Of a stretch of 64,000 nucleotides of DNA, positions 1 through 64,000 are shown piece after piece; positions within the stretch are counted from its first letter, which is position 1, and every line of letters starts with the position of its first letter. The notes under the pieces are model-generated. The model did no database searches and was not told the origin of the DNA. It was given only the letters and a program-made list of their open reading frames with translations. Source of the DNA: a phage; assembly GCA_012455605.1 (NCBI GenBank), contig GCA_012455605.1_3618.1; one strand, given 5' to 3'. Both the position numbers and the translations under genes were made by a program.

Positions 1-957
1 ATGGCGTATTTAAAAGTTTTGATGGACGAGATTTTTGGTCGTGCAAATCAGTTAAATACCATATCGATGACCACAAATTCCCCTTCGGGATTTAAGGCAA
101 CAGGAGCCACAGTTTTCTCCACAGCAAACTTTTTGCTTGTATATGCAAAAGATCGCACCCAGAAGCCGCTTAACAAAATCTATATACCTAAAGGGTATGA
201 TACCGGATATAACAAATACCTATTAAACCCGGATGACCCTTATAAAAATTGGACGTGGTGCGGTATTGCCGATGCGTTTGCAAAGGCCAATGGCTATAAA
301 GATGCAAAAGAAGCCAAGAAAAAACTGCCTGACACATTCGATGATGAATTAGCACAATTTGCAATTGATAATGCAGAACGTGTATTTCAATCTGTTGCAA
401 TTGGTGGTGGTGCTAAAATAAAGAGAAAAGAAACTATAGAGAAGTCAAAGAAAGATAGGGATAAGGTTTATGTACATCCAAATGAGGATGTTGAAGGATT
501 TTATATCGCAAATGGTAGGCAAATGGTCTTTTACTCCAATAGGCTTTTGGAAATTGACGGTGAGATGCAACCTGCGGAACTAATAACTGATGTTTGGACA
601 GACATTAGTTGGAATGGAATAGCAAATGAAGGCGGCGTTAGTTTCAAAAATGGAAAAAAACCAGAAGCGCTTTTGAAGCGGATTTTCGAAATGTGTACGC
701 GAGAAGGCGATTTGGTATTGGATTCATTCGGTGGTTCGGGAACTACTGCTGCTGTAGCTCACAAGATGAAAAGACGTTGGATCTCCATCGAGATCGGTGA
801 TCATTGCCATACCCATATTATTCCGCGCTTGGAAAAAGTGATCGATGGGGAAGATCAAGGTGGTATTTCTAAGTCTGTAAACTGGCAAGGTGGTGGTGGC
901 TTCCGTTATTACAAACTTGCCCCGACCTTAATTGCGAAAGATAAGTCTGATCAATAA
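1..957 (+). CDS. DNA methyltransferase (N6-adenine/N4-cytosine, beta-class-like); may be 5'-truncated by the window edge
   Basis: C-terminal motif I LVLDSFGGSGTTAAVA typical of the N6_N4 MTase family; no DPPY motif seen in the 318 aa, so the gene may start upstream of the window. Confidence 0.7.
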   Translation: MAYLKVLMDEIFGRANQLNTISMTTNSPSGFKATGATVFSTANFLLVYAKDRTQKPLNKIYIPKGYDTGYNKYLLNPDDPYKNWTWCGIADAFAKANGYKDAKEAKKKLPDTFDDELAQFAIDNAERVFQSVAIGGGAKIKRKETIEKSKKDRDKVYVHPNEDVEGFYIANGRQMVFYSNRLLEIDGEMQPAELITDVWTDISWNGIANEGGVSFKNGKKPEALLKRIFEMCTREGDLVLDSFGGSGTTAAVAHKMKRRWISIEIGDHCHTHIIPRLEKVIDGEDQGGISKSVNWQGGGGFRYYKLAPTLIAKDKSDQ

Positions 958-1276
958 AGAGTACAATCAAATGATGAAACGTTATAAACCATACACTTTT
1001 GAAATCGATTTCGAACTTGACGATATGTTCACTGTAGAAGCTCAGGCAGTTGTCCAGTTGCCAGACCCGGAGTGCCGTGATTCTGATGTTGACTATTACG
1101 GATTTAGACAGATCACTGATGTGCATGTTTACCGCAACGGTGAAGAGGTGGACTTCCACCAACTGCCAAACGATATTCGCCACTCAATTTACAAACGTGC
1201 AGCTCGTGAACTAGAGTCCTATCTGGATGCAGCGACGACAGCAGCTGCATTTGCTGAAGAAGTGGGAGGTTTCTGA
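932..1276 (+). CDS. hypothetical protein
   Basis: 114 aa ORF packed between neighbours; no recognisable motif. Confidence 0.4.
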   Translation: MRKISLINKEYNQMMKRYKPYTFEIDFELDDMFTVEAQAVVQLPDPECRDSDVDYYGFRQITDVHVYRNGEEVDFHQLPNDIRHSIYKRAARELESYLDAATTAAAFAEEVGGF

Positions 1277-1674
1277 TGATTACAGGTGTGAAGATTATTC
1301 AATACCACTTAACCAAATTGGAAGATGCTGAAAAAGAGCTTGCAGAAGTTCTGAATAGTGGATATACTTTGCTATCATGCGCCTGCTCAGACACCTACGC
1401 TGTGTGGACACTTATCCGGAAGGAAGAGCCTGCGGGAATCTTGGTGCCAAACCCTAAGATCATTAGCGAGGTGGATGACTACGCTCAGGATGGCCTGCCA
1501 GAGGGCTGGGAAGTATGGGAGGGTGGTGAAAACCCTGCACCAGGTAAGTGGGTAAAATATAAACTACGTAGTGGTGCACAGTACGCTGACTACTCTGATG
1601 ACCTAGACTGGAGTCATTCTTCACCAGGATCGTCTGCAAGTTCATATGATATCGTTGCTTTTCAGGAAGAATAA
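1276..1674 (+). CDS. hypothetical protein
   Basis: 132 aa ORF; start overlaps the previous stop; no recognisable motif. Confidence 0.45.
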   Translation: MITGVKIIQYHLTKLEDAEKELAEVLNSGYTLLSCACSDTYAVWTLIRKEEPAGILVPNPKIISEVDDYAQDGLPEGWEVWEGGENPAPGKWVKYKLRSGAQYADYSDDLDWSHSSPGSSASSYDIVAFQEE

Positions 1675-1686
1675 GGAGATAGTGTT

Positions 1687-2169
1687 ATGTCAGATTTTAT
1701 GTGGAAAGTAGGTTACGCAGCTCCTGAAATGTGTGAGGCTTGCTTTGTGAAAATAGGCCGCGAGGATATCGACAAAGTGATCCTTAAGTTTCGTGATGTA
1801 GCTGTGATCGGCAACCGAGTGCTTAAGCACTTAAAGAATCTGAAGCTCACCAAAAAGAAGTTCTTCGGACTTTTCGAAGAGAAAGTTGATGCTTGGACCC
1901 ATTGCATTCAGGAAGCTAAATCTCACTACAGTGCTATCGTTACCCCAGAACGGGTAGCCAAGATGGAAGGACTCATCAACAGCACAGAGTTTGAGTGCCT
2001 AAAGGCTGCCCTTGATAGTTATCCGAAATGCCTCAAGCACTTGGACAAGTATGTAGAAAAGGATGGGGAAATGTATCTCACCCTGGATGCATACTATGAG
2101 ATGCAAGAAATTTTAAATTTAGATTTGACATTGGTATCCACTGAGTATACAATAGGTATCCGGGTTTAA
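1687..2169 (+). CDS. hypothetical protein
   Basis: 160 aa ORF with GGAG upstream; followed by an intrinsic terminator. Confidence 0.5.
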   Translation: MSDFMWKVGYAAPEMCEACFVKIGREDIDKVILKFRDVAVIGNRVLKHLKNLKLTKKKFFGLFEEKVDAWTHCIQEAKSHYSAIVTPERVAKMEGLINSTEFECLKAALDSYPKCLKHLDKYVEKDGEMYLTLDAYYEMQEILNLDLTLVSTEYTIGIRV

Positions 2170-2175
2170 CACTAG

Positions 2176-2202
2176 GCCCTGCCCGAAAGGGTGGGGCTTT
2201 TG
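2176..2202 (+). terminator. rho-independent terminator (GCCCTGCCC-GAAA-GGGTGGGGC stem-loop then T-tract)
   Basis: 9 bp stem with two G-U wobbles, GAAA tetraloop, TTTTG; near-identical copy at 13196. Confidence 0.65.
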
Positions 2203-2219
2203 CATTAGGAGACAGCAAA

Positions 2220-2984
2220 TTGAAATTTATCTATAAAGAACACTACCACAAAGGTGTTGTGTGGAGTCTATTTGACGGATCTGGCGGTGCAGTCATTGAC
2301 TGGGCAAAAGCTGGATATCTGTGCCTGTGCTTTAACGCAGAAGGTGCTGACCACGGCAGTTATGCAGAGGTGATCACCGATCATCCAAATATTCACTATG
2401 TAGATTATTGGATTGATCCATGGTTCCCTCAGGAAACTTTCTGCATGTACCCAGCTCCGGACTTTGTTCTTGCATTTCCTCCGTGCACCCACTTAGCGGT
2501 GTCAGGTGCTGCACACTTTAAGAAGAAGCTGGCTAAGGACCCGCTGATCCAGATTAATGCTGTAAAGGATGCTCGGGTTGCAGAAGAGTTGGGAGAGATT
2601 TACGATTGCCCGTGGCATGTAGAGAATCCTGTGGGTGTTATGTCCACACTGTGGCGCAAACCTGATTACCGTTTTCACCCTTCTGACTATGGCGGGTATT
2701 TACCGGAGGATGATGTAAACCCCTGGTTTCCTGAATTTATAGCTCCACGTGATGCCTATCCAAAAATAACTTGCGGCTGGATAGGTAATGGATTTATAAT
2801 CCCGGCCACAAAACCTGTCCCGCAAATAGTTGACGCGGTTAGCGGGTATTCCATGCAACACGCCAAGCTGGGTGGAAAGAGTGCAAGAACAAAGATGATT
2901 CGAAGCCTCACACCACGTGGCTGGGCAAAAGCCGTATTCTTAGCAAACGAGCCTGTAGTAAGGAGCAGAATTAATGGGAAGTAA
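2220..2984 (+). CDS. C5-cytosine methyltransferase-like protein (atypical)
   Basis: Motif I-like SLFDGSGG, motif IV-like FPPCTHLAVSGA (PC-T rather than PC-Q), ENV-like HVENPVG, in the order and spacing of C5-MTases; only 254 aa. Confidence 0.5.
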   Translation: MKFIYKEHYHKGVVWSLFDGSGGAVIDWAKAGYLCLCFNAEGADHGSYAEVITDHPNIHYVDYWIDPWFPQETFCMYPAPDFVLAFPPCTHLAVSGAAHFKKKLAKDPLIQINAVKDARVAEELGEIYDCPWHVENPVGVMSTLWRKPDYRFHPSDYGGYLPEDDVNPWFPEFIAPRDAYPKITCGWIGNGFIIPATKPVPQIVDAVSGYSMQHAKLGGKSARTKMIRSLTPRGWAKAVFLANEPVVRSRINGK

Positions 2985-5052
2985 ATTTATGGCATCTGCA
3001 TACAACCGTTTCGGTGAGCCAAACCCGAAAGCAACTAAGTATAAAAGTGGGGGAAGTGTGAAACGAGACTATCGTGATGAAAAAGAAGTTGAAACTGTAG
3101 AGACTGTTTTAGAAAATACTAAAATTGTCCCTGTCCCACAACAAAATATCGGTCTGATGGCTGCACAATATTTTGGTGTGCGATCAGCATTGTCCCAAGA
3201 AGACGGTGTGACAGTTACTGCAACATATTTCCCATATTACGACCGCTACGGAAATCTGTCAGGTTTCAAAAAGCGTGACTGGACGATTCCTAAAGAGCAA
3301 AGGGGCCATTTCTCCGTTGTTGGCATAGTAAAGGCTAACTCCCAGATGTTTGGGCAAAAGCTGTGTGCATCTTCTAACAACCGTAAGCAGATTAACGTTT
3401 GTGAGGGGGAAGGCGATGTTATTGCAGCATGGCAGGCTGCATATCAGATACAAGTAAAAGGGATTCTCACCAACGCTAAAGCCCCGGCAAAGGTGAAACA
3501 GTGGGCTAAAGAGGTCCAGGACGGGATCGATGCAGTTATCAACGGGGGTGACCTGGCAGGAAAACCCTGCCTGCCTTTTGTTGGAATTAACTGTGGATGT
3601 GCAAACGCAGTAGATACTTTTGCAAACAATGAGAAATTTATCCGTAGCTACGGAACAGTGGTCCTTGCAATGGACAACGATGCGGCTAACGAGGTAGAGA
3701 AGCAAAAACACGTTATCAAAGGTGTTGAAGCCACACATAATATTGCAGCATTTTTGATGGCTGACAACGTTTACCACGTGGAATATCCTGGCGAGGTAAA
3801 CGACCCTGATGGTGTAAAAGATATCCGTGACATGCTGAAGGCTAAAAAGCTGGAAGATATTGTAAACATGTTCCGGCATCCTGTTAAGTATGTGCCTGAT
3901 GCTGTGTCGGATTTAGAAGACTTCTCTATCGAATCTTTGCGGAAAAAGACTTCCAACGGGGTAGATATCAGCGCAGAGTTTCCAAAACTGCAAAAAATGC
4001 TAAAAGGCTTGCACAAAGGGACACTCGTAATGCTTACAGGTCCATCAGGAGGTGGTAAAACAACTGTAGCCAAAAAACTGGAACACTGTATTGCAAGATA
4101 CCTAATGGACCCGACATGTCCAAAGGCCGATGACTACGAAGAGGATGATCGTCTATGCATGATTCATCTTGAGGAGGACCCAGAGGAAGCAATTAACTCC
4201 TTGTATGCAAACCAGTTAGGGTTTGATGTTAAAGAGTTTGTTGAAGATCCTAGCCAGTTTCTAACTGATCAAGAACACGCAGAGATTCACCAATCATGGG
4301 CAAAAGCTGGAAAAATCAAAGTGTTCAAACATTTCGGATCTATTCCGGTGGACGAGTTGATTACCAAGCTTAAGCAAATGGTTTGCCTGTACCATTGCCG
4401 TTATATTGTGCTGGATCACCTGTCTATGGTAATTTCAGGGCTTAATGTTAAGGATGAGCGAAAAGAACTGGACATGGCTATGACCCAACTGGCTGCGTTT
4501 TGTAAGCAGTTTAACGTGTTTATCCTAGTGATCGCTCACCTCAAACGTACAGAGATTGTGCCTCCTAAGGACAAGGATGGTAACCCGTTACCTTTCTGGT
4601 ATCCTGTGCGAAAAGAGAATTTGCGAGGATCGGCTGGGCTTGAACAGTTGAGTTGGGTAGTCATAGGTGTTGAGGCTGAAGAAATGGTAGATCGTTCTCG
4701 TGGGCGTGTCCGTTTAGTAGGTCTTAAAAACCGTCCAGCAAAAACATTGGGTATTGCGGATACTTTGGTTATGGACCCGCATACAGGTAAGTTCCATGAT
4801 GCCAGTAATTGGTACTGGGACAAAGAAATGCAGATGTTTACAGACGGAGAAGGTGGGGAGGTTGTTTGGAGACCTCAGGCCATGTTTGAGGACCAAGAGC
4901 ATGCAGTTGTAGAAACACCTATGGGCAAGGTTGTAGCGGATAAGGTTGTAACTCCTACTATTAAGCCTGTTGACACGCAGGAAGACCTCCAGTACGATGA
5001 TCCATCCTCTGATCCGGTCCCCGGTTTTGAAGATGATGAAACACCTTTTTAA
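2974..5052 (+). CDS. DNA primase-helicase (TOPRIM primase fused to DnaB-like helicase)
   Basis: TOPRIM CEGEGD and LAMDNDAANE; Walker A GPSGGGKTT; Walker B IVLDHLS; acidic C-terminus ending EDDETPF. Confidence 0.85.
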   Translation: MGSKFMASAYNRFGEPNPKATKYKSGGSVKRDYRDEKEVETVETVLENTKIVPVPQQNIGLMAAQYFGVRSALSQEDGVTVTATYFPYYDRYGNLSGFKKRDWTIPKEQRGHFSVVGIVKANSQMFGQKLCASSNNRKQINVCEGEGDVIAAWQAAYQIQVKGILTNAKAPAKVKQWAKEVQDGIDAVINGGDLAGKPCLPFVGINCGCANAVDTFANNEKFIRSYGTVVLAMDNDAANEVEKQKHVIKGVEATHNIAAFLMADNVYHVEYPGEVNDPDGVKDIRDMLKAKKLEDIVNMFRHPVKYVPDAVSDLEDFSIESLRKKTSNGVDISAEFPKLQKMLKGLHKGTLVMLTGPSGGGKTTVAKKLEHCIARYLMDPTCPKADDYEEDDRLCMIHLEEDPEEAINSLYANQLGFDVKEFVEDPSQFLTDQEHAEIHQSWAKAGKIKVFKHFGSIPVDELITKLKQMVCLYHCRYIVLDHLSMVISGLNVKDERKELDMAMTQLAAFCKQFNVFILVIAHLKRTEIVPPKDKDGNPLPFWYPVRKENLRGSAGLEQLSWVVIGVEAEEMVDRSRGRVRLVGLKNRPAKTLGIADTLVMDPHTGKFHDASNWYWDKEMQMFTDGEGGEVVWRPQAMFEDQEHAVVETPMGKVVADKVVTPTIKPVDTQEDLQYDDPSSDPVPGFEDDETPF

Positions 5053-5110
5053 TGTTTAACAAAGAGTGGGAGGGGTAGTACAACCGCCTCCCCTTTAAGG
5101 AGAACTGTAT

Positions 5111-7540
5111 ATGAGCATGTGGTCGTTCGATTTTGAGTCATCCGGTTTGCTGGAAGACCCAGATCTTTATTATCACTGCGGTCTGTTTAAAGAGTTGAAT
5201 AAGAACCGTTTTATGCTGTTCCTTCCTCTAAATGACCGCACACACTACTCCGAGGAGGATATAGAAAAGGCTAAGAACTTCATTCTGGCAAAGAAAACTC
5301 TTTATAAAGATTTTGAAGTTCGCATAGCAGATTTTTCGGAGTTGGAAGGTTGGCTTACAGGAAATTCTGACTGGTCACCAACAGCTTTGAACTGCCATAA
5401 CTGCTACAGTTATGACTTTATGCTGATGGAAAGATTATCCGGTATTCATTTTGATATGTTCCGTGATCCTAAATGTATGGGGACTATCAACGACCACCAG
5501 GTTAACCTGTTCGATACGTTGGCAATGAGCCGAATCTTGTGGCCTGATCGCCCTTTACCGAAAGGTTGTCCGGACTCTGTATTCAACCCGGTTACTAAAA
5601 AAATGCAGCCTGTTGGTCCTCACGGCCTTATGGCATGGGGCTACGCTCTTGGTAACCAGAAAGTTCAAATTGATGACTGGCGCGATCTTCCGTTGTGGAA
5701 GTATGTGGATCGTGTATTCGAGGACGTTATCATCCAGGAGCTGCTCTGGAAAGAGCTGGTAGCGGAATCAAAAGGTGTATTCTACGGCAAATCTGACATG
5801 CAGAACTTTATGTACGATCCTGCCAAAGAGAAGCCGAAAGGATTCAAGAAGATCACCTGGAAGAACGCATTACGTCGAGGCATGCTGCAGCACTTCCTGA
5901 TGGAGCTGCAGGCCCGTCAGGGCGTATACTTCGACATAGATGGAGCTATTGCTTTACGTGACCGTTGCGATGCGTGGATGAAAGAAATCGCTGATCGTGT
6001 TGAACCACAACTGCCTTTAAAAGAACTGTCAATGTCTCAGCGGCCCAAGTTCCCTGAAAAGCCGTTTAACCAAGACGGGACAATCTCTAATAATGGTTGG
6101 AAATGGTTAAAAGATAAGCTTGGCTATCCTGTAGACATGAGCGCTTTAGAGTTCAAAGCCCCGCCTAAGAGAGCATTTACCTCTACAGGAGATGTCAGCA
6201 AGATGGGGATAAAATGGTGTGAAGAGATGGGATGCAAAGACCCCGATAAGATGGCTGATTTCTTGAGAGGCTATATTAAGGGCACTTCCACACCACACCC
6301 TTTGCCTAAAGAGTTGATGGATCAGGCAATAAGTGATCTACAGCAGAAGCGAATGCCGGACTGCAAGATACCTATGAAAATCAGCAACCAGGACGACATT
6401 AAGCGATACCTGATCAGTGCTGGCTGGCTTCCGACAATGTGGAGAACTAAGGATGTAACTAAAGACAGCAAGAAGAAAGCTTTACCTGATGCAGATGTTG
6501 ATGCACGAGTATATGCATATATGGACGAGCTTTTGGAGTCAGAGTATTGTGACCTAATTATCAACTTCTGGAACAAAACTGATGCTAAGTTCCAGACAAC
6601 CGTGCACAAGTTCCGAAGCTTTCCTAACTCCGAAAGGATTAAAAAGGAAGTATTCGGGAAAATACGTAGAAAAGCCAGGGCACTTATTACTTCTCCGCAA
6701 CTGAAAGATACGTTTGGACACCTATGCCCAAATCTTGAAAAATTGAACGGAGAGATGGCTAAAGATATCGTCTTGTGGTTATCATTGCGAAACCGCAGAT
6801 CGGTCCTTGATCCAATCAAGGAGGATAAGGTTGATACTGGTCTTCTTAATCACCCACGTTTGAAGATTGACCATAAGCTTCCTGCTAAAAGCTCTGGATT
6901 AACAAACACTTCCAGACAGAAACACAGTATTTGTGCAAACATGCCTAAACCATCTCCTAAAGTAGTTATGGGTAAAGAGATGCGTAGTCTGTGGGGTGTT
7001 CCTCCAGGATACTTTGAGATCGGTATTGACGGGTCCAACTTAGAGCAGCTTATCGGGGCTTGGGGTGCCTTTGAGTTCGACAACGGCCTGTATTACGATG
7101 TTGTAAGTAACGGAGACGCACACCAAAACAATGCTGAGGCATATACAAAAGTAGCAGGCAGAGAGGTGTCTCGTAACGACGGTAAACCTATCACGTATGG
7201 GGTTATGTATGGGGCACAAAAAGATAAAGTTGCAGATATGCTGGACATCTCTCCAGAGTTGGGACAAAGGGTAATCGATGCACTCTGGGATGCCAACCCT
7301 GGTCTTAAGGGGCGTAAAGAAGATCTGGAGAAATTCTGGGAAGCAACGGGTAAGAAGTTTATCTACTCTTTTGATGGTCATGCTATCTGGACCCGATCTA
7401 AACACTCTTTACTTAATGCATACCAACAAAATGGCGGCGCATCGTTGTGTGACTTAGTTGGGATACTCATGCACCATCAAATGGTGAAGCGTGGGTGGTA
7501 CGATGAAGGTGTTCGTCGTATTATTTATTACCATAAATAA
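5111..7540 (+). CDS. DNA polymerase, family A, with 3'-5' exonuclease domain
   Basis: Exo I FDFESSG, Exo II YSYDF; motif A-like IDGSNLEQL; motif B-like RNDGKPITYGVMYGAQ (T7 Pol-like). Confidence 0.8.
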   Translation: MSMWSFDFESSGLLEDPDLYYHCGLFKELNKNRFMLFLPLNDRTHYSEEDIEKAKNFILAKKTLYKDFEVRIADFSELEGWLTGNSDWSPTALNCHNCYSYDFMLMERLSGIHFDMFRDPKCMGTINDHQVNLFDTLAMSRILWPDRPLPKGCPDSVFNPVTKKMQPVGPHGLMAWGYALGNQKVQIDDWRDLPLWKYVDRVFEDVIIQELLWKELVAESKGVFYGKSDMQNFMYDPAKEKPKGFKKITWKNALRRGMLQHFLMELQARQGVYFDIDGAIALRDRCDAWMKEIADRVEPQLPLKELSMSQRPKFPEKPFNQDGTISNNGWKWLKDKLGYPVDMSALEFKAPPKRAFTSTGDVSKMGIKWCEEMGCKDPDKMADFLRGYIKGTSTPHPLPKELMDQAISDLQQKRMPDCKIPMKISNQDDIKRYLISAGWLPTMWRTKDVTKDSKKKALPDADVDARVYAYMDELLESEYCDLIINFWNKTDAKFQTTVHKFRSFPNSERIKKEVFGKIRRKARALITSPQLKDTFGHLCPNLEKLNGEMAKDIVLWLSLRNRRSVLDPIKEDKVDTGLLNHPRLKIDHKLPAKSSGLTNTSRQKHSICANMPKPSPKVVMGKEMRSLWGVPPGYFEIGIDGSNLEQLIGAWGAFEFDNGLYYDVVSNGDAHQNNAEAYTKVAGREVSRNDGKPITYGVMYGAQKDKVADMLDISPELGQRVIDALWDANPGLKGRKEDLEKFWEATGKKFIYSFDGHAIWTRSKHSLLNAYQQNGGASLCDLVGILMHHQMVKRGWYDEGVRRIIYYHK

Positions 7541-7674
7541 CATTGTGGCTTCGTGCAGTGATGCACGTCGAAAACCTCTTTAATTGACGGGAAGGCTAAG
7601 TTGACTTTTACACCTAAACATGGTAAAAGCTCAATATGCTAATCCGCAGCGAAGACTAAAGGGGTGTAGTTAAA

Positions 7675-8181
7675 ATGGCTAGATCAGTTGATTATCACGG
7701 ATATACCGTGTTTGATGATGGAACAATACCTTTATCGAAACGTGATCATACAACAATGTTTTGTTTTGATAATGGTCGAGGTTACCTTTGCGTAACCATG
7801 TTCATCGAAGGGAAGCAGTGCACAAAAGGTGTCCACCACTTGGTTGCCGAATGCTTTGTATCAAACCCTGATCCTGAAAGGCTCACATGGGTGAACCATA
7901 AGGACGGAAACAAATACAACAATGCATACTGGAACCTTGAATGGACCACCCCTGGTGGAAATATCAAACACGCTTATGATAATGACCTCAGAGTAAGGCC
8001 AGTCGGTGAGTATAATGCCAACGCTGTGCTGACCGAGGATGAGGTAACGGAGATTTGCGAGCTGTTACAGAGTGGTCTACGACAATGCGAGATTAGGGAT
8101 CTTGGGTACCCTTATGAGACGGTCAGAGCCATAAAGCAAAGAAGACAGTGGAAACATATCTCTAAAAACTACACCTGGTAG
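7675..8181 (+). CDS. HNH homing endonuclease (HNH_3/NUMOD-like)
   Basis: VNHKDGNKYNNAYWNLEW HNH motif; N-terminal YHGYTVFDDG; sits directly after the polymerase gene. Confidence 0.75.
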   Translation: MARSVDYHGYTVFDDGTIPLSKRDHTTMFCFDNGRGYLCVTMFIEGKQCTKGVHHLVAECFVSNPDPERLTWVNHKDGNKYNNAYWNLEWTTPGGNIKHAYDNDLRVRPVGEYNANAVLTEDEVTEICELLQSGLRQCEIRDLGYPYETVRAIKQRRQWKHISKNYTW

Positions 8182-8373
8182 TAACGTTCAGAGACTATCG
8201 AAAGCATAGCGCCAACATAAATTGGTGCGAAGAAGCGAGTAGAGTAGGCCAGCAAGTGCGGTCGAAATGGGAGGTGCCTTGGTAACAAGGTAGTGAGATA
8301 GTCCGATCCATACAGGAAACTGTATGGCTGTGCACGTAATGGTGCGGGGTAGCTTAACGACCTACCTGAACTA

Positions 8374-8730
8374 TTGGATGAGTACCAACTTCAGGTCCCT
8401 GACACACCTAAGTATAAGACTGTGTACACCTTCGACACAATCGAAGAACTGGAAGCATTTAAGGCAGAGCAGGAGGCCAAACTTCATGTGTTCGACGGTC
8501 ATAAGTACAAAAAGGCACGCAAGGATGAGGACGGAAACGAAGTGGTTGACAGAGACGGAAACACGGTGTACGATCCTATCCTGAACGATGACGGAAAGCT
8601 TGAACTTATCTGGAGCCCTGTGGGTGAAATGGTGGTGCATTGCTTCTGGCAAGCTTCTAAAATGATGGGCGTCCCGTTCCAGATCACAGGTGAATACCTG
8701 TGTGGTCGTAATTGGGGTGATTGTCACTAA
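8374..8730 (+). CDS. hypothetical protein
   Basis: 118 aa ORF; no recognisable motif. Confidence 0.4.
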   Translation: MDEYQLQVPDTPKYKTVYTFDTIEELEAFKAEQEAKLHVFDGHKYKKARKDEDGNEVVDRDGNTVYDPILNDDGKLELIWSPVGEMVVHCFWQASKMMGVPFQITGEYLCGRNWGDCH

Positions 8731-8779
8731 TGTAAACTATCAACACATGGAAGTGTTGTTGAGCAAAGAGGAGACTTTT

Positions 8780-9097
8780 ATGGTAGTAGAACCAACAAAA
8801 ACATTTACATCCATGACTATCCCTGTTATTATGCAGGTGGAGTGTGTTCAGGTATCTCAAGTGTGGCCAGGCACTAAAATCCCAACAGGGCCTGATTTCT
8901 TTCAGGTTGGGAAAGTGTACAATGTCTGGAAGGCACCAGATTGTCACCCTTTCATTAAAGAGAAGGCACCAAATTGCTACCCTTTCATCAAAGATGACCG
9001 TGGAATGCTGTGGTATCTTGGAAATGATTTGACACTGCACCTTGGGAATGCTATTATTGCAGTATTCAGACTTAACAAGAAGGAGACCGATCAATGA
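8780..9097 (+). CDS. hypothetical protein
   Basis: Start moved to the ATG at 8780 preceded by AGGAG; the track ORF from 8690 overlaps the upstream gene. Confidence 0.4.
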   Translation: MVVEPTKTFTSMTIPVIMQVECVQVSQVWPGTKIPTGPDFFQVGKVYNVWKAPDCHPFIKEKAPNCYPFIKDDRGMLWYLGNDLTLHLGNAIIAVFRLNKKETDQ

Positions 9098-9321
9098 CGA
9101 CTTTGGTTAAAGCTACCTTTGTAGAAGAAAAGATGACAGACCTGTCCTTCTTTAAAGAAGGAAAGACCTACGAGGTTTATTACGATAAAGCTCGTGCAAA
9201 CAAAATGATTAAAGACGAGGAAGGGGTTGCCTGGTATATCTCTCACCTGGCAAACGGTGAGTATCATATCTACGGAACCACTTTGCTTGCCAAGTTTGTA
9301 GTTGTTGAAGAGGACCTATGA
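9094..9321 (+). CDS. small acidic protein ending VVVEEDL
   Basis: 75 aa; C-terminal VEE-type tail as in the minus-strand small-protein family. Confidence 0.45.
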   Translation: MTTLVKATFVEEKMTDLSFFKEGKTYEVYYDKARANKMIKDEEGVAWYISHLANGEYHIYGTTLLAKFVVVEEDL

Positions 9322-9512
9322 AAGTAAAGTATCTTGCTGAAGGTATGAATAGGTATTTTACCCTTGGTGAAGAATATTGGCCCTTTACAAACAACGGCGA
9401 TGTCTACGTGAAAGATAATTTCGGCACGCCGTGGTTTCTGCACTCTAATGGGCTGGGATACTCCATTTACTGCGGTGCAGTGAACAACACAACTCTTGCA
9501 GAGTTCGTTTAG
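9318..9512 (+). CDS. hypothetical protein
   Basis: 64 aa ORF; start overlaps the previous stop. Confidence 0.35.
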   Translation: MKVKYLAEGMNRYFTLGEEYWPFTNNGDVYVKDNFGTPWFLHSNGLGYSIYCGAVNNTTLAEFV

Positions 9513-9522
9513 AGGAGGTAGG

Positions 9523-9894
9523 ATGTTAGTAAAAGGTACCCACACAGTCAAACAACGTATTGAAGTTGAGATTGATGATTGTGAGCTGAAGCATATTTTA
9601 CGGTCATGCTCCAACGTTTTGCTCCTTAGTATTCTTCAGGAGCGAGCGGAGAACGAGTTCTTAAATGCATTGGCAGGCCGTCCCGGTGACTTCTGTGTGC
9701 GTAAGCGTGGTGACAACAAGTCGTGGTTGTGGGAGATCGATGCCGACTGGGATTACCACAAAAATGAGGGTATAGATGAGCCTATTCGTGAACTGACGGA
9801 CAAAGAGATTCAGATGTACAATGAAGTTTGTCATTGGGCAACACGCCAACAAATTTACCTAGACCCTGTGTGGCTGATTGAAAATAGTCGTTGA
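9523..9894 (+). CDS. hypothetical protein
   Basis: Start moved to the ATG at 9523 with AGGAGG 6 nt upstream. Confidence 0.45.
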   Translation: MLVKGTHTVKQRIEVEIDDCELKHILRSCSNVLLLSILQERAENEFLNALAGRPGDFCVRKRGDNKSWLWEIDADWDYHKNEGIDEPIRELTDKEIQMYNEVCHWATRQQIYLDPVWLIENSR

Positions 9895-9919
9895 CAAGAA
9901 GTAAGGCTAGATGTAAGAT
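9891..9919 (+). promoter_or_regulatory. sigma70-like promoter (TTGACA-N17-TAAGAT)
   Basis: Consensus -35, 17 bp spacer, upstream of the gene at 9971. Confidence 0.45.
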
Positions 9920-9970
9920 ACTCCCCACAAACAGAGTATTGATTGTTAAATAATTAAGGAGACCTCTAAG

Positions 9971-10225
9971 ATGAAAATCATGTTGAAACCAGAATGCGTT
10001 GCAAACGACCGAGCTTTTAAAGATTGCACACTTGGCGCTACTTATGAAGCAGAGTTTTGTGAGAACCCTTTGGTAAAAGCCCTTCTGGAAGAAGGGGCCC
10101 CTTTATCACAAGAAGAGATTGATGAGCTGGAAAACTCAGCACAGTGCCTTACCTTTAAAGATGATGAAGGAGACTCTGTCTGGTGCACTGTTAATGAAGT
10201 AGTTTTTGTAAAACCTGAACATTAA
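9971..10225 (+). CDS. hypothetical protein
   Basis: 84 aa, AGGAGA ribosome-binding site. Confidence 0.45.
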   Translation: MKIMLKPECVANDRAFKDCTLGATYEAEFCENPLVKALLEEGAPLSQEEIDELENSAQCLTFKDDEGDSVWCTVNEVVFVKPEH

Positions 10226-10228
10226 TAC

Positions 10229-10257
10229 TTGACAACAGTGATAGGGCCTAATATAAT
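10229..10257 (+). promoter_or_regulatory. sigma70-like promoter (TTGACA-N17-TATAAT)
   Basis: Perfect -35 and -10 hexamers with 17 bp spacer. Confidence 0.6.
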
Positions 10258-10288
10258 GGCCCTATCAAAACGAAAGGGGACCACAGCA

Positions 10289-10561
10289 ATGACCAAACAA
10301 TATCAACGAATTAAGGCCAAGGTTAAGCCAGACTATCTGGAGAAAGACTCTGCTTTTCGGGACTGCACAGCCGACAAAGTTTACACAGGGGCCGTCCTGT
10401 TGAACGATGAACTTGAAGTAGATATTCTGGGTAAAGAGGCCACTATTAAGGACGACCAAGGCGATTATGTTTGCTGCACCACACGTGAGCTAGAAATCTT
10501 AGAATACTTCGGTGAAATCTTCACCTCTCTTGATGATTACTTAGATGATGAGGAAGCGTGA
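10289..10561 (+). CDS. hypothetical protein
   Basis: Start moved to the ATG at 10289, downstream of the consensus promoter (track ORF began inside the promoter). Confidence 0.45.
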   Translation: MTKQYQRIKAKVKPDYLEKDSAFRDCTADKVYTGAVLLNDELEVDILGKEATIKDDQGDYVCCTTRELEILEYFGEIFTSLDDYLDDEEA

Positions 10562-10950
10562 TGAAAAATATTTGGGATATCAATATCTTTGAAGCCTCTA
10601 AGCTTGATGGTGCTGATGGAGTGATTATGGTATCTGATGGCAAGGCAACACTAACTTCCGGAGATATCATCTATGCCTTGGACGAGCTGGCGCTTCTGAA
10701 ATCTACCGGTAACACTCTAGAGGAGCGTCTTCAAGGCTTCGCCTTCAAAGAAGGTACAAATACAGCCATGATGTGCACCACACGGACAGTTCAGATGGGT
10801 AACGGTGTCTATATGATTATTGCTGTGTGTCCTAAATTCAGCAACGTCAACAAAGATGATGCTGACGCGGTAAACGATGTGGTTGTTCTCTTCGTGGGTG
10901 ACGCTATGGCAGATCTGATGAATGCGGGAGAAGCAGCAAATGAAGACTGA
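10558..10950 (+). CDS. hypothetical protein
   Basis: 130 aa; ATGA start/stop overlap with the upstream gene. Confidence 0.45.
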   Translation: MMKNIWDINIFEASKLDGADGVIMVSDGKATLTSGDIIYALDELALLKSTGNTLEERLQGFAFKEGTNTAMMCTTRTVQMGNGVYMIIAVCPKFSNVNKDDADAVNDVVVLFVGDAMADLMNAGEAANED

Positions 10951-11242
10951 AAACATCACCCCAGCAGGGTTCTTAAAAGTATACCGTGAACTGCTGTATA
11001 CTACAGAGGACAGTGTTCTAGAGTATCCAGAATATCTCTTGCTGTATAAGTATCTGCAGGAGGCTGGTGAAAATCTGCCAGTTAGTGCAGAAGGCGGTCC
11101 GAACTGGGTATACAGCGCATGGAGAAAGGTTGACATTCTCCCAGACCCAGGCAAAGATATGGTAGTTTGGCAGCTTATCAACAACATCGGGATTCCAATC
11201 TTTGATGAAGCTGTTAAAATCTATTTTGAACTTGACGATTAA
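10922..11242 (+). CDS. hypothetical protein
   Basis: 106 aa ORF. Confidence 0.4.
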   Translation: MREKQQMKTENITPAGFLKVYRELLYTTEDSVLEYPEYLLLYKYLQEAGENLPVSAEGGPNWVYSAWRKVDILPDPGKDMVVWQLINNIGIPIFDEAVKIYFELDD

Positions 11243-11259
11243 TATCAGGAGACCTTAAG

Positions 11260-11505
11260 ATGACTGAAGTAGTTGCTCGCGCAGGACAGAAAGTACGTTG
11301 TGTTGAAGTAGGTTTTGGTGGCAAAGGGTGTCAAAACTTGACTCAAGGTAAGGAATACGCTGTTATCTCTGGTGGTGGCGACGAAAGTATTGTGTTCGAG
11401 GGCCACATCCTGGATGCTGAAAACTTTGAAATCTTTGACGACGATGGGGATCCGATCACCTGCCTGCTGGACGGGAATTGGGGAACTTTCGAAGTGATTG
11501 GCTAA
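11260..11505 (+). CDS. hypothetical protein
   Basis: 81 aa, AGGAGA ribosome-binding site. Confidence 0.45.
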   Translation: MTEVVARAGQKVRCVEVGFGGKGCQNLTQGKEYAVISGGGDESIVFEGHILDAENFEIFDDDGDPITCLLDGNWGTFEVIG

Positions 11506-11588
11506 CAAATACCTATTGTAATTTACAGAAGGGGATGCTAAAATAGTGTCTCCTTCTATGTTGTTCAAATAAAATCGGAGATTCCATA

Positions 11589-11954
11589 ATGGAACAAATG
11601 AACGATCAAGCGTCGGTTGCGATGAACGAGCAAGAACAACCTCAAGAATTTTTCTTAGGGTTAAGTAAAGATCAAGTGTCTCTTTTGCTAGTGCTTTCTT
11701 CTTTCATGGGAAGACTTCAGGAGCTCACACAACAACCGGAGGCTGAACAATTATTTCAGGCTCTGCGCGAAGAAGAAAAATATCGTCGTTTGGACTATGC
11801 CTTAGGTTGGGTAGCTCAACAACGAGATATGTTGATGGCCCTCTCTGGGACCACAAGTTTTGCAATGGGCCTGTTGGCTCAAGTTCAGGACAAATTAATT
11901 CAAGCAGGGTTTGCACACACGGCAAACACTAACGAAGAACAAGGAGACAAATAA
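11589..11954 (+). CDS. hypothetical protein
   Basis: 121 aa; start/stop overlap with the downstream gene. Confidence 0.45.
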   Translation: MEQMNDQASVAMNEQEQPQEFFLGLSKDQVSLLLVLSSFMGRLQELTQQPEAEQLFQALREEEKYRRLDYALGWVAQQRDMLMALSGTTSFAMGLLAQVQDKLIQAGFAHTANTNEEQGDK

Positions 11955-13180
11955 TGAGCGTTATTCAACAATTCGCTAACCCGATGAATCCGCGTGAAAC
12001 TGTTTTACTGGCTCACGGTATGATCAAGCGTGTTAGCATCAAACCTATTAAAGGGGCTGATCCTGCAACAGGTATTAAAACCACCGTGTGGCAAGGTAAG
12101 AAAATTGAATCCAGCCACACCATCTCTTTACTGATTTCTGAACTGGATTCCTCTGATAACCTGCTTCAAGGTGGCGAAGAAGTCTGGATCAGCATGGGTG
12201 ATAAGCTGCTTAAACCGGGTCATCAAGACTCTGTCTCTGTTAAGATTGATGACAAGTGGGAAACCGTAACACCAGGATGGATCGTAAATATCCCTTTGAA
12301 GGCAAACGAGCATAACGGTAAGACCTATTACAAAGGCTCACTGGCTAAGATGGTCAAGCTGGGTGCAGGAGAGGCTCCAGCAGCGACTCAGCAGCAAAAA
12401 CAGCAACAAGGTGCACAATCACAAGGCCAGAAGCAGAAACCTCAGCAGAATGCCAATCAGGACGTTTTACGCATCTATGGTGATGTGACTCAGATTGTTG
12501 GCAACGTGGTTACTGTTAATGACCACAAGATTGGCGAAGGTGCTATGGTTGTCACTGATGAGCAGCTTAAAGACCTAGTGGTAGGTGGTCGTGTTGCAGC
12601 CATTGTTGACAAAGACACTGGAAACATTATCAGTGGTTTCAAGGCCTACCCTCCTAAGGCAGAGAACGGCACTCAAGGCTCTGGTGGCAAGCGTAAATCC
12701 TCTTACGACCCTATCGGTGTGGAAACGGGGCATAGCATCAATGCGTTGCAGATCATCCTGGATCGCGGGTTTAAGGTAGACGACCCACTGGGCGTGGCTA
12801 AAACACTGCACGTAGTCACCATTGAGCTTAAGAAAGAGTATGCTCAAGCCACCAACCGAACTGAAGATGAAGTAGGTGCCAGTGTCGGTAATGCGGTGTT
12901 GAACGCTTGTCGCCGTATTGACAAGAAAACGAAAGTTGATGATTTTGCAGCGGCAATTACTGCAGAAGCAAAAGATGTCTTGACTAATCTGGCTGAGCCG
13001 TTGTACGATTGGATCAAGAACGGTGCTGGGTCAACTGACCATCAAGAACCTAAGGCTGCCAAACAGGAAGCAGCTCCACAGCAAAACACTGTAGACGCTC
13101 CTCCTGTAAATGATGGGGAAGATGACCCGATGGATCAGAATCCAGCACAGTACTCCTTTGATGATGACATCCCTTTTTAA
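11954..13180 (+). CDS. putative ssDNA-binding protein with SSB-type C-terminal tail
   Basis: Gln-rich linker and acidic C-terminus ending SFDDDIPF, identical to the E. coli SSB tip; N-terminal fold not recognised. Confidence 0.5.
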   Translation: MSVIQQFANPMNPRETVLLAHGMIKRVSIKPIKGADPATGIKTTVWQGKKIESSHTISLLISELDSSDNLLQGGEEVWISMGDKLLKPGHQDSVSVKIDDKWETVTPGWIVNIPLKANEHNGKTYYKGSLAKMVKLGAGEAPAATQQQKQQQGAQSQGQKQKPQQNANQDVLRIYGDVTQIVGNVVTVNDHKIGEGAMVVTDEQLKDLVVGGRVAAIVDKDTGNIISGFKAYPPKAENGTQGSGGKRKSSYDPIGVETGHSINALQIILDRGFKVDDPLGVAKTLHVVTIELKKEYAQATNRTEDEVGASVGNAVLNACRRIDKKTKVDDFAAAITAEAKDVLTNLAEPLYDWIKNGAGSTDHQEPKAAKQEAAPQQNTVDAPPVNDGEDDPMDQNPAQYSFDDDIPF

Positions 13181-13195
13181 CAATTAGTTAACATA

Positions 13196-13224
13196 GCCCT
13201 GCCCGAAAGGGTGGGGCATTTTTG
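13196..13224 (+). terminator. rho-independent terminator (second copy of the GCCCTGCCC-GAAA-GGGTGGGGC hairpin)
   Basis: Same stem-loop as at 2176, followed by ATTTTTG. Confidence 0.65.
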
Positions 13225-13242
13225 TATAAGGAGATCTGAAAA

Positions 13243-13659
13243 ATGACATTAGAAGATATCATTGTTAAACCTGAGAACTATGACCAATACAACCTGTCAA
13301 CTCAATCTGTAGACCTTGGATGCGCCACGGTCAGTGCGTGGCTGGTTAACGGAAAAGAGCTAGATAAATGCTTAGAAGCTCACATGTCTATTAACAAGTT
13401 TCTGGATGAAAATACGCACTGGCTTGAGGGTGCAGGAGTATATGCTTCATGGTTGGAGAGTATGGGATTCGACTACCAATCTGAAGAAGGGTGGTGGAGC
13501 TATTTAGCTATCTGCCCAGAGACGCTGAAATGCTTCATGAAATATTCTGAAGATTTGGAGTACCGGGCGGTGGTTGATAGTGCTATTGCCCGTTATAGCC
13601 GTAAACCTTTTTCCCACGACATTAAAACTGTGGAAGAATTTGTTGAAGTTTTCTGTTGA
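13243..13659 (+). CDS. hypothetical protein
   Basis: 138 aa, AGGAGA ribosome-binding site. Confidence 0.5.
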   Translation: MTLEDIIVKPENYDQYNLSTQSVDLGCATVSAWLVNGKELDKCLEAHMSINKFLDENTHWLEGAGVYASWLESMGFDYQSEEGWWSYLAICPETLKCFMKYSEDLEYRAVVDSAIARYSRKPFSHDIKTVEEFVEVFC

Positions 13660-13755
13660 CACAGGTTGAAAGGTGTGCAATTATAACTTCATATAACGGG
13701 AGGACGCGATGAACGAAGAAAACTGGGATGTATAACTAACAGGAGGCCACTGCCC

Positions 13756-13953
13756 ATGATTTATCGAATCCGTGTAAGAGAAGATGCACCAGGCTGTTAC
13801 TTTGACTGGCGTGGGTGGTGGTTTCTCCACCCAATGGATGGACTCACAGATAGAATGCTGGATGCTGCCCTTTATACAGATACCGATATAGAATATAATC
13901 TCTATCTGAAGGACGGTATAGATAACGGCCTGTTTGAAGCAATTCCTGTGTAA
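13756..13953 (+). CDS. hypothetical protein
   Basis: 65 aa, AGGAGG ribosome-binding site. Confidence 0.4.
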   Translation: MIYRIRVREDAPGCYFDWRGWWFLHPMDGLTDRMLDAALYTDTDIEYNLYLKDGIDNGLFEAIPV

Positions 13954-14021
13954 GAGACTGTGATAGCTATGTTTTATGATCTTCCTGTAGCACCACCACC
14001 TGTTGAACCCGGAGAACTAAG

Positions 14022-14447
14022 ATGACCTATGAAATGCCAAAACTGATTCGCGACGATGCCCAAAACGCTCACACCATTATTATGGGCAAACGCATGGATA
14101 TTATTTGTCATAAAGATTTCTGGGAAGGAAGTTACTTCACAGAGTATTTTGGTAAACTGGACAATGGTCTGCTGATCCAGTTCTACACCGATGCGGAAAA
14201 CAACATTCAGTGGGAGTTCGAAACTGAAGATATCCATAAACTTTTCACCTTCCTCGGTATTAAGGTTGAGGCCAAGTTTGAAGAAGGTGAGTGCGACGAT
14301 TGTGGATTCTACGAGGTAACAGATTTCTATCTTCCAAGTGGTGAGAACCTTTACTATGAAAGCCACTTCGGTAACTCCAATATGCCACAGTGCTGGGATG
14401 AGTTTTTTGAAATTGCGGAAGAGGAGCTGGCATACCGTGATTATTGA
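14022..14447 (+). CDS. hypothetical protein
   Basis: 141 aa acidic protein. Confidence 0.45.
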   Translation: MTYEMPKLIRDDAQNAHTIIMGKRMDIICHKDFWEGSYFTEYFGKLDNGLLIQFYTDAENNIQWEFETEDIHKLFTFLGIKVEAKFEEGECDDCGFYEVTDFYLPSGENLYYESHFGNSNMPQCWDEFFEIAEEELAYRDY

Positions 14448-14895
14448 TACTGTAGAGGGAGATCTAATCTCCATTTTCAAGAAAGGGTCAGGCCACATGA
14501 TCCACGGTTGTAACTGCTTTCACACAATGGGTGCAGGTATAGCGAAAGATATTGCCCGTGAGTTTCCTCAAGCACTGGCAGCCGACAAAGAGACTGCTTA
14601 TGGCAATCTAGACAAGCTGGGTATGTTTTCTTGTTGGGAGCATTTTGCCAAGAACAGGGTCGTATATGGAATCAACCTGTATACCCAGTTCTACCCAGGG
14701 CCCAATGCTGAATACTTCTCAATCATGAAAGGTTTTGAGCGAGTCAACGAGGTATTCAAAGGTGTGTCATTGCCGTTCTACATTCCTAAAATCGGATGCG
14801 GTATTGGCGGTCTAAAGTGGGAACATGTAGAAGATGTAATTAATCTTGCAACCACAGATATTGATGTGATCGTGGTGGAGTACAAAAAGTGTTGA
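14437..14895 (+). CDS. macro-domain protein (TARG1/OARD1-like ADP-ribose hydrolase candidate)
   Basis: GDLISIFKKGSGHMIHGCNCFHTMGAGIAKDIAREF resembles the TARG1 GDLF...HCIS..C.MGAGIA core; GTG start at 14437 overlaps the upstream stop. Confidence 0.6.
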   Translation: MIIDTVEGDLISIFKKGSGHMIHGCNCFHTMGAGIAKDIAREFPQALAADKETAYGNLDKLGMFSCWEHFAKNRVVYGINLYTQFYPGPNAEYFSIMKGFERVNEVFKGVSLPFYIPKIGCGIGGLKWEHVEDVINLATTDIDVIVVEYKKC

Positions 14896-14920
14896 CAGCT
14901 GACTCTTGAGGTGGTATAGT
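14892..14920 (+). promoter_or_regulatory. sigma70-like promoter (TTGACA-N17-TATAGT)
   Basis: Consensus hexamers and spacing. Confidence 0.5.
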
Positions 14921-15146
14921 CACCACAACAATTGAGAGAGGGAGCACTATGGAGACTAAAATCTTAATTCTAGCTGTGATAGATACAACCGAAGGGGCTG
15001 TGTTCGAATCTGCAGGAGGGTATTTCTACCTACCCTACGGAAAAAGAACTGCCGAACCGGGTAAAGATTCAATCATCAAAGTGTTCCCGTGTGCTTTCTG
15101 GCTGGAGATTCTGGTATAAGATTGCAGAAGATTTGGGAGAGAATTA

Positions 15147-15340
15147 TGAGAAACAAGAAAGAACTTTACTCTGGTGAGTGGATCAACGATCAACAGGTGG
15201 GAGAGGTAACCTGCTTCCGATGTTTTACCAGGTACAATCTTAAAACTGCACCAAAAAGTGTTCCAAAGACTGACGGTTATTACATAAAAGAACCTCATTG
15301 CCCAAAATGTAAATGCCGATTGTACTGGAGCAATCTGTAA
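15147..15340 (+). CDS. small Cys-rich protein (CxxC...CxxC)
   Basis: Start moved to MRNKKE; CFRC and CPKCKC pairs suggest a zinc ribbon. Confidence 0.4.
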
Positions 15341-15344
15341 AAGA

Positions 15345-15372
15345 TTGACATCTGAAAACTGCAGTGTATAAT
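15345..15372 (+). promoter_or_regulatory. sigma70-like promoter (TTGACA-N16-TATAAT)
   Basis: Consensus hexamers. Confidence 0.55.
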
Positions 15373-15403
15373 ATACGCATAAACTAACAGAGAGCGATGT
15401 ATT

Positions 15404-15595
15404 ATGGTAATTTTTAACCGGGATGGTATCATAGTTAGACAGCACCCGTTCCTTGAATACTATCAAATTGAGCAATGGTGCTACGGGGATTGCAGTCACT
15501 CTTATGGGCAAAGTTGGGGATATCGCACAGTTTTTGAATCAACAGACCTTGACAAAGTAAGACAGAAAGTTTTAGAACTTATTAACAACAAGTGA
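15404..15595 (+). CDS. hypothetical protein
   Basis: 63 aa ORF downstream of a promoter. Confidence 0.4.
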   Translation: MVIFNRDGIIVRQHPFLEYYQIEQWCYGDCSHSYGQSWGYRTVFESTDLDKVRQKVLELINNK

Positions 15596-15605
15596 GTATC
15601 GTGCC

Positions 15606-15938
15606 ATGGTAACATTGGAAAGACGTAAAGCTATCGCCGCCACACTGGCAGACATCTTTTGGGATTGCAACTTAAAAGATACTCGAAATTGTGGCGCATC
15701 TGTAGATGTATTATTCCCACGGCCCACCATTGTTGCAATGGGAAACCTGTTAAACGTAGTGTACGGAGCATGGGACAAAGAAGGTGGATTCTATATCTGG
15801 CAACCTGACTACGGAGCCTGGAAAGAGGTAAGGGGTGCGGATGACTTTGGGCCTACAGTTGCTAAGATGGATGGCTGGGAAATTTATGTTGGAAACGACA
15901 TGAAGCTGAAAGGCGAGATTGTTTACTGGTTACCTTAA
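15606..15938 (+). CDS. hypothetical protein
   Basis: 110 aa ORF. Confidence 0.45.
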   Translation: MVTLERRKAIAATLADIFWDCNLKDTRNCGASVDVLFPRPTIVAMGNLLNVVYGAWDKEGGFYIWQPDYGAWKEVRGADDFGPTVAKMDGWEIYVGNDMKLKGEIVYWLP

Positions 15939-15958
15939 GAAAGCGCAGGAGATAAAGT

Positions 15959-16204
15959 ATGAGCAAAGGGTGGACATTTGTAGACGGCGTTAAAAACATG
16001 CCTCTTGGAAAGTATATCGTAGCCATGGCAGATGAGAATGGCAATGTGGATTTCGGAGCTTGCGAGGTTGTTCTTGCAGGATCTGGTAACTATGTGGACA
16101 AAACCGGGATAATTAACGGTCAGTTCTACTTTGATCACAACCCTGTTGTAGCGTATATGGCTATGCCAGAGTTCAAGTTCCCAAAGGAGGGTGCAGATGT
16201 TTAA
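15959..16204 (+). CDS. hypothetical protein
   Basis: 81 aa, AGGAGA ribosome-binding site. Confidence 0.45.
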   Translation: MSKGWTFVDGVKNMPLGKYIVAMADENGNVDFGACEVVLAGSGNYVDKTGIINGQFYFDHNPVVAYMAMPEFKFPKEGADV

Positions 16205-16394
16205 GCTTAAATCTGCATGGAACATCGCTGTGGGGGACGAGATCCGTATCCCAGGTGGAAAGACCATTATGAAGATATCTCGTATCGAGTACGAAGGTGA
16301 TCGTGTATTTCATATCTTTGCAGAGGATGGTCGAGAAATTTATATACAGGCAGGCTCTCACATCTATATTCGTAAGAAAGGGGACGACAAATGA
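16191..16394 (+). CDS. hypothetical protein
   Basis: 67 aa, AGGAGG ribosome-binding site. Confidence 0.4.
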   Translation: MQMFKLKSAWNIAVGDEIRIPGGKTIMKISRIEYEGDRVFHIFAEDGREIYIQAGSHIYIRKKGDDK

Positions 16395-16720
16395 CAGAGA
16401 TCATCATTTCAACTGCAGGGTATGTGTTCCTGACAATCATTGCACTGACCATTCTGGTGGTGGTATATGGAATTGTTATTCTCCCTATTCTTGAGACAAT
16501 TAGTTTGTGTCGGTGTTGGAGAAAGGCTTACGGTCCACAGCCGTGGAAGGACTGGCCCCACCTGGTGCACATAGCGTTCTCTTATGCTTATGATCACGCC
16601 AGCAGTGCATGCATAACCGGGTATCACGCCCACAACTGGAGCTGGGAAGGGTTGAGGAAATGGAATGTTACAAAGACCATACCTCTGCGCATGTACAAAC
16701 CTAAAAACAAAGACAGCTAA
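16391..16720 (+). CDS. putative membrane protein
   Basis: Hydrophobic N-terminal segment VFLTIIALTILVVVYGIVILPIL. Confidence 0.45.
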   Translation: MTEIIISTAGYVFLTIIALTILVVVYGIVILPILETISLCRCWRKAYGPQPWKDWPHLVHIAFSYAYDHASSACITGYHAHNWSWEGLRKWNVTKTIPLRMYKPKNKDS

Positions 16721-16739
16721 TACTTGAAAATTCCTGGCA

Positions 16740-17300
16740 TATCAAGTATAAGGGGGATTTCTAAAATGGATTTCCTCCTTTTGATATTTCACCGGGCCGG
16801 ATATTTTAAAATTCTTAGAAAATCAGAAAATGGATCGAAAACTAAAATGGATTTTTCAGAGTAGGCGCGACAAGCTGAATAACTCATCCTATCGTTTGCA
16901 CCATATTCCAGGCCACCATTATAGATTTCCCACACATGCTAACCTCTCTCTACTAGAACTTCCTCCACTTACCCTTGACCTTCTATGGTAACAATCTAAC
17001 CGCTATCTTGAAGTTGCGGTGCAGCTTTCCAGGTACTCGATCTACTTTTCATTTCAGGGCTTGGATTTTCTGAAAATTTTTCTCGATAAATTTCTCAGTA
17101 CTCGATCTGTTTTTCGTTTTCTGAATCGGATTTTCTGGAAATCGTTCCGGCTCTCAACCTGAAATTTTGGGGACGAAATCGATTTTTCGTTTTCAGAAAT
17201 GGATTTTTAAAATTTCTATATGGGAATATTTTAGTGGATACTATTTTATAGTAAATTGTTACGGAGGGTAATTAGCGTGCTAATTAAATTTATTAAATGC
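16740..17300. repeat. non-coding direct-repeat region (AAATGGATTT and TACTCGATCT-T-rich units)
   Basis: At least 4 copies of AAATGGAT(T/C), 2-3 of (G)TACTCGATCT(A/G)TTTT, 2 of GGATTTTCTG(G)AAA; no credible ORF. Confidence 0.6.
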
Positions 17301-17355
17301 GAGGAGTTCTCATTTAGAATTTTGAATGATAATCATTCTCGTTTGCAGAATAATG

Positions 17356-17377
17356 GGCAGGCCCGGTGATTGTCTCC
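17356..17377. other. conserved element GGCAGGCCCGGTGATTGTCTCC (copy 1; variant at 17498-17512)
   Basis: 22 nt recurs exactly in inverted orientation at 26837-26858. Confidence 0.5.
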
Positions 17378-17735
17378 CGGCCCCTGCTGCCCCGGCTTGT
17401 TATTATAGTATCACACAGGACAAAGAAAGCAAGGATTTTTTGCATAAACTTTTAAATGATAATGATAACCGTTCTCATTTTATGCAGCGCCCATCCCCGG
17501 TGGTTGTCTCCCCCGTCACCGGTGCCTGTCGTCCTTTCGATAGGTATATTGTGCCACCTGGCGGGGCCGCTGTCAACACTTTTCAAAAAATTTTTCTAAC
17601 CTGATGCGCTAACCGCTGCAACCTGGCGGGGCCAGCCTGGCAGGACCTAACTGACCAGGTAGGAGAGAATGAAGGCTTGTAAACCTGGTGGGCCTATGCT
17701 ATAGGAGAAGTAACAATTGAAGAGGAGGTACAAAA

Positions 17736-17912
17736 ATGGAAGGTAATATGATCCCCCTGGAAAATGTAGCTATTAATGACGCTGAGGCTATCGCCCTGGT
17801 TGAAAAGGCTATGGCGGGAGCGTTGGAATATAAAGAAGAGTACGAAAAAATGATGGTTAACCTGGCAGGGGTGGCGGCTGGAGAATTCCGCCCAAAAAAT
17901 AATTTTAACTAA
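17736..17912 (+). CDS. small hypothetical protein (58 aa)
   Basis: ORF below the track cutoff; GAGGAGG 7 nt upstream of the ATG. Confidence 0.4.
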   Translation: MEGNMIPLENVAINDAEAIALVEKAMAGALEYKEEYEKMMVNLAGVAAGEFRPKNNFN

Positions 17913-17915
17913 TGG

Positions 17916-17944
17916 TTGACAGCTCGGACAGTTCTTGTTATTCT
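17916..17944 (+). promoter_or_regulatory. sigma70-like promoter (TTGACA-N17-TATTCT)
   Basis: Consensus -35, acceptable -10. Confidence 0.4.
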
Positions 17945-17997
17945 TATCCTCACAAGGTGAACAACACCACACTAATTAACAGAGAGGATAAAAAATC

Positions 17998-18195
17998 ATG
18001 AACGCCTACGGAATCAAAGTACGTCGCAGCACTCGCCAGGTGGTCACCGATCAAATGGTTTGCCAGGTGGATGTAACCATCAACAACGGGCAAGGCCTTT
18101 ATAAATTTCGTCGCGGTCATAGCTATACCCTGCAACAGCTTAATCGTTGCGCCCTGACAAAAGGCCAGATCAACCACTGGTTTAATAAAAAATAA
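17998..18195 (+). CDS. hypothetical protein
   Basis: 65 aa basic protein. Confidence 0.45.
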   Translation: MNAYGIKVRRSTRQVVTDQMVCQVDVTINNGQGLYKFRRGHSYTLQQLNRCALTKGQINHWFNKK

Positions 18196-18198
18196 ATA

Positions 18199-18227
18199 TT
18201 GACATATAGTCTGACACAAAATATACT
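18199..18227 (+). promoter_or_regulatory. sigma70-like promoter (TTGACA-N17-TATACT)
   Basis: Consensus hexamers. Confidence 0.55.
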
Positions 18228-18259
18228 GAAATCACAAAAGACACTAAGAGGATAAAATC

Positions 18260-18658
18260 ATGAAAACCACAACCTTTAATTTTGATAATGCCGACTTCTC
18301 TTTTTCTGATGTCAAGAACTGCCGCCGTGATCGTGGATTTTACAAGGCTTATAATCTGGTTGGCCTGGACGATGATAATAATTTGCACGAAGTAGCGGAG
18401 ATCCGGTACTATGCCGCCGCCAGCGGTAACACTAACTATTGCGTTTTTTGGATACACGACAACAAGAACAATAAGTACGGTTATACTGGCGGCAAGGCGA
18501 GCGGTCACGGTTATGATAAAGCTAACGCAGCACTTGAGAGCGCATTAAATGCTATGGGGATCACTGCCAACGGCTGGATCTATGAAGAAGAGTTTTTGTC
18601 GGCACTTGCTGACCATCTAGGCTATAAAAAGCACATTGTAACATGCGCCCACGAATAA
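18260..18658 (+). CDS. hypothetical protein
   Basis: 132 aa. Confidence 0.5.
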   Translation: MKTTTFNFDNADFSFSDVKNCRRDRGFYKAYNLVGLDDDNNLHEVAEIRYYAAASGNTNYCVFWIHDNKNNKYGYTGGKASGHGYDKANAALESALNAMGITANGWIYEEEFLSALADHLGYKKHIVTCAHE

Positions 18659-18665
18659 AAAATCA

Positions 18666-18693
18666 TTGACACGCTGCAAAATTTAAGTAAACT
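18666..18693 (+). promoter_or_regulatory. sigma70-like promoter (TTGACA-N16-TAAACT)
   Basis: Consensus -35; TAAACT -10 as in the 45 bp repeat family. Confidence 0.45.
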
Positions 18694-18741
18694 AGGCACA
18701 AAAGGCGGGAATGTTTCCCGCCAACACGAAGGAAAAAGATC

Positions 18742-19146
18742 ATGAATAAGAACGTACGCCGCATCATGAACGAACTGGCAAACGATGAAAAAATTATTGA
18801 CATGCATTTAGTCAACATTTGCCGCCGTTGTGTAACATATAACAACCGCGCCGCAAAAGCGCGTGAGATGAACGCAAAAGGCACCTTAAAGCCATTCCAG
18901 GTGGTGGTAAAGGCCATTAAAGATGTAACTAATACGGCAAACCAGGTACAGGGGAACACCAACGAGAGTACCAATATTGATCCGGCTTACATCATGAAAC
19001 GGATCCGGACCTGCAAGAACAAAGAGCAAGTGTATAATGTCATAGACTGGTTGGATTCTATGGGCGATGTGGTTTACAATAGGTTTTCTGCAGCTATCGA
19101 GATCCAGCTTGACAGGTTGGACGGTAAAGTACTGAAAACTTACTAA
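18742..19146 (+). CDS. hypothetical protein
   Basis: 134 aa. Confidence 0.5.
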   Translation: MNKNVRRIMNELANDEKIIDMHLVNICRRCVTYNNRAAKAREMNAKGTLKPFQVVVKAIKDVTNTANQVQGNTNESTNIDPAYIMKRIRTCKNKEQVYNVIDWLDSMGDVVYNRFSAAIEIQLDRLDGKVLKTY

Positions 19147-19147
19147 G

Positions 19148-19193
19148 TTTATTTTTAGATGGCCTTGACTCCAGGGCCATCAATAAAGTAAAC
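19148..19193 (+). repeat. 45 bp intergenic repeat, copy 1 (T-tract, GATGGCC hairpin around TTGACT, TAAACT)
   Basis: Near-identical copies at 19769 and 23509, structural variant at 20104. Confidence 0.6.
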
Positions 19194-19426
19194 TAATCTC
19201 AACTAAGCGAAAAAGGGGGGCTTTAAGATGAGCACTACACGCCAATACACAAAGGTAACTATTATCGTTTGCGTTGTCGGTTACATCCTGGCGCAAATGT
19301 TAATGAGTAGCGCTAACAGTTTTGCAAAATTTTTCTTAAATTTTTAATTGACAAACTAACTTAGATCGATATACTTAAACACGTAAACGGGAAAACTTCC
19401 CAGAGCACACAAAAGGAGAAAACACC

Positions 19427-19768
19427 ATGACTACTATGACCGCCGCAGAAAAAGCTATGCAGATCGCCGCGCTGAAAAAACAGATCGCAGACCTTGAGAA
19501 TAAGATCGATAACTTTGAAATCGACGAGGACAAGTACGACGAAAACTATGATGAATGGTTAGACGAGATCTACGGCGAAATCATGATCGGAAACATTTCT
19601 TTTCTTCCGTCGCGTATCCTCAAGGAGCTAGATCCTATCGCTTACCGCTGCGGATTTAGCGACTACATCGACAGCCTGGATATTGAGGACGATGAAGAAT
19701 ACCAGGAATTACAGACAGAGCTCGAAGAAGTGAAAGAAGAGCTTGCAGAACTGGAAGAAAACGAGTAA
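19427..19768 (+). CDS. highly acidic small protein
   Basis: 113 aa, very rich in D/E (DIEDDEEYQELQTELEEVKEELAELEENE). Confidence 0.5.
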   Translation: MTTMTAAEKAMQIAALKKQIADLENKIDNFEIDEDKYDENYDEWLDEIYGEIMIGNISFLPSRILKELDPIAYRCGFSDYIDSLDIEDDEEYQELQTELEEVKEELAELEENE

Positions 19769-19815
19769 ATTTATTTTTAGATGGCCTTGACTTCAGGGCC
19801 ATCAATAAAGTAAAC
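19769..19815 (+). repeat. 45 bp intergenic repeat, copy 2
   Basis: ATTTATTTTTAGATGGCCTTGACTTCAGGGCCATCAATAAAGTAAAC. Confidence 0.6.
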
Positions 19816-19857
19816 TTTAGACTGTTAACACTTAACCAATACAGAGGAGTTAAAACC

Positions 19858-20103
19858 ATGGCCGCACTAATTACCAAATATTATGCCCCTACCAACACCA
19901 AAAGCGCCCGTATCATGGTAAAAGGCTTCGGACGTAAAAAGGTTTACACCTGGGATTATGCCTTAGACACGGAAGACAACTACACCAACGCGATGACCGA
20001 TTTTATTAATGATCTGAACACGCGGATCTTAACAAATTATAAAATTACCGACATTGCTTATATAGGTGAAGGCGGGATCTGTTTTGTAGGCATTGTGAAA
20101 TAG
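19858..20103 (+). CDS. hypothetical protein
   Basis: 81 aa. Confidence 0.45.
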   Translation: MAALITKYYAPTNTKSARIMVKGFGRKKVYTWDYALDTEDNYTNAMTDFINDLNTRILTNYKITDIAYIGEGGICFVGIVK

Positions 20104-20150
20104 TTATTTTTTCGGTGGTCCTGGCTGCAGGGCCATCTATAAAGATAATT
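20104..20150 (+). repeat. 45 bp intergenic repeat, divergent copy 3 (compensated hairpin GGTCCTG/CAGGGCC)
   Basis: Same T-tract/hairpin/ATAAAG layout with a different but still pairing stem. Confidence 0.5.
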
Positions 20151-20177
20151 TATTAACACAATGAAAGGAGAAAGTAC

Positions 20178-20531
20178 ATGATCAGCGGGGCAAGTTTTAT
20201 TATTGGCGCTATTGCTACGGCTTTAATTGTAAACAAGATCCAATCTAAAAACGAAAAAGAGAGCAACGCGCTCACAGAATACCCATTTTGGGTATTCAAC
20301 GACAATGAAGACTACATTATCAAGTACAAGAATGAGAAGGGCGACCAGGTAACACCGCGACCGATCCCAGCTTACAAGATGCAAGAAACACTATACCGCC
20401 TAAAGGCTGGAGGCGCAAAAATCGTAGACTTTTGGGGATATGATTGCAAGGATCAGGAGGTTATAAAACGGCGTATCCGGGCGATTCAGGCAAATATTGA
20501 AGTTAGCAAGGGGGGAATATATGAAGATTAA
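20178..20531 (+). CDS. hypothetical protein with N-terminal hydrophobic segment
   Basis: 117 aa; N-terminus ISGASFIIGAIATALIV. Confidence 0.45.
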   Translation: MISGASFIIGAIATALIVNKIQSKNEKESNALTEYPFWVFNDNEDYIIKYKNEKGDQVTPRPIPAYKMQETLYRLKAGGAKIVDFWGYDCKDQEVIKRRIRAIQANIEVSKGGIYED

Positions 20532-20718
20532 TTTTGAGAAGATTGTAAAGCGATCTCATGATTCCGAAGAGTTGCCGGAACGCCGCCAGCGCAACAATAA
20601 ATTGAATAAGCCAAAAAGATTTGGGAAGATCTGGCGGAATCATTATGATCGTAAATTGCCGGGCCTACTTTTGGAACGTGAACGACAGGCGGAACGATAC
20701 CGCCACAAAGGCAAATAA
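20521..20718 (+). CDS. small basic protein
   Basis: Start moved to the ATG at 20521 with AAGGGGGG upstream; Arg/Lys-rich. Confidence 0.4.
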   Translation: MKINFEKIVKRSHDSEELPERRQRNNKLNKPKRFGKIWRNHYDRKLPGLLLERERQAERYRHKGK

Positions 20719-20726
20719 CAACCAAC

Positions 20727-20755
20727 GCCCCGCCATTGTGCGGGGCTTTTTATTT
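20727..20755 (+). terminator. rho-independent terminator (GCCCCGC-CATTGT-GCGGGGC then TTTTTATTT)
   Basis: Perfect 7 bp GC stem followed by a T-tract. Confidence 0.7.
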
Positions 20756-20899
20756 CTATCCTACGAATAGCGCCCCTGGTTGGCCCTGTAAGCGCCAAAA
20801 AGGCCCCACCTATGCAATCGCCCCCCTTTAACCTGAAAACATCGCTTAGGGCCGTTTTATGGCGTTAAAAATATCATTGACAGTGATTTTATTTAAAGC

Positions 20900-20927
20900 T
20901 TGACATCTTAAACAGGTTAGCTATACT
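20900..20927 (+). promoter_or_regulatory. sigma70-like promoter (TTGACA-N16-TATACT)
   Basis: Consensus hexamers; a second TTGACA lies 25 bp upstream. Confidence 0.5.
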
Positions 20928-20959
20928 AACCACATCAAAGAGAGAAAGGAGTAAACGCC

Positions 20960-21220
20960 ATGCGTAAATTAAAAAATTTTGATAAAGTTGATGTTGTCCT
21001 GAATAATTTTTACTACTGCAACAACAAGGCCATTTGGTGGCGTGATAGTTCCACCGATAAAGTCAAGGCGCGCTTTCTCCAGGGGCACTGGCAAGGCCGC
21101 CCAGTGATTAAAATCATGGGGCAATTGGTAGCGTTTAAAAATTGCCGCCGTGTTGATGACGTTGAGGAGATTTTAAACATTTTGCGCCACAATAATTTAA
21201 AAAATAGTGTTGACAAGTAA
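20960..21220 (+). CDS. hypothetical protein
   Basis: 86 aa. Confidence 0.45.
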   Translation: MRKLKNFDKVDVVLNNFYYCNNKAIWWRDSSTDKVKARFLQGHWQGRPVIKIMGQLVAFKNCRRVDDVEEILNILRHNNLKNSVDK

Positions 21221-21237
21221 ATCTCAATAAGTATAAT
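21210..21237 (+). promoter_or_regulatory. sigma70-like promoter (TTGACA-N16-TATAAT)
   Basis: Perfect hexamers overlapping the upstream stop codon. Confidence 0.55.
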
Positions 21238-21294
21238 TAAACACACAGGCGGGAAAACTTACCGCCACTAACAAAGAAAACAGGAGAAAATATC

Positions 21295-21918
21295 ATGACC
21301 ACCGTTAACATTACCACAGGTTACAATTTATCTTTCGACGTGCTGACCGACGAACAAAAAGAAAAAGCCATTGAAATGGTACGCGAAAGAGAAGAACACA
21401 GCGGGGATGACTTTTTTGCAGAAAGTGTAATTGAACACTACAAAGAATATATCTTTCCAGAGTACGGCCTTGAAGATACCGAAGTACATTGGTCCGGTTT
21501 TTGGTGCCAGGGTGACGGCGCGTCAATCAGTGCTGAAAACGTGGATTTAGAAAAATTTTTGCGTAAAGTAAAGGCCCTGACCAAGTTCCGATCAATTCGT
21601 CACTTGTTCGGCACAATGCACGATGGCGAGTTATCAGCCAGTGTTGAACGCGACAAGTACAGCCATTACAGCCATGAAAACACTGTAAGCGGGTACATTG
21701 ATACCACTTGGCTAGATCTGACCGCCAAACAAGAAAACAAAGTGGAAGACCTGGAAGAACTGATCACCGAGACGGTACGGGAGCTATCCCGCAAGGTTTA
21801 CGTAGACCTGGAGGAGGCCTATCTAGAACAGTTCACCGCAGAAAACCTGATCGGCCTTATCGAGGCCAATGATTGGCGGTTTGATGTCGATGAATATGGT
21901 GAGATGACTTTTTCATAA
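21295..21918 (+). CDS. hypothetical protein
   Basis: 207 aa acidic protein. Confidence 0.5.
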   Translation: MTTVNITTGYNLSFDVLTDEQKEKAIEMVREREEHSGDDFFAESVIEHYKEYIFPEYGLEDTEVHWSGFWCQGDGASISAENVDLEKFLRKVKALTKFRSIRHLFGTMHDGELSASVERDKYSHYSHENTVSGYIDTTWLDLTAKQENKVEDLEELITETVRELSRKVYVDLEEAYLEQFTAENLIGLIEANDWRFDVDEYGEMTFS

Positions 21919-21926
21919 ATAAAGTG

Positions 21927-21954
21927 TTGCAATAACCTAAAAACCTGCTATATT
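21927..21954 (+). promoter_or_regulatory. sigma70-like promoter (TTGCAA-N16-TATATT)
   Basis: Near-consensus hexamers. Confidence 0.4.
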
Positions 21955-22008
21955 AAAACTCAAGGGGGCAAGACGTTTGCCCCCACACAAAACAAAGAGG
22001 AAAACATC

Positions 22009-22389
22009 ATGAAAAACACTACTAAAGCTATTGACACCGTTATGTTTAACCTGGTTACATTCCGTGAAGATATGAAAGATCTTCCACGTGAAACAGTGTG
22101 CGACCATATCGAAAACTATCGCAAACTAATCAAAGAGTTGCCTTTAAAACGTGACCAGTATGCGGCTAACGCTATGCTTAACGCCATGATCAAAAAGATG
22201 ATTCAGTGTGATTTAACTCTGGCCTATGATTATGCAGGTGGTCGTTTTGCAGTATACAATCAGCCCGTGCCTGGTATGAGCACCACCGAAGAATTGCACG
22301 CGTTAAATCTGAAACAAGATGTATGGGATAACATGCCCCGCGTGGTGGTGTGGGCAGAAAGCGGAAAGATTTACGGCGATAATTTTTAA
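22009..22389 (+). CDS. hypothetical protein
   Basis: 126 aa. Confidence 0.5.
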   Translation: MKNTTKAIDTVMFNLVTFREDMKDLPRETVCDHIENYRKLIKELPLKRDQYAANAMLNAMIKKMIQCDLTLAYDYAGGRFAVYNQPVPGMSTTEELHALNLKQDVWDNMPRVVVWAESGKIYGDNF

Positions 22390-22398
22390 TCAGGCAAC

Positions 22399-22426
22399 AG
22401 GCGGCATATTTGCCGCCTTATTGTTA
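22399..22426 (+). terminator. rho-independent terminator (AGGCGGCA-TATT-TGCCGCCT then TATTGTT)
   Basis: 8 bp stem; its position argues that the downstream gene starts at 22454. Confidence 0.5.
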
Positions 22427-22453
22427 AACAGAACTGCAAAAGAGGTACATAGA

Positions 22454-22825
22454 ATGGAATTTATTATTTTGGCTGTAGTAGTTGCCTTGTTCAACGCCTG
22501 GATCGCTGGCAAGATAGGTAGATCCGCTTTTCTATGGTTTGTTATATCTATTTTCCTGGGAGTGGTTGCAACTATTGTATTGGTTATCCTTGCAATTGTT
22601 GACAAGGGGAATAATAGAAAGGGTAAAGTGTTTTCCGACCTGTATGACGCACAAACGTTTGTCAACGCCTATTATAGTGATCTTCCAGTCTCCCTACGCT
22701 GCAGCCTGGCACAACAGGTTTTTGATGAGGCTAAAACCAGAGACCAAGCCCATGAGATATGTTTAACTGAGGCGGATCGCCTATTTGAGAGGAATAGAAA
22801 ATATGTGGACCAGCCGTTTAAATAA
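22454..22825 (+). CDS. putative membrane protein
   Basis: Start moved to MEFIIL; two hydrophobic segments. Confidence 0.45.
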   Translation: MEFIILAVVVALFNAWIAGKIGRSAFLWFVISIFLGVVATIVLVILAIVDKGNNRKGKVFSDLYDAQTFVNAYYSDLPVSLRCSLAQQVFDEAKTRDQAHEICLTEADRLFERNRKYVDQPFK

Positions 22826-22935
22826 CGCCACGTTAATTAATCCCTTTAGTGAAGATTTGAAGCCAGCCGCCTGGCGTGACGGATTCAATAACGAACGCTT
22901 TATTTTCAGGCCTGATCTTGAGGAATTTTATAACA

Positions 22936-23061
22936 ATGGATCGAACAACAGCGGAGATAATTTTTCTTGTGGTGTGCGTGGTGATAGGACTCCTGGGGGC
23001 CATTGTAAACCACGTAACTGCTAACAGGAGGGAAGGGGGAGACGATGACAACCAAGGATAA
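22936..23061 (+). CDS. small putative membrane protein
   Basis: MDRTTAEIIFLVVCVVIGLLGAIV; start choice uncertain and it conflicts with the overlapping ORF 22785-23024. Confidence 0.3.
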   Translation: MDRTTAEIIFLVVCVVIGLLGAIVNHVTANRREGGDDDNQG

Positions 23062-23168
23062 GCCCCGCACCGATAAGGCGCGCCGTGCTATGGTATGGCT
23101 TGAGATCATCGCCCTTGAAATATTGTTAGGCGTAGGGATGTATTTTATCGCTGTAAGTAACTGATAAC

Positions 23169-23212
23169 GGCCCCCGATCATGGGGCCTATCTTTAAAAAA
23201 AAAAAAATTTTT
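23169..23212 (+). terminator. GC hairpin (GGCCCC-GATCAT-GGGGCC) followed by an A13 run then T5
   Basis: Stem-loop plus a 13 nt homopolymeric A tract. Confidence 0.4.
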
Positions 23213-23223
23213 CTTCCGGGGTG

Positions 23224-23251
23224 TTGCAATCCGGTCCGGAATGTGGATAAT
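23224..23251 (+). promoter_or_regulatory. sigma70-like promoter (TTGCAA-N16/17-GATAAT)
   Basis: Near-consensus hexamers. Confidence 0.4.
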
Positions 23252-23306
23252 AACAATCAACGGGGAAACATCCCCACCAACACAAAAACCAGAAAGGAGA
23301 AACAAA

Positions 23307-23507
23307 ATGAGCAACAATATCCGCGTTATTAACTTCAAAAAAGAAGAAAAAATTGCCGTGCTGATTGACGGTCAAGAAATCTTCAAGGGCGACTATGAAG
23401 ATCATCAAACGGCGATTAGTATCACTCGCGTGATTGGTTATCATAATTTCTACCCCCAAGGCGCTGAAGCAGCAGTTAAACGAATCAAAGAGATTGTAGG
23501 CCTGTAA
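23307..23507 (+). CDS. hypothetical protein
   Basis: Start moved to MSNNIRV with AAGGAGA upstream. Confidence 0.45.
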   Translation: MSNNIRVINFKKEEKIAVLIDGQEIFKGDYEDHQTAISITRVIGYHNFYPQGAEAAVKRIKEIVGL

Positions 23508-23508
23508 A

Positions 23509-23553
23509 ATTTATTTTTAGATGGCCTTGACTTCAGGGCCATCGATAAAGTAA
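23509..23553 (+). repeat. 45 bp intergenic repeat, copy 4
   Basis: ATTTATTTTTAGATGGCCTTGACTTCAGGGCCATCGATAAAGTAAAT. Confidence 0.6.
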
Positions 23554-23600
23554 ATTTAAACCCTGTTAAAATACCACGCAGTTAACAAGGAGTGATAGAC

Positions 23601-23900
23601 ATGTTTATCCAGGCTAATAATCTTTATTTCTTTGATGGTCAGATCGTAGATGGTGTGGAAGTGGAGATCACCGGGTGCCCTGGCGGTCAGGCTATGACTT
23701 TTCGGAATAATGCCTTTGATGATTCTCATATAGTTATGAGAATGGAAGTTACGAAGCTGGACGACAAGAAAACACTCATTGACTATTCCGTGAAAGATCA
23801 TCCAGACTACCACATGATCTATGGTGATTTGTGCATTGTTGACCGTGACAAGGTGAACGGCATTGTGATCGCTATTGTGAACGATGTTTTCTCAAACTAA
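23601..23900 (+). CDS. hypothetical protein
   Basis: Start moved to MFIQANN with AAGGAG upstream. Confidence 0.45.
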   Translation: MFIQANNLYFFDGQIVDGVEVEITGCPGGQAMTFRNNAFDDSHIVMRMEVTKLDDKKTLIDYSVKDHPDYHMIYGDLCIVDRDKVNGIVIAIVNDVFSN

Positions 23901-23917
23901 TTTCAACAGGTCATTTT

Positions 23918-24268
23918 ATGAAAGTCAAACTATATTACCTTAATGAGCTTAACCCCCTTGCCCAGGTCCGCGCCCTGGCTAATACCTTGATTTGTGAGAA
24001 ATCTGTATATTGTGTTGAGCTTAACGCCATGCGTGAACGTCTCAAAGGTGGTTACTTTGACATCCATGCTGCAATCAACGGCCTGAATATGGAATTTATC
24101 CGCTTACGTAACAGCAGCCGGAATCTGGCAAGAATGGAACAAGATCCGGCCCACCTTCGTAAGCTGGTTATTGAAAATCATCTGATGTTCAATGCCGAGG
24201 GTGATTATTACCATTTTCAACGAAAACGTTGGTACCGTGGCGGCAATACAGGCAAGAATGCAAAATAA
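23918..24268 (+). CDS. hypothetical protein
   Basis: 116 aa. Confidence 0.45.
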   Translation: MKVKLYYLNELNPLAQVRALANTLICEKSVYCVELNAMRERLKGGYFDIHAAINGLNMEFIRLRNSSRNLARMEQDPAHLRKLVIENHLMFNAEGDYYHFQRKRWYRGGNTGKNAK

Positions 24269-24304
24269 GGCCCCTAGCAGGTCCTGCAGCGATATAATCA
24301 CATA

Positions 24305-24337
24305 AAGGCTATGCGGTTGCATGGCCTTTATTATTTT
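24305..24337 (+). terminator. rho-independent terminator (AAGGCTATGC-GGTT-GCATGGCCTT then TATTATTTT)
   Basis: Stem-loop followed by a T-rich tract. Confidence 0.5.
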
Positions 24338-24384
24338 AGCGTTACAGCGGCCCCAAGGCGCTTAAAAATTTTTTAAAGAAGTAC

Positions 24385-24413
24385 TTGCATCAAGCCCTAC
24401 AATATGGATAATA
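24385..24413 (+). promoter_or_regulatory. sigma70-like promoter (TTGCAT-N17-GATAAT)
   Basis: Near-consensus hexamers. Confidence 0.4.
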
Positions 24414-24469
24414 GGACGTGTCAGGGGGGGAGGCCCCAATCATTAACCGGATAGATAGGAGTTAAAACC

Positions 24470-24754
24470 ATGGCTATTGTTACCGCTGGCGATGTAGTAG
24501 AAATGGAAGCAAAATACTTAAAAGCGGGTATGCATATCCTACGCAACGATCTTGAACTAGTCCTGACAATGGTTGACTATAACCCAGGGCAAGATTATCC
24601 AAGCATCGACTACTTTTTTGAGTATGTTGATGAAGAGTTGAAAGAGGATGAGGCCTATTGCGGTGAGTTCTGCAACTTCTTTTGCCCTGATGAGGTTGTA
24701 AAAGTTATCTATCAACCTGGCGTACCTTTCCCGCTGCACGCTATCAATAAATAA
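24470..24754 (+). CDS. hypothetical protein
   Basis: 94 aa acidic protein. Confidence 0.45.
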   Translation: MAIVTAGDVVEMEAKYLKAGMHILRNDLELVLTMVDYNPGQDYPSIDYFFEYVDEELKEDEAYCGEFCNFFCPDEVVKVIYQPGVPFPLHAINK

Positions 24755-24809
24755 ACCTGGCGGGGCCGAAAAGGCCCCCAATTATGAAAATAAAGAGAGG
24801 CAAATCATC

Positions 24810-25043
24810 ATGATGGAACAAATTAAACGCGCCGAGGCTATTAATGGCAACGTGATCTATTTTGTCAGCAAAAACGAAAAAGGCGTACCATATGCGGCAG
24901 TAATAGTACAACCTGACGGCGATTATTGGTTTACTGTGTACGGCGCTTATTCTTTTGGGCGTCCAGTGCATGATAAAATTTTGAAAGTAGCGAACCCTAC
25001 CGGGAAGAATATCACAGCAGAAAAATTTTTTGAAAATAGTTGA
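24810..25043 (+). CDS. hypothetical protein
   Basis: 77 aa. Confidence 0.45.
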   Translation: MMEQIKRAEAINGNVIYFVSKNEKGVPYAAVIVQPDGDYWFTVYGAYSFGRPVHDKILKVANPTGKNITAEKFFENS

Positions 25044-25067
25044 CATGACCATATAAGACTGTAATAT
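25040..25067 (+). promoter_or_regulatory. sigma70-like promoter (TTGACA-N16-TAATAT)
   Basis: Consensus -35. Confidence 0.45.
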
Positions 25068-25118
25068 ATAAATCAAAGGGGGCAACGAACCCCACCAACT
25101 ACAAAGAGGATAAAAATC

Positions 25119-25298
25119 ATGGCTATTATTGCAAAGACTGAGATCGTAGGCTTAGATTCTATTCTCCTCGCATATGAGGAAGCTATAGAAATGTATGTGG
25201 TTTCCTATGGTGAGTATATCCGTGAATATAAATCTATTGATCTGGCTTTTGAATGTTATATCCGCCAGGTTAATAAAGCGTACGATGATTATCGTTAA
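25119..25298 (+). CDS. small hypothetical protein (59 aa)
   Basis: ORF below the track cutoff; AAGAGGA upstream; fills the gap between two promoters. Confidence 0.4.
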   Translation: MAIIAKTEIVGLDSILLAYEEAIEMYVVSYGEYIREYKSIDLAFECYIRQVNKAYDDYR

Positions 25299-25304
25299 AA
25301 TAGT

Positions 25305-25333
25305 TTGACAACAGCCATCTTACAAAGCATAAT
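25305..25333 (+). promoter_or_regulatory. sigma70-like promoter (TTGACA-N17-CATAAT)
   Basis: Consensus -35. Confidence 0.45.
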
Positions 25334-25385
25334 ACATAAGGCGGTGGAATGGTCCGCCACCTGGAACAAAGAAGAGGTAAACACC

Positions 25386-25631
25386 ATGAAAAGCAATAAA
25401 GGTTATAACGGTTACAAAAACAAAACTCATTGGAATGTAAGCCTTTGGATTAATAACGACGAGTCATTGTACCGGTTGGCCCAAGACTTTATTAACGCCA
25501 ATGCTAATCGTAATGATGCGGCGCGGGATATGATGCTTTTTCTGGAGCTAACCGGACAAGATAAGACCCCGGACGGCTTCAAGTACAGCACTACGGCGAT
25601 CCGTGCCGCGATGGTTGGAATGAAACACTAA
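25386..25631 (+). CDS. hypothetical protein
   Basis: Start moved to MKSNKGY with AGAGG upstream. Confidence 0.45.
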   Translation: MKSNKGYNGYKNKTHWNVSLWINNDESLYRLAQDFINANANRNDAARDMMLFLELTGQDKTPDGFKYSTTAIRAAMVGMKH

Positions 25632-26129
25632 AAGCACATAGCCGCCTTACCCTGGGGCCGTGGTAGCGGCCCCATGAATAAGGTTACTAACAGAAGAGAA
25701 TAAACACTATGAAACAGAAATTAATCGATGCAGTGATCTTGGTTATTGCCCTGGGTATTGGCCTGATTGCAACCATGGCTAATGTGATCTTGTCTTCCAA
25801 CGGTATCGGGTGAGGTTGGCAAATGATCACTAACAAAACAGGCAAAACAGAATTTTTACGCAACTTACAGATCGGCAAGCCTGAGATCTGGCATTGCACT
25901 AAAACACCACGTGACGAAATGAAAGACTTCACCGCCACGCTACAACGGGTAAAGATATCTATCACGCAGAAAAAGGCCTTACTAGTGGTGGAAGGGGAGA
26001 TCCCCCAAACCGTTGTTATAGTTGAGCGTACAGCATAGTTTAATTTATACCGATACCCGAAAATTAACCAACAAAGCATAAACAGGCGGTTACCGCCGCA
26101 TTAAACGTAGCAGAAAGAGGCTAGACACA

Positions 26130-26414
26130 ATGAAAAAGATTATCGCAGTGGTTGCCCTGGTTGTTGGACTTAATGCGCCTGCAATGGCTAAAGAGCTGGC
26201 AAAAGAGGTTGATCTAACGGATATCCATGCCGTCAATCAAATCGGGGTTACTTATCGCTTATGCCTTGCCGCTAAAACTTTTAATGACGGCACAACAGAG
26301 TACTACGGATTCGAGGGTATCCGGTGCGGTGAGCTTGCTCGCGACCTTAAGGAAGATCCAGACCTGGAGGATCTGCCCATAACCGTGAACGGGAAAACTT
26401 ACGTGAACCGTTAA
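26130..26414 (+). CDS. putative secreted/periplasmic protein
   Basis: Signal-peptide-like N-terminus MKKIIAVVALVVGLNAPAMA. Confidence 0.5.
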   Translation: MKKIIAVVALVVGLNAPAMAKELAKEVDLTDIHAVNQIGVTYRLCLAAKTFNDGTTEYYGFEGIRCGELARDLKEDPDLEDLPITVNGKTYVNR

Positions 26415-26563
26415 CCATGAGAAAGATAATTATCACCTTGGGGATCGTGGCGGGATCGCTGGCGCTCTTTCCCCTTATGGTTAGATATGTGCTGATCGGT
26501 ATTGTCCTGGCAGTCAGTGATCTATTGGAAACGGTTGGCACCTTGTTTTAAAGAGCGGTAAAA

Positions 26564-26755
26564 ATGAATATCGAACAAGTTAGAAAGGTATTGGCGGTAC
26601 TGCGTTATCATAATCATAGAAAGGTTATAGACGATCCTGATTATGTTGATTCAAGTCTGGAAGAGGATACGCTACAAGCCATAAGTAACATGCAAGAATT
26701 GCTAAAGCGCATGACAGAGAAAAACCGACCGGACTACATAGGCGAAAAAATATAA
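26564..26755 (+). CDS. hypothetical protein
   Basis: 63 aa. Confidence 0.4.
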   Translation: MNIEQVRKVLAVLRYHNHRKVIDDPDYVDSSLEEDTLQAISNMQELLKRMTEKNRPDYIGEKI

Positions 26756-26770
26756 TATTTATAAACTACA

Positions 26771-26800
26771 AAACAGGGCTTGCTATGGTCCTGTTTTTTG
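26771..26800 (+). terminator. rho-independent terminator (AAAACAGGGC...GGTCCTGTTTT then TTTG)
   Basis: Stem-loop followed by a T-tract. Confidence 0.55.
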
Positions 26801-26815
26801 TTATACTTATTACAC

Positions 26816-26858
26816 GGCAGGCACCTGGCGACGGGTGGAGACAATCACCGGGCCTGCC
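26816..26858. other. conserved element, inverted copy (reverse complement of GGCAGGCCCGGTGATTGTCTCC) inside a GGCAGGC/GCCTGCC hairpin
   Basis: Exact 22 nt match to 17356-17377 on the opposite strand. Confidence 0.5.
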
Positions 26859-26965
26859 TGTCATATAAGAACTATAAAAACCGTTGACATCTGCCAGGTG
26901 GTGGGGTAACATTATCTTGAAGGGGCAAAAGTGCCCACACAACAACCAGAAGAGAGGAAAACATC

Positions 26966-27238
26966 ATGTCAAGCTGGATTAATCAAGAAGTCGAATCACG
27001 TTTTAATGCTATTTGGGATCTCATCGAAAAAGAGGACGGAACATCAAGCCCTTACCTCAATAATCTTGAATTCCATTTTGTGGAAGCGATGAACGCAGAA
27101 CATGATCACGAAGGTGGCGCGGATGATTTCGCTAAAGGTTATGGCTTTAACAATGCCAACGAAATGATCGAGGCGGTCGTACTCCAGGCTGAGGAAGATT
27201 ATCAATTAAAAACGCTTGAATTCTGCCGCCATAAGTAA
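26966..27238 (+). CDS. hypothetical protein
   Basis: 90 aa acidic protein, AGAGAGGA upstream. Confidence 0.45.
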   Translation: MSSWINQEVESRFNAIWDLIEKEDGTSSPYLNNLEFHFVEAMNAEHDHEGGADDFAKGYGFNNANEMIEAVVLQAEEDYQLKTLEFCRHK

Positions 27239-27298
27239 TAAGATAATGACACGGGCCAAAAGGCCCGCTAATCAGAACCGCATAAAGAGGTAAACATC

Positions 27299-27562
27299 AT
27301 GAAACGTCTTGATCAGCTCAAACTAGTTCAGTACATGGCCTACAAAGTTCTTGAAGTCCAAAAAGGTAGCAAAAAAGAGGTTTGCGAGAAAGCATATAAG
27401 ATCTTTACCCGTAAAAAAGATGATTGGATGTTACGCCAGACCAAAAAAGCCGATATCCTGGGGTACCTGGAAGAAGAGATCCGACTTGAAGAGCAAGAAG
27501 AGATCCGCCGCAGTGAAGCAGATTATCAGGCAGCTTGGGAAAACTGGATGAGTAACAAATAA
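27299..27562 (+). CDS. hypothetical protein
   Basis: 87 aa charged protein. Confidence 0.45.
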   Translation: MKRLDQLKLVQYMAYKVLEVQKGSKKEVCEKAYKIFTRKKDDWMLRQTKKADILGYLEEEIRLEEQEEIRRSEADYQAAWENWMSNK

Positions 27563-27628
27563 TACAACAAGTTGCACGATCAGGGGGCAATAAAGCCCCT
27601 TGATCACATAAAAATTATGCTATCCTTA

Positions 27629-27657
27629 TTGACAAGGATCGGCAGTTTTGCTATATT
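27629..27657 (+). promoter_or_regulatory. sigma70-like promoter (TTGACA-N17-TATATT)
   Basis: Consensus hexamers. Confidence 0.5.
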
Positions 27658-27706
27658 CTTTTTTGAAGGGAAGTTGTAAAAAAATTAACTAAGAGGTAAA
27701 AACACC

Positions 27707-28126
27707 ATGAACATTAAATCTAATAATCCGGCATATAGCTTTGATAACGCTTTTTGTCACGGCCCGGCGGCGAAAGGATTCGAAATCGATGGTAAACTAA
27801 TTATTGTCAATGTTGACGGGGAAGAGGTTGCAGTATATCCGGTGGCAGACGTAAAAAGCCGTTTACAATGCCGCATTGATGTTACCGCCTATCAGCTTGA
27901 TCCGGTCCGCATAGTTGCCCTGGTCCTGGAAGAAGAAATTAAAGCCATGCACCATAGCAACAGGTTTATTGGTGACGCCCAGGATAATATGAAGGTATGC
28001 CGCCATAAAGTTAATGAAGTGCTTAAAGAATATGGCTTTAAAGATCTGATGATCAAACGTGAGGAAAAATTCCGCTACCGTAACGACCTGGCAAATCGAA
28101 TCTATGAAATATACGAATCATTATAA
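27707..28126 (+). CDS. hypothetical protein
   Basis: 139 aa; last plus-strand gene before the convergent region. Confidence 0.5.
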   Translation: MNIKSNNPAYSFDNAFCHGPAAKGFEIDGKLIIVNVDGEEVAVYPVADVKSRLQCRIDVTAYQLDPVRIVALVLEEEIKAMHHSNRFIGDAQDNMKVCRHKVNEVLKEYGFKDLMIKREEKFRYRNDLANRIYEIYESL

Positions 28127-28144
28127 TTTCTTAACTAAACTATC

Positions 28145-28172
28145 AGGGGCTTTAAAAGGCCCCTTTCTTTTT
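28145..28172 (+). terminator. rho-independent terminator (AGGGGC-TTTAAAAG-GCCCCT then TTCTTTTTG)
   Basis: Stem-loop and T-tract closing the plus-strand block. Confidence 0.6.
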
Positions 28173-28559
28173 GTCTGTATTTCTCCTACCACAAACGGCC
28201 CAGCCTGGCAAGTGGAATAATTGACTAGCCATCAATCCCACACACTGTACAAACATACATGTAAAATAACTATTGCATAATTTTTCATTGTGTGGTAGCA
28301 GGGCCATTTTTACCCGTTTTCTCTCTCAAAATTGCACGTAATGCCGCTATTGCACAAAATTTAACCTGATGCACATCTTCAATATCTTGTCAACAACTAA
28401 AAATCTTTATAAGTCATACACTTACACACTCACAAAAGCGTGTTCTACGTGAAAAATCGAGTATAACTATAGCCGCCAGATCTCAGAATTTACGTACGCT
28501 CACCATTCTATAGTCTGCTAAGTATTTATTCCAACCATAGAATAACGGAATAGTCAATA

Positions 28560-29440
28560 CCTGCATAAAATAATTATTCGTGTAAACTGCATAACATAAA
28601 TCAGCTTATGTGTCAACATTCTTGGTAAACAGTCCGAAATTGTAATGGTAAGTTATAATAAACAGAGAAATCTTTAGTCGTCTAATGTTTACTGTACATA
28701 ACTATACTGACTGGAATCATTAGATGACTAAGAGAAAGATAAGAAATCATTAACAATGCAATTGTTTTATTCGTAACAATAAGGCAACTATGCAAACGAA
28801 TGGCATGGCGCGACGGAGTCGCGACATAATATAAAAGCAGTAACCATCACCCCCGTGATAGTTTGTCTGCAAACTATTAATCAGATCATAGTTGCCTTGT
28901 ATTTAGTTAATCATGACATAACAAGCAAGGCAACTATAGATCTTCTAATAGTTGCCCTGCTTTTATATTATGTCATCTATTGTAAACAAGTTAATTATTG
29001 TCATGCAAACGAATGTCATGGCTTATCATTTTTGAGTAAACAATCTATGCGTGAACAGTTAGCTATGTAAACTATTAGACATGTAAACTATTGAGAATGT
29101 AAACAGTAAAGGGAGTGAATAGTGATAGCGTAAACAGTCAGGCATGTCAATTATGTTCAGTGTCACCATTATGTCATATTGTGTCACAGTATGCCCAGTA
29201 TGTCAGACAAGTTTTTCTCCTCTTTGTCAAGTGCTGCATGAAAAATTTACAATCTGGTATGGTAGCATTTTTGCGGCCCTGTTTACATTCAGTTGTGTAT
29301 GTATAAGCCTTGTTGTGTGGGCGTTTAGACGTCTAGACGGTTGGAAGTCTACAGGTCAATATCTAATCTATTGGTTGCTAACTATATCCCACACAAATAG
29401 TAAGAAATATAATTGTTATGTGTGTAAACTGTAACTCATG
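28560..29440. repeat. AT-rich iteron-like region (TGTAAAC units, AAGGCAACTAT inverted repeats)
   Basis: At least 10 (A)TGTAAAC(A/T) units including three tandem at 29063-29108; AAGGCAACTAT forward at 28781 and 28927, reverse at 28888 and 28948; GCAAACGAATG(G/T)CATGG twice. Confidence 0.6.
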
Positions 29441-29699
29441 TTATCAATCCCTGTATGGATCGCCAGTGGTGCGCATAATGGGTATTATGTTAAATTGCCC
29501 GTAATGATAACAGTTCTCACAATGATAGGTATTCTCATTCAATCCCACAAGATAGGTTGCAAATGTTGTGCCACTGTGTGAACGGCCTCACCTATTAATT
29601 TGCCACACTGCCCCGATATTTGAGAATTGTTATAAGAATGAGAATGATTCCCATTTCGTCCGCCTGGCAGCACTCCAGTCGCTACCGCTCATAACAGGG

Positions 29700-30260
29700 C
29701 AGAACTAGACCCTCTTCAGATATTTCTGGCTGACTCTTCAGGTCTGTGTGGGAAAAGCCAACCTCTCCGGCGGGAAGGGGGGGTCAATTAAAAAATTTAC
29801 GGGGTATATGAAGCGCTCTTCAGGTAAGGCATGTATTATGGGATGAAACCCTCTTCAGGCAATGATATTTGTGGGTGTGATATTTGCTGGAAAGCCAGAT
29901 ATGACGGGACTCCCGGCGGGGCAGGGGTAGTACAGGAAGGGAAAATATGGGGATGTAGTTGGGGAAATTGATCAGACAGGTGGAGTATAGTATATGTTAC
30001 AAGTATGTTAAATATGGATGGTGAATATCTATAGGATTTGTGTGTAAAATCAAAGACTTAAGTGGTGTTGTGGTATTTTCTATAAATAATTCAAGTTTAA
30101 TAGGGAATATTTGTCAGAAAGGTAGGTTCAGGTTATTTAAAGTTGTATTTCAGATGCATGTTTACAGAAGCAGGTAACCCCCCTCCCCCTTCGGCTACCA
30201 TTCACCTTTTCCTCTAACTGGTACTTAAACACTTATTCAGACTCTTCAGGTTATCACCCA
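29700..30260. repeat. CTCTTCAG(G) repeat cluster with G-rich inverted repeats
   Basis: Copies at 29712, 29735, 29816, 29851, 30242 (a sixth at 30890); CGGCGGGAAGGGGGGG near 29770 versus CCCCCCTCCCCCTTCGGC near 30178. Confidence 0.55.
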
Positions 30261-30601
30261 TATATCATATGGCAGTGACTGGTGTCCTCAGGCCCCTCTT
30301 TCGTCACCCGTCCGCTTCGCCATGCTAATGCCATAGCCAGTGGTTCGGTTGTTCACCCTGTTCACTCAGGTGTATCTCCATACCCCTTCAAACCGAAGAG
30401 AACAGAAAACCCGAATTACTCGGTAAAAGAAAAGAGAAGAACTTAATTTTATCAGGATAGGCAAGAATGTCAAGGCATGACTGCTCACTAAACAAGCAAA
30501 CAGTCATGTGTGGGAGGTAAGTGATTGTGGTGGTAGGAAATTTAGTTGAAAGATGTGTTATAGGTGCTCCCAGCACTTTTAGCCGGGCAGCTAGTTGTGT
30601 G

Positions 30602-30817
30602 TCAGTCCAGCGGTTCATCCCCTACTTCACTGAAATCGATGTTCATGGTCTCCTCCCAACCATCGATCTCAGCACAAGAGTGGAGATCTTTAGGACTTAC
30701 TCCCAAAGCCTCAGCAACAGCGTCTATATTTAACACCTCTGGCAGGTATGATTCATCGAATTCAAGGTAAATCAGGCCACGAGTGTTGTCAGCTCCACCA
30801 AATATTTCTATCTTCAT
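30602..30817 (-). CDS. hypothetical acidic protein
   Basis: 71 aa; last gene of the minus-strand block. Confidence 0.4.
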   Translation of the reverse strand: MKIEIFGGADNTRGLIYLEFDESYLPEVLNIDAVAEALGVSPKDLHSCAEIDGWEETMNIDFSEVGDEPLD

Positions 30818-30938
30818 AAAATCTCCTCTGGAAATGAGAGTGTGAACTGGGTTTTATACGTTCCAATACGTTGGAATTATGCACGTTTGCCTCTTCAGGC
30901 CATGCTTTAGCATGAGGAACCTGTGTGGGCTCGGTGCT

Positions 30939-31352
30939 TCATAGTCTACCACCTCTGAACTCTTCGTGCTCCGGCATGATAGAGAACCAGATATCTACGA
31001 TGTCTTCCCACGTTAGGTCATCAGCCTCAGGATCTACCTGGAGCGAAGATGGAGAATATTCAGAATCGAAGTTTTCCTCTTTCACTGGCTCAGCCAAGGG
31101 ACATATAGTCACTCCTTTGGATGTCTCTTCAGATGCATGTGTGTTTATCATGTTCCACCCGTGAGTATTCCGGCAACAGCCGCTATGGACGTAATGATCA
31201 TCAGGATCACCACTAAAACTTCGGACAATGTTCTCATTGTGTATCCTATATTCTCTAAACGATGTGTGGATAATATCACGAGGGCGGTAATGTGTCAACA
31301 GAAACGCCGCGAGGGTTTGGTTAAAATCCGAGCGTATGGTGATTTGGGTCAA
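30939..31352 (-). CDS. hypothetical protein
   Basis: 137 aa. Confidence 0.45.
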   Translation of the reverse strand: MTQITIRSDFNQTLAAFLLTHYRPRDIIHTSFREYRIHNENIVRSFSGDPDDHYVHSGCCRNTHGWNMINTHASEETSKGVTICPLAEPVKEENFDSEYSPSSLQVDPEADDLTWEDIVDIWFSIMPEHEEFRGGRL

Positions 31353-31511
31353 AACGGACGTGCGTTCTCGCTACGCTCGAAAGAGAGACTTGTTTGTAGA
31401 AAGCTCTTAAACGCTCTGTAACGAGATTAACTACCAGAGGTATGCAATCGTGCACCAGATAAAGAAAAGGACGCCATAGAGCGTCCTAGGTGTCTTAAAT
31501 TTGATATTTTG

Positions 31512-31823
31512 CTATACCCACGAGGGCTTATCAAGGTTGGAGTAGCTGAAAGGTGTCAAAAGGTGACTGTCAAAATCTCTCAAACTATCCAGATCTTTTT
31601 CCTCGTCCTGACACCATCTGTGCCTACATTTATTGTTGTAGTGCATAGAATGCATAGCGTTCTGCAACTTAACAGGCACAAGTGATTCGGGAGTAGATAG
31701 TATTGTTGGGTATGCCAGAACCACTTCAAACAGTGGAAACACATCGAAACTAAAGTCTACCTCTGCAGAGGTTGATGGCATGTAGGAGTATTTAGCCGCC
31801 TTTGTAGACATAATCCACCTCAC
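31512..31823 (-). CDS. hypothetical protein
   Basis: 103 aa. Confidence 0.4.
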   Translation of the reverse strand: MRWIMSTKAAKYSYMPSTSAEVDFSFDVFPLFEVVLAYPTILSTPESLVPVKLQNAMHSMHYNNKCRHRWCQDEEKDLDSLRDFDSHLLTPFSYSNLDKPSWV

Positions 31824-32146
31824 ACAGGTTTGATAATACCTTTACCGAATAACTCTTCGTATCTAATCTTATCCGGATCCCACTCCTGGATAATTTCGAA
31901 GACAATATCCAACCCTGGGATAATCACTTCTCCAGTGTCAAGTTTGGCAAGAACAAAACCAGAAGGTTGAATGGTTTCCCAGTTGCGACGATTGGAATAG
32001 AAGACCTCGAAAATATCACCGACCTTGATCTGTTGATCAAGATGTTCAAGGTTCTCTTTCATGTAGACGCAGCGTATTTTTCGTGCAGGCCATAGACCAC
32101 CTGCATCACGTTCATTCAATTCTTTTACAGTGATCGGTATACCCAT
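31820..32146 (-). CDS. hypothetical protein
   Basis: 108 aa; start/stop overlap with the downstream gene. Confidence 0.45.
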   Translation of the reverse strand: MGIPITVKELNERDAGGLWPARKIRCVYMKENLEHLDQQIKVGDIFEVFYSNRRNWETIQPSGFVLAKLDTGEVIIPGLDIVFEIIQEWDPDKIRYEELFGKGIIKPV

Positions 32147-32201
32147 CTCAAATCTCCTTCATAGATAGTAAAAAGAGGGGCCCAAGCCCCTCTCTTTGTC
32201 A

Positions 32202-32507
32202 TTATTCTACAGAGCGTTTGAACAGAATGTCTGCCTCGGACATGTGCTCAACCTCTTCTTCGATTTTAGCTCGACGTTTTTCAGCCTCATATCGAATATC
32301 GAACTCGGTAGCCACCAGAGATTTGATGAATTTAGGAGAATACAGATGATCCTGCTTCTCAACAAGAATGATATCCTTGATGGCATCTTTCAGATCTTTA
32401 ATCTGAAGTTGGAGTTCCACCAGTTCTTCGATTGTTTTGCGAAGGCGATCACGCTCTGCAGTGTCAGAAGGAAGAGAGGTGAACAGTTCAACTTTAGATT
32501 TAGCCAT
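32202..32507 (-). CDS. hypothetical charged, probably coiled-coil protein
   Basis: 101 aa, E/K/R-rich. Confidence 0.45.
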   Translation of the reverse strand: MAKSKVELFTSLPSDTAERDRLRKTIEELVELQLQIKDLKDAIKDIILVEKQDHLYSPKFIKSLVATEFDIRYEAEKRRAKIEEEVEHMSEADILFKRSVE

Positions 32508-32535
32508 AGTAAGAGTCTCCTTATGTTGTTTTAAA

Positions 32536-32853
32536 TTAACGTTCTACAAAAATACCGTTCAGTTCAATAACCAGGAATTTCTGGTCTTCACTATCGTCTC
32601 GTGCCAGCACCTCACAGACGTATCGGTCATCCCCATCATCATCGCAGTCAAATACAAGACTGAGGACTTTATCATGGTAAACCTTCGCCACTACCGCCTC
32701 GTAAGTATTGCCGATTGTGAATCCAAGATAATCTCCGATGCATTTGACAACAACATGGTCTCCAGCATTTAAGTCAATCTTCGTCATTACTGCGCTCCTT
32801 GGGTAATAATACTGTATGTAAAACTTTAACCAGAGATGTGAATAACGCCCCAA
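32536..32853 (-). CDS. hypothetical protein
   Basis: 105 aa. Confidence 0.45.
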   Translation of the reverse strand: MGRYSHLWLKFYIQYYYPRSAVMTKIDLNAGDHVVVKCIGDYLGFTIGNTYEAVVAKVYHDKVLSLVFDCDDDGDDRYVCEVLARDDSEDQKFLVIELNGIFVER

Positions 32854-32942
32854 AACACACCGATAGCGCTAAAACAGACAAGGCCATCATTAAAGCTTCA
32901 GTAAAATCAGTCATTCCTCACCTCTTGTTAGTCACTATACTA

Positions 32943-33206
32943 TCATTTATCCTCGCCGTCAAGAACTTTTTTAAATCTTTCAGGTATATCACCCGTTCTT
33001 AGATAGTTCATGACCTCACAAGGTTCCCACTTGAATTTCTTACAGAGCAGGGCGGCTGAGATTGTTTCATTGCGAAAAGAAAGGATATTAATATCCCACT
33101 CTGAGAACCCCAACTTCCGAAGGGTAGCTACAGAAATCCTCACCGCAACCCAGCAGCAAAAACATGCAACAAACGCCACTGCTACAACCCACATCGGGAT
33201 GTTCAT
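32943..33206 (-). CDS. putative membrane protein
   Basis: N-terminal hydrophobic segment MWVVAVAFVACFCCWVAV. Confidence 0.4.
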   Translation of the reverse strand: MNIPMWVVAVAFVACFCCWVAVRISVATLRKLGFSEWDINILSFRNETISAALLCKKFKWEPCEVMNYLRTGDIPERFKKVLDGEDK

Positions 33207-33295
33207 ATAAGCACCTTACTGAAATACAAGACATAGGGTTAAGGTTACTGACCAGCAAATAATTAACAGTGCCGTTGCAACCTTGGCAAGATTTA

Positions 33296-33583
33296 TCATA
33301 GTGCCTCTAAGATTTCATACCCTTCGGGTCGGAATACAAGCCACTCCGTGGCTCCGTTTGGTCGATATGCTTTATACAAAACAACCTGATCTCGGCACAT
33401 GCACATAGCTACATAGTTTTCATCCACACCTGCAGCCTGCATTGCATCTTCTTCTCCGGCAACTGCTTTGCTTACAACCTCCTTGGTAGGCAGGTGTGCG
33501 ATCAGCTCGTCACCATCATTAATTCCAAAATGGCTGAGTTCTCCATTGGTATCTTTAATCTTAATCTTAACCAGATCTTTCAT
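33296..33583 (-). CDS. small acidic protein (C-terminal YEILEAL)
   Basis: Member of the small acidic-tail family. Confidence 0.45.
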   Translation of the reverse strand: MKDLVKIKIKDTNGELSHFGINDGDELIAHLPTKEVVSKAVAGEEDAMQAAGVDENYVAMCMCRDQVVLYKAYRPNGATEWLVFRPEGYEILEAL

Positions 33584-33912
33584 TAGTCTTCCTCCAGGTT
33601 CAAAGGTCCTAAGATTTCATATGCCAGATTAGAAGTTACCAGAGGGTCTTCTGCGTCTTTAGTATTATACCACCCGTGAATAACCAGAGTCCCACTTTGT
33701 TTCATGTCCAACTGGAACTCTTCTGCCGTTTCCTCATCCAGCTCCAAGATTTCCATAAGGTATTTGATGTTAGGGAGGTATGCAGCTGTTACAGTCCCCT
33801 CTACCAGACCTTCAGGCCAACCTACATCTGGATGACAAGTAGGAACCAGGTTGGTCAGCTTAATGGTGTACGCTTTTTCTGCACGAGCCTTCAGTAACGG
33901 GTCAATCTTCAT
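33583..33912 (-). CDS. small acidic protein (C-terminal YEIL...LEED)
   Basis: Start/stop overlap with neighbours; acidic-tail family. Confidence 0.45.
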   Translation of the reverse strand: MKIDPLLKARAEKAYTIKLTNLVPTCHPDVGWPEGLVEGTVTAAYLPNIKYLMEILELDEETAEEFQLDMKQSGTLVIHGWYNTKDAEDPLVTSNLAYEILGPLNLEED

Positions 33913-34262
33913 TATTCGTCCTCCTCTTCGGTACCTGCTTCCAGTAATAAGTTAAGAATATCTTCTGCACAAGGTTCATAGAACTCTTGGCCTTCATTAT
34001 CGATGATTTTGTAGTCATCTCCACGAATAATCAGGGGATCACTCTCAAAATTATCGAGACCTTTAACAACGACAACACGATCGATTGCCATCATTGTAAG
34101 AACTTTATCGACATCTTCCTCTGCTACACCATACTGCAGCAGAATGTCTTTGGTAGGAGGAACAGCATCCACCACAACGCCGTTACCAAAACCTTCTGGA
34201 AGTTTAGCTAAAATATCTTCCGGAACCACATTCACATCAAAACCGGTAATTTCTACTTTCAT
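33912..34262 (-). CDS. small acidic protein
   Basis: 116 aa with acidic C-terminus; weak similarity to 34263 and 35688. Confidence 0.45.
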   Translation of the reverse strand: MKVEITGFDVNVVPEDILAKLPEGFGNGVVVDAVPPTKDILLQYGVAEEDVDKVLTMMAIDRVVVVKGLDNFESDPLIIRGDDYKIIDNEGQEFYEPCAEDILNLLLEAGTEEEDE

Positions 34263-34523
34263 TTACAGCACCTCTTCGTCAACTACTTCATAAAAATGGC
34301 CTGGGATTGCAATAGCGTTCTCACCTTCACCTACAAACACAGTTCCGTCAAGAATCAACATCATAAGAATTTCTGTAATATCCTCTTCCGGAACGTTGCC
34401 AAAACCTTTAATCAGCTCGTAGGTTGGAATATTTACCTCTAAGATGTCACCATCTTTAGAACGGAAATCAACACCGTCCTGAATCTCTGCCGTTTCAAGG
34501 TTTTTCAATTTAATCTTCATCAA
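34263..34523 (-). CDS. small acidic protein (C-terminal YEVVDEEVL)
   Basis: Acidic-tail family. Confidence 0.45.
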   Translation of the reverse strand: MMKIKLKNLETAEIQDGVDFRSKDGDILEVNIPTYELIKGFGNVPEEDITEILMMLILDGTVFVGEGENAIAIPGHFYEVVDEEVL

Positions 34524-34600
34524 TCGGTCCCCCTGTCTTATTAAGATGAAGGTATTATTTCACACAGGGTTGGCGTTGTCAACACCTGTGTGCAAGAAAA

Positions 34601-34996
34601 TTACTGAAACAGTGCGGATAAATTACCTTCTGGTGGGAACTTATCTGCCAAAAACGGTGTTAGCACAGTAGCCTTCTGAAGATCTGGGGTCCACTCGTTG
34701 TTCAGAACATCCCAGTAGTACGCAATGTTGCTGTGTGGGTGCCGCATTACGAACTTTTTCCCTTCGTAGTCATCTGAAACCTCTACAGAAGAAATAACAA
34801 CAGAATCTTCAAGGGTTTCTTCATAGAAAGATCCACCTTCAAATTTCCAACGAGATGCAAGAGCCCCTGCCTTGAACGCTGCAGATAACGGACTGTCGGC
34901 AAGAACATACATTTCTTGCACTCTGTCGCTGCGATCTTTGCTTCTTACGTTGTATACAGTATCTGAGCTATACTCAACACGGTATAGGCTTACCAT
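34601..34996 (-). CDS. hypothetical protein, paralog of 36808-37206
   Basis: Shared HP.S...YW......WTP core between the two 131-132 aa proteins. Confidence 0.5.
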   Translation of the reverse strand: MVSLYRVEYSSDTVYNVRSKDRSDRVQEMYVLADSPLSAAFKAGALASRWKFEGGSFYEETLEDSVVISSVEVSDDYEGKKFVMRHPHSNIAYYWDVLNNEWTPDLQKATVLTPFLADKFPPEGNLSALFQ

Positions 34997-35355
34997 TACC
35001 GCACCTCCTCAATAACTTCCACATCTGAACCTACCACAAATGCAAAAGGACAGGTTTCATGAAAGATATCCGGATCGCCGCCAAGCTTGCTAACAATTTC
35101 TCCACCACTAATAAACACAAGCTCACCGATATTCATCAGATTGCTGAAATAGTACCCATAATGATTAAAGAATGCAGCAGGGTCAGGTAGACTAGTAGCC
35201 TCAAGCACTACATCGGTTGAGGTTACTTTCTTATCATAACCTCTCGCCTTTTGAGATGCAAGATCTGCAGAATCCTCAGGCGACCGGAGATGCACAGGAA
35301 TTGTTTCACCAATAAAGCGTACTTTCATATTATCACCCAACAACCATAGCTTCAA
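34996..35355 (-). CDS. small acidic protein (C-terminal DVEVIEEVR)
   Basis: Acidic-tail family. Confidence 0.45.
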   Translation of the reverse strand: MKLWLLGDNMKVRFIGETIPVHLRSPEDSADLASQKARGYDKKVTSTDVVLEATSLPDPAAFFNHYGYYFSNLMNIGELVFISGGEIVSKLGGDPDIFHETCPFAFVVGSDVEVIEEVR

Positions 35356-35596
35356 AAGGAGTCATGAACGAATAAACGGCATCATCATCTGCTTCAGGGA
35401 ATGCTCCCAAAGACTTCATATCCGAGCCCTTGACAAATACAAGGTTTTGATCAAAGGCTTCTTGGGGGTCAATCCGATACATATTTCGTAAAATATCGCT
35501 TACCTCCTCATCAAGAGGTGAGTATGCTGTGCACGTTTTTCCGATCAAGCTTTGAGAATCAGGGTATCCACCTGAAGTTTTAAAATAAACAATCAT
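35333..35596 (-). CDS. hypothetical protein
   Basis: 87 aa. Confidence 0.4.
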   Translation of the reverse strand: MIVYFKTSGGYPDSQSLIGKTCTAYSPLDEEVSDILRNMYRIDPQEAFDQNLVFVKGSDMKSLGAFPEADDDAVYSFMTPFEAMVVG

Positions 35597-35687
35597 ATAG
35601 TATCACCTCTGGTAAGAGATTGGGACTCCTTTCCCACAAATAATTACAAATCTTCCTTAGCGAGGAAGTATGCTAATCCAAGCAGGA

Positions 35688-35957
35688 TTATTCCTCTACA
35701 ATCTCATACACATCGGGAGTTACAATCAACTCTTCTCCGTTACCCGGTGCAACAAACACCACCAAACCTTCAGGTGTGTGCTTTTTAGCCATCTCGATAA
35801 CATCTTCTCGCAGAGCTGGCTCCATCAGATCAAAACCTTCACCTAGGGCATCACGAACCACCTTCATATAGTCCACTGGTTGTGCTTCAACAATCATGCC
35901 TTCAACCAGTCCACAATTTTTGTCTGCCAGCTCAGTTTGGAATAATTTAATTTTCAT
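35688..35957 (-). CDS. small acidic protein (C-terminal VYEIVEE)
   Basis: Acidic-tail family. Confidence 0.45.
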   Translation of the reverse strand: MKIKLFQTELADKNCGLVEGMIVEAQPVDYMKVVRDALGEGFDLMEPALREDVIEMAKKHTPEGLVVFVAPGNGEELIVTPDVYEIVEE

Positions 35958-36094
35958 TTAGAGGTCTCCTCAATTATTTGATATTAATAGCCGTAACCTA
36001 ACACATTAACTACAACTGCGATTGCAAACATAATTTCAAAGCATGCAATCTCTACATTTGGGACTAATTTCTTAATCACACCCATTGTAGCACC

Positions 36095-36415
36095 TCATTC
36101 TCCAAAGTCAATCTTTACTTTGCCTTTCCCCTTACCTTTCTTTCCACCGCATTTAGCCAGCTGACGTGCTGCAACATCTACCATACGGTCAGTTGCCTCG
36201 TAAGCATCACTGCCTTTAGCCTTGGCAATAACTTCTTTTCCAGAATTGTCAAAAATGAACGCCATAACTTCCTGGTGATCATTTTCAACTTTTACACTCA
36301 CACGTGCATAGTTAACAGAGGGATGTAAACGCTCCAGCTTGGACATTTTGCGGGAAATAAAAGATACCATACCTTCTGTGATTTCTACATTGTTGCCAGT
36401 GATTTCAATTTGCAT
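36095..36415 (-). CDS. hpf: ribosome hibernation promoting factor (HPF/RaiA) homolog
   Basis: MQIEITGNNVEITEGM...KLERL...VSVKVEN...KGSDAYEATDRMVDVAARQLAK follows the bacterial HPF/YfiA pattern along its length. Confidence 0.75.
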   Translation of the reverse strand: MQIEITGNNVEITEGMVSFISRKMSKLERLHPSVNYARVSVKVENDHQEVMAFIFDNSGKEVIAKAKGSDAYEATDRMVDVAARQLAKCGGKKGKGKGKVKIDFGE

Positions 36416-36499
36416 AACGTGTTCCTTTTAAGGAAGAGGGAATAACTATCTCTCTTTGAAAACAATGATACTAAATCTGAAGCGTTGTGTCAACAGTTT

Positions 36500-36790
36500 T
36501 TACAGCTTGTTGTCGATAGTTTTTAAAATATCCACAGCAAGATCTGCCATTTTTCGAACATACTCTGCAAACTCAACAGGATCCTTGATCAAAGAATTCA
36601 CAGGGTCGTACCCTAGAGCGTTTAAAATGGCTGCAGCATCTACAACCTTCTCATCATTTGCGAAGATCTCTCCGTCAAACTTGTAGGTCCATTTTGAGTC
36701 AACCTTAGCAGAGCAGGGTTTGTCCATGCTTGTTACACCATCGTCTTTAAACTCTCCTGCGTTATCAATATTTAGAATTAAATCCATCAT
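36500..36790 (-). CDS. hypothetical acidic protein
   Basis: 96 aa. Confidence 0.45.
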   Translation of the reverse strand: MMDLILNIDNAGEFKDDGVTSMDKPCSAKVDSKWTYKFDGEIFANDEKVVDAAAILNALGYDPVNSLIKDPVEFAEYVRKMADLAVDILKTIDNKL

Positions 36791-36807
36791 GGTGACACCT
36801 CACTGTT

Positions 36808-37206
36808 TCAGTTTAGCTTTTCTTCAACAACCCCATAACTTGGGGCAGAGTCAAGAGCTTTCTGGTTTAAAAGTGGCGTAGCAGAATCTGCAAACGGTGT
36901 CCAAGTTTTTGTTCTGGCATTCCAGTAATGCTTCACTCTGGAGTCTGGATGCACTATAACAAAAACTTTTTCACTTGTCAACACATTAATTTCTTCTACA
37001 CCCTTGCTGATAATTTCTCCGTCATAGCCCCCAGTCTGGTATCCTTCGTACCAGGTTCTTGCATAGGCATAGCCAGCCTGCCAGCATGCAGCCTCCTCCG
37101 AGGTGGAGACTACGTAGAAGTCTTTCTCAAATTCTGGAATACGCCCTTGCTTTACGCTCCAAGCCCCGCGAATTTTCATTGTAACTTTAAACAGTTTATT
37201 TTTCAC
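36808..37206 (-). CDS. hypothetical protein, paralog of 34601-34996
   Basis: Shared VIVHPDSRVKHYWNARTKTWTP-type core. Confidence 0.5.
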   Translation of the reverse strand: MKNKLFKVTMKIRGAWSVKQGRIPEFEKDFYVVSTSEEAACWQAGYAYARTWYEGYQTGGYDGEIISKGVEEINVLTSEKVFVIVHPDSRVKHYWNARTKTWTPFADSATPLLNQKALDSAPSYGVVEEKLN

Positions 37207-37218
37207 AACGGTTACCCA

Positions 37219-37473
37219 TCACAGCTCTACAATATCTGCATCTGACCCTACCCCAAAGGCATAGTAGGACTCTTCCCCGAAATAATATTCAGGTGCACCA
37301 GCGGTGATCAGGTCTGATCCCAAGATAAACACCACGTTGTGGCCTACATAACTGTGATGTTGCCGCACAGGATCATCCCACGGCAACCCTTCAAAGTATA
37401 CCGCAGGAACGACCTTTCCATTCAGGAAGGATTGTCCCAAGTAGACGTTAGAATCAAGAATTTTAACCTTCAT
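37219..37473 (-). CDS. small protein of the MKVK-LD family (C-terminal DADIVEL)
   Basis: Paralogous to 37463 and 41016 (MKVK.LDS..Y.GQ...GKV, LI.AGA). Confidence 0.5.
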   Translation of the reverse strand: MKVKILDSNVYLGQSFLNGKVVPAVYFEGLPWDDPVRQHHSYVGHNVVFILGSDLITAGAPEYYFGEESYYAFGVGSDADIVEL

Positions 37474-37690
37474 GATCGTCCTCCACTACCTCTACATCCT
37501 CACCTAGGGCAAAGTTATAGGTCCACTGACTGTCAAAGCATTCCTGAGATGCACCAGCGGCAATAAGATCTGCTCCTTTTATTTTTAAAAGGTCAGGGTA
37601 ATCTTCGTTAGGGACAGCAGTAAACACTTTTCCTACTAAAGGCTCCTGACCAATATAGAAGCTTGAATCTAAAACTTTAACTTTCATCAA
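37463..37690 (-). CDS. small protein of the MKVK-LD family (C-terminal DVEVVEDD)
   Basis: Tandem paralog of 37219. Confidence 0.5.
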   Translation of the reverse strand: MMKVKVLDSSFYIGQEPLVGKVFTAVPNEDYPDLLKIKGADLIAAGASQECFDSQWTYNFALGEDVEVVEDDHEG

Positions 37691-37974
37691 CGGTCTCCAT
37701 CAGGTGGTTGTGGGACGTAAACACTGTTACGAATATCGTCAGCAGTGTAGTAATAAGTGGTTCCAACCCTGTCTCGGGCTGCAATGTACTCTGCTATACC
37801 AATAAGTGCCATTGATTTGGTGGCGTATCTTCCCAACTCGTTAGCTCCCCAGTAGAATTTAGACCAGTAGGGAATAAGACCGAACAAATATACCTTTTGA
37901 CGAACTTCCCAGTAAGTGCCTTTTCCGACAAGTTTAAACTCTACTTCACTACTGTTAATCTTTTTCATTATCAA
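37687..37974 (-). CDS. hypothetical protein
   Basis: 95 aa. Confidence 0.45.
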   Translation of the reverse strand: MIMKKINSSEVEFKLVGKGTYWEVRQKVYLFGLIPYWSKFYWGANELGRYATKSMALIGIAEYIAARDRVGTTYYYTADDIRNSVYVPQPPDGDR

Positions 37975-38267
37975 TCTCCCTCTACCGTGGTCGGATTGTC
38001 AGTAAGAAATTGAGCATTGGCTGGAGGCACGCCTGACATTTTCCACACAACCATAAGTTTGTAACCAGGCACTCTATTAAGTGCAGATCGAGTAGAGTTT
38101 GTGCACGTATACTTTCGCTTTCCAAACCCGTTCTCCATCATAATCCAGTACCCAGTATCTTTGTCACCAGGTATCGGTAGACCACCTTCATCAACCCACT
38201 GAATGGACCACGGCACGATGGCTACAGCTTTATATTTAAACTTTTTAAACCACTCAAAAAGTTTCAT
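37971..38267 (-). CDS. hypothetical protein
   Basis: 98 aa. Confidence 0.45.
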   Translation of the reverse strand: MKLFEWFKKFKYKAVAIVPWSIQWVDEGGLPIPGDKDTGYWIMMENGFGKRKYTCTNSTRSALNRVPGYKLMVVWKMSGVPPANAQFLTDNPTTVEGD

Positions 38268-38452
38268 AATTCAGCCTCGCTTGGCAACTCTTCTACCTTA
38301 ACATGCCGAAAAGTGTTACCGTAATGGTTGATCCATGACATCAGCTCGCTTTCTTGCTCTTCCTCTGGGATGAACTCTCGAATGCTGACAAGTTTTAAGA
38401 AAACCCAATCACAATCTGCACCCATTCTACCAGACAGGCAATAGTGCTTCAT
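38264..38452 (-). CDS. hypothetical protein
   Basis: 62 aa. Confidence 0.35.
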   Translation of the reverse strand: MKHYCLSGRMGADCDWVFLKLVSIREFIPEEEQESELMSWINHYGNTFRHVKVEELPSEAEL

Positions 38453-38470
38453 AAAACCCTCCTGCCTGGT

Positions 38471-38665
38471 TTAGAATATTGCTTCTTCCATTGCGCCTGA
38501 GAGCAACAAAGAGGTGATCTGGCTAACATTCATCTCAGACTCTACTTCCTCCCCTTTGAAAGGTTCGCGGCAGAATAGGACTGTTTCAGGACTTTTACTT
38601 CGAACAATATAATACAAATCATTCAATGTGTTGTAGTAATAAGTGTTAAAACGTAAGTTTTTCAT
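38471..38665 (-). CDS. hypothetical protein
   Basis: 64 aa. Confidence 0.35.
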   Translation of the reverse strand: MKNLRFNTYYYNTLNDLYYIVRSKSPETVLFCREPFKGEEVESEMNVSQITSLLLSGAMEEAIF

Positions 38666-38949
38666 TTTCTAGTCCTCTTCTTAGATTTTTGGGGAGAAAC
38701 GCTTTCTGCAATACGAGACAGACGTTCTTCTGAAGCCTTACCTACTCCAGGTTTTTTAAGTGGATTATCTTTATGACCACAATCCAACTGGATATTGGAT
38801 ACCTCTCCAACTTTGTAAGTCAATTCTAGTAAAAGGTTGTCGTCCTTGTCAAATGTTTTTACGATAAATTTTTTATCGTTCTCCTGAACTTCATATCTGG
38901 TACCTGCAGTATACAGCATGGTGCCATCAGCATAGGATATCCAGATCAT
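38662..38949 (-). CDS. hypothetical protein
   Basis: 95 aa. Confidence 0.45.
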   Translation of the reverse strand: MIWISYADGTMLYTAGTRYEVQENDKKFIVKTFDKDDNLLLELTYKVGEVSNIQLDCGHKDNPLKKPGVGKASEERLSRIAESVSPQKSKKRTRK

Positions 38950-39293
38950 TGAGCCTCCTTTTGCTGCAACAGCATTAACTCTTTGTTAGAGATCTTTACT
39001 GCTGTTTTTATTGTTCCATCTTCACGAAACCACGACCAGAACTCTACAGTGTCACCACTATCAAGTAAAGCATGCCCATGGTAAAAATCTTTGTCCTTAG
39101 ACAGTTTCTCATCTATATCTGCATCAACACATTCGTGATCCATAGCATTTTGCCTGAACGCATCGGTTATGCCAATGCACGCCTTGCTCTCAAGACTGGT
39201 ATATCCGATATCTTTTAATTCAGTTTCCCAAGTCCAGTACCCTATAAAAGCTAAAACAGCTACCCACAGTAATAACGTTTTAATCTTTGGCAT
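38946..39293 (-). CDS. putative secreted or membrane-anchored protein
   Basis: N-terminal MPKIKTLLLWVAVLAFIGYWTW. Confidence 0.45.
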   Translation of the reverse strand: MPKIKTLLLWVAVLAFIGYWTWETELKDIGYTSLESKACIGITDAFRQNAMDHECVDADIDEKLSKDKDFYHGHALLDSGDTVEFWSWFREDGTIKTAVKISNKELMLLQQKEAQ

Positions 39294-39355
39294 TCTCTCT
39301 ACCTCTCTCTTAGTTTATTTCACTATGGCACATCCTTTGTGCCATATCTCAACTA

Positions 39356-39826
39356 CTACTTAAATAGTAGTTCAAAATAGTGCAAAATTAACAGAAGTTG
39401 AACTACACCTAGTGCAACGGCGAGTATGTTAATCTTAGAATCGAAAAACTTCTTAACTTTTACTCTAAAAGGTTCCTTAATGTCCTTTACGATCCTATCT
39501 ATAGATGACCTCATATCTCTGATTACCATCCTGAACATTAAAGACGGATGCTCCCCCATCTCTGTAACGGAATCGAAAACATACTCTCTTCGGTCATAAG
39601 GGCCGCCAGCTCTGCGTATTAACCTCTCCACAGAGACCTCGAACGTCACACCTGTAACGTAATCATCTATAACAAGTCGTGACGGGTCTTTACCTTTACT
39701 ATCAAGAGGTATCAAAGTTATCTTTCCAGATTTTGTTAAAATTTCCCCTTTTTCAAGCAAGGTGTACCAATGCTCTCTGCCAAGACTGTTGAGGCACGTT
39801 TTTACATATTTAACAAACATCGTCAC
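39356..39826 (-). CDS. hypothetical protein with C-terminal hydrophobic segment
   Basis: 156 aa; ends ILAVALGVVQLLLILHYF. Confidence 0.45.
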   Translation of the reverse strand: MTMFVKYVKTCLNSLGREHWYTLLEKGEILTKSGKITLIPLDSKGKDPSRLVIDDYVTGVTFEVSVERLIRRAGGPYDRREYVFDSVTEMGEHPSLMFRMVIRDMRSSIDRIVKDIKEPFRVKVKKFFDSKINILAVALGVVQLLLILHYFELLFK

Positions 39827-40026
39827 CCCTCATCGCACGTCTGATATAACCACTCTATAAAATCTTGATACCATTCGCCCTCTGAGCGCTCCGTAGGCCA
39901 ATAATCTTCACCCTCTCGTGCATTAAAATCTGAGTATTCAACTTTCCACTCCTTTACCAGCTCGTGGAGAAGGTTTTCAGCCTGCTCTAAAGATTTATTT
40001 TTTACCATTGCTGTCTCCTTTTTCAA
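39823..40026 (-). CDS. hypothetical protein
   Basis: 67 aa. Confidence 0.4.
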   Translation of the reverse strand: MKKETAMVKNKSLEQAENLLHELVKEWKVEYSDFNAREGEDYWPTERSEGEWYQDFIEWLYQTCDEG

Positions 40027-40227
40027 GATAGTTATACATCAGAACTGCACCACCTAAGATGGCTACCAGTAACAATATCCCAGATAGCATCTCAATAAAC
40101 ATGGCTTGAAACACTGGAAGGTCTCCCTAAATTAACGCACCATTTTAAATACATGCTCTTTTCCCATAAAGGTGCCTGGCTAAGATCTGCGTAGAACGCA
40201 ATCTCTTTAAGAACAGTATAGATAGTT

Positions 40228-40455
40228 TTAGGTGCGGTCTCCATCCCTACTCTCCTTCCTGATATTCTTGTAGTAATCAACTAGGCACATTATTACGATG
40301 AAGATAACAACAGGCCAAAAAGGTGCAGCAGTGATGATGGTGATAAAATCATCAAACTTCACCCTTCGTCTGGACACGATGCATACACCTGTCAAGAATA
40401 CCGCTGTTATAACGGATATTACCAGGTAACCTATTAACACAACATTTATACTCAT
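40228..40455 (-). CDS. putative membrane protein
   Basis: Two hydrophobic segments. Confidence 0.4.
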   Translation of the reverse strand: MSINVVLIGYLVISVITAVFLTGVCIVSRRRVKFDDFITIITAAPFWPVVIFIVIMCLVDYYKNIRKESRDGDRT

Positions 40456-40485
40456 TAGCCTTCCCTTTATAGGTTAAATTGTATA

Positions 40486-41019
40486 CTACAGATGGTTGCT
40501 TATGGTGTCAAGAAAAGTATCCCGTTCTTTCTTGGAGTTTTCACAGGTGTAGCTGAAAAACATATCTAGAATAACCTTATTGATATATTCCAGCTCCTCC
40601 GTGTTCAGGTACTTAGCAGGATCTACAATGACATCCCAAGTCTCATACAGACCGCACTCATGATACCCCCAACGCTGCTCAATTGTCAAGCTGAGCGGCA
40701 AATCTTTACCGTCACAAACAACCTTCCATCTACAAATGCTGGTATCTGGGCGCAACTGTGTACGGTATACCTGTACAAAATCCAATCTGAATTTGAGGTA
40801 CTCGTCATACAATTTAAGCACAAAGCTCTCAATTTGTGGAGACACTTTTGCAGCAAACTGTGCGTATTTATACTTGCACTGGATGATCTTTCTGCGTTTC
40901 GCAGTTAAATTTTTTGCAGCCAGTTGTTCTTCAGTATATCTCCATCTACGATCAACAAACGCAACAGGGTCTTTGTCCCCATAGAGGTCTTCCCAGTTAA
41001 TAAGAAGCATACCTGTCAC
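40486..41019 (-). CDS. hypothetical protein
   Basis: 177 aa. Confidence 0.5.
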   Translation of the reverse strand: MTGMLLINWEDLYGDKDPVAFVDRRWRYTEEQLAAKNLTAKRRKIIQCKYKYAQFAAKVSPQIESFVLKLYDEYLKFRLDFVQVYRTQLRPDTSICRWKVVCDGKDLPLSLTIEQRWGYHECGLYETWDVIVDPAKYLNTEELEYINKVILDMFFSYTCENSKKERDTFLDTISNHL

Positions 41020-41249
41020 TCCTCCACAACTTCAAGGCCTTTGCCGCCTCGTTCTGGTAGATTACTTAAAGATAGGTAATATGTATAGTCAGGAGAGATC
41101 CTGCCAGACTCTGCACCTGCAGCTAATAAATCTTTTCCCTTAACCATGACAACATTATCGTTTGCAGATAGCCGTTTTGCTTCCACAATTTTACCAATGC
41201 AGTCAACCAAAGAAGGGTACCCTAAATCTGTAAGAAATTTAACTTTCAT
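41016..41249 (-). CDS. small protein of the MKVK-LD family (C-terminal LEVVEE)
   Basis: Paralog of 37219 and 37463. Confidence 0.5.
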   Translation of the reverse strand: MKVKFLTDLGYPSLVDCIGKIVEAKRLSANDNVVMVKGKDLLAAGAESGRISPDYTYYLSLSNLPERGGKGLEVVEE

Positions 41250-41288
41250 GCTACCTCCTACTTCTACCGTCCCTGGTAAGATAAATTA

Positions 41289-41687
41289 TTACTGAACAGA
41301 GCGCGGAGCCGGGAAGGATAACTCTTCTAAAGAGAAGATTTCATTTCCCACAATCCATGTTGCCGGATCATCCGGGTTGACTGGATAGATAATCATCACC
41401 TCGTCCGTGCTACATACCCGCTTTTTACCTGTAGAGTTATCAGCAACTAGCATACGAGGCTCTTCAGAGATACACAGGTATCCGCCACGTCCAACTGTCC
41501 CTTCTACAGGGTCCTGGCCTTTTATTACGATGATTATCTTCTCTCCTGAGACGATATTACCTTGCACACTAACAGTTTGACCAACTTTAGATGTGCCGAA
41601 CTTGGTGGTTTCAAACATTAAATCTCGAATTACTGTTGCATAGTCTCCAGACACTTTCTTACCTTCTTTAGTGATCTCAATCTTCAT
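41289..41687 (-). CDS. hypothetical protein
   Basis: 132 aa. Confidence 0.45.
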   Translation of the reverse strand: MKIEITKEGKKVSGDYATVIRDLMFETTKFGTSKVGQTVSVQGNIVSGEKIIIVIKGQDPVEGTVGRGGYLCISEEPRMLVADNSTGKKRVCSTDEVMIIYPVNPDDPATWIVGNEIFSLEELSFPAPRSVQ

Positions 41688-41959
41688 ACACTGGGCTCCT
41701 TAAATGAATCTATATAGTCAATTAAATCCCAAGCATCCCTATGGCCTGTCATAGGGTATACTTCTCCGAGAGGGATCATAGCAATAAGTCTATCAAAAAC
41801 CCAGTCTGGACGCAACATTTTATGGTGATATTCCCACTCACCTTCCACAGATTTTTTCTGAGTGATCAGGATCTCTGTGTAGTGTTTCGCCTGTCTTGAG
41901 TAGATTGAAAATGACTTGTACATAAATGACCCCCTCTTGTTGAAAACAACAATACACAA
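41684..41959 (-). CDS. hypothetical protein
   Basis: 91 aa. Confidence 0.4.
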   Translation of the reverse strand: MCIVVFNKRGSFMYKSFSIYSRQAKHYTEILITQKKSVEGEWEYHHKMLRPDWVFDRLIAMIPLGEVYPMTGHRDAWDLIDYIDSFKEPSV

Positions 41960-42313
41960 CTACCAGGTTACTGTCAAGTAGGCAACCGTATTATTTTTCT
42001 CTGGGGAGATGCCAACAACATCTACCTGCAGACCTCCTGCCCTTAAATCTCCAACAATGTGCGGGAAGTAATCTGAGAGATGCGAGGGTAGATTTATCGA
42101 AAATCCGCACCCCAGAAAGCCTGCTAACGCTTTATTTTGTATCTCCCCCACAATCGCATCATAAATGGAGTTAAGCTCGTCAGGAAGCGTTACAGGACGT
42201 TTTAGCGCTAACTGGTGTAATTTGTCCTTAGCACTCATTTTCATTTCAGGTCTACCTCTGGAGGTGCCAACCACATAAATGGCGGCAGGTCTAAACGGTT
42301 CTTCTTGTCCCAC
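41960..42313 (-). CDS. hypothetical protein
   Basis: 117 aa. Confidence 0.4.
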   Translation of the reverse strand: MGQEEPFRPAAIYVVGTSRGRPEMKMSAKDKLHQLALKRPVTLPDELNSIYDAIVGEIQNKALAGFLGCGFSINLPSHLSDYFPHIVGDLRAGGLQVDVVGISPEKNNTVAYLTVTW

Positions 42314-42774
42314 ACAAAATATGCATATGCTTGCCCGTCAGTTCTGCCATTCGATTGGAATGATGGACGCTTAGATATTGTGATCACAGTGGTAGGTGCA
42401 TTATCAAGCCACCATTCAAATCTGGCTTTGCTTTCCAAAAAATTAAGACGCAAAAGCATAATAACTACGTCAGCATCTTTCAACGCCTTGTCTACAAACT
42501 CACGAGCCAGGCTGTACGGTGGGTTGGTGATAATACAGTCAACATGGTTGTATTCTGTATTCAGATAGTCAACACCTTCTTGGATTTCTCCCCATGCAGA
42601 TCCTAACGGCATACGGGAGTAGAACACACCTGAGGCGCTATTCCTGCAAGGCTCTAGGTAGGTCCAGTCTTCTGGGAACGGAATAAGGTCATACAGCCCT
42701 TCTGCACACCACTCCGGTGTCACATACTCATCGTAGGCGTTACGTTGTTCATCAGGTTTTCTAGCACAAGTCAT
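42241..42774 (-). CDS. small N6-adenine methyltransferase-like protein
   Basis: YVTPEW...YLEPCRNSASGVFY then DCIITNPPYS (motif IV NPPY); 177 aa. Confidence 0.55.
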   Translation of the reverse strand: MTCARKPDEQRNAYDEYVTPEWCAEGLYDLIPFPEDWTYLEPCRNSASGVFYSRMPLGSAWGEIQEGVDYLNTEYNHVDCIITNPPYSLAREFVDKALKDADVVIMLLRLNFLESKARFEWWLDNAPTTVITISKRPSFQSNGRTDGQAYAYFVWDKKNRLDLPPFMWLAPPEVDLK

Positions 42775-42785
42775 GCAAATCTCCA

Positions 42786-42814
42786 GATCATAAAAGCCCT
42801 CCGAAGAGGGCTTT
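42786..42814 (-). terminator. rho-independent terminator on the minus strand (AGCCCTC-TTCG-GAGGGCT then UUUUAUG)
   Basis: Stem-loop between the ClpP-like gene and the downstream methyltransferase. Confidence 0.5.
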
Positions 42815-42825
42815 AGAATTAATGT

Positions 42826-43875
42826 TTAAGCTTCTTCGACAATTCCTGCACCCAGGATTTTTTCATTGAGCTCTTTTGCTGTTTTAATAATATTGTCCAC
42901 CAGACGCTTGCGGGTCTTATCTTTAACCTGAACTTCTTCACCTCCGTTCAGGGTGGTTTTCAATTGGGACAAAATGTCCTGAAGCTCTACCACAGAGAAC
43001 CGCTGCAGATCTTCCGAGGTAATCTCACCCAGTGCAATCTTAATGGTCTCACCGCTCTCCATCTGCAGATTCAGGAACACAGTGTGAACATCACCTTTCA
43101 TACCATTTGCTTTTGCAGACTCAACAGCATGAACCAGCTCGTCCAGAGATGTGCATTGGTGAATCTCTGGCAGGCCTGCTTCACCTAGCACGCCTTCTTC
43201 ATCACTTTTTGCCAAAAGCTTTTTCGGTTTCTGTCCATTCTGAATGCGCTGAATGTTTTCATCGTCCAGAATAATAGCACCAGTTCGAGATGCCAGCTCT
43301 TCCCCATCTAACCACACTTCGCCGCCAGCTGTGATGGATGCGATCTCATCTTCTGTTAGCACTCCACCGTAGTATTTTTCGATCAGGCGTTCAAAACGTT
43401 TCTTCCAGTAGTTGACCTGGGTATTCATGTTCACACCGTTACCATAGGTGCCACCTTGATAGTAGTGGAACATAAATTCTGTGTCCGGAGCCACAGTTCG
43501 TTCTTTGCAACCCAGCCATAAGATTGTTCCTGCCGAGCAGCACATCCCTTCAGCGTGTACAACAACGCTTGCCTGAGACTCGCGGAATGCCTGCAAATAC
43601 GCCATAGCGATGTGAACGCAACCACCAGGACTGTTAATAATCACCCGAATGCTTTCTTCCGGCTGAGCCATACGGATCGTCTGCAGACGAGACATATGAT
43701 CTTGTAAGTCTTCCAAATCGTCGATATAAAGAACGTGGTCAACAACAGGTGTTGGGTAGCTGTATGTTTCCATAATACCACCCGGCATACCGAACATTTT
43801 ATTACTCATAGGTTCGAAACCGTTCTGTTTTTCTTTCGTGCCGTGTACCATGGTGCTGCGATGTGTTAAATTCAT
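42826..43875 (-). CDS. ClpP-family serine protease-like protein
   Basis: INSPGGCVHIAMAY and GMCCSAGTIL resemble the ClpP INSPGG and catalytic-Ser motifs. Confidence 0.6.
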   Translation of the reverse strand: MNLTHRSTMVHGTKEKQNGFEPMSNKMFGMPGGIMETYSYPTPVVDHVLYIDDLEDLQDHMSRLQTIRMAQPEESIRVIINSPGGCVHIAMAYLQAFRESQASVVVHAEGMCCSAGTILWLGCKERTVAPDTEFMFHYYQGGTYGNGVNMNTQVNYWKKRFERLIEKYYGGVLTEDEIASITAGGEVWLDGEELASRTGAIILDDENIQRIQNGQKPKKLLAKSDEEGVLGEAGLPEIHQCTSLDELVHAVESAKANGMKGDVHTVFLNLQMESGETIKIALGEITSEDLQRFSVVELQDILSQLKTTLNGGEEVQVKDKTRKRLVDNIIKTAKELNEKILGAGIVEEA

Positions 43876-43935
43876 GAGAAATCCTTAATATTGGAAGTTG
43901 AAAGCTGTTTATTTAAACCTGATTCACATTTACCT

Positions 43936-44247
43936 TTATTTAGCAATCACTATGGAATACTTACGATTGTCAGAAGCATCACAGCTCAGTGATTGCCAGT
44001 CTACCACATACCACGTATCATTGTCAACAATTACTTTATCGCCTGTTCTGTAGCAGGTGCTGCTTTCAATAATCCGAGACTCGATAAAGAATCTGTGTCG
44101 GCGCTCACGTAGCAACGCTAAGTTGATTATATTACCACCACTGTCCTTGATCCATACATTCTTGGATCCTTTATATGCCAGAATTGTCTCGCCGTTATAG
44201 ACAAACAGGCAGTATATTTTATTCAGTTTCTCTTGTACTGTAGCCAT
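43936..44247 (-). CDS. hypothetical protein
   Basis: 103 aa. Confidence 0.45.
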   Translation of the reverse strand: MATVQEKLNKIYCLFVYNGETILAYKGSKNVWIKDSGGNIINLALLRERRHRFFIESRIIESSTCYRTGDKVIVDNDTWYVVDWQSLSCDASDNRKYSIVIAK

Positions 44248-44345
44248 ACTATCTCCTTCTCCTTGTCCGATAATAATATCTAAAGCTTACCTGTTTGTCA
44301 ACAAATGTTTTAGATATCTAAGGGTGGAATAACCACCCTTCTGTG

Positions 44346-45134
44346 TTACTCGGAAACAGGGGTCCAAATATGATTTGCACGATCCTCAATAAGATTGAGT
44401 GCAATCTGACGACCCAATCCGGAACGAACGACATCGTCTGGACTATCAAAGCTGATCATTCCAACCTCAGGATCTGGATGACGAGTAAAGAAATCCGTCA
44501 CCCATGCAAGTCCAGATTTACCAGGGATGTCACGTTGGCTATTATCGCCCATGATTACAAGGGTGGCCTGATCAGAGATCCTTGTGATAATTGACAACAT
44601 TTCTTCAGGGTTAGTTTGCTGTGCCTCGTCAATCAGGACAAAGCATCGCTCATCGAAACTACGACCACGAATGCTTTCAACCTCACAAATCTCGATACGG
44701 CTGTTCTGACCATCTCCCAGCATTGCGGCAAAAGCACCTTTGCCAACACGACGACAAATAGTGTCCATCATGCTTCGAAGATAAGGCCACAGTTTCTGCA
44801 TTGCATTACCGGGTTTAAATCCTGAAGTCTTTCCTGTCTGAACGTAAGGACGTGCAACAATGATCTTATCAATCTCGTTCTTACGCAGAAGATCACCTGC
44901 ATATGCAGATGCCATGAATGTCTTACCGGATCCAAACACACCGTTTACAATAATAATCTTACGTGACCCTAGATAATCAAGATACTTTTGCTGCTTCTTA
45001 TTCATTGGTCGGAGAGCTGGAGCGGTGTGCTCTCGTTCGTCAGCAAATTTCTCAGCAGCCTTACGCAGGCGATCAGATTTGCGAGCCTCTCTAGCTTCAT
45101 CACGCATGCGTTTTGTTTCTTTAGCTCGACCCAT
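44346..45134 (-). CDS. phoH: PhoH-like ATPase
   Basis: Walker A GVFGSGKTFMA; Walker B-like VLIDEAQQ; size and layout typical of phage PhoH. Confidence 0.8.
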   Translation of the reverse strand: MGRAKETKRMRDEAREARKSDRLRKAAEKFADEREHTAPALRPMNKKQQKYLDYLGSRKIIIVNGVFGSGKTFMASAYAGDLLRKNEIDKIIVARPYVQTGKTSGFKPGNAMQKLWPYLRSMMDTICRRVGKGAFAAMLGDGQNSRIEICEVESIRGRSFDERCFVLIDEAQQTNPEEMLSIITRISDQATLVIMGDNSQRDIPGKSGLAWVTDFFTRHPDPEVGMISFDSPDDVVRSGLGRQIALNLIEDRANHIWTPVSE

Positions 45135-45172
45135 GTTGGGACTCCTTTCAGATTGAGATGTGCCAAGTACTT

Positions 45173-45523
45173 TTACTGCAACAGTTTTTCAATAGCCGCT
45201 TCCATGCTGCTTGCAACAGCCTGAACTCGGATATTCATCTCTTCTTGGTGGATCAGCTCCTTAAGCTCTTTAATGGTAAATTCTTTAGAGAAACCTTCCA
45301 CCATAATCTTGTGTAAGGCTTCTTGCGTGCCTACTTGCAAGAACTTTTCCAGTTTGTTGGCAGAGGCTTCTAAATCAGCCCGAATACGAGGGTCATCTGT
45401 GCGATTCAGCATTAGGCGTAAGCCATCAAGATTAGTAGAAATAGCGTCTGCATGTTGAGTAACTAACCGTGGCAAAATGAGATCTACAAACTTATTAGCC
45501 AAATCGATACGTTCTTGTGTCAC
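45173..45523 (-). CDS. hypothetical protein
   Basis: 116 aa; GTG start overlapping the upstream stop (GTGA). Confidence 0.45.
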   Translation of the reverse strand: MTQERIDLANKFVDLILPRLVTQHADAISTNLDGLRLMLNRTDDPRIRADLEASANKLEKFLQVGTQEALHKIMVEGFSKEFTIKELKELIHQEEMNIRVQAVASSMEAAIEKLLQ

Positions 45524-45633
45524 TGTTGCACCCCCTCTTCATCCTCATGATATTTCTTTTCACGCTTGTGTTTTTTCTTAAGCTCAAGCGCAATTTCTTT
45601 TTTGTACGCCTTCTTCAAGGCTTTTTTAGCCAT
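45520..45633 (-). CDS. small lysine-rich protein (37 aa)
   Basis: ORF below the track cutoff; GGAGGAGG upstream; sits between a consensus promoter and the next gene. Confidence 0.4.
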   Translation of the reverse strand: MAKKALKKAYKKEIALELKKKHKREKKYHEDEEGVQQ

Positions 45634-45664
45634 TTGGCACCTCCTCCGCTTTCATTTTACGATA

Positions 45665-45694
45665 ATTATACCTATCTAAACAAAACTTTGTCAA
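45665..45694 (-). promoter_or_regulatory. sigma70-like promoter on the minus strand (TTGACA-N18-TATAAT)
   Basis: Perfect hexamers read on the reverse strand just downstream of the nrdG stop. Confidence 0.5.
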
Positions 45695-45697
45695 CAA

Positions 45698-46171
45698 CTA
45701 GTCTACCTGAACCCAACCGCCTGGTACTTTTTTAAACATTCTTTGGTTATCACTGCCTCGGAACGGTTTCTTGGTTGGTAAATCTTTTACATACTTACCG
45801 TCAATGATGATATCAGCCAGTTTAAGAACATCACTAGAGATATGGTCAAATGTGAACCCAGTATATACAAGAATAGTTTTCTTGTCACCAAATTTTTCCT
45901 TAATTTTCTCCATCAAGCTAATAATATCTGGCTCATTATAGTATGCTAAGGGTTCTCCCCCCAGCAGAGAGATACCGCACACAGATGGGTTATCTAAATC
46001 TGACAAGATTTTTTGTAAATCTTCTTCAGTGAACTCTCTCCCCTTATCTTTTGACCAAAATGCCTGATTAAAGCAACCAGGGCAAGCGTGTGGGCACCCA
46101 GATACCCACAAGGCAGTTCTAATACCTGGCCCTTCGGTGTAAGATATTTCTGCGTATCCGACAATATTCAT
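45698..46171 (-). CDS. nrdG: anaerobic ribonucleotide reductase activating protein NrdG (radical SAM)
   Basis: CPHACPGCFN radical-SAM cysteine motif; start set at MNIVGY, whose ATG overlaps the upstream small ORF's TGA. Confidence 0.85.
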   Translation of the reverse strand: MNIVGYAEISYTEGPGIRTALWVSGCPHACPGCFNQAFWSKDKGREFTEEDLQKILSDLDNPSVCGISLLGGEPLAYYNEPDIISLMEKIKEKFGDKKTILVYTGFTFDHISSDVLKLADIIIDGKYVKDLPTKKPFRGSDNQRMFKKVPGGWVQVD

Positions 46172-46284
46172 AGATACTCCGCATCGCATTCAGGGCAATG
46201 CCAAATAAAATCGTCCAGTGCCTTGCACCAACGAAGATTGCAACGACAACCGCACTTGCAAATTTTATAAATACCTGTAGACAT
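46168..46284 (-). CDS. small Cys-rich protein (38 aa), translationally coupled to nrdG
   Basis: MSTGIYKICKCGCRCNLRWCKALDDFIWHCPECDAEYL; AGGAGG 6 nt upstream; ATGA overlap with nrdG. Confidence 0.4.
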   Translation of the reverse strand: MSTGIYKICKCGCRCNLRWCKALDDFIWHCPECDAEYL

Positions 46285-46345
46285 ACTGTACCTCCTAGCT
46301 CGCTGTGCCAACAATATGCCACATCCTTGTGGATTTTGTCAAGTA

Positions 46346-48469
46346 TCAGCAACCACAACTTCCGTAGTGCTTAACCCGTTCTATAACTTCCGCTTGCTTA
46401 CCTTTATTGTAAGGACGGGAGTTTGGACTAGACAGGTACCCGGATACACGTCTGATCACACTGATCGTTCCCTCTTCATGGTTTCCACACTCTGGGCATA
46501 CAAAGCCTTTAGCTGTTGCACTAAACTCACCAGAGAAACCACACTTGAGACATTTATCCACAGGTTGGTTAATACCAAAATACATAATGTGTTTATACCC
46601 GAAGTCAACAAGAGCCTCTAAAGCATCTAAATTGTTTTTCAGATTTGGTGTCTCTACGTATCCGATGTTGCCGCCAGAGGAGATCATAGCAAAACCCTCC
46701 TCATACTCCCACTTATCAAAAGGAGAGCTATTGATCCACACTGGCTGATGGAAACTGTTGGTGAGATATTCATGCTCGTGCTTCAACACTTCAGGATATT
46801 CACGATCCAGACAGGTTGCAGCTTTATAGCATAGACTCTCAGAAGGGGTGCCGTACAAGCTAAACGCTAGTCTACTTTCCTTCTTGTATCGCTCACAAGC
46901 ATCTCTCATGTGCTGAAGTATTCCAAGAGCTAAAGCCTTGTCACCCTCCCTGCCCAAAATCTGACAGGTTTCATACACACCAATATACCCAATACTGATG
47001 GAAGCGTACCCGTCATAGAAGAGTTTATCAATACTCTCTTCAGGATCCAGGCGAGCAAGAGCGCCTTCACACCACATGATAGGGTTCTGCCCTGCTTTGG
47101 TGCCTTTCAGACGGTTAACCCTTACAAGGTGAGCTTCATATGCCAAATCCAGATACTCGTCAAGAACGGCAAAGAAATCAACACCTTCCGTCTTAGCTTT
47201 TGCCGCAATCATTGGCAGGTTAAGACTAACAACACCCAAGTTGAATCTGCCGAGGTATTTCTCCTCACCTGTTTCCAAGTCATTGTATTTGCTAAGAAAA
47301 CTCCGGCAACCCATGCTCGTTACTTTGCCATCTGTCGAGCCTGTCACTTTACGATTTAGTGGAACAGAAACAAAGTCAGGATAAATCCGCTCTGCAGAGC
47401 ATTCCAGAGCTAATCGTTTCAAATCATAGTTGGGATCTCCAGGGCTCATGTTGACACCCTCTTCTAGGAAGAACAGCACTTTAGGGAACACAGGTGTGAT
47501 ACGTTCTTCACCAAGACCCATTTTGTGGACTTTCAAATAGTTTTTGGTAATCATTCTACCAAAGACCGAGGTATCCAGTCCTAAACTTAATGTGATGAAT
47601 GGAGTTTGCCCGTTGACAGAGGTTAACGTATTGATTTGATAGAGCAAAGTCTGCATGCTGTCAAATACGTCTTTATCTGTCATTTGCATTGCAACAGTCT
47701 CAGCATCTGGCAACCAATGTTCCTGGCAAAATTTAAGGTTCTTCTCATAGGTTGCTTCAGCATACTGTGCCAGATAATGATCAATATGGCTCATAGTCTG
47801 ACCACCATATTGAGCACTAGCTACCGCACTAGAGATTTGGCTAAGGATTGTTGTTGCAACCCCTATTGACTTCGGCTTACTGACATGGGCGTTACCAATG
47901 TTGAATCCGTTTTCCAACATATCTGGATAATTTACTAAACAACAGTTTGTTAACGGACTGATCAAATAGTCAAGGTCATGCACATGGATGAAGCCTTTAT
48001 TGTGCTCTTCGGAGACACGGTCTGGCAGGATCTGTGTCGATGCAAGGTGTTTGCTAAGGATGCCTGCAAGCAGGTCACGATGAGTGTGTACATGATTGGT
48101 AGGCTTATTTGCGTTTTCTTTTGTAAATTCATCACAAGTGCGATCCAGGAAGCCACTAATATCTGCAAGCAGTTTTCCACCTGCCTCTCTGTTATTATCT
48201 CTTGTCTGCCTATACTGGATGTATTCTCTGGCTGCACATTTTAAACCCATATCCATAAGAGCGTCTTCAACAAGGATATGGATATTTTTTACAGAGATCG
48301 TGCACTGGTCGGTTGGTAGATTGTTAGCAACAACTTCATTAACCGCGCAGGCGATCCGGTAAGCTTCTTCTTCAGTATGTCCAGACTCAAGTAAGGCGGA
48401 CTCTGCCGCCTTGATCACCTTAATTCCGTTATAGAACTCTTCTCTACCGTCCCGTTTTACAACTTTCAC
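46346..48469 (-). CDS. nrdD: anaerobic ribonucleotide reductase NrdD (class III)
   Basis: N-terminal ATP-cone; C-terminal Zn ribbon CLKCG...CPECG and glycyl-radical motif RRVSGYL. Confidence 0.9.
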   Translation of the reverse strand: MKVVKRDGREEFYNGIKVIKAAESALLESGHTEEEAYRIACAVNEVVANNLPTDQCTISVKNIHILVEDALMDMGLKCAAREYIQYRQTRDNNREAGGKLLADISGFLDRTCDEFTKENANKPTNHVHTHRDLLAGILSKHLASTQILPDRVSEEHNKGFIHVHDLDYLISPLTNCCLVNYPDMLENGFNIGNAHVSKPKSIGVATTILSQISSAVASAQYGGQTMSHIDHYLAQYAEATYEKNLKFCQEHWLPDAETVAMQMTDKDVFDSMQTLLYQINTLTSVNGQTPFITLSLGLDTSVFGRMITKNYLKVHKMGLGEERITPVFPKVLFFLEEGVNMSPGDPNYDLKRLALECSAERIYPDFVSVPLNRKVTGSTDGKVTSMGCRSFLSKYNDLETGEEKYLGRFNLGVVSLNLPMIAAKAKTEGVDFFAVLDEYLDLAYEAHLVRVNRLKGTKAGQNPIMWCEGALARLDPEESIDKLFYDGYASISIGYIGVYETCQILGREGDKALALGILQHMRDACERYKKESRLAFSLYGTPSESLCYKAATCLDREYPEVLKHEHEYLTNSFHQPVWINSSPFDKWEYEEGFAMISSGGNIGYVETPNLKNNLDALEALVDFGYKHIMYFGINQPVDKCLKCGFSGEFSATAKGFVCPECGNHEEGTISVIRRVSGYLSSPNSRPYNKGKQAEVIERVKHYGSCGC

Positions 48470-48744
48470 TTTTTCTCTCCAAAACCATTCTTAACAAAAG
48501 AGATGAAATCGTCGGCACCGCCTATATGGACACTGTCAAGATCGCTTTCTAAGAAGATCTGCGGCAACGTTCTGGGGACAATTGGACTGCACTTCTCAAT
48601 AAGCTCTTCTTTTGTGTAGCCCTCGCCAAGTGTCTTATATACAAAAGGCAGACCTTTGCTGATTGCAAATTCTTTTGCTCTGACACAATGTGGGCAGTTA
48701 TCCTTACCGTAAATGATGATGAAAAAAGATTTTTCGCAGCTCAT
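48466..48744 (-). CDS. glutaredoxin/NrdH-like redoxin
   Basis: CPHC active-site motif near the N-terminus, 92 aa. Confidence 0.75.
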   Translation of the reverse strand: MSCEKSFFIIIYGKDNCPHCVRAKEFAISKGLPFVYKTLGEGYTKEELIEKCSPIVPRTLPQIFLESDLDSVHIGGADDFISFVKNGFGEKK

Positions 48745-48747
48745 ATA

Positions 48748-49836
48748 TTAAAACTCCCAAATTTCTTCTTCAGCGTCGTTAACAGTTGTGTTGACGCGGT
48801 AGTCAGTGTTCGACATTTCTTGGTTCGCCGTCTGTTGTAATGAAGGTTTCATCCACACCTGCATAAACGGTAGCGGGTCCTTTGTTGGCGGCACAAAGTC
48901 TTTGTCGATGTCGTAGTAATCATAAATCGGTGAGCAGTTATAGTCAACCCACTCTTTAAGCAACGGTGAGTTAAGACCTATAATCGCTCTTCCTTCGCTG
49001 AAAATATAGTCACTCCAACCGTACTCTTTGGTTCGTACTTCATCAAGAATCTCTTTTAACTCCCCCTTTATCTCAAGGAAGCTTTTCTCCCATGCGGGAT
49101 CATTAAGCAAGATATCAATGATGGCAAAATCACCTTTCGAATGTAGCATTTCGTCAAGCATGATTTTTTGAACAAGCTGCGCCACCTGAACAAAGATACC
49201 CTGTTCAGCTACTGCGAAAGTGCATGCAAAACTTGCAATAAACTCAATACTTTCCAGAGCTAAAAGCGCAAAAAGCGCTCTAAGAATGCATTTCCGCACA
49301 ATATCTTCTTCAACACTAGAAGGATCCAGGCGGTATTTTGCACCAATAACCTCAAGCTCTTGCATGTATTTGACAATAACGCCGGATCTGCTCAGAACGT
49401 TTTGGTTTTCCTGAATCTCTTCTATAATCTCACGGGCATTGGGGAGGCATTGTCTAACAATCTCTGAGTAAGTTAGTGCGTGAAGAACTTCAATCTCTGA
49501 CTGTTTCATCAATAGAGTGAAAAGCTCACTATTAGTGATGAATGGTGAAAAGAGGCAGATGATCGATCTTGCCGCAACGCTATCAGCCTCCCATTGCCAC
49601 ATCAAGGTCTGCACCATCACGTCATAAGTTGACTTTGAGCATGTTACAAAATCTGAAATAGATTGCGACAAATCCACTTCATCCTCTGCCCAATCTTGCT
49701 CTTTTTGTTTTTTGTATAGTTCAAACAGTTGTGGATATTTTTTGTTGATAGAGTCGTACATACCCATTTGCTGTCCCAGAAACAGCGGATAGTCACCAGT
49801 TTTATGAGCGGTGTTCTCAGCATTAAATACAGCCAT
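48748..49836 (-). CDS. nrdB: ribonucleotide reductase beta subunit NrdB (class I)
   Basis: Di-iron ligand pattern and typical C-terminal tail; start moved to MAVFNAEN to avoid overlapping nrdA. Confidence 0.85.
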   Translation of the reverse strand: MAVFNAENTAHKTGDYPLFLGQQMGMYDSINKKYPQLFELYKKQKEQDWAEDEVDLSQSISDFVTCSKSTYDVMVQTLMWQWEADSVAARSIICLFSPFITNSELFTLLMKQSEIEVLHALTYSEIVRQCLPNAREIIEEIQENQNVLSRSGVIVKYMQELEVIGAKYRLDPSSVEEDIVRKCILRALFALLALESIEFIASFACTFAVAEQGIFVQVAQLVQKIMLDEMLHSKGDFAIIDILLNDPAWEKSFLEIKGELKEILDEVRTKEYGWSDYIFSEGRAIIGLNSPLLKEWVDYNCSPIYDYYDIDKDFVPPTKDPLPFMQVWMKPSLQQTANQEMSNTDYRVNTTVNDAEEEIWEF

Positions 49837-49874
49837 TATTCTACCTCTAAAATGGGGCCGAAGCCCCTTTAAAA

Positions 49875-52190
49875 TTATAGTGCACAGCTTTCGCAATACG
49901 GATCTTCAACTGAACTATCTGCAATCAAAGGATAGTTCTTTCTGGTTTCATCTTCAGCCTGTTTCTTGGCATGAAGTTCCTCTGCCAAGGAGTCACCAGC
50001 ACCAACCCTAGAGTTTAAATAATACCATGTCTTCATCCCGAATTTAGTGGCACGGATAAGGTACCCTAACTGCTCCTTCATTGAAATTTTACCATCTTTC
50101 AACTTGGTGTAGTCTATGTATAAATCCGCGCTGATTGCCTGACCTGTGAATTTTTGAATCACGGCATACATATCGATCATGTCGTTAGTATCAACGTCCC
50201 AAGCCGAGGTGTAATACTCTTTCAACTCATCATAGTCAGGAACGATAAACAGCACCTGCCCTTGTGGCGACTTTTTAAAGATAATGTGCTCACGGACAGG
50301 ATAAACCCCGTTAGTGGTGTTTGTTGCCAGCGAAGAGCTTTCATTAGGCATATATGCTTCAAGAACGCTATTACGTAGCCCACCATTCTCAATGATTTCT
50401 TTACGTAACCCTTCCCAATCCTGTTTAAGAGAAGGATCTTTCACCACGCTATCGACCTCTTTGTTATAGGTGTCGATTGGTAACCAACCTTCTGGATATT
50501 TTGTTTTATGCATCCACTCGCAGACACCACGCTCTTTTGCCAACCGTAAACTTGCCTTATGCAAGCTGTAGCTGTGAAGTTCTGCAAGATCGTGAACGAG
50601 CTGTTTACTTTCAGGAGACCCGTAAGTAACCTTGTGGCTGGCAATAAAATGTGCAACATTGGTAAGGCCAACCCCGATGGATCTGCGTTTTTTAACTGTG
50701 CTTTCCATATTTTCATACGGATATGTCATGATTTCCATAACATTGTCAATCATAAGCACCGTATAGTATGCAACATCCTCATACTCCTCTGGAGTAACCC
50801 TCCCAGCTACAAGAGATGACAGGAAGCACAATGCAACCTCTCCATCATCAGCATCGTACTTGAAGATATTACGCATATCTGAATAGCCTTTTGTCGGGAG
50901 GGCTATTTCTGCACACAGGTTGCTTGAATAGATCACATCTTTAAAAGGTGTATGTCTATTCATCTCATCTGTCCAGTATACGTACAGCCTTCCCACCTCA
51001 GTGCGCTGCGTGATCAGTTCAACAGCAAGATCTCTAGCTCGGATCCATGTTTTAGGAATACTGTCATCTTTAGCAATACGATCAACCTCTGCATCAAACT
51101 CCTCCATAGACATGGTGAAGATACCCTCATGCAGTTGAGGCGCGTGCTTATAAGAAACAAGCATCCAATCTAAATTCTTAGCCACACGGTTGATAAACGA
51201 CCTATTAATACCGATGGAGTAGTCCATGGTGTTGATTCTTTTTGAAGCAACAGTCATAGGGTTTCTCAAACGGATTAGCTCATCAATCTGCGGGTCCAGT
51301 GCAAGGAATGATACTGTTGCAGAACCACCACGTGATTGTTGTCTGTTCTCCTTAACCCCAGCATCAATACCTCGATAATATGGAATCTTACCCATATGTT
51401 TAATAGTGTTACCACGAACACCATCGCCTGCAGATCTTGAGGATAAGTAGTAGCCGATACCTGCTTGGTTAACCGTCATTGTGTACGCAACTTCACGTGC
51501 CACACCAATAGATTTTGCTGTATCGTCAGCTTTTATTACACAACAAGATGCATACCCTGTCTTACCTGTGCGCAGCCCGTTTAAGTACGGTGTTGGGGCA
51601 TTGATCTTTAAGTCGGACAGATAAGTGTATAATTTTACAACATCGTTGATACGACGTTCTTTCGGCATATTCTTCATGACAGCCATTGCTATCCCCATAA
51701 ACATCATCTGGGGAGATTCAAACAAGGTGTCTTTAAGAGTATCCTTGATCCCGTATTTGTCGCGAAACTGTTTAAGGACTGCATAGCCATAACCGAGATC
51801 TTTACTGTGGTCAATAACAGCGCCTAAAGTGTTTAGCTCGGTAAAGCTATAACCCATATCCTCCCAATAACCTTTCTCAACCATGTCATTGTAAAATGAT
51901 GGTAAGGAAGGGATCTTTGTAAACCCTCCAAAAGCCTCTTTATAGATCTGACCAATAAGAACACGACCAGCCATACGGGAATGTGCTTCGTCTTTACGGC
52001 TAACACAAGAGTCTATAATAGCTTGGTTAACTTCTTTGGTTGTACATCCATCATACAACCGCTTGTAGGCATCCAGTGCAATATGTGACCAATTGCCGTT
52101 ACCATCGTCACCGAAAATAGCTGCCTTATTTAAACGTTCTGGATCGAATGCCACTTCACATCCGTTGCTTTTAATTACCTTGGTGATCAA
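49875..52190 (-). CDS. nrdA: ribonucleotide reductase alpha subunit NrdA (class I)
   Basis: N-terminal ATP-cone; NLCAEIALP active-site motif; C-terminal CESC pair. Confidence 0.9.
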   Translation of the reverse strand: MITKVIKSNGCEVAFDPERLNKAAIFGDDGNGNWSHIALDAYKRLYDGCTTKEVNQAIIDSCVSRKDEAHSRMAGRVLIGQIYKEAFGGFTKIPSLPSFYNDMVEKGYWEDMGYSFTELNTLGAVIDHSKDLGYGYAVLKQFRDKYGIKDTLKDTLFESPQMMFMGIAMAVMKNMPKERRINDVVKLYTYLSDLKINAPTPYLNGLRTGKTGYASCCVIKADDTAKSIGVAREVAYTMTVNQAGIGYYLSSRSAGDGVRGNTIKHMGKIPYYRGIDAGVKENRQQSRGGSATVSFLALDPQIDELIRLRNPMTVASKRINTMDYSIGINRSFINRVAKNLDWMLVSYKHAPQLHEGIFTMSMEEFDAEVDRIAKDDSIPKTWIRARDLAVELITQRTEVGRLYVYWTDEMNRHTPFKDVIYSSNLCAEIALPTKGYSDMRNIFKYDADDGEVALCFLSSLVAGRVTPEEYEDVAYYTVLMIDNVMEIMTYPYENMESTVKKRRSIGVGLTNVAHFIASHKVTYGSPESKQLVHDLAELHSYSLHKASLRLAKERGVCEWMHKTKYPEGWLPIDTYNKEVDSVVKDPSLKQDWEGLRKEIIENGGLRNSVLEAYMPNESSSLATNTTNGVYPVREHIIFKKSPQGQVLFIVPDYDELKEYYTSAWDVDTNDMIDMYAVIQKFTGQAISADLYIDYTKLKDGKISMKEQLGYLIRATKFGMKTWYYLNSRVGAGDSLAEELHAKKQAEDETRKNYPLIADSSVEDPYCESCAL

Positions 52191-52495
52191 TTTGCTTCCT
52201 CCACTTCACTAACGTATTTATCAAGGCAGGTATCAGTATCTTGCTGGATAAAAGTATCCTCTTCTACAGAGATATTTATAATTTTACCTGTATACTCGTC
52301 ATAATAGACATCATCATACATTTTAATATCGTTTGTCAGGCCATTGAACCAAAGCCAACCAACATACTCTGCCCGACTTGCAAAACCAAGATCCTTCCAC
52401 TTGGAGTTATGACTCATCTTCACCACCTTAGCTTTCAATACCGAATAATTTTTCCAGGCGATGCAGATCTTCAAAATTGAAAGGTTCATCAACAA
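52187..52495 (-). CDS. hypothetical protein
   Basis: 102 aa; true start may be internal. Confidence 0.4.
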   Translation of the reverse strand: MLMNLSILKICIAWKNYSVLKAKVVKMSHNSKWKDLGFASRAEYVGWLWFNGLTNDIKMYDDVYYDEYTGKIINISVEEDTFIQQDTDTCLDKYVSEVEEAN

Positions 52496-52889
52496 TATGA
52501 ATATCTTCAGCCTTTTCAGATTGTTTTGTATACTTTCTTACATTAACACGATCTTCTACAGGGATATCATACGGGAGATCTTGAACAAGCATTGCCTCAC
52601 CAGGTGCTTTATCTACATCTAAAATATCTACACCGTTATACATTTGTGGGTATCTAAAGTCTGCACGCATGACACCAGCAAATACATCTGCCTTTCGATA
52701 ATGTGTTGGCTTATTTTTGCATCGAACGTTTTTTCCACGAAGAACATCAATACTTTTTAAATCAAACCCTACGGCAAAGAGTGCAGCTCGGAGACCGTTT
52801 CGTGTGCGAACGTTAAACCCGGGGACGGTAGATAGAAAATCTAAAGTAACTGAAATAAATGTCTTTTTAGGAATCATAACATTACTCAT
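52428..52889 (-). CDS. hypothetical protein
   Basis: Start moved to MSNVMIPKK with GGAGA upstream, compatible with the promoter at 52930; no confident motif. Confidence 0.4.
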   Translation of the reverse strand: MSNVMIPKKTFISVTLDFLSTVPGFNVRTRNGLRAALFAVGFDLKSIDVLRGKNVRCKNKPTHYRKADVFAGVMRADFRYPQMYNGVDILDVDKAPGEAMLVQDLPYDIPVEDRVNVRKYTKQSEKAEDIHIVDEPFNFEDLHRLEKLFGIES

Positions 52890-52929
52890 ATCTGTCTCCA
52901 TTTCTGGCTCACCAACAAAGTGAGCCATT

Positions 52930-52958
52930 ATTATAGATTATCTAATACTATTAGTCAA
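52930..52958 (-). promoter_or_regulatory. sigma70-like promoter on the minus strand (TTGACT-N17-TATAAT)
   Basis: Near-perfect hexamers read on the reverse strand. Confidence 0.5.
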
Positions 52959-52987
52959 CACAAAAGTTACCTATCGCTGTGATAGGA

Positions 52988-53971
52988 TTAACCTTTCACG
53001 AAGTGGTTATTAAGCAGTTGTCTGTGCTGAACCCACCCACAAAAGTTGGCAGACCAGAATTTACCATCACGGTCTTGATGGGTTACACCTTCCTGCCAAG
53101 TACTGATGTCTTGTGTGATTTCACATGAAGACAGGTAGTAGTTTAAACGTTCCATTGCGTTATCGTGATCCATAGGTGTTGCCTGGTGCTCGTAAGGGCT
53201 TGCATGAATACGATCCCCACCAATCAATTTTTTAGCCACACTATCTGCCTTTTCAAACGTGCTGTCAATATTTCGATAAGATACTTGTGCACAGCAACTA
53301 GCACTGATAGACAGAGCTTCTTTAGTATCGAGAATGCAGAGCTTTCCTTCTGTGTCACGTACAGCGTAGTTAAACTCTCCGTCCAAATAAACGTGCTCTA
53401 CATATGGGGTGTGCCATTGACCCGGTTTAAGGATTTCAGGAGTGCTATTCTCAAGAGCCTCCCACATACAATTAGCTAACATCTGAATCGTAGGATCCGC
53501 ATCGTGCCAGCAACGGAGGTGGAAAAAATTATTCCACTCGGTGCTTGTTACAACTGTTTTCATGCGCTGGAACGGCTCCACTAAGCGGTTACATACTTGC
53601 TTATGGTAACCAGCAAGGGCGAACTTCTCTGCATGCCAAGCGGCGTTTTTTGCAGCTTCTTTCCAAAACTCTTCAGGAGTTAGCTCCATGTCAGTGTACT
53701 CTACACGGATCTTTTGATCGTGTTCCCCACCATCTTCCATTCCTCGCTTATTTACACCGAAGCGAACTGGCATTGCCGGATTCTCCACAATCTGTTGCAG
53801 CATCTTGCCGACAGGTACTGCACGGGAAGACATGGCGTTTCGGCTGAACACTCGGTGCGTCATAAGCTCTGAGTGAATAATTCGAGGATACTCTAGTTCA
53901 AAAGTGGTGATACGCTTACCTTTCTCGGAAATGCTGTCAGCAATAATCTTTGCAGTGCACAGTTTTAGCAT
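52988..53971 (-). CDS. thyX: ThyX-like FAD-dependent thymidylate synthase
   Basis: MTHRVFSRNAMSSRA resembles the ThyX RHR-x7-S signature (first Arg replaced by Thr); neighbours are nucleotide-metabolism genes. Confidence 0.55.
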   Translation of the reverse strand: MLKLCTAKIIADSISEKGKRITTFELEYPRIIHSELMTHRVFSRNAMSSRAVPVGKMLQQIVENPAMPVRFGVNKRGMEDGGEHDQKIRVEYTDMELTPEEFWKEAAKNAAWHAEKFALAGYHKQVCNRLVEPFQRMKTVVTSTEWNNFFHLRCWHDADPTIQMLANCMWEALENSTPEILKPGQWHTPYVEHVYLDGEFNYAVRDTEGKLCILDTKEALSISASCCAQVSYRNIDSTFEKADSVAKKLIGGDRIHASPYEHQATPMDHDNAMERLNYYLSSCEITQDISTWQEGVTHQDRDGKFWSANFCGWVQHRQLLNNHFVKG

Positions 53972-54171
53972 TATTTAGCTCTCCTTGTTTTAATTTTGGA
54001 AATTTCGTCTGGGTTTATGTTGGCCTTAAATGCAAGGTATCTGTTGAACATGTCAGAGCACATATCTTGGGTGATCCTAGAGGCATACACTAGCTTACCT
54101 CCTAGATCATACACCTCTAGCCAGTCACCGTATCTGACTACAGGATCGCCACCTTTAGAACATCTGCCCAT
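53971..54171 (-). CDS. hypothetical protein
   Basis: 66 aa. Confidence 0.4.
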   Translation of the reverse strand: MGRCSKGGDPVVRYGDWLEVYDLGGKLVYASRITQDMCSDMFNRYLAFKANINPDEISKIKTRRAK

Positions 54172-54172
54172 T

Positions 54173-54766
54173 TCAAATACCTTCTAAAAATTTTCCTATT
54201 TTATACCAGCTATTAGCGGTATAGTCAACACTGACCTTTAACTCCTCGAATTGCTCATAAGGCGTATCTTTTAGGATTTTAATAACTTCAGGTCGTGAAG
54301 CGAATTGGTTCAGGTATTCATGCCTGTCGTCAATTATAACATCTACAGCCACATTCCCTTTGAAATGTGTGGCGTAGAAGCCGTGGCCCTGGGTGTGATC
54401 GTCCAGATCCATAAAATCACTGGTCCAACGCTTTAAGAACCTTGATTTAGATGCAAGGTGACCTTTCTTGCATACCGAGATAAATGCAAGCTTGTGACCA
54501 CGAGCCACCAAATCTTTCATAACCTCAATAGCCCCCTCTTCAGGCTTAAGGAAGTCGTAGAGGAACGGATCACTCCAGAAATCAAAAGGTCCTATGATGT
54601 TTTCTTTGGGACGATCAGGCCAATACTTTGACAGATCGTAATACATTAGCCCATTAGAAGGTTTAGCTACTGTCTTACTGGCTGGACCATACAAACGCTC
54701 CAACCACTCCCACCATGCTGTTCCTGAATCTACCAGTGTCAGATCTACATCAATTCCGATTAACAT
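54173..54766 (-). CDS. HAD-family phosphatase, putative 5'-deoxyribonucleotidase
   Basis: N-terminal IGIDVDLTLVD matches the HAD DxDx(T/V) motif; sits next to the dNMP kinase. Confidence 0.55.
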   Translation of the reverse strand: MLIGIDVDLTLVDSGTAWWEWLERLYGPASKTVAKPSNGLMYYDLSKYWPDRPKENIIGPFDFWSDPFLYDFLKPEEGAIEVMKDLVARGHKLAFISVCKKGHLASKSRFLKRWTSDFMDLDDHTQGHGFYATHFKGNVAVDVIIDDRHEYLNQFASRPEVIKILKDTPYEQFEELKVSVDYTANSWYKIGKFLEGI

Positions 54767-55374
54767 TCTTCTTGGGCCTCTTTAGCATCAATATACTTGC
54801 ACACAATCTCCGATGCACACTCCCAAGGTGCACCTTCAGGGTTTACAACATCAAACTCAACCCCTTTTATTCCGTTCTTTTCCAGACTTAGATAGGTTCT
54901 GGAATCATTTCCCCAGTCATATCCTGCACGGTGAATACGGAACAACAACAGATCTCCACCTGTGCTGTATGCGTACTCGCTAAGGCATGCCAGCTCCTCT
55001 TTGAATCCCCCATCGGAGTAAACAATAACCCCTTTACCTTCAGGGAAATCTTTCTTCAAAGATGCGACTGCGGCTTTACCGAAAGCATCTTCACCAAAGA
55101 TAGGTTTAATCAGATTTTCACTACAATGGATCATCCATTCTCGCGGAGAAACATGCTTGCCGTCTATCATTAAGAAAGGGCAAGGCTCTTCTTTGTAGTG
55201 GCGGTCATAAAGTGCATTCCAGAGTTGAGGAGTTACACCAGCTGCCTTAATTGCCACACTGAAGAGCATTTCCTTAACCTCACGGTGGTGTGAGTTAGGA
55301 ATAGCTTCCAACAAGAGATCTGCAATGTGATCCTTACCACTGCTGGGTGGGGCGTTAAGAACAATAATATCCAT
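54760..55374 (-). CDS. deoxynucleoside monophosphate kinase-like
   Basis: P-loop-like N-terminus IVLNAPPSSGKDHIADLL, similar to phage dNMP kinases. Confidence 0.6.
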   Translation of the reverse strand: MDIIVLNAPPSSGKDHIADLLLEAIPNSHHREVKEMLFSVAIKAAGVTPQLWNALYDRHYKEEPCPFLMIDGKHVSPREWMIHCSENLIKPIFGEDAFGKAAVASLKKDFPEGKGVIVYSDGGFKEELACLSEYAYSTGGDLLLFRIHRAGYDWGNDSRTYLSLEKNGIKGVEFDVVNPEGAPWECASEIVCKYIDAKEAQEEC

Positions 55375-55577
55375 TAAAAACCTCCGTGGTATTCTTCAAC
55401 TGCATCAATAATACTTTTACACTTATCTACCAGCTCGTTAGCCACTACAGCATCGTCTTCCCAAACAGCCTCCTCAATCTGATCAAGCAATGATCGCATC
55501 TTACTCATCATTTCTGGGATAAAGTTTTCTGAAAAGCTGTCTGGAATTGTTAACTCTAGTGTCATTTCGGTCTCCAA
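55374..55577 (-). CDS. hypothetical acidic protein
   Basis: 67 aa. Confidence 0.4.
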   Translation of the reverse strand: METEMTLELTIPDSFSENFIPEMMSKMRSLLDQIEEAVWEDDAVVANELVDKCKSIIDAVEEYHGGF

Positions 55578-55592
55578 TCATACTATGCGTTA

Positions 55593-56051
55593 TTAGAAGT
55601 TTGTTTTTACACGTCCCTTCTCATCAACCTCGTTGTTAGCTAAAAGCGTTACAAAGTCTGTGAAACGAACATGAAGAACCCTTTTCTTATCAAGGTATCC
55701 TAAAGCCACCCCTGAGAAATTTAGCATCAAAGGGGCTAAAGAAGCTCTGGCACTGAAATGCTGTTGTTCTACCCTTCCAACACCCTTAGTGTAGGATGGG
55801 TTAAGATTGTAAGTTCTGAATCCCAGTTTTGTTGGAGCTTTAGAATTAAAAACGACTTTATAGCGTTTCTTACTCAACTTATGCTCCAGGATAAGCATTC
55901 CCTTATCACCTTTGATAAGTTGAAAATCTGTAAAGTGCTCTTTTAAGACGAAAGGTAGTGCCAGTCCCATCGCCTGTCCTCTTTGTACCGCTGTCTCACC
56001 AAAAGCTTTTGCATCAGTAAGTTCTTTGGTCAAGTCTATGCTTTTGATCAT
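55593..56051 (-). CDS. hypothetical protein
   Basis: 152 aa. Confidence 0.45.
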   Translation of the reverse strand: MIKSIDLTKELTDAKAFGETAVQRGQAMGLALPFVLKEHFTDFQLIKGDKGMLILEHKLSKKRYKVVFNSKAPTKLGFRTYNLNPSYTKGVGRVEQQHFSARASLAPLMLNFSGVALGYLDKKRVLHVRFTDFVTLLANNEVDEKGRVKTNF

Positions 56052-56862
56052 ACCTGGTCTCCAAAATGTATTGTAGTTCTTTCTTACCTATACTCTTCAT
56101 TCCAGCAGTCTTACCTGCTTCTTCTTGAAAAGAAGAATAGCATTCAGCAAACACTCTGTCAACACCGTTAACTAAAGATTTTATGAAATATGTTGATTCT
56201 TCAGATTTTGGGTCATCATCCCCCAATACTTTTCCAGCATTATACCCAACACGTCTTACACAGAAGTCGTAGTCATCTGGTGTGCTAAAAGAAAATAACT
56301 TATTCTCTCCAATCTCTACAGGATCCCTATTGCACGCCTTTTTCTCCCAAATTTGGAAAACACATGGCACGTCATAAGGTTTGCCATTAAGTAAAAACGA
56401 ATTCTTAGGGCACCTTTCGCTGTAGACAAGGTGCATCGACATGTCCAGTTTGTTTGCAAAAAATATTTTTTCAAATGTCCGTGGCAAGATGAAGGCTATA
56501 GCCCCTCCAAGCTCTAGCAATGATGCACAATGGTTAAAGAATTTGCAAGCTAAGGATGAATTCTTGCCAAATGGTGGGTTACCTATGAAGACATCTGCCT
56601 TGGGATGCACCTCCAAGAAGTTTGCCTGAATGCACGGTGTTGGTCCTTCAAATTCAGGATCTGGTACTAAATCGTACGACAGTATCTCTGAAAATAGTTT
56701 TGAAAAAGAACCCCTTCCAGCAGAAGGCTCAACGTATGCACAATTCCCATACTTATCTTTTACTTTACCAACAAGATATTCTGCATACTCAGGGTTTGTG
56801 TAGTATTTGTCGTTGGACTCTTTCTTGCTCAAAGTGCCTCCAAAAGGAAAAGGGAGGCGCAA
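56014..56862 (-). CDS. N6-adenine DNA methyltransferase (gamma-class, M.TaqI-like motif order)
   Basis: YYTNPEYAEYLV (TP motif), YVEPSAGRGSF (motif I), DVFIGNPPFG (motif IV). Confidence 0.7.
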   Translation of the reverse strand: MRLPFPFGGTLSKKESNDKYYTNPEYAEYLVGKVKDKYGNCAYVEPSAGRGSFSKLFSEILSYDLVPDPEFEGPTPCIQANFLEVHPKADVFIGNPPFGKNSSLACKFFNHCASLLELGGAIAFILPRTFEKIFFANKLDMSMHLVYSERCPKNSFLLNGKPYDVPCVFQIWEKKACNRDPVEIGENKLFSFSTPDDYDFCVRRVGYNAGKVLGDDDPKSEESTYFIKSLVNGVDRVFAECYSSFQEEAGKTAGMKSIGKKELQYILETRYDQKHRLDQRTY

Positions 56863-56877
56863 GCCTCCCTATAATTG

Positions 56878-57861
56878 TTAGATTATCTGAATCAGGGTAT
56901 TTTTCATTTCTTCTCTGGTGCGGATGTTGTTACGGTCACGAACAACAGATCCACAACCTTCGCAGCGGTATGTTTTAAATGCACTCAGTTGAGTATATGC
57001 CAAAGCTTCTTCCTCGTGAAGGTGTTCTCCACCACATCGTGGGCAACGAACCTTTGGCTCCTCGTCCTGGTAGTACAATGACATGTTTGGGTGCTGCTTA
57101 GCAAACGGGCGAGCCAGCAAATACAGTCCTTCCAGAGACAGGATATCACCAACATTATACTCCCGCATCTGTTTAAATGCCTCAAGATCGCCATGGACAC
57201 ACTTGATCCACATTTCAAATGTGTGATCAATCAGTTTCTGTCGGGCCAGTTGGAAGTATTTGCATGCATACTCCAAAGTGTTTGCATTCAAACGGAATGC
57301 CTTCTTGATCATTTTAAGGGTGTCAACCTCTTTGTAGGGGCTTGTTGGAGGCAACCCGTGAAATGCAAATCGTTGGTTGGCCCACCCGCAGTCAAAACCT
57401 GAATTGTGGGCTACTGCGACATCGCATTTATCCAGATAATACCACAAATCCTGAATCAATTCGAGATCATTGTGAATATCCTCATCCCACATTTTGTAAT
57501 CGGGAAGAGCGCAGTCAACCACACTAGGGCTGTCTAACCACTTACCTGCGAAAGTTAGCATATAAGGCATAACTTCAATACCACAGGTTTGAATGTTGGT
57601 CTTATAGTGCCCAAAGAACCAGCCGTTTGTTGGGGATGTCTCTGTATCATACACCCAAACTTTAGCGCCTTTGTGCTCTTCAAGGAAGCGCTCCGTTGCT
57701 TCTCCTACAATCTCTGACATATTCTCTTGTGCACGTTTAAGCTGTAGTCGGATCCAGCTCTCACGTGACTCACGACCTAAAAATTCACGAGCAATTTGTC
57801 TATTAGTGTATCCCTGTTGCTTTAGTGTTAAAATTTGCTCAAGAGTTAACTTTGTCATCAT
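56878..57861 (-). CDS. DEDD-family 3'-5' exonuclease with N-terminal HTH and C-terminal zinc ribbon
   Basis: Exo I VYDTETS, Exo II AHNSGFDCGW; N-terminal GYTNRQIAREF HTH-like; C-terminal CPRCGG...CEGCGS. Confidence 0.65.
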   Translation of the reverse strand: MMTKLTLEQILTLKQQGYTNRQIAREFLGRESRESWIRLQLKRAQENMSEIVGEATERFLEEHKGAKVWVYDTETSPTNGWFFGHYKTNIQTCGIEVMPYMLTFAGKWLDSPSVVDCALPDYKMWDEDIHNDLELIQDLWYYLDKCDVAVAHNSGFDCGWANQRFAFHGLPPTSPYKEVDTLKMIKKAFRLNANTLEYACKYFQLARQKLIDHTFEMWIKCVHGDLEAFKQMREYNVGDILSLEGLYLLARPFAKQHPNMSLYYQDEEPKVRCPRCGGEHLHEEEALAYTQLSAFKTYRCEGCGSVVRDRNNIRTREEMKNTLIQII

Positions 57862-57873
57862 CGTTAAGATTCC

Positions 57874-58095
57874 TTAGTAAAACTGAAGAATGTCTTTTAA
57901 AGCGAAGTCACGATATTCGCCCTTGTCTACATCGAAGGCACGCATCAACCACTGCTCTTCTTTATGATACTCTGTAGAACCAAACCATAAATTAGGCTCA
58001 GTAACGCAGCGATCTGCAACAACACCTTTCCAGTTACGGTATTTCATCCTGATCAGGACCGAGTCGCAAGGATTGAATACCTTTTTCATCCCCAT
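57874..58095 (-). CDS. hypothetical protein
   Basis: 73 aa. Confidence 0.4.
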   Translation of the reverse strand: MGMKKVFNPCDSVLIRMKYRNWKGVVADRCVTEPNLWFGSTEYHKEEQWLMRAFDVDKGEYRDFALKDILQFY

Positions 58096-58639
58096 AGAAA
58101 TCTCTCTCCTCAGTTTTCTTTATAAACTCCTGCATGTAGAACTCAATAGCCTCATGCTTGGTGCACTCCGGATCAATGACAAGATTGAGATCTGATTCTG
58201 CTCGTGCAATAATCGTAGCTTTAGAGCATCGCCTCAAGAACTTTGTCATATCATCTCTGTAGTTTTTGTGGAGCGGGAAGTCGCTGTAGTCTTTCTCCAA
58301 ATAGTCAGCAATCCGGCGCAACGCCTCTGATAAACTGCAATCTGTATACTCGTTACAGTATTTCATCCAGTATTTAAGCACATACCCCTCAAAGGTATTA
58401 GTGCATTGAGACAAAACACCCCTGCAACGACCAGTCAGATGATCATGATCTAAACAAGGCTTACGAAGTGGCTCGCACAAGATCGGATCAAGACCATCCT
58501 GCTCCTCTGACAATTCTTTTCGAAAGTTGGCTATGTCCTTAGAATCTTTTAACCACCCGTTATGAACTGGGGCTTTGACAGCTTTCTTTCTTATTTTACG
58601 CTTTGCGATAATCCCTCCAGATGAGCCCTGCCTATCCAA
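58034..58639 (-). CDS. recombination endonuclease VII-like
   Basis: CLDHDHLTGRCRGVLSQCTN matches the Endo VII zinc/HxDH core. Confidence 0.7.
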   Translation of the reverse strand: MDRQGSSGGIIAKRKIRKKAVKAPVHNGWLKDSKDIANFRKELSEEQDGLDPILCEPLRKPCLDHDHLTGRCRGVLSQCTNTFEGYVLKYWMKYCNEYTDCSLSEALRRIADYLEKDYSDFPLHKNYRDDMTKFLRRCSKATIIARAESDLNLVIDPECTKHEAIEFYMQEFIKKTEERDFYGDEKGIQSLRLGPDQDEIP

Positions 58640-59220
58640 TAAGCATCTGCGAGATCGGCCTTACCTTGTACCAAATTGATCCCGTCTAGGAACCCAGGTT
58701 CAGATACTTCGCAGGCCTTAACCATCAACTTTTTATCCATTGTAACAGGTTTCTTCACAGTATGCTCTTTACCTGTCTTTTTGTCAAGCTTTTTCTTCTC
58801 CTCAAAAGCAAGTTCTTCAGGAAGATGACTACGAGCAAACTTTTTGGCAGTTGTTGGTGTCACTGTGTGGACCTTAAACAGGCCGTCATTTTCACAATCA
58901 GCTAAGGCATCCCAAAGCATAATTTCAAGACCGTAAAACAACCCAGCCAGTTCACGTGTGGCATCCCCGCGTGATCCAAAGGAAAGCCCTTCCATAACCA
59001 CGGTGTCAACGTGATGCGTGTGGATATAATATCTGACCTGTTTGCAGATCCAGTCAATACGCTCAGCAGCTGTTGCAAAAGAAACCGTCCCTGGTTTCTT
59101 CTCTTTTGCAGATGAGCTTTGAGTTCGTAACACAACCTTATGAACAGGCTTTCCATCGTCCCATACAACGCAAGCTGTGTGTGTCAACGACTGGTCTATG
59201 GATAATAGACGCTCTCTCAT
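58591..59220 (-). CDS. RuvC-like Holliday junction resolvase
   Basis: LSIDQSLTHTACVVWD (first Asp), VVMEG (Glu), DAYWIGRAHLE (C-terminal Asp) in RuvC-like order. Confidence 0.55.
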   Translation of the reverse strand: MRERLLSIDQSLTHTACVVWDDGKPVHKVVLRTQSSSAKEKKPGTVSFATAAERIDWICKQVRYYIHTHHVDTVVMEGLSFGSRGDATRELAGLFYGLEIMLWDALADCENDGLFKVHTVTPTTAKKFARSHLPEELAFEEKKKLDKKTGKEHTVKKPVTMDKKLMVKACEVSEPGFLDGINLVQGKADLADAYWIGRAHLEGLSQSVK

Positions 59221-59552
59221 GCTTCCTCATCCTCCTCTCCTTCATCAGGAGCATAAGCCTTATCTTTGAACAAGACGAGAGAGCAAAGCTTAACATCTGT
59301 TTCCACACTGGTGAACATGCATAACCGCTCGCCCTCAATCAACTCACAATCCTCTTTTAAAACAGCAGACCATACACGGTCATCTGCGTAATCATCTGTG
59401 TACAGGATGTATGAAATAGTGTCATCTTCATACAACCGCCACATACCTGTGGCAACAATAAATGTATTTTTTGTTTTAATGGTCCCTGTTGTATGATCAT
59501 CCTCAAAAACAGCTTCCATAATTGCACTATCTACAGAATTTTTAGTCATCAA
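59217..59552 (-). CDS. hypothetical protein
   Basis: 111 aa. Confidence 0.45.
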   Translation of the reverse strand: MMTKNSVDSAIMEAVFEDDHTTGTIKTKNTFIVATGMWRLYEDDTISYILYTDDYADDRVWSAVLKEDCELIEGERLCMFTSVETDVKLCSLVLFKDKAYAPDEGEEDEEA

Positions 59553-60688
59553 ATTGCTCCAACATTTCTAAGAACGTTAACAAGTTTTGTTTGATCATTG
59601 AATGTTCGCTTCATATACAAACAGTCAAAAATTATACTCATCCATTGACCTACGGAAATTCTACGATCAACACCATTGAAGTCAGTATACTTAACAACAC
59701 CTTTCGGGAACCACTTCTTGTACTGATCAATAATAGCCACCCACATCTCCTTTGGAGTGCTGCACTGAGACAGTAGGTAGAATGCTGAGGCATCCCCGAA
59801 CTTACCCTTACCGATAAGTCCTTGATACGGCTTGATGTTGTCAGCAGAGTCACCACACAGCATTTGGTATCCGAAGAACAGCATTCCGTAACCACCAACC
59901 TCTCCATTAGGCTTCATGAAGATGTTACCCATACCGTTATCGATCAGCATAGGGGTTTCCCTTACAAAATCTCCCTTATCGTTTCGCATGGGATCGAACA
60001 CAAGCCCCGGTAGTGTTCTTTGGTCCTTATCAATAGAGATAATAAACTTGTTGAACTTACCTGTTTTTTGGTAGTGGTTCCAACCTTCAAATTGCTGGAT
60101 AGCTAACCAGTCATCAGCCTCTATACCGTTGATCACTTGAGCATTATACTGCTTTTGGAGATACTGTCTTGCATCTCCAAGCAGCAGTGGTCGAAGAGTA
60201 TTGTTACGGTTGGCTTTATATCTTTCCGGCATGGGAAGATCTAGTCTGAAATTACCTGTGCCCCCAAGTACCCCCACGCACCGATCTTCCGGAATACCGA
60301 GATAATTAAGGACTGCATTAGCTTTACACTTAATTGTGTGCAAGCAGTTCTCTACAGGATCAGGGGTTTGGATATCCAAGACATCGAAATCTTCCCGTGT
60401 CCACGGAATAAACTCCTTGCCAGCCTTTTTACATGCAGCTTCACGGTTGGTATTCTCAGCTTTTAACCAACCACCAACGGTGTTCTTCTGCCGCCCCCAG
60501 AACTCTGTTCGTGTTTTAAACATCTTCTTACGTCCGGAGGCTTTGTGTGTTACCTCAATTGTCCTTTTTTCACAACTTGCTGCAGCTTGATATGCAACCT
60601 GATCGAAGTCATAATAAACTATAGCGTCAGGTTCAAGAAGATCAGCCAGACAATCTATGGACTCAATAAGTGGATATTCTCTACTCAA
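59549..60688 (-). CDS. 5'-3' exonuclease / flap endonuclease (FEN family)
   Basis: YKANR, GIEADD and H3TH GDSADNIKPYQGLIGKG motifs. Confidence 0.85.
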   Translation of the reverse strand: MSREYPLIESIDCLADLLEPDAIVYYDFDQVAYQAAASCEKRTIEVTHKASGRKKMFKTRTEFWGRQKNTVGGWLKAENTNREAACKKAGKEFIPWTREDFDVLDIQTPDPVENCLHTIKCKANAVLNYLGIPEDRCVGVLGGTGNFRLDLPMPERYKANRNNTLRPLLLGDARQYLQKQYNAQVINGIEADDWLAIQQFEGWNHYQKTGKFNKFIISIDKDQRTLPGLVFDPMRNDKGDFVRETPMLIDNGMGNIFMKPNGEVGGYGMLFFGYQMLCGDSADNIKPYQGLIGKGKFGDASAFYLLSQCSTPKEMWVAIIDQYKKWFPKGVVKYTDFNGVDRRISVGQWMSIIFDCLYMKRTFNDQTKLVNVLRNVGAI

Positions 60689-60989
60689 AGACCCTCCTGT
60701 TAGTTATTCTGCAAGATGGTTGGATGCTGTAATGGAATGCATCATCACTTTCTGCAATAAGTGACTCAACATCCCAATACTTTTCAAAAAGGAACGGATT
60801 AGAACCCCAGTGATGAGTTATTTTCATCAAGGAGTCTGGTATCAGATAACCAGAGATCTTAACTACATCGCCAGGTTGAATTGTGTTTTCATGAAGGTTG
60901 CTTGCCTTCTTCAGGATCATACCTTTATGATTCTCGTTTGCATACAACTGGACAATATCTTTATCTTCAACAATAAAAATTTTAAGCAT
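60681..60989 (-). CDS. hypothetical protein
   Basis: 102 aa. Confidence 0.45.
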   Translation of the reverse strand: MLKIFIVEDKDIVQLYANENHKGMILKKASNLHENTIQPGDVVKISGYLIPDSLMKITHHWGSNPFLFEKYWDVESLIAESDDAFHYSIQPSCRITNRRVFE

Positions 60990-61048
60990 ATCTAGTTCTC
61001 CTGGTTTATAAATATCTGAACGATAATATCAGATTAATAACACTTTTG

Positions 61049-61342
61049 TCAAGACTTTTTAGTCTTTCTTGGAGAGCTTTTTGTTGATCTTTTCCTTTTG
61101 TGGTAGATTCCAAGTGCAGCGTTTTCTTGGGCGCACGTTTTAACAGTTCTCAGACAAGAACTTTCAGCTTTAGGCAGGTTTAACTCCCACCAACCAAGCC
61201 AGTAAAGTTCTGATTCAGACAACTGCTCAGATTCAGCCTTCCGATACAAGGCTTGCATACCTCTGATGATATCGTCCAGAGGTGTATCGAATACAAAAGC
61301 TGTCTTATCGAATTTCTCTTTTACAGGTCTCTTAGCCATCAA
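61049..61342 (-). CDS. hypothetical basic protein
   Basis: 97 aa with Lys/Arg-rich C-terminus. Confidence 0.45.
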   Translation of the reverse strand: MMAKRPVKEKFDKTAFVFDTPLDDIIRGMQALYRKAESEQLSESELYWLGWWELNLPKAESSCLRTVKTCAQENAALGIYHKRKRSTKSSPRKTKKS

Positions 61343-61847
61343 GGTAACCCTCTATCCACGAAAAGTCAGTCTTCCATTCTGGAACTTTACTAAGCTCACG
61401 CCACTCTGCAAAGCAGTCTCGGTAATACGCCTCTGCCATACCTTTAGTGATCTTATTCACCTTAGCCAACTGATTAACTGCCTGAGCATACTTTCCACGG
61501 ATATTTGCTAACCCAGGATGCACCGATGTGTGACAATCTGGGCATAATGCTATCAGTCCGACAAGCCGGATCACTCCCTCTTCGAAAGTGTAAAGTTCAT
61601 GACACTCCACTGGGTGTTTGCTGCCTTTACCGCCGCACACCTCACAGGTGTAGTTGGCTTCTCTATAGCACTTCTTGCGGATCTTATCCCACTCACTCTT
61701 CTTCACAGCGTTTCGGAGGTTATTATACCAAGCTGTTTCTGGGATCAGTTGCACAATAAGCCTTCGTTCAGACTTCATTAAACGTCCGTCTTCCACGTGT
61801 TCTCCCTCATTCAAAGAAATGGGTGCGAGGGCAGGAACCTGCCTCAC
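61332..61847 (-). CDS. HNH endonuclease (McrA-like zinc-binding HNH)
   Basis: CEVCGG...ECHELY...LCPDCHTSVH pattern. Confidence 0.6.
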   Translation of the reverse strand: MRQVPALAPISLNEGEHVEDGRLMKSERRLIVQLIPETAWYNNLRNAVKKSEWDKIRKKCYREANYTCEVCGGKGSKHPVECHELYTFEEGVIRLVGLIALCPDCHTSVHPGLANIRGKYAQAVNQLAKVNKITKGMAEAYYRDCFAEWRELSKVPEWKTDFSWIEGYLDG

Positions 61848-62076
61848 CTTGTTTCACAAGCTCGTAGAGCTCACCTTGGCTTGTCTCATAAAGGCAAATA
61901 CGTTTACCATTGTCACGATATACATCGACAATATACGCTGTTTCACCTGCAAACACGACACCACAGGCCAGACATGCCGCCATGAACAAAATTGCCAACA
62001 GAAAATCTTTCATGGTTAAACCCCCTCAAACATTTTATGAGGTAACAATACCACGTCCGTGTGGTTATGTCAATGA

Positions 62077-62838
62077 TCAATCCTCAACACAAGGTCTTGG
62101 ATAGCCTCTGGATAACTTCCACTCAGTTAGTGACATCCCTCCGTAGAGACAGTTTACTTCCCAAGACTTTCTTGCACAAACTGCCTCCCACCACGGATTT
62201 AGCCACTTCCTGTCGTTGAAGCATCTTAAGTTTCTTCCTTTGTTATCTCGTGCCCTCCAACAGGTATCTTTCTTAGACCAATCAATACCTGGCAGGATAT
62301 TATTCTTGTGCGGGTTTGGAACTATCTTTAAAGCCTCTTCCGGGTTGGCTATTGACCATTCAACCCTAGACTTAGCCTCTTCGAAAGTGTCAAAATCTCC
62401 CAACCTAACATTTACCCTATTTATCCTTCTACTTGCCCTCCACTTACCCTCTCTTTTCAGCCATACCACACCAGTCACTGTAGAGGTGTTATTGCTTTGC
62501 ACATTTTCCAAGGCTCTCTTACAGTAGTTATCCCAAGGCTTCAACATTTGAAGGTTTTCTATCTTGTCTACAGGCACTCCGTTAGTAGAATTTTTCTTAG
62601 AGACGATATGATCGATATGCCAAGTATCTGTGACACATCCGTAAAACATGTCAAAAATTTCCCTATGTCTGCCACGTTTAACATTTGTCAGCTTATTGTA
62701 CACTTGGAAATATCCAGTCTTTTTGTTGTAGTGTCCAGCCCTATTTCCATTCCTACTGTAGCCAGGTTTCCAAAAGATTAGATCACCATCCTTGTACCAA
62801 TAAGGATAGTAATCATTAAAAAAGAAATGTATCTTCAT
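62077..62838 (-). CDS. HNH homing endonuclease with AP2-like domain
   Basis: WHIDHIVSKKNSTNG...NLQML HNH_3 motif; GVVWLKREGKWRA AP2-like segment. Confidence 0.7.
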   Translation of the reverse strand: MKIHFFFNDYYPYWYKDGDLIFWKPGYSRNGNRAGHYNKKTGYFQVYNKLTNVKRGRHREIFDMFYGCVTDTWHIDHIVSKKNSTNGVPVDKIENLQMLKPWDNYCKRALENVQSNNTSTVTGVVWLKREGKWRASRRINRVNVRLGDFDTFEEAKSRVEWSIANPEEALKIVPNPHKNNILPGIDWSKKDTCWRARDNKGRNLRCFNDRKWLNPWWEAVCARKSWEVNCLYGGMSLTEWKLSRGYPRPCVED

Positions 62839-62892
62839 ATCTCAACACACCTCTGGTGTAGAAAGGTAGGCGAGTGGCCTACCTTTTGATCA

Positions 62893-63390
62893 TTAATCCA
62901 GAACAACACCTCCAAACTCTACAAATTTCTTAAGCAACTTGTCAATGGTTTTTGGATTTTGGTCGTACTGGTTGTATGGGAACGAAGCCCAAATATTTGA
63001 GGTCTTACGTATAGCAGATTTAATATGACCGTTATCTATGTCTTCAAGTGCTTTACGTTCCCTGATCAACTGGATTGCCCACTTATCCTGGCTATCTGGT
63101 CCAAAATCCGGCAACTTAAGCTGTTTTTTGTAGTGTTCCCAGTATTTGACAAGAAATTGATATTTACCGCAGGCTGTAGTTCTTTGCCCTTTTGAGTTAA
63201 ACACTTTACCAGGGCGACCGTTTGCAAAAGGGTGCGTAGAAAAATCTGTAAAGATTTCAGGTTTTCCGTCCATCCCGTATGCTACAACATCGTATCCTCC
63301 ACATTTGGTGGCAGGGTGGGTTGTTGTTCCCTCTGCCCAGCCAATAAGATCCAAGAAAGCTTTTCGTTGAATATTTTTATCAAGTTTCAT
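62893..63390 (-). CDS. endolysin, lambda R-type lytic transglycosylase
   Basis: QRKAFLD..GWAEGT, GGYDV, CGKYQFL..YW..YKKQL, NIWASFP align with lambda R along the whole length. Confidence 0.85.
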   Translation of the reverse strand: MKLDKNIQRKAFLDLIGWAEGTTTHPATKCGGYDVVAYGMDGKPEIFTDFSTHPFANGRPGKVFNSKGQRTTACGKYQFLVKYWEHYKKQLKLPDFGPDSQDKWAIQLIRERKALEDIDNGHIKSAIRKTSNIWASFPYNQYDQNPKTIDKLLKKFVEFGGVVLD

Positions 63391-63458
63391 TTTTCATACT
63401 CTCCAGTTTACTCATAACTAACCCGATCAACAACACTGCATAGTGTGGTTATGTAGGT

Positions 63459-63488
63459 GCCAATTGAAAAAACCTTCATTCAATTGGC
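63459..63488. other. perfect 10 bp inverted repeat (GCCAATTGAA-N10-TTCAATTGGC)
   Basis: Between the ligase stop and the lysozyme start; no U-tract, so more likely an operator or processing site than a terminator. Confidence 0.35.
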
Positions 63489-63515
63489 TACCGTTACCTA
63501 CTAAACCTTCCTACA

Positions 63516-64000
63516 TCATTCCAGAACCTCCCAAGTATCTGGGTTAACATTTCGGACGCAGATACCGACAGGGAATTGGTAGTTGTTGTCTTCTGTCCTT
63601 GCTTGATATTTGAAGGTGACAAACTTGCCGATCATTTCCTGCATCCTGTCATAGCTACGCTCCTCGTGCGTGCCTTTCATCTTCATTTTAACAACAACAC
63701 CTTCCTTGTCAACACAGATAAGAACACCTTCATCATTCTTATCTTTCTCAACGTCAATAACTTTCACCTCTGCGTCGTTGAACTTTTTCCATTTCAATGC
63801 TTCAGATGTTCGCTGACCATACTCATATTTACCACAGAAGTTACGCATAATGGTACCTTCATATCCTTCAGACATAAATATACCAACAGACTCTTCGCAC
63901 CGATCAACCGTATATGCAAGCTCTGCGTCAACAACCTTGATATGGTCAAGCATCAGAGTGGTAACGGTATCCTCTGCATCCATAAGATCCTTGCAGCGTC
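63516..64000 (-). CDS. ATP-dependent DNA ligase, C-terminal part (continues beyond the window)
   Basis: SEGYEGTIMR (motif IV EGxxxK/R-like) and ALKWKKF (motif V-like) then an OB-like tail; the adenylation KxDG motif would lie past position 64000. Confidence 0.55.
   Translation of the reverse strand, partial: RCKDLMDAEDTVTTLMLDHIKVVDAELAYTVDRCEESVGIFMSEGYEGTIMRNFCGKYEYGQRTSEALKWKKFNDAEVKVIDVEKDKNDEGVLICVDKEGVVVKMKMKGTHEERSYDRMQEMIGKFVTFKYQARTEDNNYQFPVGICVRNVNPDTWEVLE

What the first reader, a model, noticed from the sequence alone, without database searches (positions are those of the whole stretch)
1..56862. Four methyltransferase-like genes of three classes in one window
A beta-class-like N4/N6 enzyme (1-957), an atypical C5-like enzyme (2220-2984), a short NPPY protein (42241-42774) and a gamma-class M.TaqI-like enzyme (56014-56862) suggest heavy investment in DNA modification as protection against restriction; none has an adjacent restriction endonuclease.
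Basis: partly seen in the sequence, partly recalled or inferred. Interest (0 to 1): 0.5.

Follow-up and report, generated by a model that had tools for sequence, protein, structure and literature searches.

The report
Four orphan DNA methyltransferase genes, rV5-like phage
The window comes from an rV5-like E. coli phage and does carry four stand-alone DNA-methyltransferase-like genes, all already annotated in published relatives; what this check adds is that one of them is a near-identical, shortened copy of the methylase subunit of an E. coli type III restriction system.

Summary
All four ORFs are real. The window is 97-99% identical to published Vequintavirus (rV5-like) genomes. There the same genes are annotated as three "putative N6 adenine methyltransferases" and one "Dcm-like C5 cytosine methyltransferase", so the gene inventory is already known.

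Corrections:
- ORF 1-957 is only the last 318 codons of a 441-codon gene. Its catalytic DPPF motif lies upstream of the window.
- ORF 56014-56862 most likely starts at 56832.

Class assignments hold: a beta-class type III Mod-like enzyme, a minimal C5-methyltransferase fold, and two gamma-order N6-adenine enzymes. No restriction gene is adjacent.

BASEL experiments found Vequintavirinae "exceptionally susceptible" to the restriction systems tested, so broad protection is not provided.

The Mod-like gene is 94.5% (DNA) and 97% (protein) identical, target-recognition domain included, to the first 440 residues of a 568-residue E. coli Mod. That host Mod sits directly upstream of its Res, and 24 of 5426 complete genomes carry it. 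The phage copy ends where the domain that docks Res in EcoP15I would begin, and it is under strong purifying selection. This fits narrow, system-specific self-protection. What the other three enzymes target is unknown.

The parts
1..957 (+). 3' part (codons 124-441 plus stop) of a type III Mod-like, beta-class N6-adenine DNA methyltransferase gene. Motif I, FGGSGTT, is at nt 727-747. The catalytic DPPF motif lies upstream of the window.
   Evidence: PF01555, 89.5 bits. Full-length homologue: 441 aa, PF01555 146.5 bits. Solved Mod subunits 6k0w (1e-28) and EcoP15I Mod 4zcf. PADLOC MTase_III PDLC03636, 7e-205. Window 1-966 is 94.7% identical to E. coli mod at L009:8373-9349.
958..966 (+). Last bases of the DNA homology to the E. 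coli chromosomal mod gene. The homology stops here, so the 3' third of the host gene (the Res-docking domain) is absent from the phage.
   Evidence: Local blastn of window 1-3000 against L009 gave one alignment, 1-966 to 8373-9349, with one gap. Protein alignment A4.
2220..2984 (+). Minimal C5-cytosine-methyltransferase-like gene (254 aa). Motif I FDGSGG is at nt 2271-2288, the catalytic-type PPC at 2478-2486, ENP at 2622-2630 and RSLTPRG at 2901-2921. It overlaps the start of the primase/helicase gene (2974-5052).
   Evidence: PHROG 757, 1e-86. 3530 relatives, with PPC, ENP and other columns invariant. Profile against PDB: all best hits are DNMT3B or M.HaeIII, E 0.13-0.2, aligning motifs I to IV. 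Model pLDDT 89; Foldseek DNMT3A 7e-6.
42241..42774 (-). Small (177 aa) gamma-order N6-adenine methyltransferase core with no recognisable target-recognition domain. YVTP is at nt 42715-42726, the EPC..G SAM motif at 42628-42654 and NPPY at 42514-42525. It lies directly downstream of the ClpP-like protease gene.
   Evidence: PHROG 799, 8e-67. Weak Pfam EcoRI_methylase and Dam hits below cut-off. 5783 relatives. Family profile's best PDB hits are type I HsdM StySJI (3e-5), DpnA and M.TaqI.
56014..56832 (-). Compact (272 aa) gamma-class type II-like N6-adenine DNA methyltransferase gene. YYTNP is at nt 56791-56805, EPSAGRGSF at 56704-56730 and NPPFG at 56566-56580.
56842..56869 (-). Terminator-like hairpin GGGAGGC-TTG-CGCCTCCC followed by a T-rich run, between the DnaQ-like exonuclease gene and gene 4. 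It contains the spurious TTG start at 56862.
   Evidence: Read directly from the sequence printed.

Best explanation
The window is part of an rV5-like (Vequintavirus) E. coli phage genome. It carries four stand-alone DNA methyltransferase genes embedded in the replication and nucleotide-metabolism gene blocks. They most likely methylate newly made phage DNA at specific short sequences, each protecting against a narrow set of restriction systems rather than against restriction in general.

The case is concrete for gene 1. It is a captured copy of the Mod subunit of an E. coli type III restriction-modification system. It keeps the N-terminal dimerisation region, the methyltransferase core and the target-recognition domain almost unchanged. 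It has lost the C-terminal domain, which in EcoP15I docks the Res nuclease/motor subunit. Inferred consequence: the phage enzyme marks the same sites as the host system, so phage DNA is read as self, and it probably cannot recruit Res.

Shown: homology, domain content, purifying selection, absence of adjacent nucleases. Inferred: enzymatic activity, sequence specificity, and the protective effect.
For: Identity of the phage and existing annotation.

Gene 1:
- 94.5% DNA identity over 1318 of 1326 nt to a chromosomal E. coli gene in 24 of 5426 complete genomes.
- The host gene encodes a 568-aa Mod (PADLOC MTase_III, 7e-285). It is followed after 21 nt by a 912-aa Res (REase_III, 9e-191) in a tRNA-Sec island. 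The same cassette is present in a second genome.
- 97% protein identity across aa 1-438, including the region between motifs IV and I.
- Homology ends at window nt 966.
- The truncation point aligns to about residue 520 of EcoP15I Mod. In EcoP15I the MTase domain ends at residue 516, the CTD is 539-644 and contacts Res, dimerisation uses the NTD and MTase domains, and Mod2 alone is an active methyltransferase (PMC4490356).
- dN/dS between phage copies is 0.06-0.11, so the shortened protein is maintained by selection.

Gene 2: C5-MTase motifs and fold.
Gene 4: full-length match to a type II MTase model.
Gene 3: best solved relatives are DNA N6-adenine MTases.

Conservation in phage records at 90% identity or more: about 117-121 records for genes 2-4 and 88 for gene 1.
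Against: - No methylome or enzymatic data for any rV5-like phage were found.
- BASEL experiments show Vequintavirinae are highly sensitive to the RM systems tested. Any protection must therefore be narrow. The cognate system of gene 1 is not known to have been among those tested.
- Gene 2 has no hit in Pfam, NCBIfam or PADLOC.
- Gene 3 has no recognisable DNA-recognition domain.
- Genomic contexts of bacterial relatives of gene 4 are heterogeneous and not clearly restriction-modification operons.
- The recognition sequence of the host type III system is unknown to me.
Confidence: 0.6

Rival explanations
1. The methyltransferases serve the phage's own DNA transactions rather than evasion of restriction. 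Possible roles are marking phage DNA for replication, packaging or gene-expression timing, or distinguishing it from host DNA that is being degraded.
For: All four genes sit inside the replication and nucleotide-metabolism modules. Gene 2 overlaps the primase/helicase start, and gene 4 follows the DnaQ-like exonuclease. Vequintavirinae are not protected from the RM systems tested. Genes 2-4 are conserved over wide phage groups irrespective of host.
Against: Gene 1 is a near-identical copy of a restriction-system Mod, including its recognition domain, which is hard to explain by an internal role. Early or middle expression alongside replication genes is also what protective methylation requires. 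No phage nuclease that depends on methylation state was identified.
Confidence: 0.2
2. Gene 4, and possibly gene 3, are RNA (rRNA or tRNA) N6-adenine methyltransferases that modify the translation apparatus, not DNA enzymes.
Against: Gene 4 matches PADLOC type II DNA methyltransferase models over its full length (3.7e-34 and 1.3e-25). The RNA enzymes align only to the 150-residue Rossmann core. M.BseCI, CamA, MmeI and M.TaqI align 228-250 of 282 residues, and M.TaqI has the highest sequence identity among the top Foldseek hits. For gene 3, the profile's best hits are DNA enzymes: HsdM, DpnA, M.TaqI and M.BseCI.
Confidence: 0.12
3. Some of the four genes are inactive remnants carried along without function.
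For: Gene 1 is truncated relative to its host counterpart. Gene 3 has no recognisable target-recognition domain, and its SAM motif deviates from the family consensus. No protective phenotype was seen in the laboratory.
Against: All catalytic motifs are intact. Gene 1 shows dN/dS of 0.06-0.11 between phage lineages at dS up to 0.37. All four are kept at 90-100% protein identity in about 90-120 independent isolates. EcoP15I Mod needs no CTD for dimerisation or catalysis according to its structure.
Confidence: 0.05

Closest known systems
Type III restriction-modification Mod subunits (EcoP15I Mod, PDB 4zcf; H. pylori Mod, PDB 6k0w). The closest relative is the E. coli chromosomal Mod WP_024226319.1, with Res WP_024226320.1 next to it.
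   Same: Beta-class order (DPPF, then recognition domain, then FGGSGTT). PF01555 domain. 97% identity to the E. coli Mod over NTD, MTase core and recognition domain.
   Different: No res gene next to it. It lacks the C-terminal ~128 residues, which in EcoP15I form the Res-contacting CTD. It is encoded by a lytic phage inside its replication module.
C5-cytosine DNA methyltransferases (Pfam PF00145; DNMT3A/3B catalytic domains; M.HaeIII)
   Same: Motif I FxGxG, a Pro-Cys catalytic-type motif, an ENx motif, and a Rossmann fold whose best solved matches are DNMT3A/3B.
   Different: Only about 230-254 aa, with roughly 35-40 residues where the target-recognition domain normally lies. ENP instead of ENV. 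Below Pfam, NCBIfam and PADLOC detection. TM-scores are only about 0.5. Specificity is unknown.
Gamma-class N6-adenine DNA methyltransferases of type II systems (M.TaqI, M.BseCI; PADLOC MTase_II model PDLC03255)
   Same: Gene 4 has a Y-T-x-P N-terminal motif, an EPSAG-G SAM motif, then NPPF. It matches the profile over its full length and has a two-part fold that aligns over 228-234 residues to M.TaqI and M.BseCI.
   Different: Much smaller (272 aa against 421-585 aa). Pfam Eco57I and MTS hits are below cut-off. No partner endonuclease. The core is equally similar to METTL5-type rRNA enzymes.
Small phage Dam-type methyltransferases (Pfam PF05869, TIGR01712) and the catalytic core of type I HsdM
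   Same: Gene 3 is of similar size (177 aa; the PF05869 profile is 169 positions). It has NPPY and SAM motifs and weak hits to Dam, EcoRI methylase and HsdM.
   Different: All hits are below the curated cut-offs. No recognisable recognition domain or specificity subunit nearby. The downstream 94-aa ORF has no family hit.
Phage orphan methyltransferases of bacterial restriction-modification origin, a general concept cited in the reviews seen
   Same: Stand-alone methyltransferases without an adjacent nuclease on a mobile element, assumed to protect exported DNA (PMC12707154).
   Different: For gene 1 the donor system can be named and is still 94.5% identical at the DNA level, and the copy has selectively lost the Res-docking domain.

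Membership tests
Type III R-M Mod subunit / beta-class N6_N4 DNA methyltransferase (PF01555) | PF01555 domain above the Pfam gathering score | tested here: met
   Window fragment scores 89.5 bits against 26.7. The full-length homologue scores 146.5 bits.
Type III R-M Mod subunit / beta-class N6_N4 DNA methyltransferase (PF01555) | Motif IV (D/S)PP(Y/F) N-terminal of the recognition domain, and motif I FxGxG C-terminal of it | tested here: met
   In the 441-aa homologue, DPPF is at aa 73-76 and FGGSGTT at aa 366-372. Only motif I lies inside the window.
Type III R-M Mod subunit / beta-class N6_N4 DNA methyltransferase (PF01555) | Adjacent res gene (SF2 helicase-nuclease, about 900-1000 aa) | tested here: not met
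   The upstream gene is a 456-aa PIF1-type helicase. The downstream small ORFs have no hits. The E. coli counterpart does have Res adjacent.
Type III R-M Mod subunit / beta-class N6_N4 DNA methyltransferase (PF01555) | C-terminal domain that contacts Res (EcoP15I aa 539-644) | tested here: not met
   The phage protein ends at the position aligning to about residue 520 of EcoP15I. The host Mod continues for a further 128 aa.
C5-cytosine DNA methyltransferase (PF00145) | Significant match to the PF00145 or NCBIfam C5-MTase models | tested here: not met
   No Pfam or NCBIfam hit for the window protein. A few relatives carry a precomputed PF00145 hit.
C5-cytosine DNA methyltransferase (PF00145) | Motif I FxGxG, motif IV Pro-Cys and motif VI ENV conserved in the family | tested here: met
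   FDGSG nearly invariant; P87, P88, C89 and E135, N136, P137 invariant in 25 sequences. Motifs I and IV align to DNMT3B and M.HaeIII. Motif VI reads ENP rather than ENV.
C5-cytosine DNA methyltransferase (PF00145) | C5-MTase fold | tested here: met
   Model pLDDT 89. The top 25 Foldseek PDB hits are DNMT3A/3B (E from 7e-6, TM about 0.5), and the prophage CP-933R DNA MTase 3g7u also appears.
C5-cytosine DNA methyltransferase (PF00145) | Produces m5C in DNA at a defined motif | not testable with these tools
   Needs bisulfite, EM-seq or nanopore sequencing of phage DNA, or heterologous expression.
Gamma-class type II N6-adenine DNA methyltransferase (M.TaqI-like) | Order motif X, motif I, then (N/D)PP(Y/F) | tested here: met
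   Gene 4: YYTNP aa 20-24, EPSAGRGSF aa 45-53, NPPFG aa 95-99. Gene 3: YVTP aa 17-20, EPC..G aa 41-49, NPPY aa 84-87.
Gamma-class type II N6-adenine DNA methyltransferase (M.TaqI-like) | Full-length profile match to a curated type II MTase model | tested here: met
   Gene 4: PADLOC PDLC03255, 3.7e-34, residues 18-263 against profile positions 2-249 of 269. Gene 3 has only a weak partial hit (1e-3). The Pfam Eco57I hits for both are below cut-off.
Gamma-class type II N6-adenine DNA methyltransferase (M.TaqI-like) | C-terminal DNA-recognition domain like that of M.TaqI | tested here: inconclusive
METTL5-type rRNA m6A methyltransferase (considered for gene 4) | Single-domain protein of about 200 aa with NPPF, closest in sequence and fold to METTL5, PH1948 or Ta1320 | tested here: inconclusive
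Phage Dam family (PF05869 / TIGR01712), considered for gene 3 | Score above the curated cut-offs | tested here: not met
   PF05869: 19.2 bits against 28.1. TIGR01712: 16.1 against 97.

The most novel reading that the evidence does not exclude
The shortened phage Mod may do more than methylate. It is 97% identical to the host Mod across the dimerisation surfaces (NTD and MTase core) but lacks the Res-docking domain. It could therefore form mixed dimers with the host Mod, or compete for sites, and so disarm the host type III enzyme directly. That would be a dominant-negative anti-restriction mechanism acting before the phage DNA is fully methylated.

Separately, genes 2 and 3 belong to very large phage families (more than 3500 and more than 5700 relatives). 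These are unusually small methyltransferases with almost no recognition domain, and their specificities have, as far as I found, never been determined.
Probability: 0.15. Interest if true: 0.6.

Novelty: already known. Interest (0 to 1): 0.3.

Why it matters
The four genes themselves are routine annotation in more than 100 published rV5-like genomes, so the finding as written adds nothing new.

What may matter is the pairing of gene 1 with a named, still nearly identical host type III system. It turns a vague "orphan methylase, perhaps anti-restriction" label into an experiment that can be done directly: clone the mod-res pair from E. coli 2014C-3011 and compare wild-type and knockout phage.

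It also offers a natural example of a Mod that kept recognition and catalysis but shed its Res-binding domain. For phage therapy with rV5-like phages, it predicts which hosts' restriction barriers these phages already bypass.

Tried and rejected
- **Pfam and NCBIfam scans** gave nothing for genes 2 and 4 and only sub-threshold hits for gene 3.
- **Single-sequence PDB searches** found nothing useful for genes 2-4. Family profiles and structure models were needed.
- **PF26055**, listed for relatives of gene 4, is not in the Pfam copy available, so I could not identify it.
- **Genomic context of four bacterial or metagenomic relatives of gene 4**. The neighbours are not conserved: the two downstream small genes are unrelated, and only one has a faint REase_II hit (6e-4). 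I therefore do not claim these are restriction-modification operons.
- **DNA searches of genes 2, 3 and 4 against 5426 E. coli genomes** found no close host copy.
- **Oligonucleotide statistics of the window** gave no clue to target motifs. GATC, CCWGG, EcoRI, EcoRV, EcoP1I and EcoP15I sites are all near expectation.
- **Literature searches** for a methylome, restriction-digest resistance or enzymology of rV5-like phage methyltransferases found none. The rV5 genome paper does not discuss methylation.
- **The idea that the upstream helicase is a Res subunit** was rejected: it is a PIF1-type SF1 helicase of 456 aa.


Full report
**What the window is.** Megablast of window 1-6000 and 41000-58000 against phage records gives 97-98.7% identity over the full query to many Vequintavirus (rV5-like) E. 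coli myoviruses, for example RudolfGeigy MZ501102 and MaxBurger MZ501093. In these curated BASEL records the four ORFs of the finding are already annotated. They appear as 'putative N6 adenine methyltransferase' (three times) and 'Dcm-like C5 cytosine methyltransferase'. Papers on related Vequintavirinae genera also note an N6-adenine and a C5-cytosine methylase found by HHpred (PMC7344957 and PMC11370258). The gene inventory is therefore known.

**Checking the observation.** All four ORFs are present, with two corrections.

- ORF 1-957 is not a whole gene. In RudolfGeigy the gene is 1326 nt (441 aa). The window starts at codon 124, with 2 mismatches over the shared part. The catalytic DPPF motif (aa 73-76) is upstream of the window, and only motif I, FGGSGTT, is inside (nt 727-747).
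- The TTG at 56862 used by the ORF lister for gene 4 lies in the loop of a terminator-like hairpin (GGGAGGC-TTG-CGCCTCCC plus a T run). An in-frame TTG at 56832 follows a GGAGG. It gives MSKKESND..., matching the N-termini of relatives and the 272-aa annotation.

A regex scan of all ORFs of 90 aa or more found (D/N/S)PP(Y/F/W/H) only in genes 3 and 4. No further amino-methyltransferase is hidden in the window.

**Gene 1 (1-957, +).**
- The fragment hits PF01555 at 89.5 bits, and the full-length homologue at 146.5 bits.
- The closest solved proteins are type III Mod subunits: H. pylori Mod 6k0w (1e-28), EcoP15I Mod 4zcf (3e-24) and Mbo45V.
- PADLOC's type III methyltransferase model PDLC03636 matches at 7e-205, but only to profile positions 2-444 of 575.
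- The upstream helicase is a 456-aa PIF1-type protein, not a Res. The downstream small ORFs have no hits.

**The host counterpart of gene 1.**
- A blastn of the full phage gene against 5426 complete E. coli genomes found it at 94.5% identity over nt 1-1318 in 24 genomes, always chromosomal.
- In strain 2014C-3011 the match is the 5' three-quarters of a 1707-nt gene for a 568-aa 'site-specific DNA-methyltransferase' (PADLOC MTase_III, 7e-285, full length).
- That gene is followed 21 nt later by a 912-aa 'DEAD/DEAH box helicase', which matches PADLOC REase_III at 9e-191.
- The pair lies in an island next to tRNA-Sec, together with a mad1-type HTH, a DrmD-like SNF2 protein and an AbiD protein. 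The same cassette, with identical Mod and Res accessions, occurs in a chicken isolate.
- The proteins are 97% identical from residue 1 to 438, including the whole stretch between motif IV and motif I, where the recognition domain of beta-class enzymes lies.
- Local blastn shows the DNA homology runs from 13 nt before the phage start codon to window nt 966 and then stops. There is a gap of about 11 nt near the end, and the phage ORF terminates as KDKSDQ* where the host continues KDKFGLEV... for 128 more residues.
- Both copies have 40% G+C.

**What the truncation means.**
- HMMER aligns the host segment GFRYYKLAPTLIVKDKFGLEV to EcoP15I Mod around residues 505-531.
- The EcoP15I structure paper defines NTD 14-60, MTase 62-262 and 390-516, TRD 263-384, and CTD 539-644.
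- It states that ModA and ModB dimerise through the NTD and MTase domains, that Mod2 alone is a stand-alone methyltransferase, and that the CTD of ModA makes extensive contacts with Res (PMC4490356).
- By homology, the phage protein keeps what is needed to dimerise, recognise the site and methylate. It lacks the part that docks Res. This mapping is an inference from a distant homologue, not a demonstration.

**Selection on gene 1.**
- Nei-Gojobori estimates between phage copies give dN/dS of 0.06-0.11, at dS up to 0.37. The copies compared were RudolfGeigy, FV3 and HdK5.
- Phage-host comparisons give 0.06-0.12. The shortened gene is therefore under strong purifying selection in phages.
- The host copy is about as close to each phage copy (dS 0.19-0.23) as the phage copies are to each other. 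All phage copies end at the same place. This fits a single capture of the 5' 1.3 kb by an ancestor of the genus.
- Gene 1 occurs at 90% identity or more in 88 phage records, against 117-121 for the other three genes. Outside Vequintavirus, its next relatives are only 38-41% identical.

**Gene 2 (2220-2984, +).**
- No Pfam, NCBIfam or PADLOC hit, but PHROG 757 at 1e-86.
- There are 3530 relatives in the large protein collection, mostly 225-260 aa.
- FDGSG is nearly invariant, and PPC, ENP and TK.IRSLTPRG contain invariant residues.
- The family profile's only PDB hits are C5 enzymes (DNMT3B, M.HaeIII). The E-values are weak (0.13-0.2), but motifs I and IV are aligned, including the catalytic Cys.
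- An AlphaFold model (pLDDT 89, pTM 0.89) finds DNMT3A/3B catalytic domains as its best solved matches (E from 7e-6, TM about 0.5), together with a prophage DNA methyltransferase.
- 'Atypical C5-like' is a fair description: a minimal C5 fold with only about 35-40 residues where a recognition domain normally sits.
- The family is present in 1502 phage records across many groups of enterobacterial phages, with genome sizes from about 42 to 165 kb.

**Gene 3 (42241-42774, -).**
- 177 aa, with YVTP, an EPC..G SAM motif, then NPPY, i.e. gamma order. PHROG 799 at 8e-67.
- Pfam EcoRI_methylase and Dam hits are below cut-off.
- There are 5783 relatives, most 160-200 aa.
- The profile's best PDB hits are type I HsdM StySJI (3e-5), another adenine DNA methyltransferase, DpnA, M.TaqI and M.BseCI.
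- No recognition domain is recognisable, and the 94-aa ORF downstream has no hit.
- Its position next to the ClpP-like protease gene is kept in relatives of other genera.

**Gene 4 (56014-56832, -).**
- PHROG 5172 ('unknown function') at 4e-129. Pfam Eco57I and MTS hits are below cut-off.
- The clearest evidence is the full-length match to the PADLOC type II methyltransferase models PDLC03255 (3.7e-34) and PDLC03256 (1.3e-25).
- I therefore keep it as a compact gamma-class DNA enzyme, with an RNA substrate as a minority rival. Contexts of bacterial relatives did not settle the matter.

**Function.**
- The BASEL study measured plating on defined restriction systems. [quoted passage not shown] This argues against a general shield.
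- It does not argue against narrow protection. A sequence-specific methylase protects only against systems that read its own motif.
- Gene 1 points to one such system, which only 0.4% of complete E. coli genomes carry.
- Genes 2-4 have no close E. coli copy and their targets remain unknown.
- Site statistics in the window gave no hint. GATC (358 observed, 337 expected), CCWGG, GAATTC, GATATC, AGACC and CAGCAG are all near expectation.

**Verdict.** The one addition of some interest is that the Mod-like gene is a recent, selectively shortened copy of an identifiable host type III Mod. That makes a specific anti-restriction test possible, and it raises the unproven possibility of a dominant-negative effect on the host enzyme.

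Noticed in passing
window 28130-30650: About 2.5 kb without long ORFs, at the switch from the + strand gene block to the - strand gene block. Related annotated phages also have no genes there. No tRNA and no Rfam match. A cluster of ATAGTTGCC(T/C)TG-type repeats in both orientations lies at 28774-28974, including an 18-nt perfect inverted repeat (28823-28840 / 28957-28974). This could be an origin of replication or a regulatory region.
   Followed up: partly
phage records MG065644, MG065690, MG065662 and others: Dozens of GenBank records named 'Campylobacter phage' with host Campylobacter jejuni are 97-99% identical to E. coli rV5-like phages, and the best match of this window is one of them. 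The host label looks doubtful. True Campylobacter phages such as CP81 carry only a 38-41% identical Mod-like protein.
   Followed up: no
L009:3115-12464 (E. coli 2014C-3011) and L012 (E. coli 90-1): A defence island at tRNA-Sec with mad1-type HTH, a DrmD-like SNF2 protein (PADLOC 1e-208), AbiD, an optional AIPR protein, then type III Mod and Res. A remnant ArdA anti-restriction gene and integrase fragments lie next to it.
   Followed up: partly
window 56842-56869 (-) and 42792-42814 (-): Terminator-like GC-rich hairpins with T runs directly upstream of genes 4 and 3. Each of these methyltransferase genes would therefore need read-through or its own promoter. The first hairpin contains the spurious TTG start of the ORF as listed.
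   Followed up: partly
whole window: Several G+C-rich 6-bp palindromes are absent or rare against a Markov expectation (GGCGCC 0 vs 6.7, CGATCG 1 vs 9.2, TGGCCA 1 vs 9.2; CTAG and GTAC are also low). GATC is not avoided (358 vs 337). This is mild restriction-site avoidance, independent of the methyltransferases.
   Followed up: no
window about 46000-49000 (nrdD region) and 5100-8200 (DNA polymerase): In relatives the anaerobic ribonucleotide reductase and DNA polymerase genes are annotated as joined from two pieces. MaxBurger carries an extra ~800-bp homing-endonuclease insertion in nrdD that this window lacks.
   Followed up: no
P0260 (relative of gene 3): One 492-aa relative fuses the gene 3-type methyltransferase core (residues 316-490) to an N-terminal PAPS-reductase-like domain (PF01507, 3.5e-5).
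   Followed up: no
window about 35200-35500 (by correspondence with RudolfGeigy 99829-100146): Related phages annotate a 'ribosome hibernation factor' gene here. Further along the genome of relatives there are RNA ligase, polynucleotide kinase and sirtuin-domain genes. I did not verify this in the window.
   Followed up: no

What the first reader, a model, noticed from the sequence alone, without database searches (positions are those of the whole stretch)
2220..2984. Atypical short C5-cytosine-methyltransferase-like protein with PC-T in place of PC-Q
Motifs appear in C5-MTase order (FDGSGG, FPPCTHLAVSGA, ENPVG), but the protein is only 254 aa, the invariant Gln after the catalytic Cys is Thr, and no target-recognition domain is obvious. 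It sits directly upstream of the primase-helicase and polymerase, so it could be a DNA base-modifying enzyme rather than a classical methyltransferase.
Basis: partly seen in the sequence, partly recalled or inferred. Interest (0 to 1): 0.6.

Follow-up and report, generated by a model that had tools for sequence, protein, structure and literature searches.

The report
Compact phage DNA cytosine-5 methyltransferase
This gene encodes an unusually small phage enzyme that puts methyl groups on cytosines in DNA; it belongs to a very common, already annotated phage family with one experimentally studied member, so it is real but largely ordinary.

Summary
The ORF at 2220-2984 (+) is real: 254 aa, TTG start with an AGGAG Shine-Dalgarno, and the motifs FDGSGG, FPPC-T and ENPVG as described. 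The window is an rV5-like (Vequintavirus) coliphage. The same protein (99.6% identical) is already annotated in GenBank as 'Dcm-like C5 cytosine methyltransferase'. It belongs to a huge clade of uniformly compact (about 210-260 aa) phage and prophage proteins (PHROG 757; 2047 clusters at 50% identity) that Pfam PF00145 detects only marginally. Its predicted fold (pLDDT 89) matches only C5-cytosine methyltransferases at the top, DNMT3A/B best. A 53%-identical homologue from the Drexlerviridae phage K42/KarlJaspers also has PC-T. That enzyme raised 5-methylcytosine in retron Ec86 msDNA (LC-MS) and triggers that retron. PC-T is the family norm, DNMT3 enzymes have PC-N, and so the missing Gln does not signal new chemistry. 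The window has no CmoA, ligase or hydroxymethylase partner, and Vequintavirinae are reported highly sensitive to restriction. The 'hypermodifying enzyme' idea is therefore not supported. Still open: the sequence specificity (CCWGG is assumed, not shown) and how so small a recognition module reads DNA.

The parts
2220..2984 (+). Compact orphan DNA C5-cytosine methyltransferase gene (254 aa, TTG start; end includes the stop codon)
   Evidence: ORF and translation. PHROG 757 'DNA methyltransferase' at E 1.1e-86. 99.6% identical to MaxBurger bas54_0074 'Dcm-like C5 cytosine methyltransferase'. 53% identical (E 4e-86) to KarlJaspers Dcm. AF2 model pLDDT 89, with C5-MTases as the top fold matches.
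2271..2288 (+). Motif I, FDGSGG (aa 18-23): SAM-binding glycine loop after strand beta1
   Evidence: Aligned to DNMT3A FDGIAT and HaeIII/HhaI F-x-G-x-G. S16, G20, S21 and G22 are at least 90% conserved in A1.
2475..2510 (+). Motif IV, FPPCTHLAVSGA (aa 86-97): catalytic nucleophile Cys89, followed by Thr90 in place of the usual Gln
   Evidence: C89 is invariant and P87/P88/T90 are at least 90% conserved. Aligned to DNMT3A SPCNDLS. Equivalent to C82 of K42/KarlJaspers Dcm, one of the four residues changed together in the inactive quadruple mutant.
2622..2636 (+). Motif VI, ENPVG (aa 135-139): Glu135, which protonates cytosine N3 in the canonical mechanism
   Evidence: E135-N136-P137 are invariant in 69 diverse members. 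Aligned to DNMT3A FENV. Equivalent to E128 of K42 Dcm.
2697..2762 (+). Family-specific insertion of about 22 aa (aa 160-181, YLPEDDVNPWFPEFIAPRDAYP) between the 'DYGG' turn and strand beta7
   Evidence: It appears as a gap opposite DNMT3 in the profile-profile alignment. L161, D165, P168, P171, D178 and Y180 are invariant in A1. It is absent in some distant members such as P0265 and P0266. Its function is inferred: a DNA or active-site loop.
2763..2789 (+). Motif VIII-like strand beta7, KITCGWIGN (aa 182-190)
   Evidence: Aligned to DNMT3A R-Y-F-W-G-N. K182 and W187 are invariant and T184 is at least 90% conserved. K182 corresponds to K175 of K42 Dcm; the second Lys (K176) is Ile183 here.
2871..2936 (+). 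Conserved basic C-terminal signature GGKSARTKMIRSLTPRGWAKAV (aa 218-239): candidate minimal DNA-recognition / motif IX-like element
   Evidence: G218, G219, T224, K225, I227, R228, S229, L230, P232 and R233 are invariant in A1. P232 and G234 are invariant and R228/T231 at least 90% conserved in A2. There are weak, non-significant local matches to Dcm motif IX RRLTPRECARLM (E 1.2) and to the DNMT3A TRD loop GRIAKFSKVRTIT (E 0.17). The assignment is unresolved.
2207..2211 (+). Shine-Dalgarno AGGAG, 8 nt upstream of the TTG start
   Evidence: Read directly from the sequence.
2125..2153 (+). Sigma-70-like promoter TTGACA-17-TACAAT (11 of 12) upstream of the gene
   Evidence: Consensus scan. This is a pattern match only. 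A similar promoter class is reported near the helicase, methylase and polymerase genes of related Certrevirus phages.
2974..5052 (+). Primase/helicase gene, overlapping the MTase stop by 11 nt (possible translational coupling; context only)
   Evidence: ORF list. PHROG 239 at E 6.6e-160 and DnaB_C.

Best explanation
The ORF encodes an orphan, SAM-dependent DNA cytosine-C5 methyltransferase of a compact phage-specific clade (PHROG 757, the 'phage Dcm-like' enzymes). It is transcribed and probably translationally coupled with the primase/helicase and polymerase genes, so it is made while phage DNA replicates. By inference from the canonical C5-MTase mechanism, the target cytosine is flipped out. 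Cys89 (motif IV, PC-T) attacks C6, Glu135 (motif VI, ENP) protonates N3, and the methyl group of SAM held by the motif I loop (FDGSGG) is transferred to C5. Beta-elimination then releases 5-methylcytosine. DNA reading must rely on a very small module: the 22-aa insertion at aa 160-181 plus the basic C-terminal signature GGKS-RTK-IRSLTPRG. The likely biological role is self-methylation of phage DNA to blunt cytosine-sensitive restriction. A side effect is that such enzymes can be sensed by retron Ec86/Eco1. Shown here: the ORF, family membership, conservation of catalytic residues, and the fold. Shown in the literature for a 53%-identical homologue: 5mC formation and retron triggering. Inferred: activity of this particular protein, its target sequence (possibly CCWGG, unproven), and its anti-restriction role.
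Against: No experiment exists for this protein or for any Vequintavirus. The window protein itself gets no Pfam or NCBIfam hit. The second Lys of the pair mutated in K42 Dcm is Ile183 here. A canonical motif VIII Arg and a motif X (GN-V-P) could not be located. The target-recognition region is tiny. The CCWGG specificity in the preprint is assumed by analogy, and the experiments were done in a dcm+ host. BASEL found no simple link between phage methyltransferase genes and restriction resistance in Drexlerviridae, and Vequintavirinae are very RM-sensitive, so the anti-restriction benefit is unproven.
Confidence: 0.86

Rival explanations
1. It is a C5-carboxymethyl (or other non-methyl) transferase like phage CmoX. 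It would use carboxy-SAM supplied by the host CmoA and install a handle for hypermodification.
Against: The homologous K42 Dcm produced 5mC in a cmoA+ K-12 host. The CmoX signature SPPC is FPPC here and throughout the close family. There is no CmoA, CmoY-type ligase or ParB-domain gene in the window or in the annotated relative, nor in two other family contexts. DNMT3A also has an Arg in motif X (GRSW) yet is a methyltransferase. Vequintavirinae are highly RM-sensitive.
Confidence: 0.04
2. It is a nucleic-acid m5C methyltransferase whose real substrate is not duplex phage DNA. It could be a tRNA/RNA enzyme like Dnmt2, or prefer single-stranded or hairpin DNA at replication forks.
Against: DNA methyltransferases (DNMT3A/B, CmoX, the CP-933R MTase, HaeIII, HhaI) rank above Dnmt2. 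The msDNA target is a double-stranded DNA stem. Thousands of phages keep the gene next to DNA-metabolism genes.
Confidence: 0.05
3. It is a catalytically dead methyltransferase-like protein that only binds DNA or SAM, for example as a regulator, a SAM sponge or a decoy.
For: There is no Pfam hit. Motif II carries Asn39 where most distant members have Asp. K176 of K42 Dcm is Ile183 here. No clear motif VIII Arg or motif X was found. A few distant members have lost the Cys, such as P0238.
Against: The catalytic Cys, the ENP Glu and the glycine loop are invariant across about 70 diverse members, including this one. The protein is 53% identical to an enzyme with demonstrated activity that depends on those residues. 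The same Asn39 state is shared by that active homologue (CFN).
Confidence: 0.04
4. The motifs are a coincidence in an unrelated Rossmann-like protein.
For: Single-sequence searches against Pfam, NCBIfam and the PDB give nothing significant.
Confidence: 0.01

Closest known systems
Phage K42 / KarlJaspers (Bas06) 'Dcm', the trigger of retron Ec86/Eco1 (Wang et al., bioRxiv 10.1101/2023.08.16.553469; Cell Rep 2024;43:114857)
   Same: Same family (PHROG 757). 53% identity over the full length, E 4e-86. Same compact single-domain architecture (236 vs 254 aa). Same FPPC-T, ENPV, P-K-x-T-C-x-W and GGKS-RTK-IRSLTPRG motifs. Both are orphan genes in lytic coliphages.
   Different: The host phage family differs (Drexlerviridae siphovirus vs Vequintavirus myovirus). 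The window protein has a 12-aa N-terminal extension, His91 instead of Asp after PC-T, and Ile183 in place of the second Lys (K176). Here the gene is fused into the primase/helicase-polymerase operon. No activity or retron data exist for the Vequintavirus protein.
Eukaryotic DNMT3A/DNMT3B catalytic domain
   Different: Only about 14% identity. DNMT3 has about 285 aa with clear motifs IX and X and a dimerisation helix, whereas this protein ends about 20 aa after its last conserved motif. DNMT3 reads CpG as an oligomer; the oligomeric state and specificity here are unknown.
Classical bacterial C5-MTases (M.HhaI, M.HaeIII, E. coli Dcm; Pfam PF00145)
   Same: Same fold and the same order of motifs I, IV and VI. 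The expected chemistry is the same: Cys nucleophile, Glu, SAM.
   Different: These enzymes have 327-472 aa with an 80-aa or larger TRD, PC-Q, Q-x-R-x-R and GN-x-V-P motifs. The window protein gets no PF00145 hit, and relatives match only profile positions 4-94 of 324. There is no significant similarity to E. coli Dcm (BLASTP E 1.2), so 'Dcm-like' is a functional nickname and not orthology.
SpCmoX, phage DNA cytosine C5-carboxymethyltransferase (PDB 8yf3; Nat Commun 2025, PMC12783734)
   Different: CmoX has 333 aa, SPPC and Arg350 replacing the motif X Asn, uses Cx-SAM, and sits with CmoA and CmoY. Here the motif is FPPC, there are no partner genes, and the family's studied member makes 5mC.

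Membership tests
Compact phage 'Dcm-like' C5-MTases (PHROG 757; K42/KarlJaspers Dcm) | Significant full-length sequence similarity to family members | tested here: met
   phrog_757 at E 1.1e-86, covering aa 2-251. 53% identity and E 4e-86 to KarlJaspers bas06_0055. 3530 homologues.
Compact phage 'Dcm-like' C5-MTases (PHROG 757; K42/KarlJaspers Dcm) | Residues equivalent to the K42 Dcm catalytic/binding set C82, E128, K175, K176 | tested here: met
   C89, E135 and K182 are present and invariant in the family. The fourth residue (K176) is Ile183 here and is not conserved in the diverse alignment. Three of four are met, including both catalytic residues.
Compact phage 'Dcm-like' C5-MTases (PHROG 757; K42/KarlJaspers Dcm) | Single-domain protein of about 210-260 aa, orphan (no endonuclease partner), in a phage or prophage | tested here: met
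   254 aa. Neighbours are replication genes. Other members lie in a lambdoid prophage nin region and in a T7-like temperate phage.
Compact phage 'Dcm-like' C5-MTases (PHROG 757; K42/KarlJaspers Dcm) | Produces 5-methylcytosine in DNA | not testable with these tools
   Shown only for K42 Dcm, by LC-MS on msDNA.
C5-cytosine methyltransferase superfamily (Pfam PF00145 DNA_methylase) | Score above the Pfam gathering threshold (22 bits) | tested here: not met
   No PF00145 hit for the window protein even at E<=1. KarlJaspers Dcm scores 11.1 bits. The relatives P0070, P0072 and P0054 score 24.7-28.5 bits, but only over profile positions 4-94 of 324.
C5-cytosine methyltransferase superfamily (Pfam PF00145 DNA_methylase) | Motif I (F-x-G-x-G), motif IV (P-C) and motif VI (E-N-V), in that order | tested here: met
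   FDGSGG, FPPC and ENP aligned in register to DNMT3 and invariant or near-invariant in the family.
C5-cytosine methyltransferase superfamily (Pfam PF00145 DNA_methylase) | Motif VIII Arg (Q-x-R-x-R), motif IX (R-x-L-T-x-R-E) and motif X (G-N-x-V-P) | tested here: inconclusive
   Strand beta7 aligns (T184-C-G-W-I-G-N to R-Y-F-W-G-N), but Thr184 sits opposite the DNMT3A Arg. RSLTPRG resembles motif IX only at non-significant levels (E 1.2). No motif X was found. Residue-level superposition was not available.
C5-cytosine methyltransferase superfamily (Pfam PF00145 DNA_methylase) | C5-MTase catalytic-domain fold | tested here: met
C5-cytosine methyltransferase superfamily (Pfam PF00145 DNA_methylase) | Sizeable target-recognition domain between motifs VIII and IX | tested here: not met
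   Only about 37 aa separate N190 from R228, plus a 22-aa insertion before beta7. That compares with about 85 aa in HhaI and about 60 aa in DNMT3A (reference sizes are from my knowledge of those structures).
CmoX DNA cytosine C5-carboxymethyltransferases | SPPC motif | tested here: not met
   FPPC here. The close family shows 117 PPCT and 3 PPCD, preceded by Phe. The criterion is from PMC12783734.
CmoX DNA cytosine C5-carboxymethyltransferases | Arg replacing the motif X Asn (R350 vs HhaI N304) to bind the Cx-SAM carboxylate | tested here: inconclusive
   The equivalent position could not be mapped. R233 is not conserved in the diverse family; R228 is.
CmoX DNA cytosine C5-carboxymethyltransferases | Neighbouring CmoA (Cx-SAM synthase) and/or CmoY-type amide ligase | tested here: not met
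   None in the window or in the annotated relative over the same 64 kb. None in L005 or L006.
E. coli Dcm / EcoRII-type CCWGG methyltransferases (orthology) | Detectable sequence similarity to Dcm, including its TRD | tested here: not met
   BLASTP best E 1.2 over 12 residues. hhalign of the family profile vs Dcm gives E 0.24, motifs I-VI only.

The most novel reading that the evidence does not exclude
The 'Dcm-like' label may be wrong about specificity. This roughly 250-aa enzyme may be a minimal DNMT3-like cytosine methyltransferase that reads only a very short motif (2-3 bp, for example a CC/GG-containing core), or a DNA structure at the replication fork. It would do so through the conserved basic GGKS-RTK-IRSLTPRG loop and the 22-aa insertion, possibly as a dimer. 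If so, it marks phage DNA differently from host Dcm. That would explain why retron Ec86 fires on the phage enzyme but not on host Dcm in dcm+ cells.
Probability: 0.3. Interest if true: 0.5.

Novelty: already known. Interest (0 to 1): 0.22.

Why it matters
The finding itself adds little. The gene is already annotated as a cytosine methyltransferase in over a hundred near-identical phage genomes, and a homologue has been characterised. It is still useful in three ways. First, it documents that a very large clade (about 2000 50%-identity clusters) of the smallest C5-MTases seen in this study falls outside Pfam and NCBIfam models, so many members are still labelled 'hypothetical'. Second, it flags that the family's sequence specificity and DNA-recognition mechanism have never been determined. 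Third, it predicts that rV5-like therapeutic phages carry a potential trigger for retron Ec86/Eco1 and a source of 5mC that type IV restriction systems could target. Both points bear on host range.

Tried and rejected
Single-sequence searches of the window protein against Pfam, NCBIfam and PDB sequences found nothing useful.

hhalign of the family profile against single DNMT3A, HhaI or E. coli Dcm sequences reached only motifs I-IV or I-VI.

I tried three ways to map the C-terminal signature onto motif IX, motif X or the TRD loop: Pfam scans of ten C-terminal fragments (no hits), local hhalign of C-terminal sub-alignments (E 0.17-0.2), and BLASTP to Dcm (E 1.2). All were non-significant, so the residue equivalent to HhaI N304 / CmoX R350 stays unassigned. 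Model coordinates are not exposed, so I could not superpose structures myself.

The HhaI homologue search returned only sequences at least 71% identical to HhaI, too uniform for a good profile.

Word-frequency analysis of CCWGG and other cytosine palindromes in the window was uninformative (CCWGG observed/expected 0.88).

The published Cell Reports version of the retron study is not held in the library. Literature searches for methylome data on rV5-like or Drexlerviridae phages found none.

I rejected chance motif co-occurrence, a dCMP-hydroxymethylase pathway (the window's thymidylate synthase is ThyX-type), and membership of a restriction-modification pair (no endonuclease neighbour).

Full report
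OBSERVATION

An AGGAG Shine-Dalgarno lies at 2207-2211, 8 nt upstream. The closest annotated relative uses the same 765-nt CDS.

The three motifs are present:
- FDGSGG, aa 18-23.
- FPPCTHLAVSGA, aa 86-97, with Cys89 followed by Thr90.
- ENPVG, aa 135-139.

The gene overlaps the primase/helicase ORF (2974-5052) by 11 nt, and the family-A DNA polymerase follows at 5111.

WHAT THE WINDOW IS

The first 8.2 kb is 96-98% identical to rV5-like Vequintavirus coliphages, including isim, APECc02, FFH2, rV5_ev146 and several BASEL phages. The protein is 99.6% identical to MaxBurger bas54_0074. That gene is annotated 'Dcm-like C5 cytosine methyltransferase' and sits in the same order: N6-adenine MTase, three small ORFs, this gene, primase/helicase, polymerase.

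THE FAMILY

The window protein gets no Pfam or NCBIfam hit but matches PHROG 757 'DNA methyltransferase' at E 1.1e-86.
- tblastn finds it in 1502 phage records: Vequintavirinae, Drexlerviridae including the Klebsiella weberviruses, Seunavirus, Certrevirus, Kagunavirus-like and some T4-like phages. Annotations range from 'hypothetical protein' to 'C-5 cytosine DNA methylase'.
- The large protein collection holds 3530 homologues, all about 220-260 aa.
- An exhaustive HMMER search of 1.84 billion representatives finds 2047 clusters at E<=1e-3 and 202 at E<=1e-30. Almost all of the best 150 are 200-260 aa.
- In a diverse 69-sequence alignment the invariant residues are C89, E135-N136-P137, P154, Y180, K182, W187, P195, P232 and G234. 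T90, T184, R228 and T231 are at least 90% conserved.
- The residue after the catalytic Cys is Thr in 117 of 120 close members. In distant members it is Thr, Asp, Glu or Asn, and never Gln.

The compact size and PC-T are therefore stable features of a large clade. They are not peculiar to this phage.

HOMOLOGY TO C5-MTASES

The sequence evidence is weak but consistent.
- 22 of 30 members touch PF00145 (best E 1.3e-6).
- Three of eight tested individually exceed its 22-bit threshold, always over profile positions 4-94 of 324, which cover motifs I-IV only.
- The family profile finds DNMT3B and M.HaeIII in the PDB at E 0.26-0.56.
- Against a 61-sequence DNMT3 catalytic-domain alignment that I built, hhalign gives 91% probability and E 1e-6 over 204 columns. 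Motif I (FDGSG/FDGIA), motif IV (PPCT/SPCN), motif VI (ENP/ENV) and the motif VIII strand (CGWIGN/YFWGN) are all in register.

The structure evidence is clearer.
- An AlphaFold2 model built on the family alignment has mean pLDDT 89.2 and pTM 0.89.
- All 50 listed Foldseek PDB hits are DNMT3A/B/C methyltransferase structures or the CP-933R prophage MTase (best E 5.7e-6).
- In the viral structure library the best matches are short phage 'DNA-cytosine methylases' (TM up to 0.91).

The motifs are therefore homologous to those of C5-MTases and did not arise by chance.

THE KEY EXTERNAL EVIDENCE

A retron study (bioRxiv 10.1101/2023.08.16.553469; published as Cell Rep 2024;43:114857) isolated escapers of retron Ec86 from phage K42, which is 95.4% identical to BASEL phage KarlJaspers.
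- All escapers disrupted a 711-bp gene called dcm.
- Expressing it was toxic only with the retron present.
- LC-MS showed high 5-methylcytosine in msDNA with the wild-type enzyme, and low levels with a C82A/E128A/K175A/K176A mutant or with empty vector.

I fetched KarlJaspers (MZ501090). Its 711-bp gene bas06_0055 encodes 236 aa in which C82 lies in FPPCTDL, E128 in IENPV and K175/K176 in FKKTC. It is 53% identical to the window protein over essentially the full length (E 4e-86).

THE HYPERMODIFICATION RIVAL

The most concrete version is CmoX, a phage C5-MTase homologue that transfers carboxymethyl from Cx-SAM (PMC12783734). It is defined by an SPPC motif, by Arg350 replacing the motif X Asn, and by neighbouring CmoA and CmoY genes. 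Host CmoA in E. coli can supply the cofactor.

Against this rival:
- The motif here is FPPC.
- The window and its annotated relative contain no CmoA, ligase or ParB-domain gene over the whole 64 kb. Two unrelated family contexts have none either: a lambdoid prophage nin region and a T7-like temperate phage.
- The window's thymidylate synthase is ThyX-type and not a hydroxymethylase.
- The K42 homologue gave 5mC in a cmoA+ host.
- BASEL reports that Vequintavirinae are exceptionally susceptible to RM systems, which argues against dense or bulky modification.

One item stays open. I could not determine which residue, if any, corresponds to HhaI N304 / CmoX R350. I put this rival at about 4%.

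HOW IT PROBABLY WORKS

By homology, the protein binds SAM with the motif I loop and flips the target cytosine. Cys89 attacks C6, Glu135 protonates N3, the methyl group is transferred to C5, and elimination releases the product.

What differs from textbook enzymes is everything after motif VI.
- A conserved 22-aa insertion (aa 160-181) precedes strand beta7.
- Thr184 sits opposite the DNMT3A motif VIII Arg in the profile alignment, although K182 is invariant.
- Only about 37 residues separate beta7 from the strongly conserved basic signature GGKS-RTK-IRSLTPRG-x-A-x-AV, after which a single helix ends the protein.

That signature resembles motif IX of Dcm (RRLTPRECARLM; 6 of 12 identical, E 1.2) and the DNMT3A TRD loop (GRIAKFSKVRTIT; E 0.17). 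Neither match is significant, and no separate motif X was found. I regard this module as the likely DNA-reading element, but that is inference.

Expression is probably tied to replication. A near-consensus sigma-70 promoter (TTGACA-17-TACAAT, 2125-2153) and a stable hairpin (2174-2199, -20.5 kcal/mol, z -3.5) precede the gene. Its stop overlaps the primase/helicase start. Across the family the gene often neighbours helicases and is once fused to one.

WHAT IS NOT KNOWN

The sequence specificity is not established. 'Dcm-like' is a nickname: the protein has no significant similarity to E. coli Dcm.

The preprint assumes CCWGG because the msDNA stem contains CCTGG, and changing either C abolished defence. 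Those experiments were done in dcm+ MG1655, where host Dcm should already mark that site, yet the retron stayed silent. Either host Dcm cannot reach msDNA or the phage enzyme marks DNA differently. A recognition module this small would more naturally read a short motif.

CCWGG frequency in the window is unremarkable (observed/expected 0.88). I found no methylome data for rV5-like phages.

VERDICT

Its speculative part, a non-methyl base modification, is unsupported.

The gene is already annotated as a cytosine methyltransferase in many near-identical genomes and belongs to a family with an experimentally studied member, so I rate it 'already known' with low interest (0.22). I put about 0.86 on the main explanation, that it is an active 5mC-forming DNA methyltransferase. 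I put about 0.3 on the reading that its specificity and recognition mode differ from Dcm.

Noticed in passing
window 5111-8727 (+); insertion 7535-8376: The DNA polymerase gene is split. Residues 1-808 of the intact MaxBurger polymerase map to 5111-7534 and residues 809-925 to 8377-8727. The 842-nt insertion carries an HNH homing-endonuclease ORF (7675-8181). It matches the Rfam group I intron model RF00028 over its full length (7525-8326, 40.6 bits, below the gathering score of 50, E 1.3e-8). This is probably a mobile group I intron that some close relatives lack.
   Followed up: partly
window 2125-2201 (+): A near-consensus sigma-70 promoter (TTGACA-17-TACAAT, 11 of 12) is followed within about 20 nt by a strong GAAA-tetraloop hairpin plus a U-run (2174-2201, -20.5 kcal/mol, z -3.5), just before the MTase start. 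A promoter placed before a terminator-like hairpin is an odd order. The hairpin may terminate the upstream gene, attenuate transcription, or stabilise the 5' end.
   Followed up: partly
window 1-957 (+), 42241-42774 (-), 56014-56862 (-): The window holds three further methyltransferase-like genes: an N6_N4_Mtase that runs off the window start (E 4e-25); a 177-aa ORF with a weak EcoRI_methylase match (E 4e-4); and a 282-aa ORF annotated 'putative N6 adenine methyltransferase' in MaxBurger that has no Pfam hit. The phage therefore carries up to four DNA MTase genes yet is reported to be RM-sensitive.
   Followed up: partly
window 52988-53971 (-), 54173-54766 (-): The 327-aa 'thymidylate synthase' is ThyX-type (Pfam Thy1, E 1.7e-9) and matches only profile positions 60-191. 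Next to it is an NT5C-like deoxypyrimidine 5'-nucleotidase (E 4.4e-6).
   Followed up: no
GenBank records MG065644, MG065690, MG065635 and others: Sixteen records named 'Campylobacter phage' with host Campylobacter jejuni are 93-98% identical at the nucleotide level to this E. coli rV5-like phage over 8.2 kb. This looks like mislabelling or contamination of those unannotated records.
   Followed up: no
window 28774-28974: There is a cluster of direct and inverted copies of ATAGTTGCC[CT]TG, plus an 18-nt perfect inverted repeat (28823-28840 / 28957-28974). It lies in a region poor in long ORFs near the point where gene orientation switches from + to -. It could hold regulatory, terminator or origin elements. 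No tRNA genes were found anywhere in the window.
   Followed up: no
P0256, P0269, P0238; BFVD A0A6J5SE15: Some distant family members are fusions or variants. Some have long low-complexity, eukaryote- or giant-virus-like N-terminal extensions (401-453 aa). One is a 1397-aa helicase fusion. At least one (P0238) has lost the catalytic Cys (APPGRDLS).
   Followed up: no
L005 4494-6747 (E. coli prophage, GCA_053566455.1): In a lambdoid E. coli prophage the family member sits in the nin region, two genes downstream of a Dam-family adenine MTase and upstream of NinG, RusA and the Q antiterminator. The compact C5-MTase therefore also circulates in temperate phages of the same host.
   Followed up: no

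What the first reader, a model, noticed from the sequence alone, without database searches (positions are those of the whole stretch)
7675..62838. Three HNH endonuclease genes inserted beside essential replication and lysis genes
HNH genes lie right after the DNA polymerase (7675-8181) and between the flap endonuclease and lysozyme (61332-61847, 62077-62838). This placement is typical of free-standing homing endonucleases.
Basis: partly seen in the sequence, partly recalled or inferred. Interest (0 to 1): 0.4.

Follow-up and report, generated by a model that had tools for sequence, protein, structure and literature searches.

The report
Three HNH genes, three different stories
In this rV5-like E. 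coli phage, one HNH gene sits inside a self-splicing intron that splits the DNA polymerase gene, one is a mobile gene linked to an alternative lysozyme gene, and one is a conserved core phage gene; all three are ordinary, already-described kinds of feature.

Summary
The window comes from an rV5-like coliphage (Vequintavirus).

1. **7675-8181 is inside the polymerase gene, not after it.**
   - It lies in the P6 loop of an 842-nt group I intron (7535-8376).
   - The intron splits polA between the His and the Asp-Glu of catalytic motif C. Joining 7534 to 8377 gives a 925-aa polymerase.
   - Among about 127 relatives, about half have no intron, about 30 have the intron without the ORF, and 31 have it with the ORF.
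   - A close relative already annotates the polymerase as a joined CDS.

2. **61332-61847 (probable start 61796) is not mobile.** It is a single-copy core gene in all Vequintavirinae genera examined. It always sits in the same nuclease module upstream of the 5'-3' exonuclease, and its zinc and catalytic residues are invariant.

3. **62077-62838 (HNH plus AP2-like domain) behaves like a free-standing homing endonuclease.**
   - It is present in 20 of about 120 relatives.
   - It is always linked to a divergent endolysin allele (54% aa identity to rV5's).
   - rV5 has an empty site, and FV3/nimi carry a different HNH at the same place.

These are known kinds of element, so interest is low.

The parts
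5111..7534 (+). DNA polymerase A, exon 1 (808 codons, ends ...RRIIYYH; last base T)
   Evidence: ORF. Pfam DNA_pol_A. The intron-less relative is contiguous across this point.
7535..8376 (+). Group I intron (842 nt). It has a U.G pair at the 5' splice site in P1, a terminal G at 8376, and helices P1-P9.2 including the P3/P7 pseudoknot and P7.1/P7.2.
   Evidence: RF00028 full-length match, 40.6 bits, E 9.8e-9 on the slice and 6.6e-7 on the whole window. ORF-less homologues score 64.7-72.5 bits against a gathering score of 50. Covariation is shown. Boundaries come from intron-less alleles.
7675..8181 (+). HNH 1: intron-encoded I-HmuI-like HNH endonuclease (168 aa), located in the P6 loop
   Evidence: phrog_59 E 9.3e-38. 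Best solved structure is 1U3E, I-HmuI, E 4.5e-6, with the HNH motif aligned. Intact homologues occur in the same intron in three other relatives from three genera.
7655..7671 (+). 5' arm of the extended P6 stem. It covers the Shine-Dalgarno sequence (AAGGGG) and the spacer of HNH 1.
   Evidence: The 9-nt perfect complement 7663-7671 / 8167-8175. Duplex energy -16.6 to -17.2 kcal/mol, kept with compensatory change in Av-05 and with a different sequence in AV124.
8167..8182 (+). 3' arm of the extended P6 stem (last codons and stop codon of HNH 1)
8377..8730 (+). DNA polymerase A, exon 2 (117 codons, starts DEYQLQV, the DE of motif C)
   Evidence: The spliced junction aligns to T7 polymerase ...WVHDEIQV. 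tblastn is contiguous and 100% identical in intron-less typing phage 14.
61332..61796 (-). HNH 2: conserved core zinc-finger HNH nuclease (rv5_gp087 homologue, 154 aa from the GTG at 61796)
   Evidence: phrog_5200 E 3.5e-72. Found in 237 phage records across Vequintavirinae genera. Synteny with the exonuclease module. Cys4, His and Glu are invariant.
59549..60688 (-). 5'-3' exonuclease (T7 gp6 / SP6-like), the conserved downstream partner of HNH 2
   Evidence: phrog_107 E 5.7e-71. Annotations.
62077..62838 (-). HNH 3: free-standing HNH plus AP2-like homing endonuclease gene (253 aa)
   Evidence: phrog_99 E 1.2e-19. Sub-threshold AP2 hit. Present in 20 of about 120 relatives.
62083..63348 (-). 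Replacement cassette (HNH 3, hairpin, and all but the first 14 codons of the endolysin gene) with no nucleotide similarity to rV5
   Evidence: Local blastn breakpoints at 62082/62083 and 63348/63349. The cassette is found whole in 20 records and nowhere else.
62893..63390 (-). Endolysin (lambda R-like, GH104-type), the allele linked to HNH 3. It is 54% aa identical to rV5 endolysin.
   Evidence: phrog_90 and phrog_17029. Alignment. This allele occurs in exactly 20 records.
62045..62073 (-). Sigma-70-like promoter of the next operon (rV5 P90), starting 4 nt after the HNH 3 stop codon. It marks the conserved right-hand edge of the insertion site.
   Evidence: rV5 annotation

Best explanation
The three HNH genes are three different things.

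(1) HNH 1 (7675-8181) is the homing-endonuclease ORF of a mobile group I intron (7535-8376). The intron interrupts the phage's family-A DNA polymerase gene between the His and the Asp-Glu of catalytic motif C. The intron RNA folds into a ribozyme and splices itself out, joining 7534 to 8377 to give mRNA for a 925-aa polymerase. Unspliced message would give a product lacking the motif C carboxylates. The HNH ORF sits in the P6 loop. Its ribosome-binding site is paired with the 3' end of its own ORF, which both closes P6 and probably limits its translation. By analogy with I-HmuI and I-BasI, the enzyme nicks intron-less polymerase alleles near the insertion site during mixed infection, and repair then copies the intron in.

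(2) HNH 2 (61332-61796) is a vertically inherited core gene of Vequintavirinae, a Cys4 zinc-finger HNH nuclease. It most likely works with the adjacent 5'-3' exonuclease, RuvC-like and EndoVII nuclease module in DNA processing (recombination or host-DNA breakdown). It does not behave as a selfish element.

(3) HNH 3 (62077-62838) is a free-standing HNH/AP2-type homing endonuclease. It arrived together with a foreign endolysin allele as one cassette. It most likely cuts the common rV5-type endolysin region in co-infecting relatives, so that repair co-converts the HNH gene and its linked, resistant endolysin allele.

Shown here: gene identities, intron structure and boundaries, and the distributions among relatives. 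Inferred: splicing in vivo, nuclease activities and targets, and the role of HNH 2.
For: Intron:
- The polA frame breaks at YYH|K* and resumes at DEYQLQV.
- The spliced junction aligns to T7 polymerase HDE.
- RF00028 matches over the full model with a 510-nt insert. ORF-less homologues pass the gathering score at 64.7-72.5 bits.
- On six intron variants, 98.4% of cells pair and 24 of 64 pairs show compensatory changes, against 36-41% and 0-4 in slid controls. This includes the P3/P7 pseudoknot.
- Intron-less relatives carry an uninterrupted 925-aa gene with the junction CCAT|GAC.
- Of about 127 relatives, 61 have the intron core and 31 have the ORF.
- Silent differences cluster in the first 21 nt of exon 2.
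- HNH 1's best solved relative is I-HmuI.
- Bas58 annotates the polymerase as a joined CDS.
- Polymerase introns in the related phage CB7 splice by RT-PCR (PMC7344957).

HNH 2:
- 237 records, one copy in all but one, about 50% identity between genera.
- Always just upstream of the exonuclease module.
- Invariant CxxC...ECHE...CxxCH.

HNH 3:
- HNH 3 and the divergent endolysin allele are each in 20 records, and the whole cassette is in 20 records.
- rV5 has an empty site with sharp breakpoints.
- A different HNH (35% identity) occupies the same site in nimi/FV3. There the endolysin's identity to rV5 decays over the last ~150 nt next to that HNH.
Against: No experiment was done here. Splicing, nicking and homing are inferred.

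The window's own intron scores below Rfam's gathering threshold (40.6 against 50), which is attributable to the 510-nt ORF insert.

In HNH 1 the residue before the catalytic His is Asn rather than the Asp seen in I-HmuI. A relative (AV124) has Asp at this position.

The perfect linkage of HNH 3 with its endolysin allele cannot separate homing from a single ordinary recombination event followed by descent.

The role of HNH 2 rests only on gene neighbourhood. Its structure prediction failed.

The 9-nt P6 closing stem is by itself about as frequent as expected by chance in 842 nt. Its support comes from its position and its conservation.
Confidence: 0.8

Rival explanations
1. One reading: all three are free-standing homing endonuclease genes that inserted beside (not within) essential genes.
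For: All three are HNH-family proteins. HNH 3 is polymorphic with empty sites. Free-standing HNH genes are common in this phage group, for example the extra one before polA in FFH2.
Against: HNH 1 lies inside a ribozyme-folded intron that splits polA at motif C. HNH 2 is universal, single-copy and syntenic across genera.
Confidence: 0.04
2. The polymerase is a truly split gene made as two polypeptides that assemble. The HNH gene is a free-standing element between the two halves, and no RNA splicing occurs.
For: Most GenBank records annotate two separate polymerase CDSs. Split phage genes separated by homing endonuclease genes do exist (my knowledge: the nrdA split by mobE in Aeromonas phage Aeh1).
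Against: The intervening sequence has a complete group I core with strong covariation. The break falls within the invariant HDE triplet. The second piece has only a TTG with no Shine-Dalgarno sequence before it. ORF-less versions of 276-343 nt are retained in about 30 phages, which is unexplained if the spacer had no function. Related CB7 polymerase introns splice.
Confidence: 0.04
3. HNH 3 is a passenger. The endolysin-plus-HNH block was acquired once by ordinary modular recombination and spread by descent. The nuclease is inactive or irrelevant to its spread.
For: HNH 3 and the endolysin allele are perfectly linked in 20 records, with no intermediate forms. The source of the cassette is not in the phage database; nearest homologues are below 60% and 37% identity.
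Against: The cassette occurs in genomes that differ in their polymerase-intron state: ECO111 5-P has no intron and SophiaRose has the intron with the ORF. This points to spread by recombination rather than simple clonal descent. A second, unrelated HNH has invaded the same site with a local divergence gradient in the endolysin 3' end. The HNH motif (HIDH...N...N) is intact.
Confidence: 0.2
4. HNH 2 is an old homing endonuclease that has gone to fixation and is still purely selfish.
For: It is annotated as a 'homing endonuclease' in several records. It belongs to the HNH family, whose members include group II intron and IscB nuclease domains.
Against: There are no empty sites in 237 records. 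Its divergence tracks the host phage (about 50% identity between genera). Zinc and catalytic residues are invariant, which implies purifying selection on function. Its position in a nuclease operon is conserved, and its end overlaps the next gene.
Confidence: 0.12

Closest known systems
Group I introns with HNH nicking endonucleases in phage family-A DNA polymerase genes: SPO1 I-HmuI, SP82 I-HmuII, Bastille I-BasI, Pf-WMP3 I-PfoP3I, and phiI/W31 I-TslI
   Same: [quoted passage not shown] 1U3E (I-HmuI) is the best solved relative. PMC3428280 places the phiI/W31 intron at E. coli Pol I 'site 881'. By my knowledge of Klenow numbering (H881-D882-E883), that is the same His|Asp position as here.
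   Different: The host is a large rV5-like myovirus of E. coli. At nucleotide level the intron family is shared with polymerase genes of other Vequintavirinae genera and of some Aeromonas, Vibrio and Shewanella phages, not with Bacillus phages. I could not compare directly with phiI/W31 because the paper is not held and no such hit appeared. The SPO1-type introns sit at site 674, not 881.
Annotated polymerase introns in Vequintavirinae: BASEL phage Bas58 HeinrichReichert (joined polA CDS) and Pectobacterium phage CB7 (RT-PCR-verified splicing)
   Same: Bas58 is 97.6% identical over this region and carries the same 842-nt intervening sequence and a homologous HNH ORF (97.0% nt identity), annotated as a two-piece polymerase CDS of 2778 nt. 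The CB7 polymerase introns with HNH genes splice in vivo.
   Different: The original rV5 paper describes the polymerase as 775 aa and mentions introns only in the terminase. Most records annotate two separate polymerase CDSs. The three-state polymorphism was not described in the papers I read.
Free-standing phage homing endonucleases that co-convert flanking genes (my knowledge: T4 seg and mob genes; T4 mobE in PMC2790892)
   Same: HNH 3 is an intergenic, polymorphic HNH gene next to a conserved gene. Flanking sequence is diverged in genomes that carry it, and the site can be empty or occupied by an alternative endonuclease gene.
   Different: Here the whole neighbouring endolysin gene (all but 14 codons) is a different allele at 54% aa identity, rather than a short co-conversion tract. 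Activity and target are untested.
Zinc-finger HNH nuclease domains (group II intron maturase En domain, IscB/Cas9 HNH, McrA-like)
   Same: HNH 2 has the CxxC...H...CxxCH layout. Its weak best matches are to a group II intron maturase HNH domain (6ME0, E 0.015) and IscB (NF040563, E 4.6e-4).
   Different: These matches are far below family cut-offs. HNH 2 is a stand-alone 154-aa protein fixed in a phage nuclease operon, and no function has been tested.

Membership tests
Group I catalytic intron (Rfam RF00028) | Conserved catalytic core: P3-P9 helices with the P3/P7 pseudoknot and the R/S consensus elements | tested here: met
   Full-length model match 1-253. All ten helices tested are 93-100% paired across six variants, and 24 of 64 pairs show compensatory changes, against 0-4 in slid controls. 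GUUCAGAGACUA and GAGAUAGUCC are visible in the sequence.
Group I catalytic intron (Rfam RF00028) | Score at or above Rfam's gathering threshold (50 bits) | tested here: inconclusive
   The window copy scores 40.6 bits because of a 510-nt ORF insert in P6. The same intron without the ORF (JLBYU08) scores 72.5, rV5 scores 64.7 and KP12 scores 69.8.
Group I catalytic intron (Rfam RF00028) | U.G wobble at the 5' splice site in P1, terminal G at the 3' end, and restoration of the host reading frame on removal | tested here: met
   The P1 pair U7534.G is invariant in six variants. The intron ends ...UAUUG at 8376. Removal gives ...YYH-DEYQ..., identical to the intron-less relatives.
Group I catalytic intron (Rfam RF00028) | Guanosine-dependent self-splicing | not testable with these tools
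   Needs in vitro transcription and splicing, or RT-PCR. The only indirect support is RT-PCR on related CB7 introns.
Intron-encoded HNH homing endonuclease (I-HmuI-like) - HNH 1 | HNH (His-Me finger) catalytic motif | tested here: met
   VNHKDGNKYNNAYWNLEW aligns to I-HmuI VDHKDGNKDNNLSTNLRW. The His and Asn residues are invariant in four homologues, while the Asp before the His is Asn here.
Intron-encoded HNH homing endonuclease (I-HmuI-like) - HNH 1 | The ORF lies in a peripheral loop of a self-splicing intron, and both intron-less and ORF-less alleles exist in relatives | tested here: met
   The ORF replaces a 14-nt P6 hairpin seen in the ORF-less introns. Counts are 31 with the ORF, about 30 without the ORF and about 65 without the intron.
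Intron-encoded HNH homing endonuclease (I-HmuI-like) - HNH 1 | Site-specific nicking or cleavage of the intron-less allele, and homing | not testable with these tools
   Only indirect evidence: a cluster of silent differences in the first 21 nt of exon 2 between intron-plus and intron-less alleles.
Free-standing homing endonuclease - HNH 2 | Sporadic presence/absence among close relatives (empty sites) | tested here: not met
   Present in all 119 Vequintavirus-level records (at least 95% identity) and in 118 records of other genera, one copy in all but one. The synteny is the same in CR3 and KE23.
Free-standing homing endonuclease - HNH 3 | Sporadic presence/absence among close relatives, in an intergenic position next to a conserved gene | tested here: met
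   Found in 20 of about 120 relatives. rV5 has an empty site with 98% identical flanks. A different HNH occupies the same site in nimi/FV3.
Free-standing homing endonuclease - HNH 3 | Nuclease motif plus a DNA-binding module | tested here: met
   WHIDHIVSK...ENLQML is the HNH motif. The AP2-like repeat is sub-threshold in Pfam (21.7 against 33.3 bits) but is shared with the nimi HNH.
Free-standing homing endonuclease - HNH 3 | Cleavage of the allele lacking the gene, and super-Mendelian inheritance | not testable with these tools
   Needs a cleavage assay and phage crosses.

The most novel reading that the evidence does not exclude
The intron-encoded HNH 1 may be more than a selfish passenger. 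It could act as a weapon in competition between co-infecting rV5-like phages, as reported for the PhiPA3 intron endonuclease (PMC11620839). About half of known relatives carry the intron-less polymerase allele, so nicking at catalytic motif C would damage a rival's polymerase gene while the carrier's interrupted allele is protected. A second, less novel reading is that HNH 2 is a domesticated HNH nuclease that became an obligatory partner of the T7 gp6-like exonuclease throughout Vequintavirinae.
Probability: 0.2. Interest if true: 0.45.

Novelty: already known. Interest (0 to 1): 0.2.

Why it matters
The main value is for annotation and comparative genomics.

- **Polymerase annotation.** The polymerase of this phage group is one 925-aa protein made from a spliced message. 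It is not a 775-809-aa protein plus a small 'hypothetical' ORF, as many database records and the original rV5 paper have it.
- **Use of the label 'homing endonuclease'.** The label should not be applied to every phage HNH gene. Here, one of the three is a fixed core gene.
- **Material for experiments.** The three-state polymerase locus and the endolysin-linked cassette give natural donor and recipient pairs for studying homing in a therapeutically used coliphage group.

None of this opens a new question.

Tried and rejected
- **Rfam at gathering threshold on the whole window** found nothing. The intron appeared only with the permissive E-value search and was then confirmed through the ORF-less homologues.
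- **Pfam** gave only sub-threshold hits for HNH 1 and HNH 3 and none for HNH 2. **NCBIfam** gave nothing useful. PHROGs was needed.
- **PDB sequence search** for HNH 3 gave no meaningful hit, and for HNH 2 only a marginal hit to a maturase HNH domain.
- **Single-sequence AlphaFold of HNH 2** was poor (mean pLDDT 53.5) and was discarded, so no fold search was run.
- **Large-database homologue searches** were not spent on HNH 2, because its distribution in the phage collection already settled the mobility question.
- **The Bonocora and Shub 2004 paper on phiI/W31** could not be read. The claim that the insertion site is the same as in those phages therefore rests on a secondary citation plus my own knowledge of Klenow numbering.
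- **The promoter/terminator scan** gave nothing above shuffled expectation. The hairpin between the endolysin gene and HNH 3 does not meet the terminator criteria.
- **The 'split gene without splicing' reading** and the **'HNH 2 is a fixed selfish element' reading** were considered and rejected; see the rival explanations.

Full report
**Origin of the window.** Megablast of the polymerase region and of the exonuclease-endolysin region finds 120-127 records. Nearly all are Escherichia phages of the genus Vequintavirus (rV5-like), at 94-99% identity. Local blastn shows the window is collinear with rV5 positions about 134,500 down to 70,500.

**Check of the observation.** ORFs exist at all three stated positions, and all three match PHROG families annotated as HNH endonucleases:
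- 7675-8181: phrog_59, E 9.3e-38.
- 61332-61847: phrog_5200, E 3.5e-72.
- 62077-62838: phrog_99, E 1.2e-19.

Pfam is weaker. It gives sub-threshold HNH_3 for the first, nothing for the second and a sub-threshold AP2 domain for the third. phmmer with five HNH queries against all six-frame ORFs of the window finds no further relatives. The genes are therefore real. What needs correcting is their described context.

**HNH 1 lies in a group I intron inside the polymerase gene.**

*The reading frame is interrupted at motif C.*
- The polA ORF (5111-7540) ends ...RRIIYYHK*.
- 837 nt further on, an ORF begins (TTG)GATGAG... = DEYQLQV.
- Joined as YYH|DEYQ, the sequence aligns to T7 DNA polymerase ...AWVHDEIQV, the catalytic motif C.

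*Intron-less relatives fix the boundaries.*
- tblastn with the joined sequence matches O157 typing phage 14, ECO111 5-P, YN3, Alma and ECP2303 as one uninterrupted piece at 98-100% identity.
- Typing phage 14 annotates a single 2778-nt polymerase CDS.
- The DNA alignment places the intervening sequence at 7535-8376, that is ...TATTACCAT | 842 nt | GATGAGTAC....

*The intervening sequence is a group I ribozyme.*
- Rfam RF00028 matches over its whole model (1-253) with a 510-nt insertion. The score is 40.6 bits, with E 9.8e-9 on the slice and 6.6e-7 on the whole window, where it is the only hit.
- That is below the 50-bit gathering score. The same intron without the ORF scores 72.5 bits (JLBYU08), 64.7 (rV5) and 69.8 (Klebsiella phage KP12).
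- I aligned six variants of the intron core from four genera (Vequintavirus, Avunavirus, Mydovirus and a Klebsiella vequintavirus), with the P6 insert removed.
- On that alignment I counted pairs for P1, P2, P3, P4/P5, P7, P7.2, P8, P9, P9.1 and P9.2, with P3/P7 written as a pseudoknot.
- 98.4% of cells pair and 24 of 64 pairs carry compensatory changes. With the partners slid by 1-3 columns, 36-41% pair and 0-4 pairs are compensatory.
- The last exon base U7534 forms the invariant U.G pair in P1, and the intron ends in G8376.
- By eye, P7.1 and P7.2 are present, so the intron is of the IA type usual in phages.

**The ORF and its control.**
- The ORF-less introns have a 14-nt hairpin where the window has 528 nt containing the HNH ORF, so the ORF sits in the P6 loop.
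- The ends of the insert pair with each other. ACTA...GGTGTAGTT (7655-7671) covers the Shine-Dalgarno sequence and spacer. It pairs with AACTACACC...TAGT (8167-8182), which covers the last codons and the stop codon.
- The duplex energy is -16.6 to -17.2 kcal/mol. Av-05 keeps the duplex through a compensatory change, and AV124 forms an equivalent duplex over its own start codon.
- A 9-nt complement is not rare by chance in 842 nt. I therefore rate the proposed translational masking as inferred rather than shown.
- The protein's best solved relative is I-HmuI (1U3E, E 4.5e-6), the nicking HNH enzyme of the SPO1 polymerase intron, with the HNH motif aligned.
- Full-length homologues at 57-98% identity sit in the same intron in FFH2, Av-05 and AV124.

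**Distribution of the intron.** Of about 127 relatives with the polymerase region:
- 61 have the 3' intron core: 37 of the window type and about 24 of the more diverged 276-nt rV5 type.
- 31 have the HNH ORF.
- So roughly half have no intron, about 30 have an ORF-less intron, and 31 have the full element.

Other points on distribution:
- Intron-plus and intron-less alleles differ by a cluster of silent changes in the first 21 nt of exon 2. All five intron-plus alleles shown have GAT where the two intron-less alleles have GAC, and the variants GAG/GAA, TAC/TAT and CAA/CAG also occur.
- Such a cluster is what co-conversion or target-site immunity would leave. The T at +3 would also allow a P10 pairing GAUG/CAUU with the guide sequence. 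That last point is my inference.
- The same intron at the same His|Asp site occurs in other Vequintavirinae genera. Related cores occur in polymerase genes of some Aeromonas, Vibrio and Shewanella phages.

**What was already known about the intron.**
- BASEL phage Bas58 (97.6% identical here) annotates the polymerase as a two-piece joined CDS with the homing endonuclease inside it. The BASEL paper states that intron boundaries were annotated.
- In the related Certrevirus CB7, polymerase introns with HNH genes were shown to splice by RT-PCR.
- The rV5 genome paper reports a 775-aa polymerase and mentions introns only in the terminase.
- Polymerase introns with HNH nickases are classic. SPO1, SP82, Bastille and Pf-WMP3 carry them at site 674, and phiI/W31 at site 881 in E. 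coli Pol I numbering. By my knowledge of Klenow numbering (H881-D882-E883), site 881 is the same position as here.

**HNH 2 is a core gene.**
- The homologue rv5_gp087 is present in rV5, SophiaRose and nimi in the same place, with its end overlapping the next gene.
- tblastn finds it in 237 phage records, 238 places in all. 119 records are at 95% identity or more (all the Vequintavirus-level genomes). 118 are below 60%, mostly at 47-57%, in Cronobacter, Salmonella, Klebsiella, Pectobacterium, Erwinia and Enterobacter vequintaviruses.
- In CR3 (Certrevirus) and KE23 (Seunavirus) it lies directly upstream of the same 5'-3' exonuclease, small ORF, RuvC-like and EndoVII gene run.
- The four zinc cysteines, the ECHE histidine and the CxxCH histidine are invariant at about 50% overall identity.
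- The only outside similarities are weak: a group II intron maturase HNH domain (E 0.015) and IscB (E 4.6e-4).
- I commit to a host-beneficial nuclease acting with the neighbouring exonuclease in recombination or host-DNA breakdown. By analogy, this resembles the T7 endonuclease/gp6 exonuclease pair. That role is inference from neighbourhood only.
- The likely start is the GTG at 61796, which has a good Shine-Dalgarno sequence.

**HNH 3 is a polymorphic cassette with an alternative endolysin.**

*Breakpoints.*
- Against rV5, the window is 98% identical up to 62082 and again from 63349.
- The 1266 nt between these points (HNH 3, a GC-rich hairpin, and all but the first 14 codons of the endolysin gene) replace 423 nt of rV5 endolysin, with no nucleotide similarity.

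*The endolysin allele.*
- The two endolysins are homologous but only 54% identical in protein sequence.
- HNH 3 occurs in 20 records, this endolysin allele in 20, and the whole cassette in 20 of 120.
- The next-nearest homologues are below 60% identity for the lysin and below 37% for the HNH, all in unrelated phages.

*The insertion site.*
- In rV5 the endolysin stop codon directly precedes the conserved promoter of the next operon, so the site is empty there.
- In nimi/FV3 a different HNH/AP2 gene (35% identity over the motif region) occupies the same site.
- In those phages the endolysin is rV5-like except for its last ~150 nt, where identity decays next to the HNH gene.
- Two independent invasions of one site, each with divergence next to the endonuclease gene, fit intron-less homing with co-conversion.

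*Mosaic distribution.* The cassette assorts independently of the polymerase-intron state:
- ECO111 5-P has the cassette but no intron.
- Bas58 has the intron with the ORF but no cassette.
- SophiaRose has both.

Activity and target are untested, so a single ordinary recombination event followed by descent remains possible.

**Verdict.**
- Everything found belongs to well-described classes, and close relatives already carry the key annotation. Novelty is 'already known' and interest is low.
- The most novel reading not excluded is that the polymerase-intron nuclease serves in competition between co-infecting relatives, as shown for PhiPA3 (the paper surfaced).

Noticed in passing
window 13175/13176 (compare NC_011041 121386-122009): rV5 carries a 624-nt 'endonuclease' gene (rv5_gp208, cysteine-rich N-terminus) that is cleanly absent from the window. 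This is an empty site for a different putative mobile nuclease gene.
   Followed up: partly
L005 412-1146 (FFH2), compared with the window intergenic region 5053-5110: FFH2, WalterGehring and some other relatives have an extra HNH gene between the primase/helicase gene and polA. It is 32% identical to HNH 3. The window lacks it.
   Followed up: partly
L006 412-3810 (Mangalyan), corresponding to after codon 671 of the window polA (about 7123): Mangalyan (and, by its similar extra span, VB-EcoM-WM) has a 323-aa in-frame insertion in polymerase exon 1 between NGDAH and QNNAE. It begins CYSGDTQILTEKGW, which looks like an intein. The same polymerase gene can therefore carry an intein, an intron and a flanking HNH gene.
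   Followed up: partly
window 45816-46174 (5' part of nrdG, ORF 45698-46189, minus strand): This stretch has no nucleotide match to the corresponding 747 nt of rV5 (87948-88694), although the flanks are 94-97% identical. The nrdG 5' region is a different allele, and the small rV5 ORFs gp110/gp111 appear to be missing.
   Followed up: no
window 23903-24257, 25401-25691 and 15118-15143: Small insertions and deletions relative to rV5 in the block of short early genes: about 355 nt extra, a ~290-nt stretch with no rV5 match, and about 205 nt missing. Their content was not examined.
   Followed up: no
relatives' genomes outside the window ('places in record' = 2): Several close relatives show a second genomic place with similarity to the polymerase intron core. 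This may be the terminase intron described for rV5 (not checked). Within the window, no second group I intron is found.
   Followed up: no
window 60681-60989 and 61049-61342 (minus strand): Two small genes lie between HNH 2 and the exonuclease and are annotated 'transposase' or 'transposase-like' in relatives. They match only PHROG families and have no Pfam or NCBIfam support. They are absent from this position in CR3 and KE23, where HNH 2 directly abuts the exonuclease. The transposase label looks doubtful.
   Followed up: partly
database records MG0656xx ('Campylobacter phage' C7, C12, A141 and others): About 20 records labelled as Campylobacter jejuni phages are 97-100% identical to this E. 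coli rV5-like phage. This suggests mislabelled hosts or contamination in that data set.
   Followed up: no
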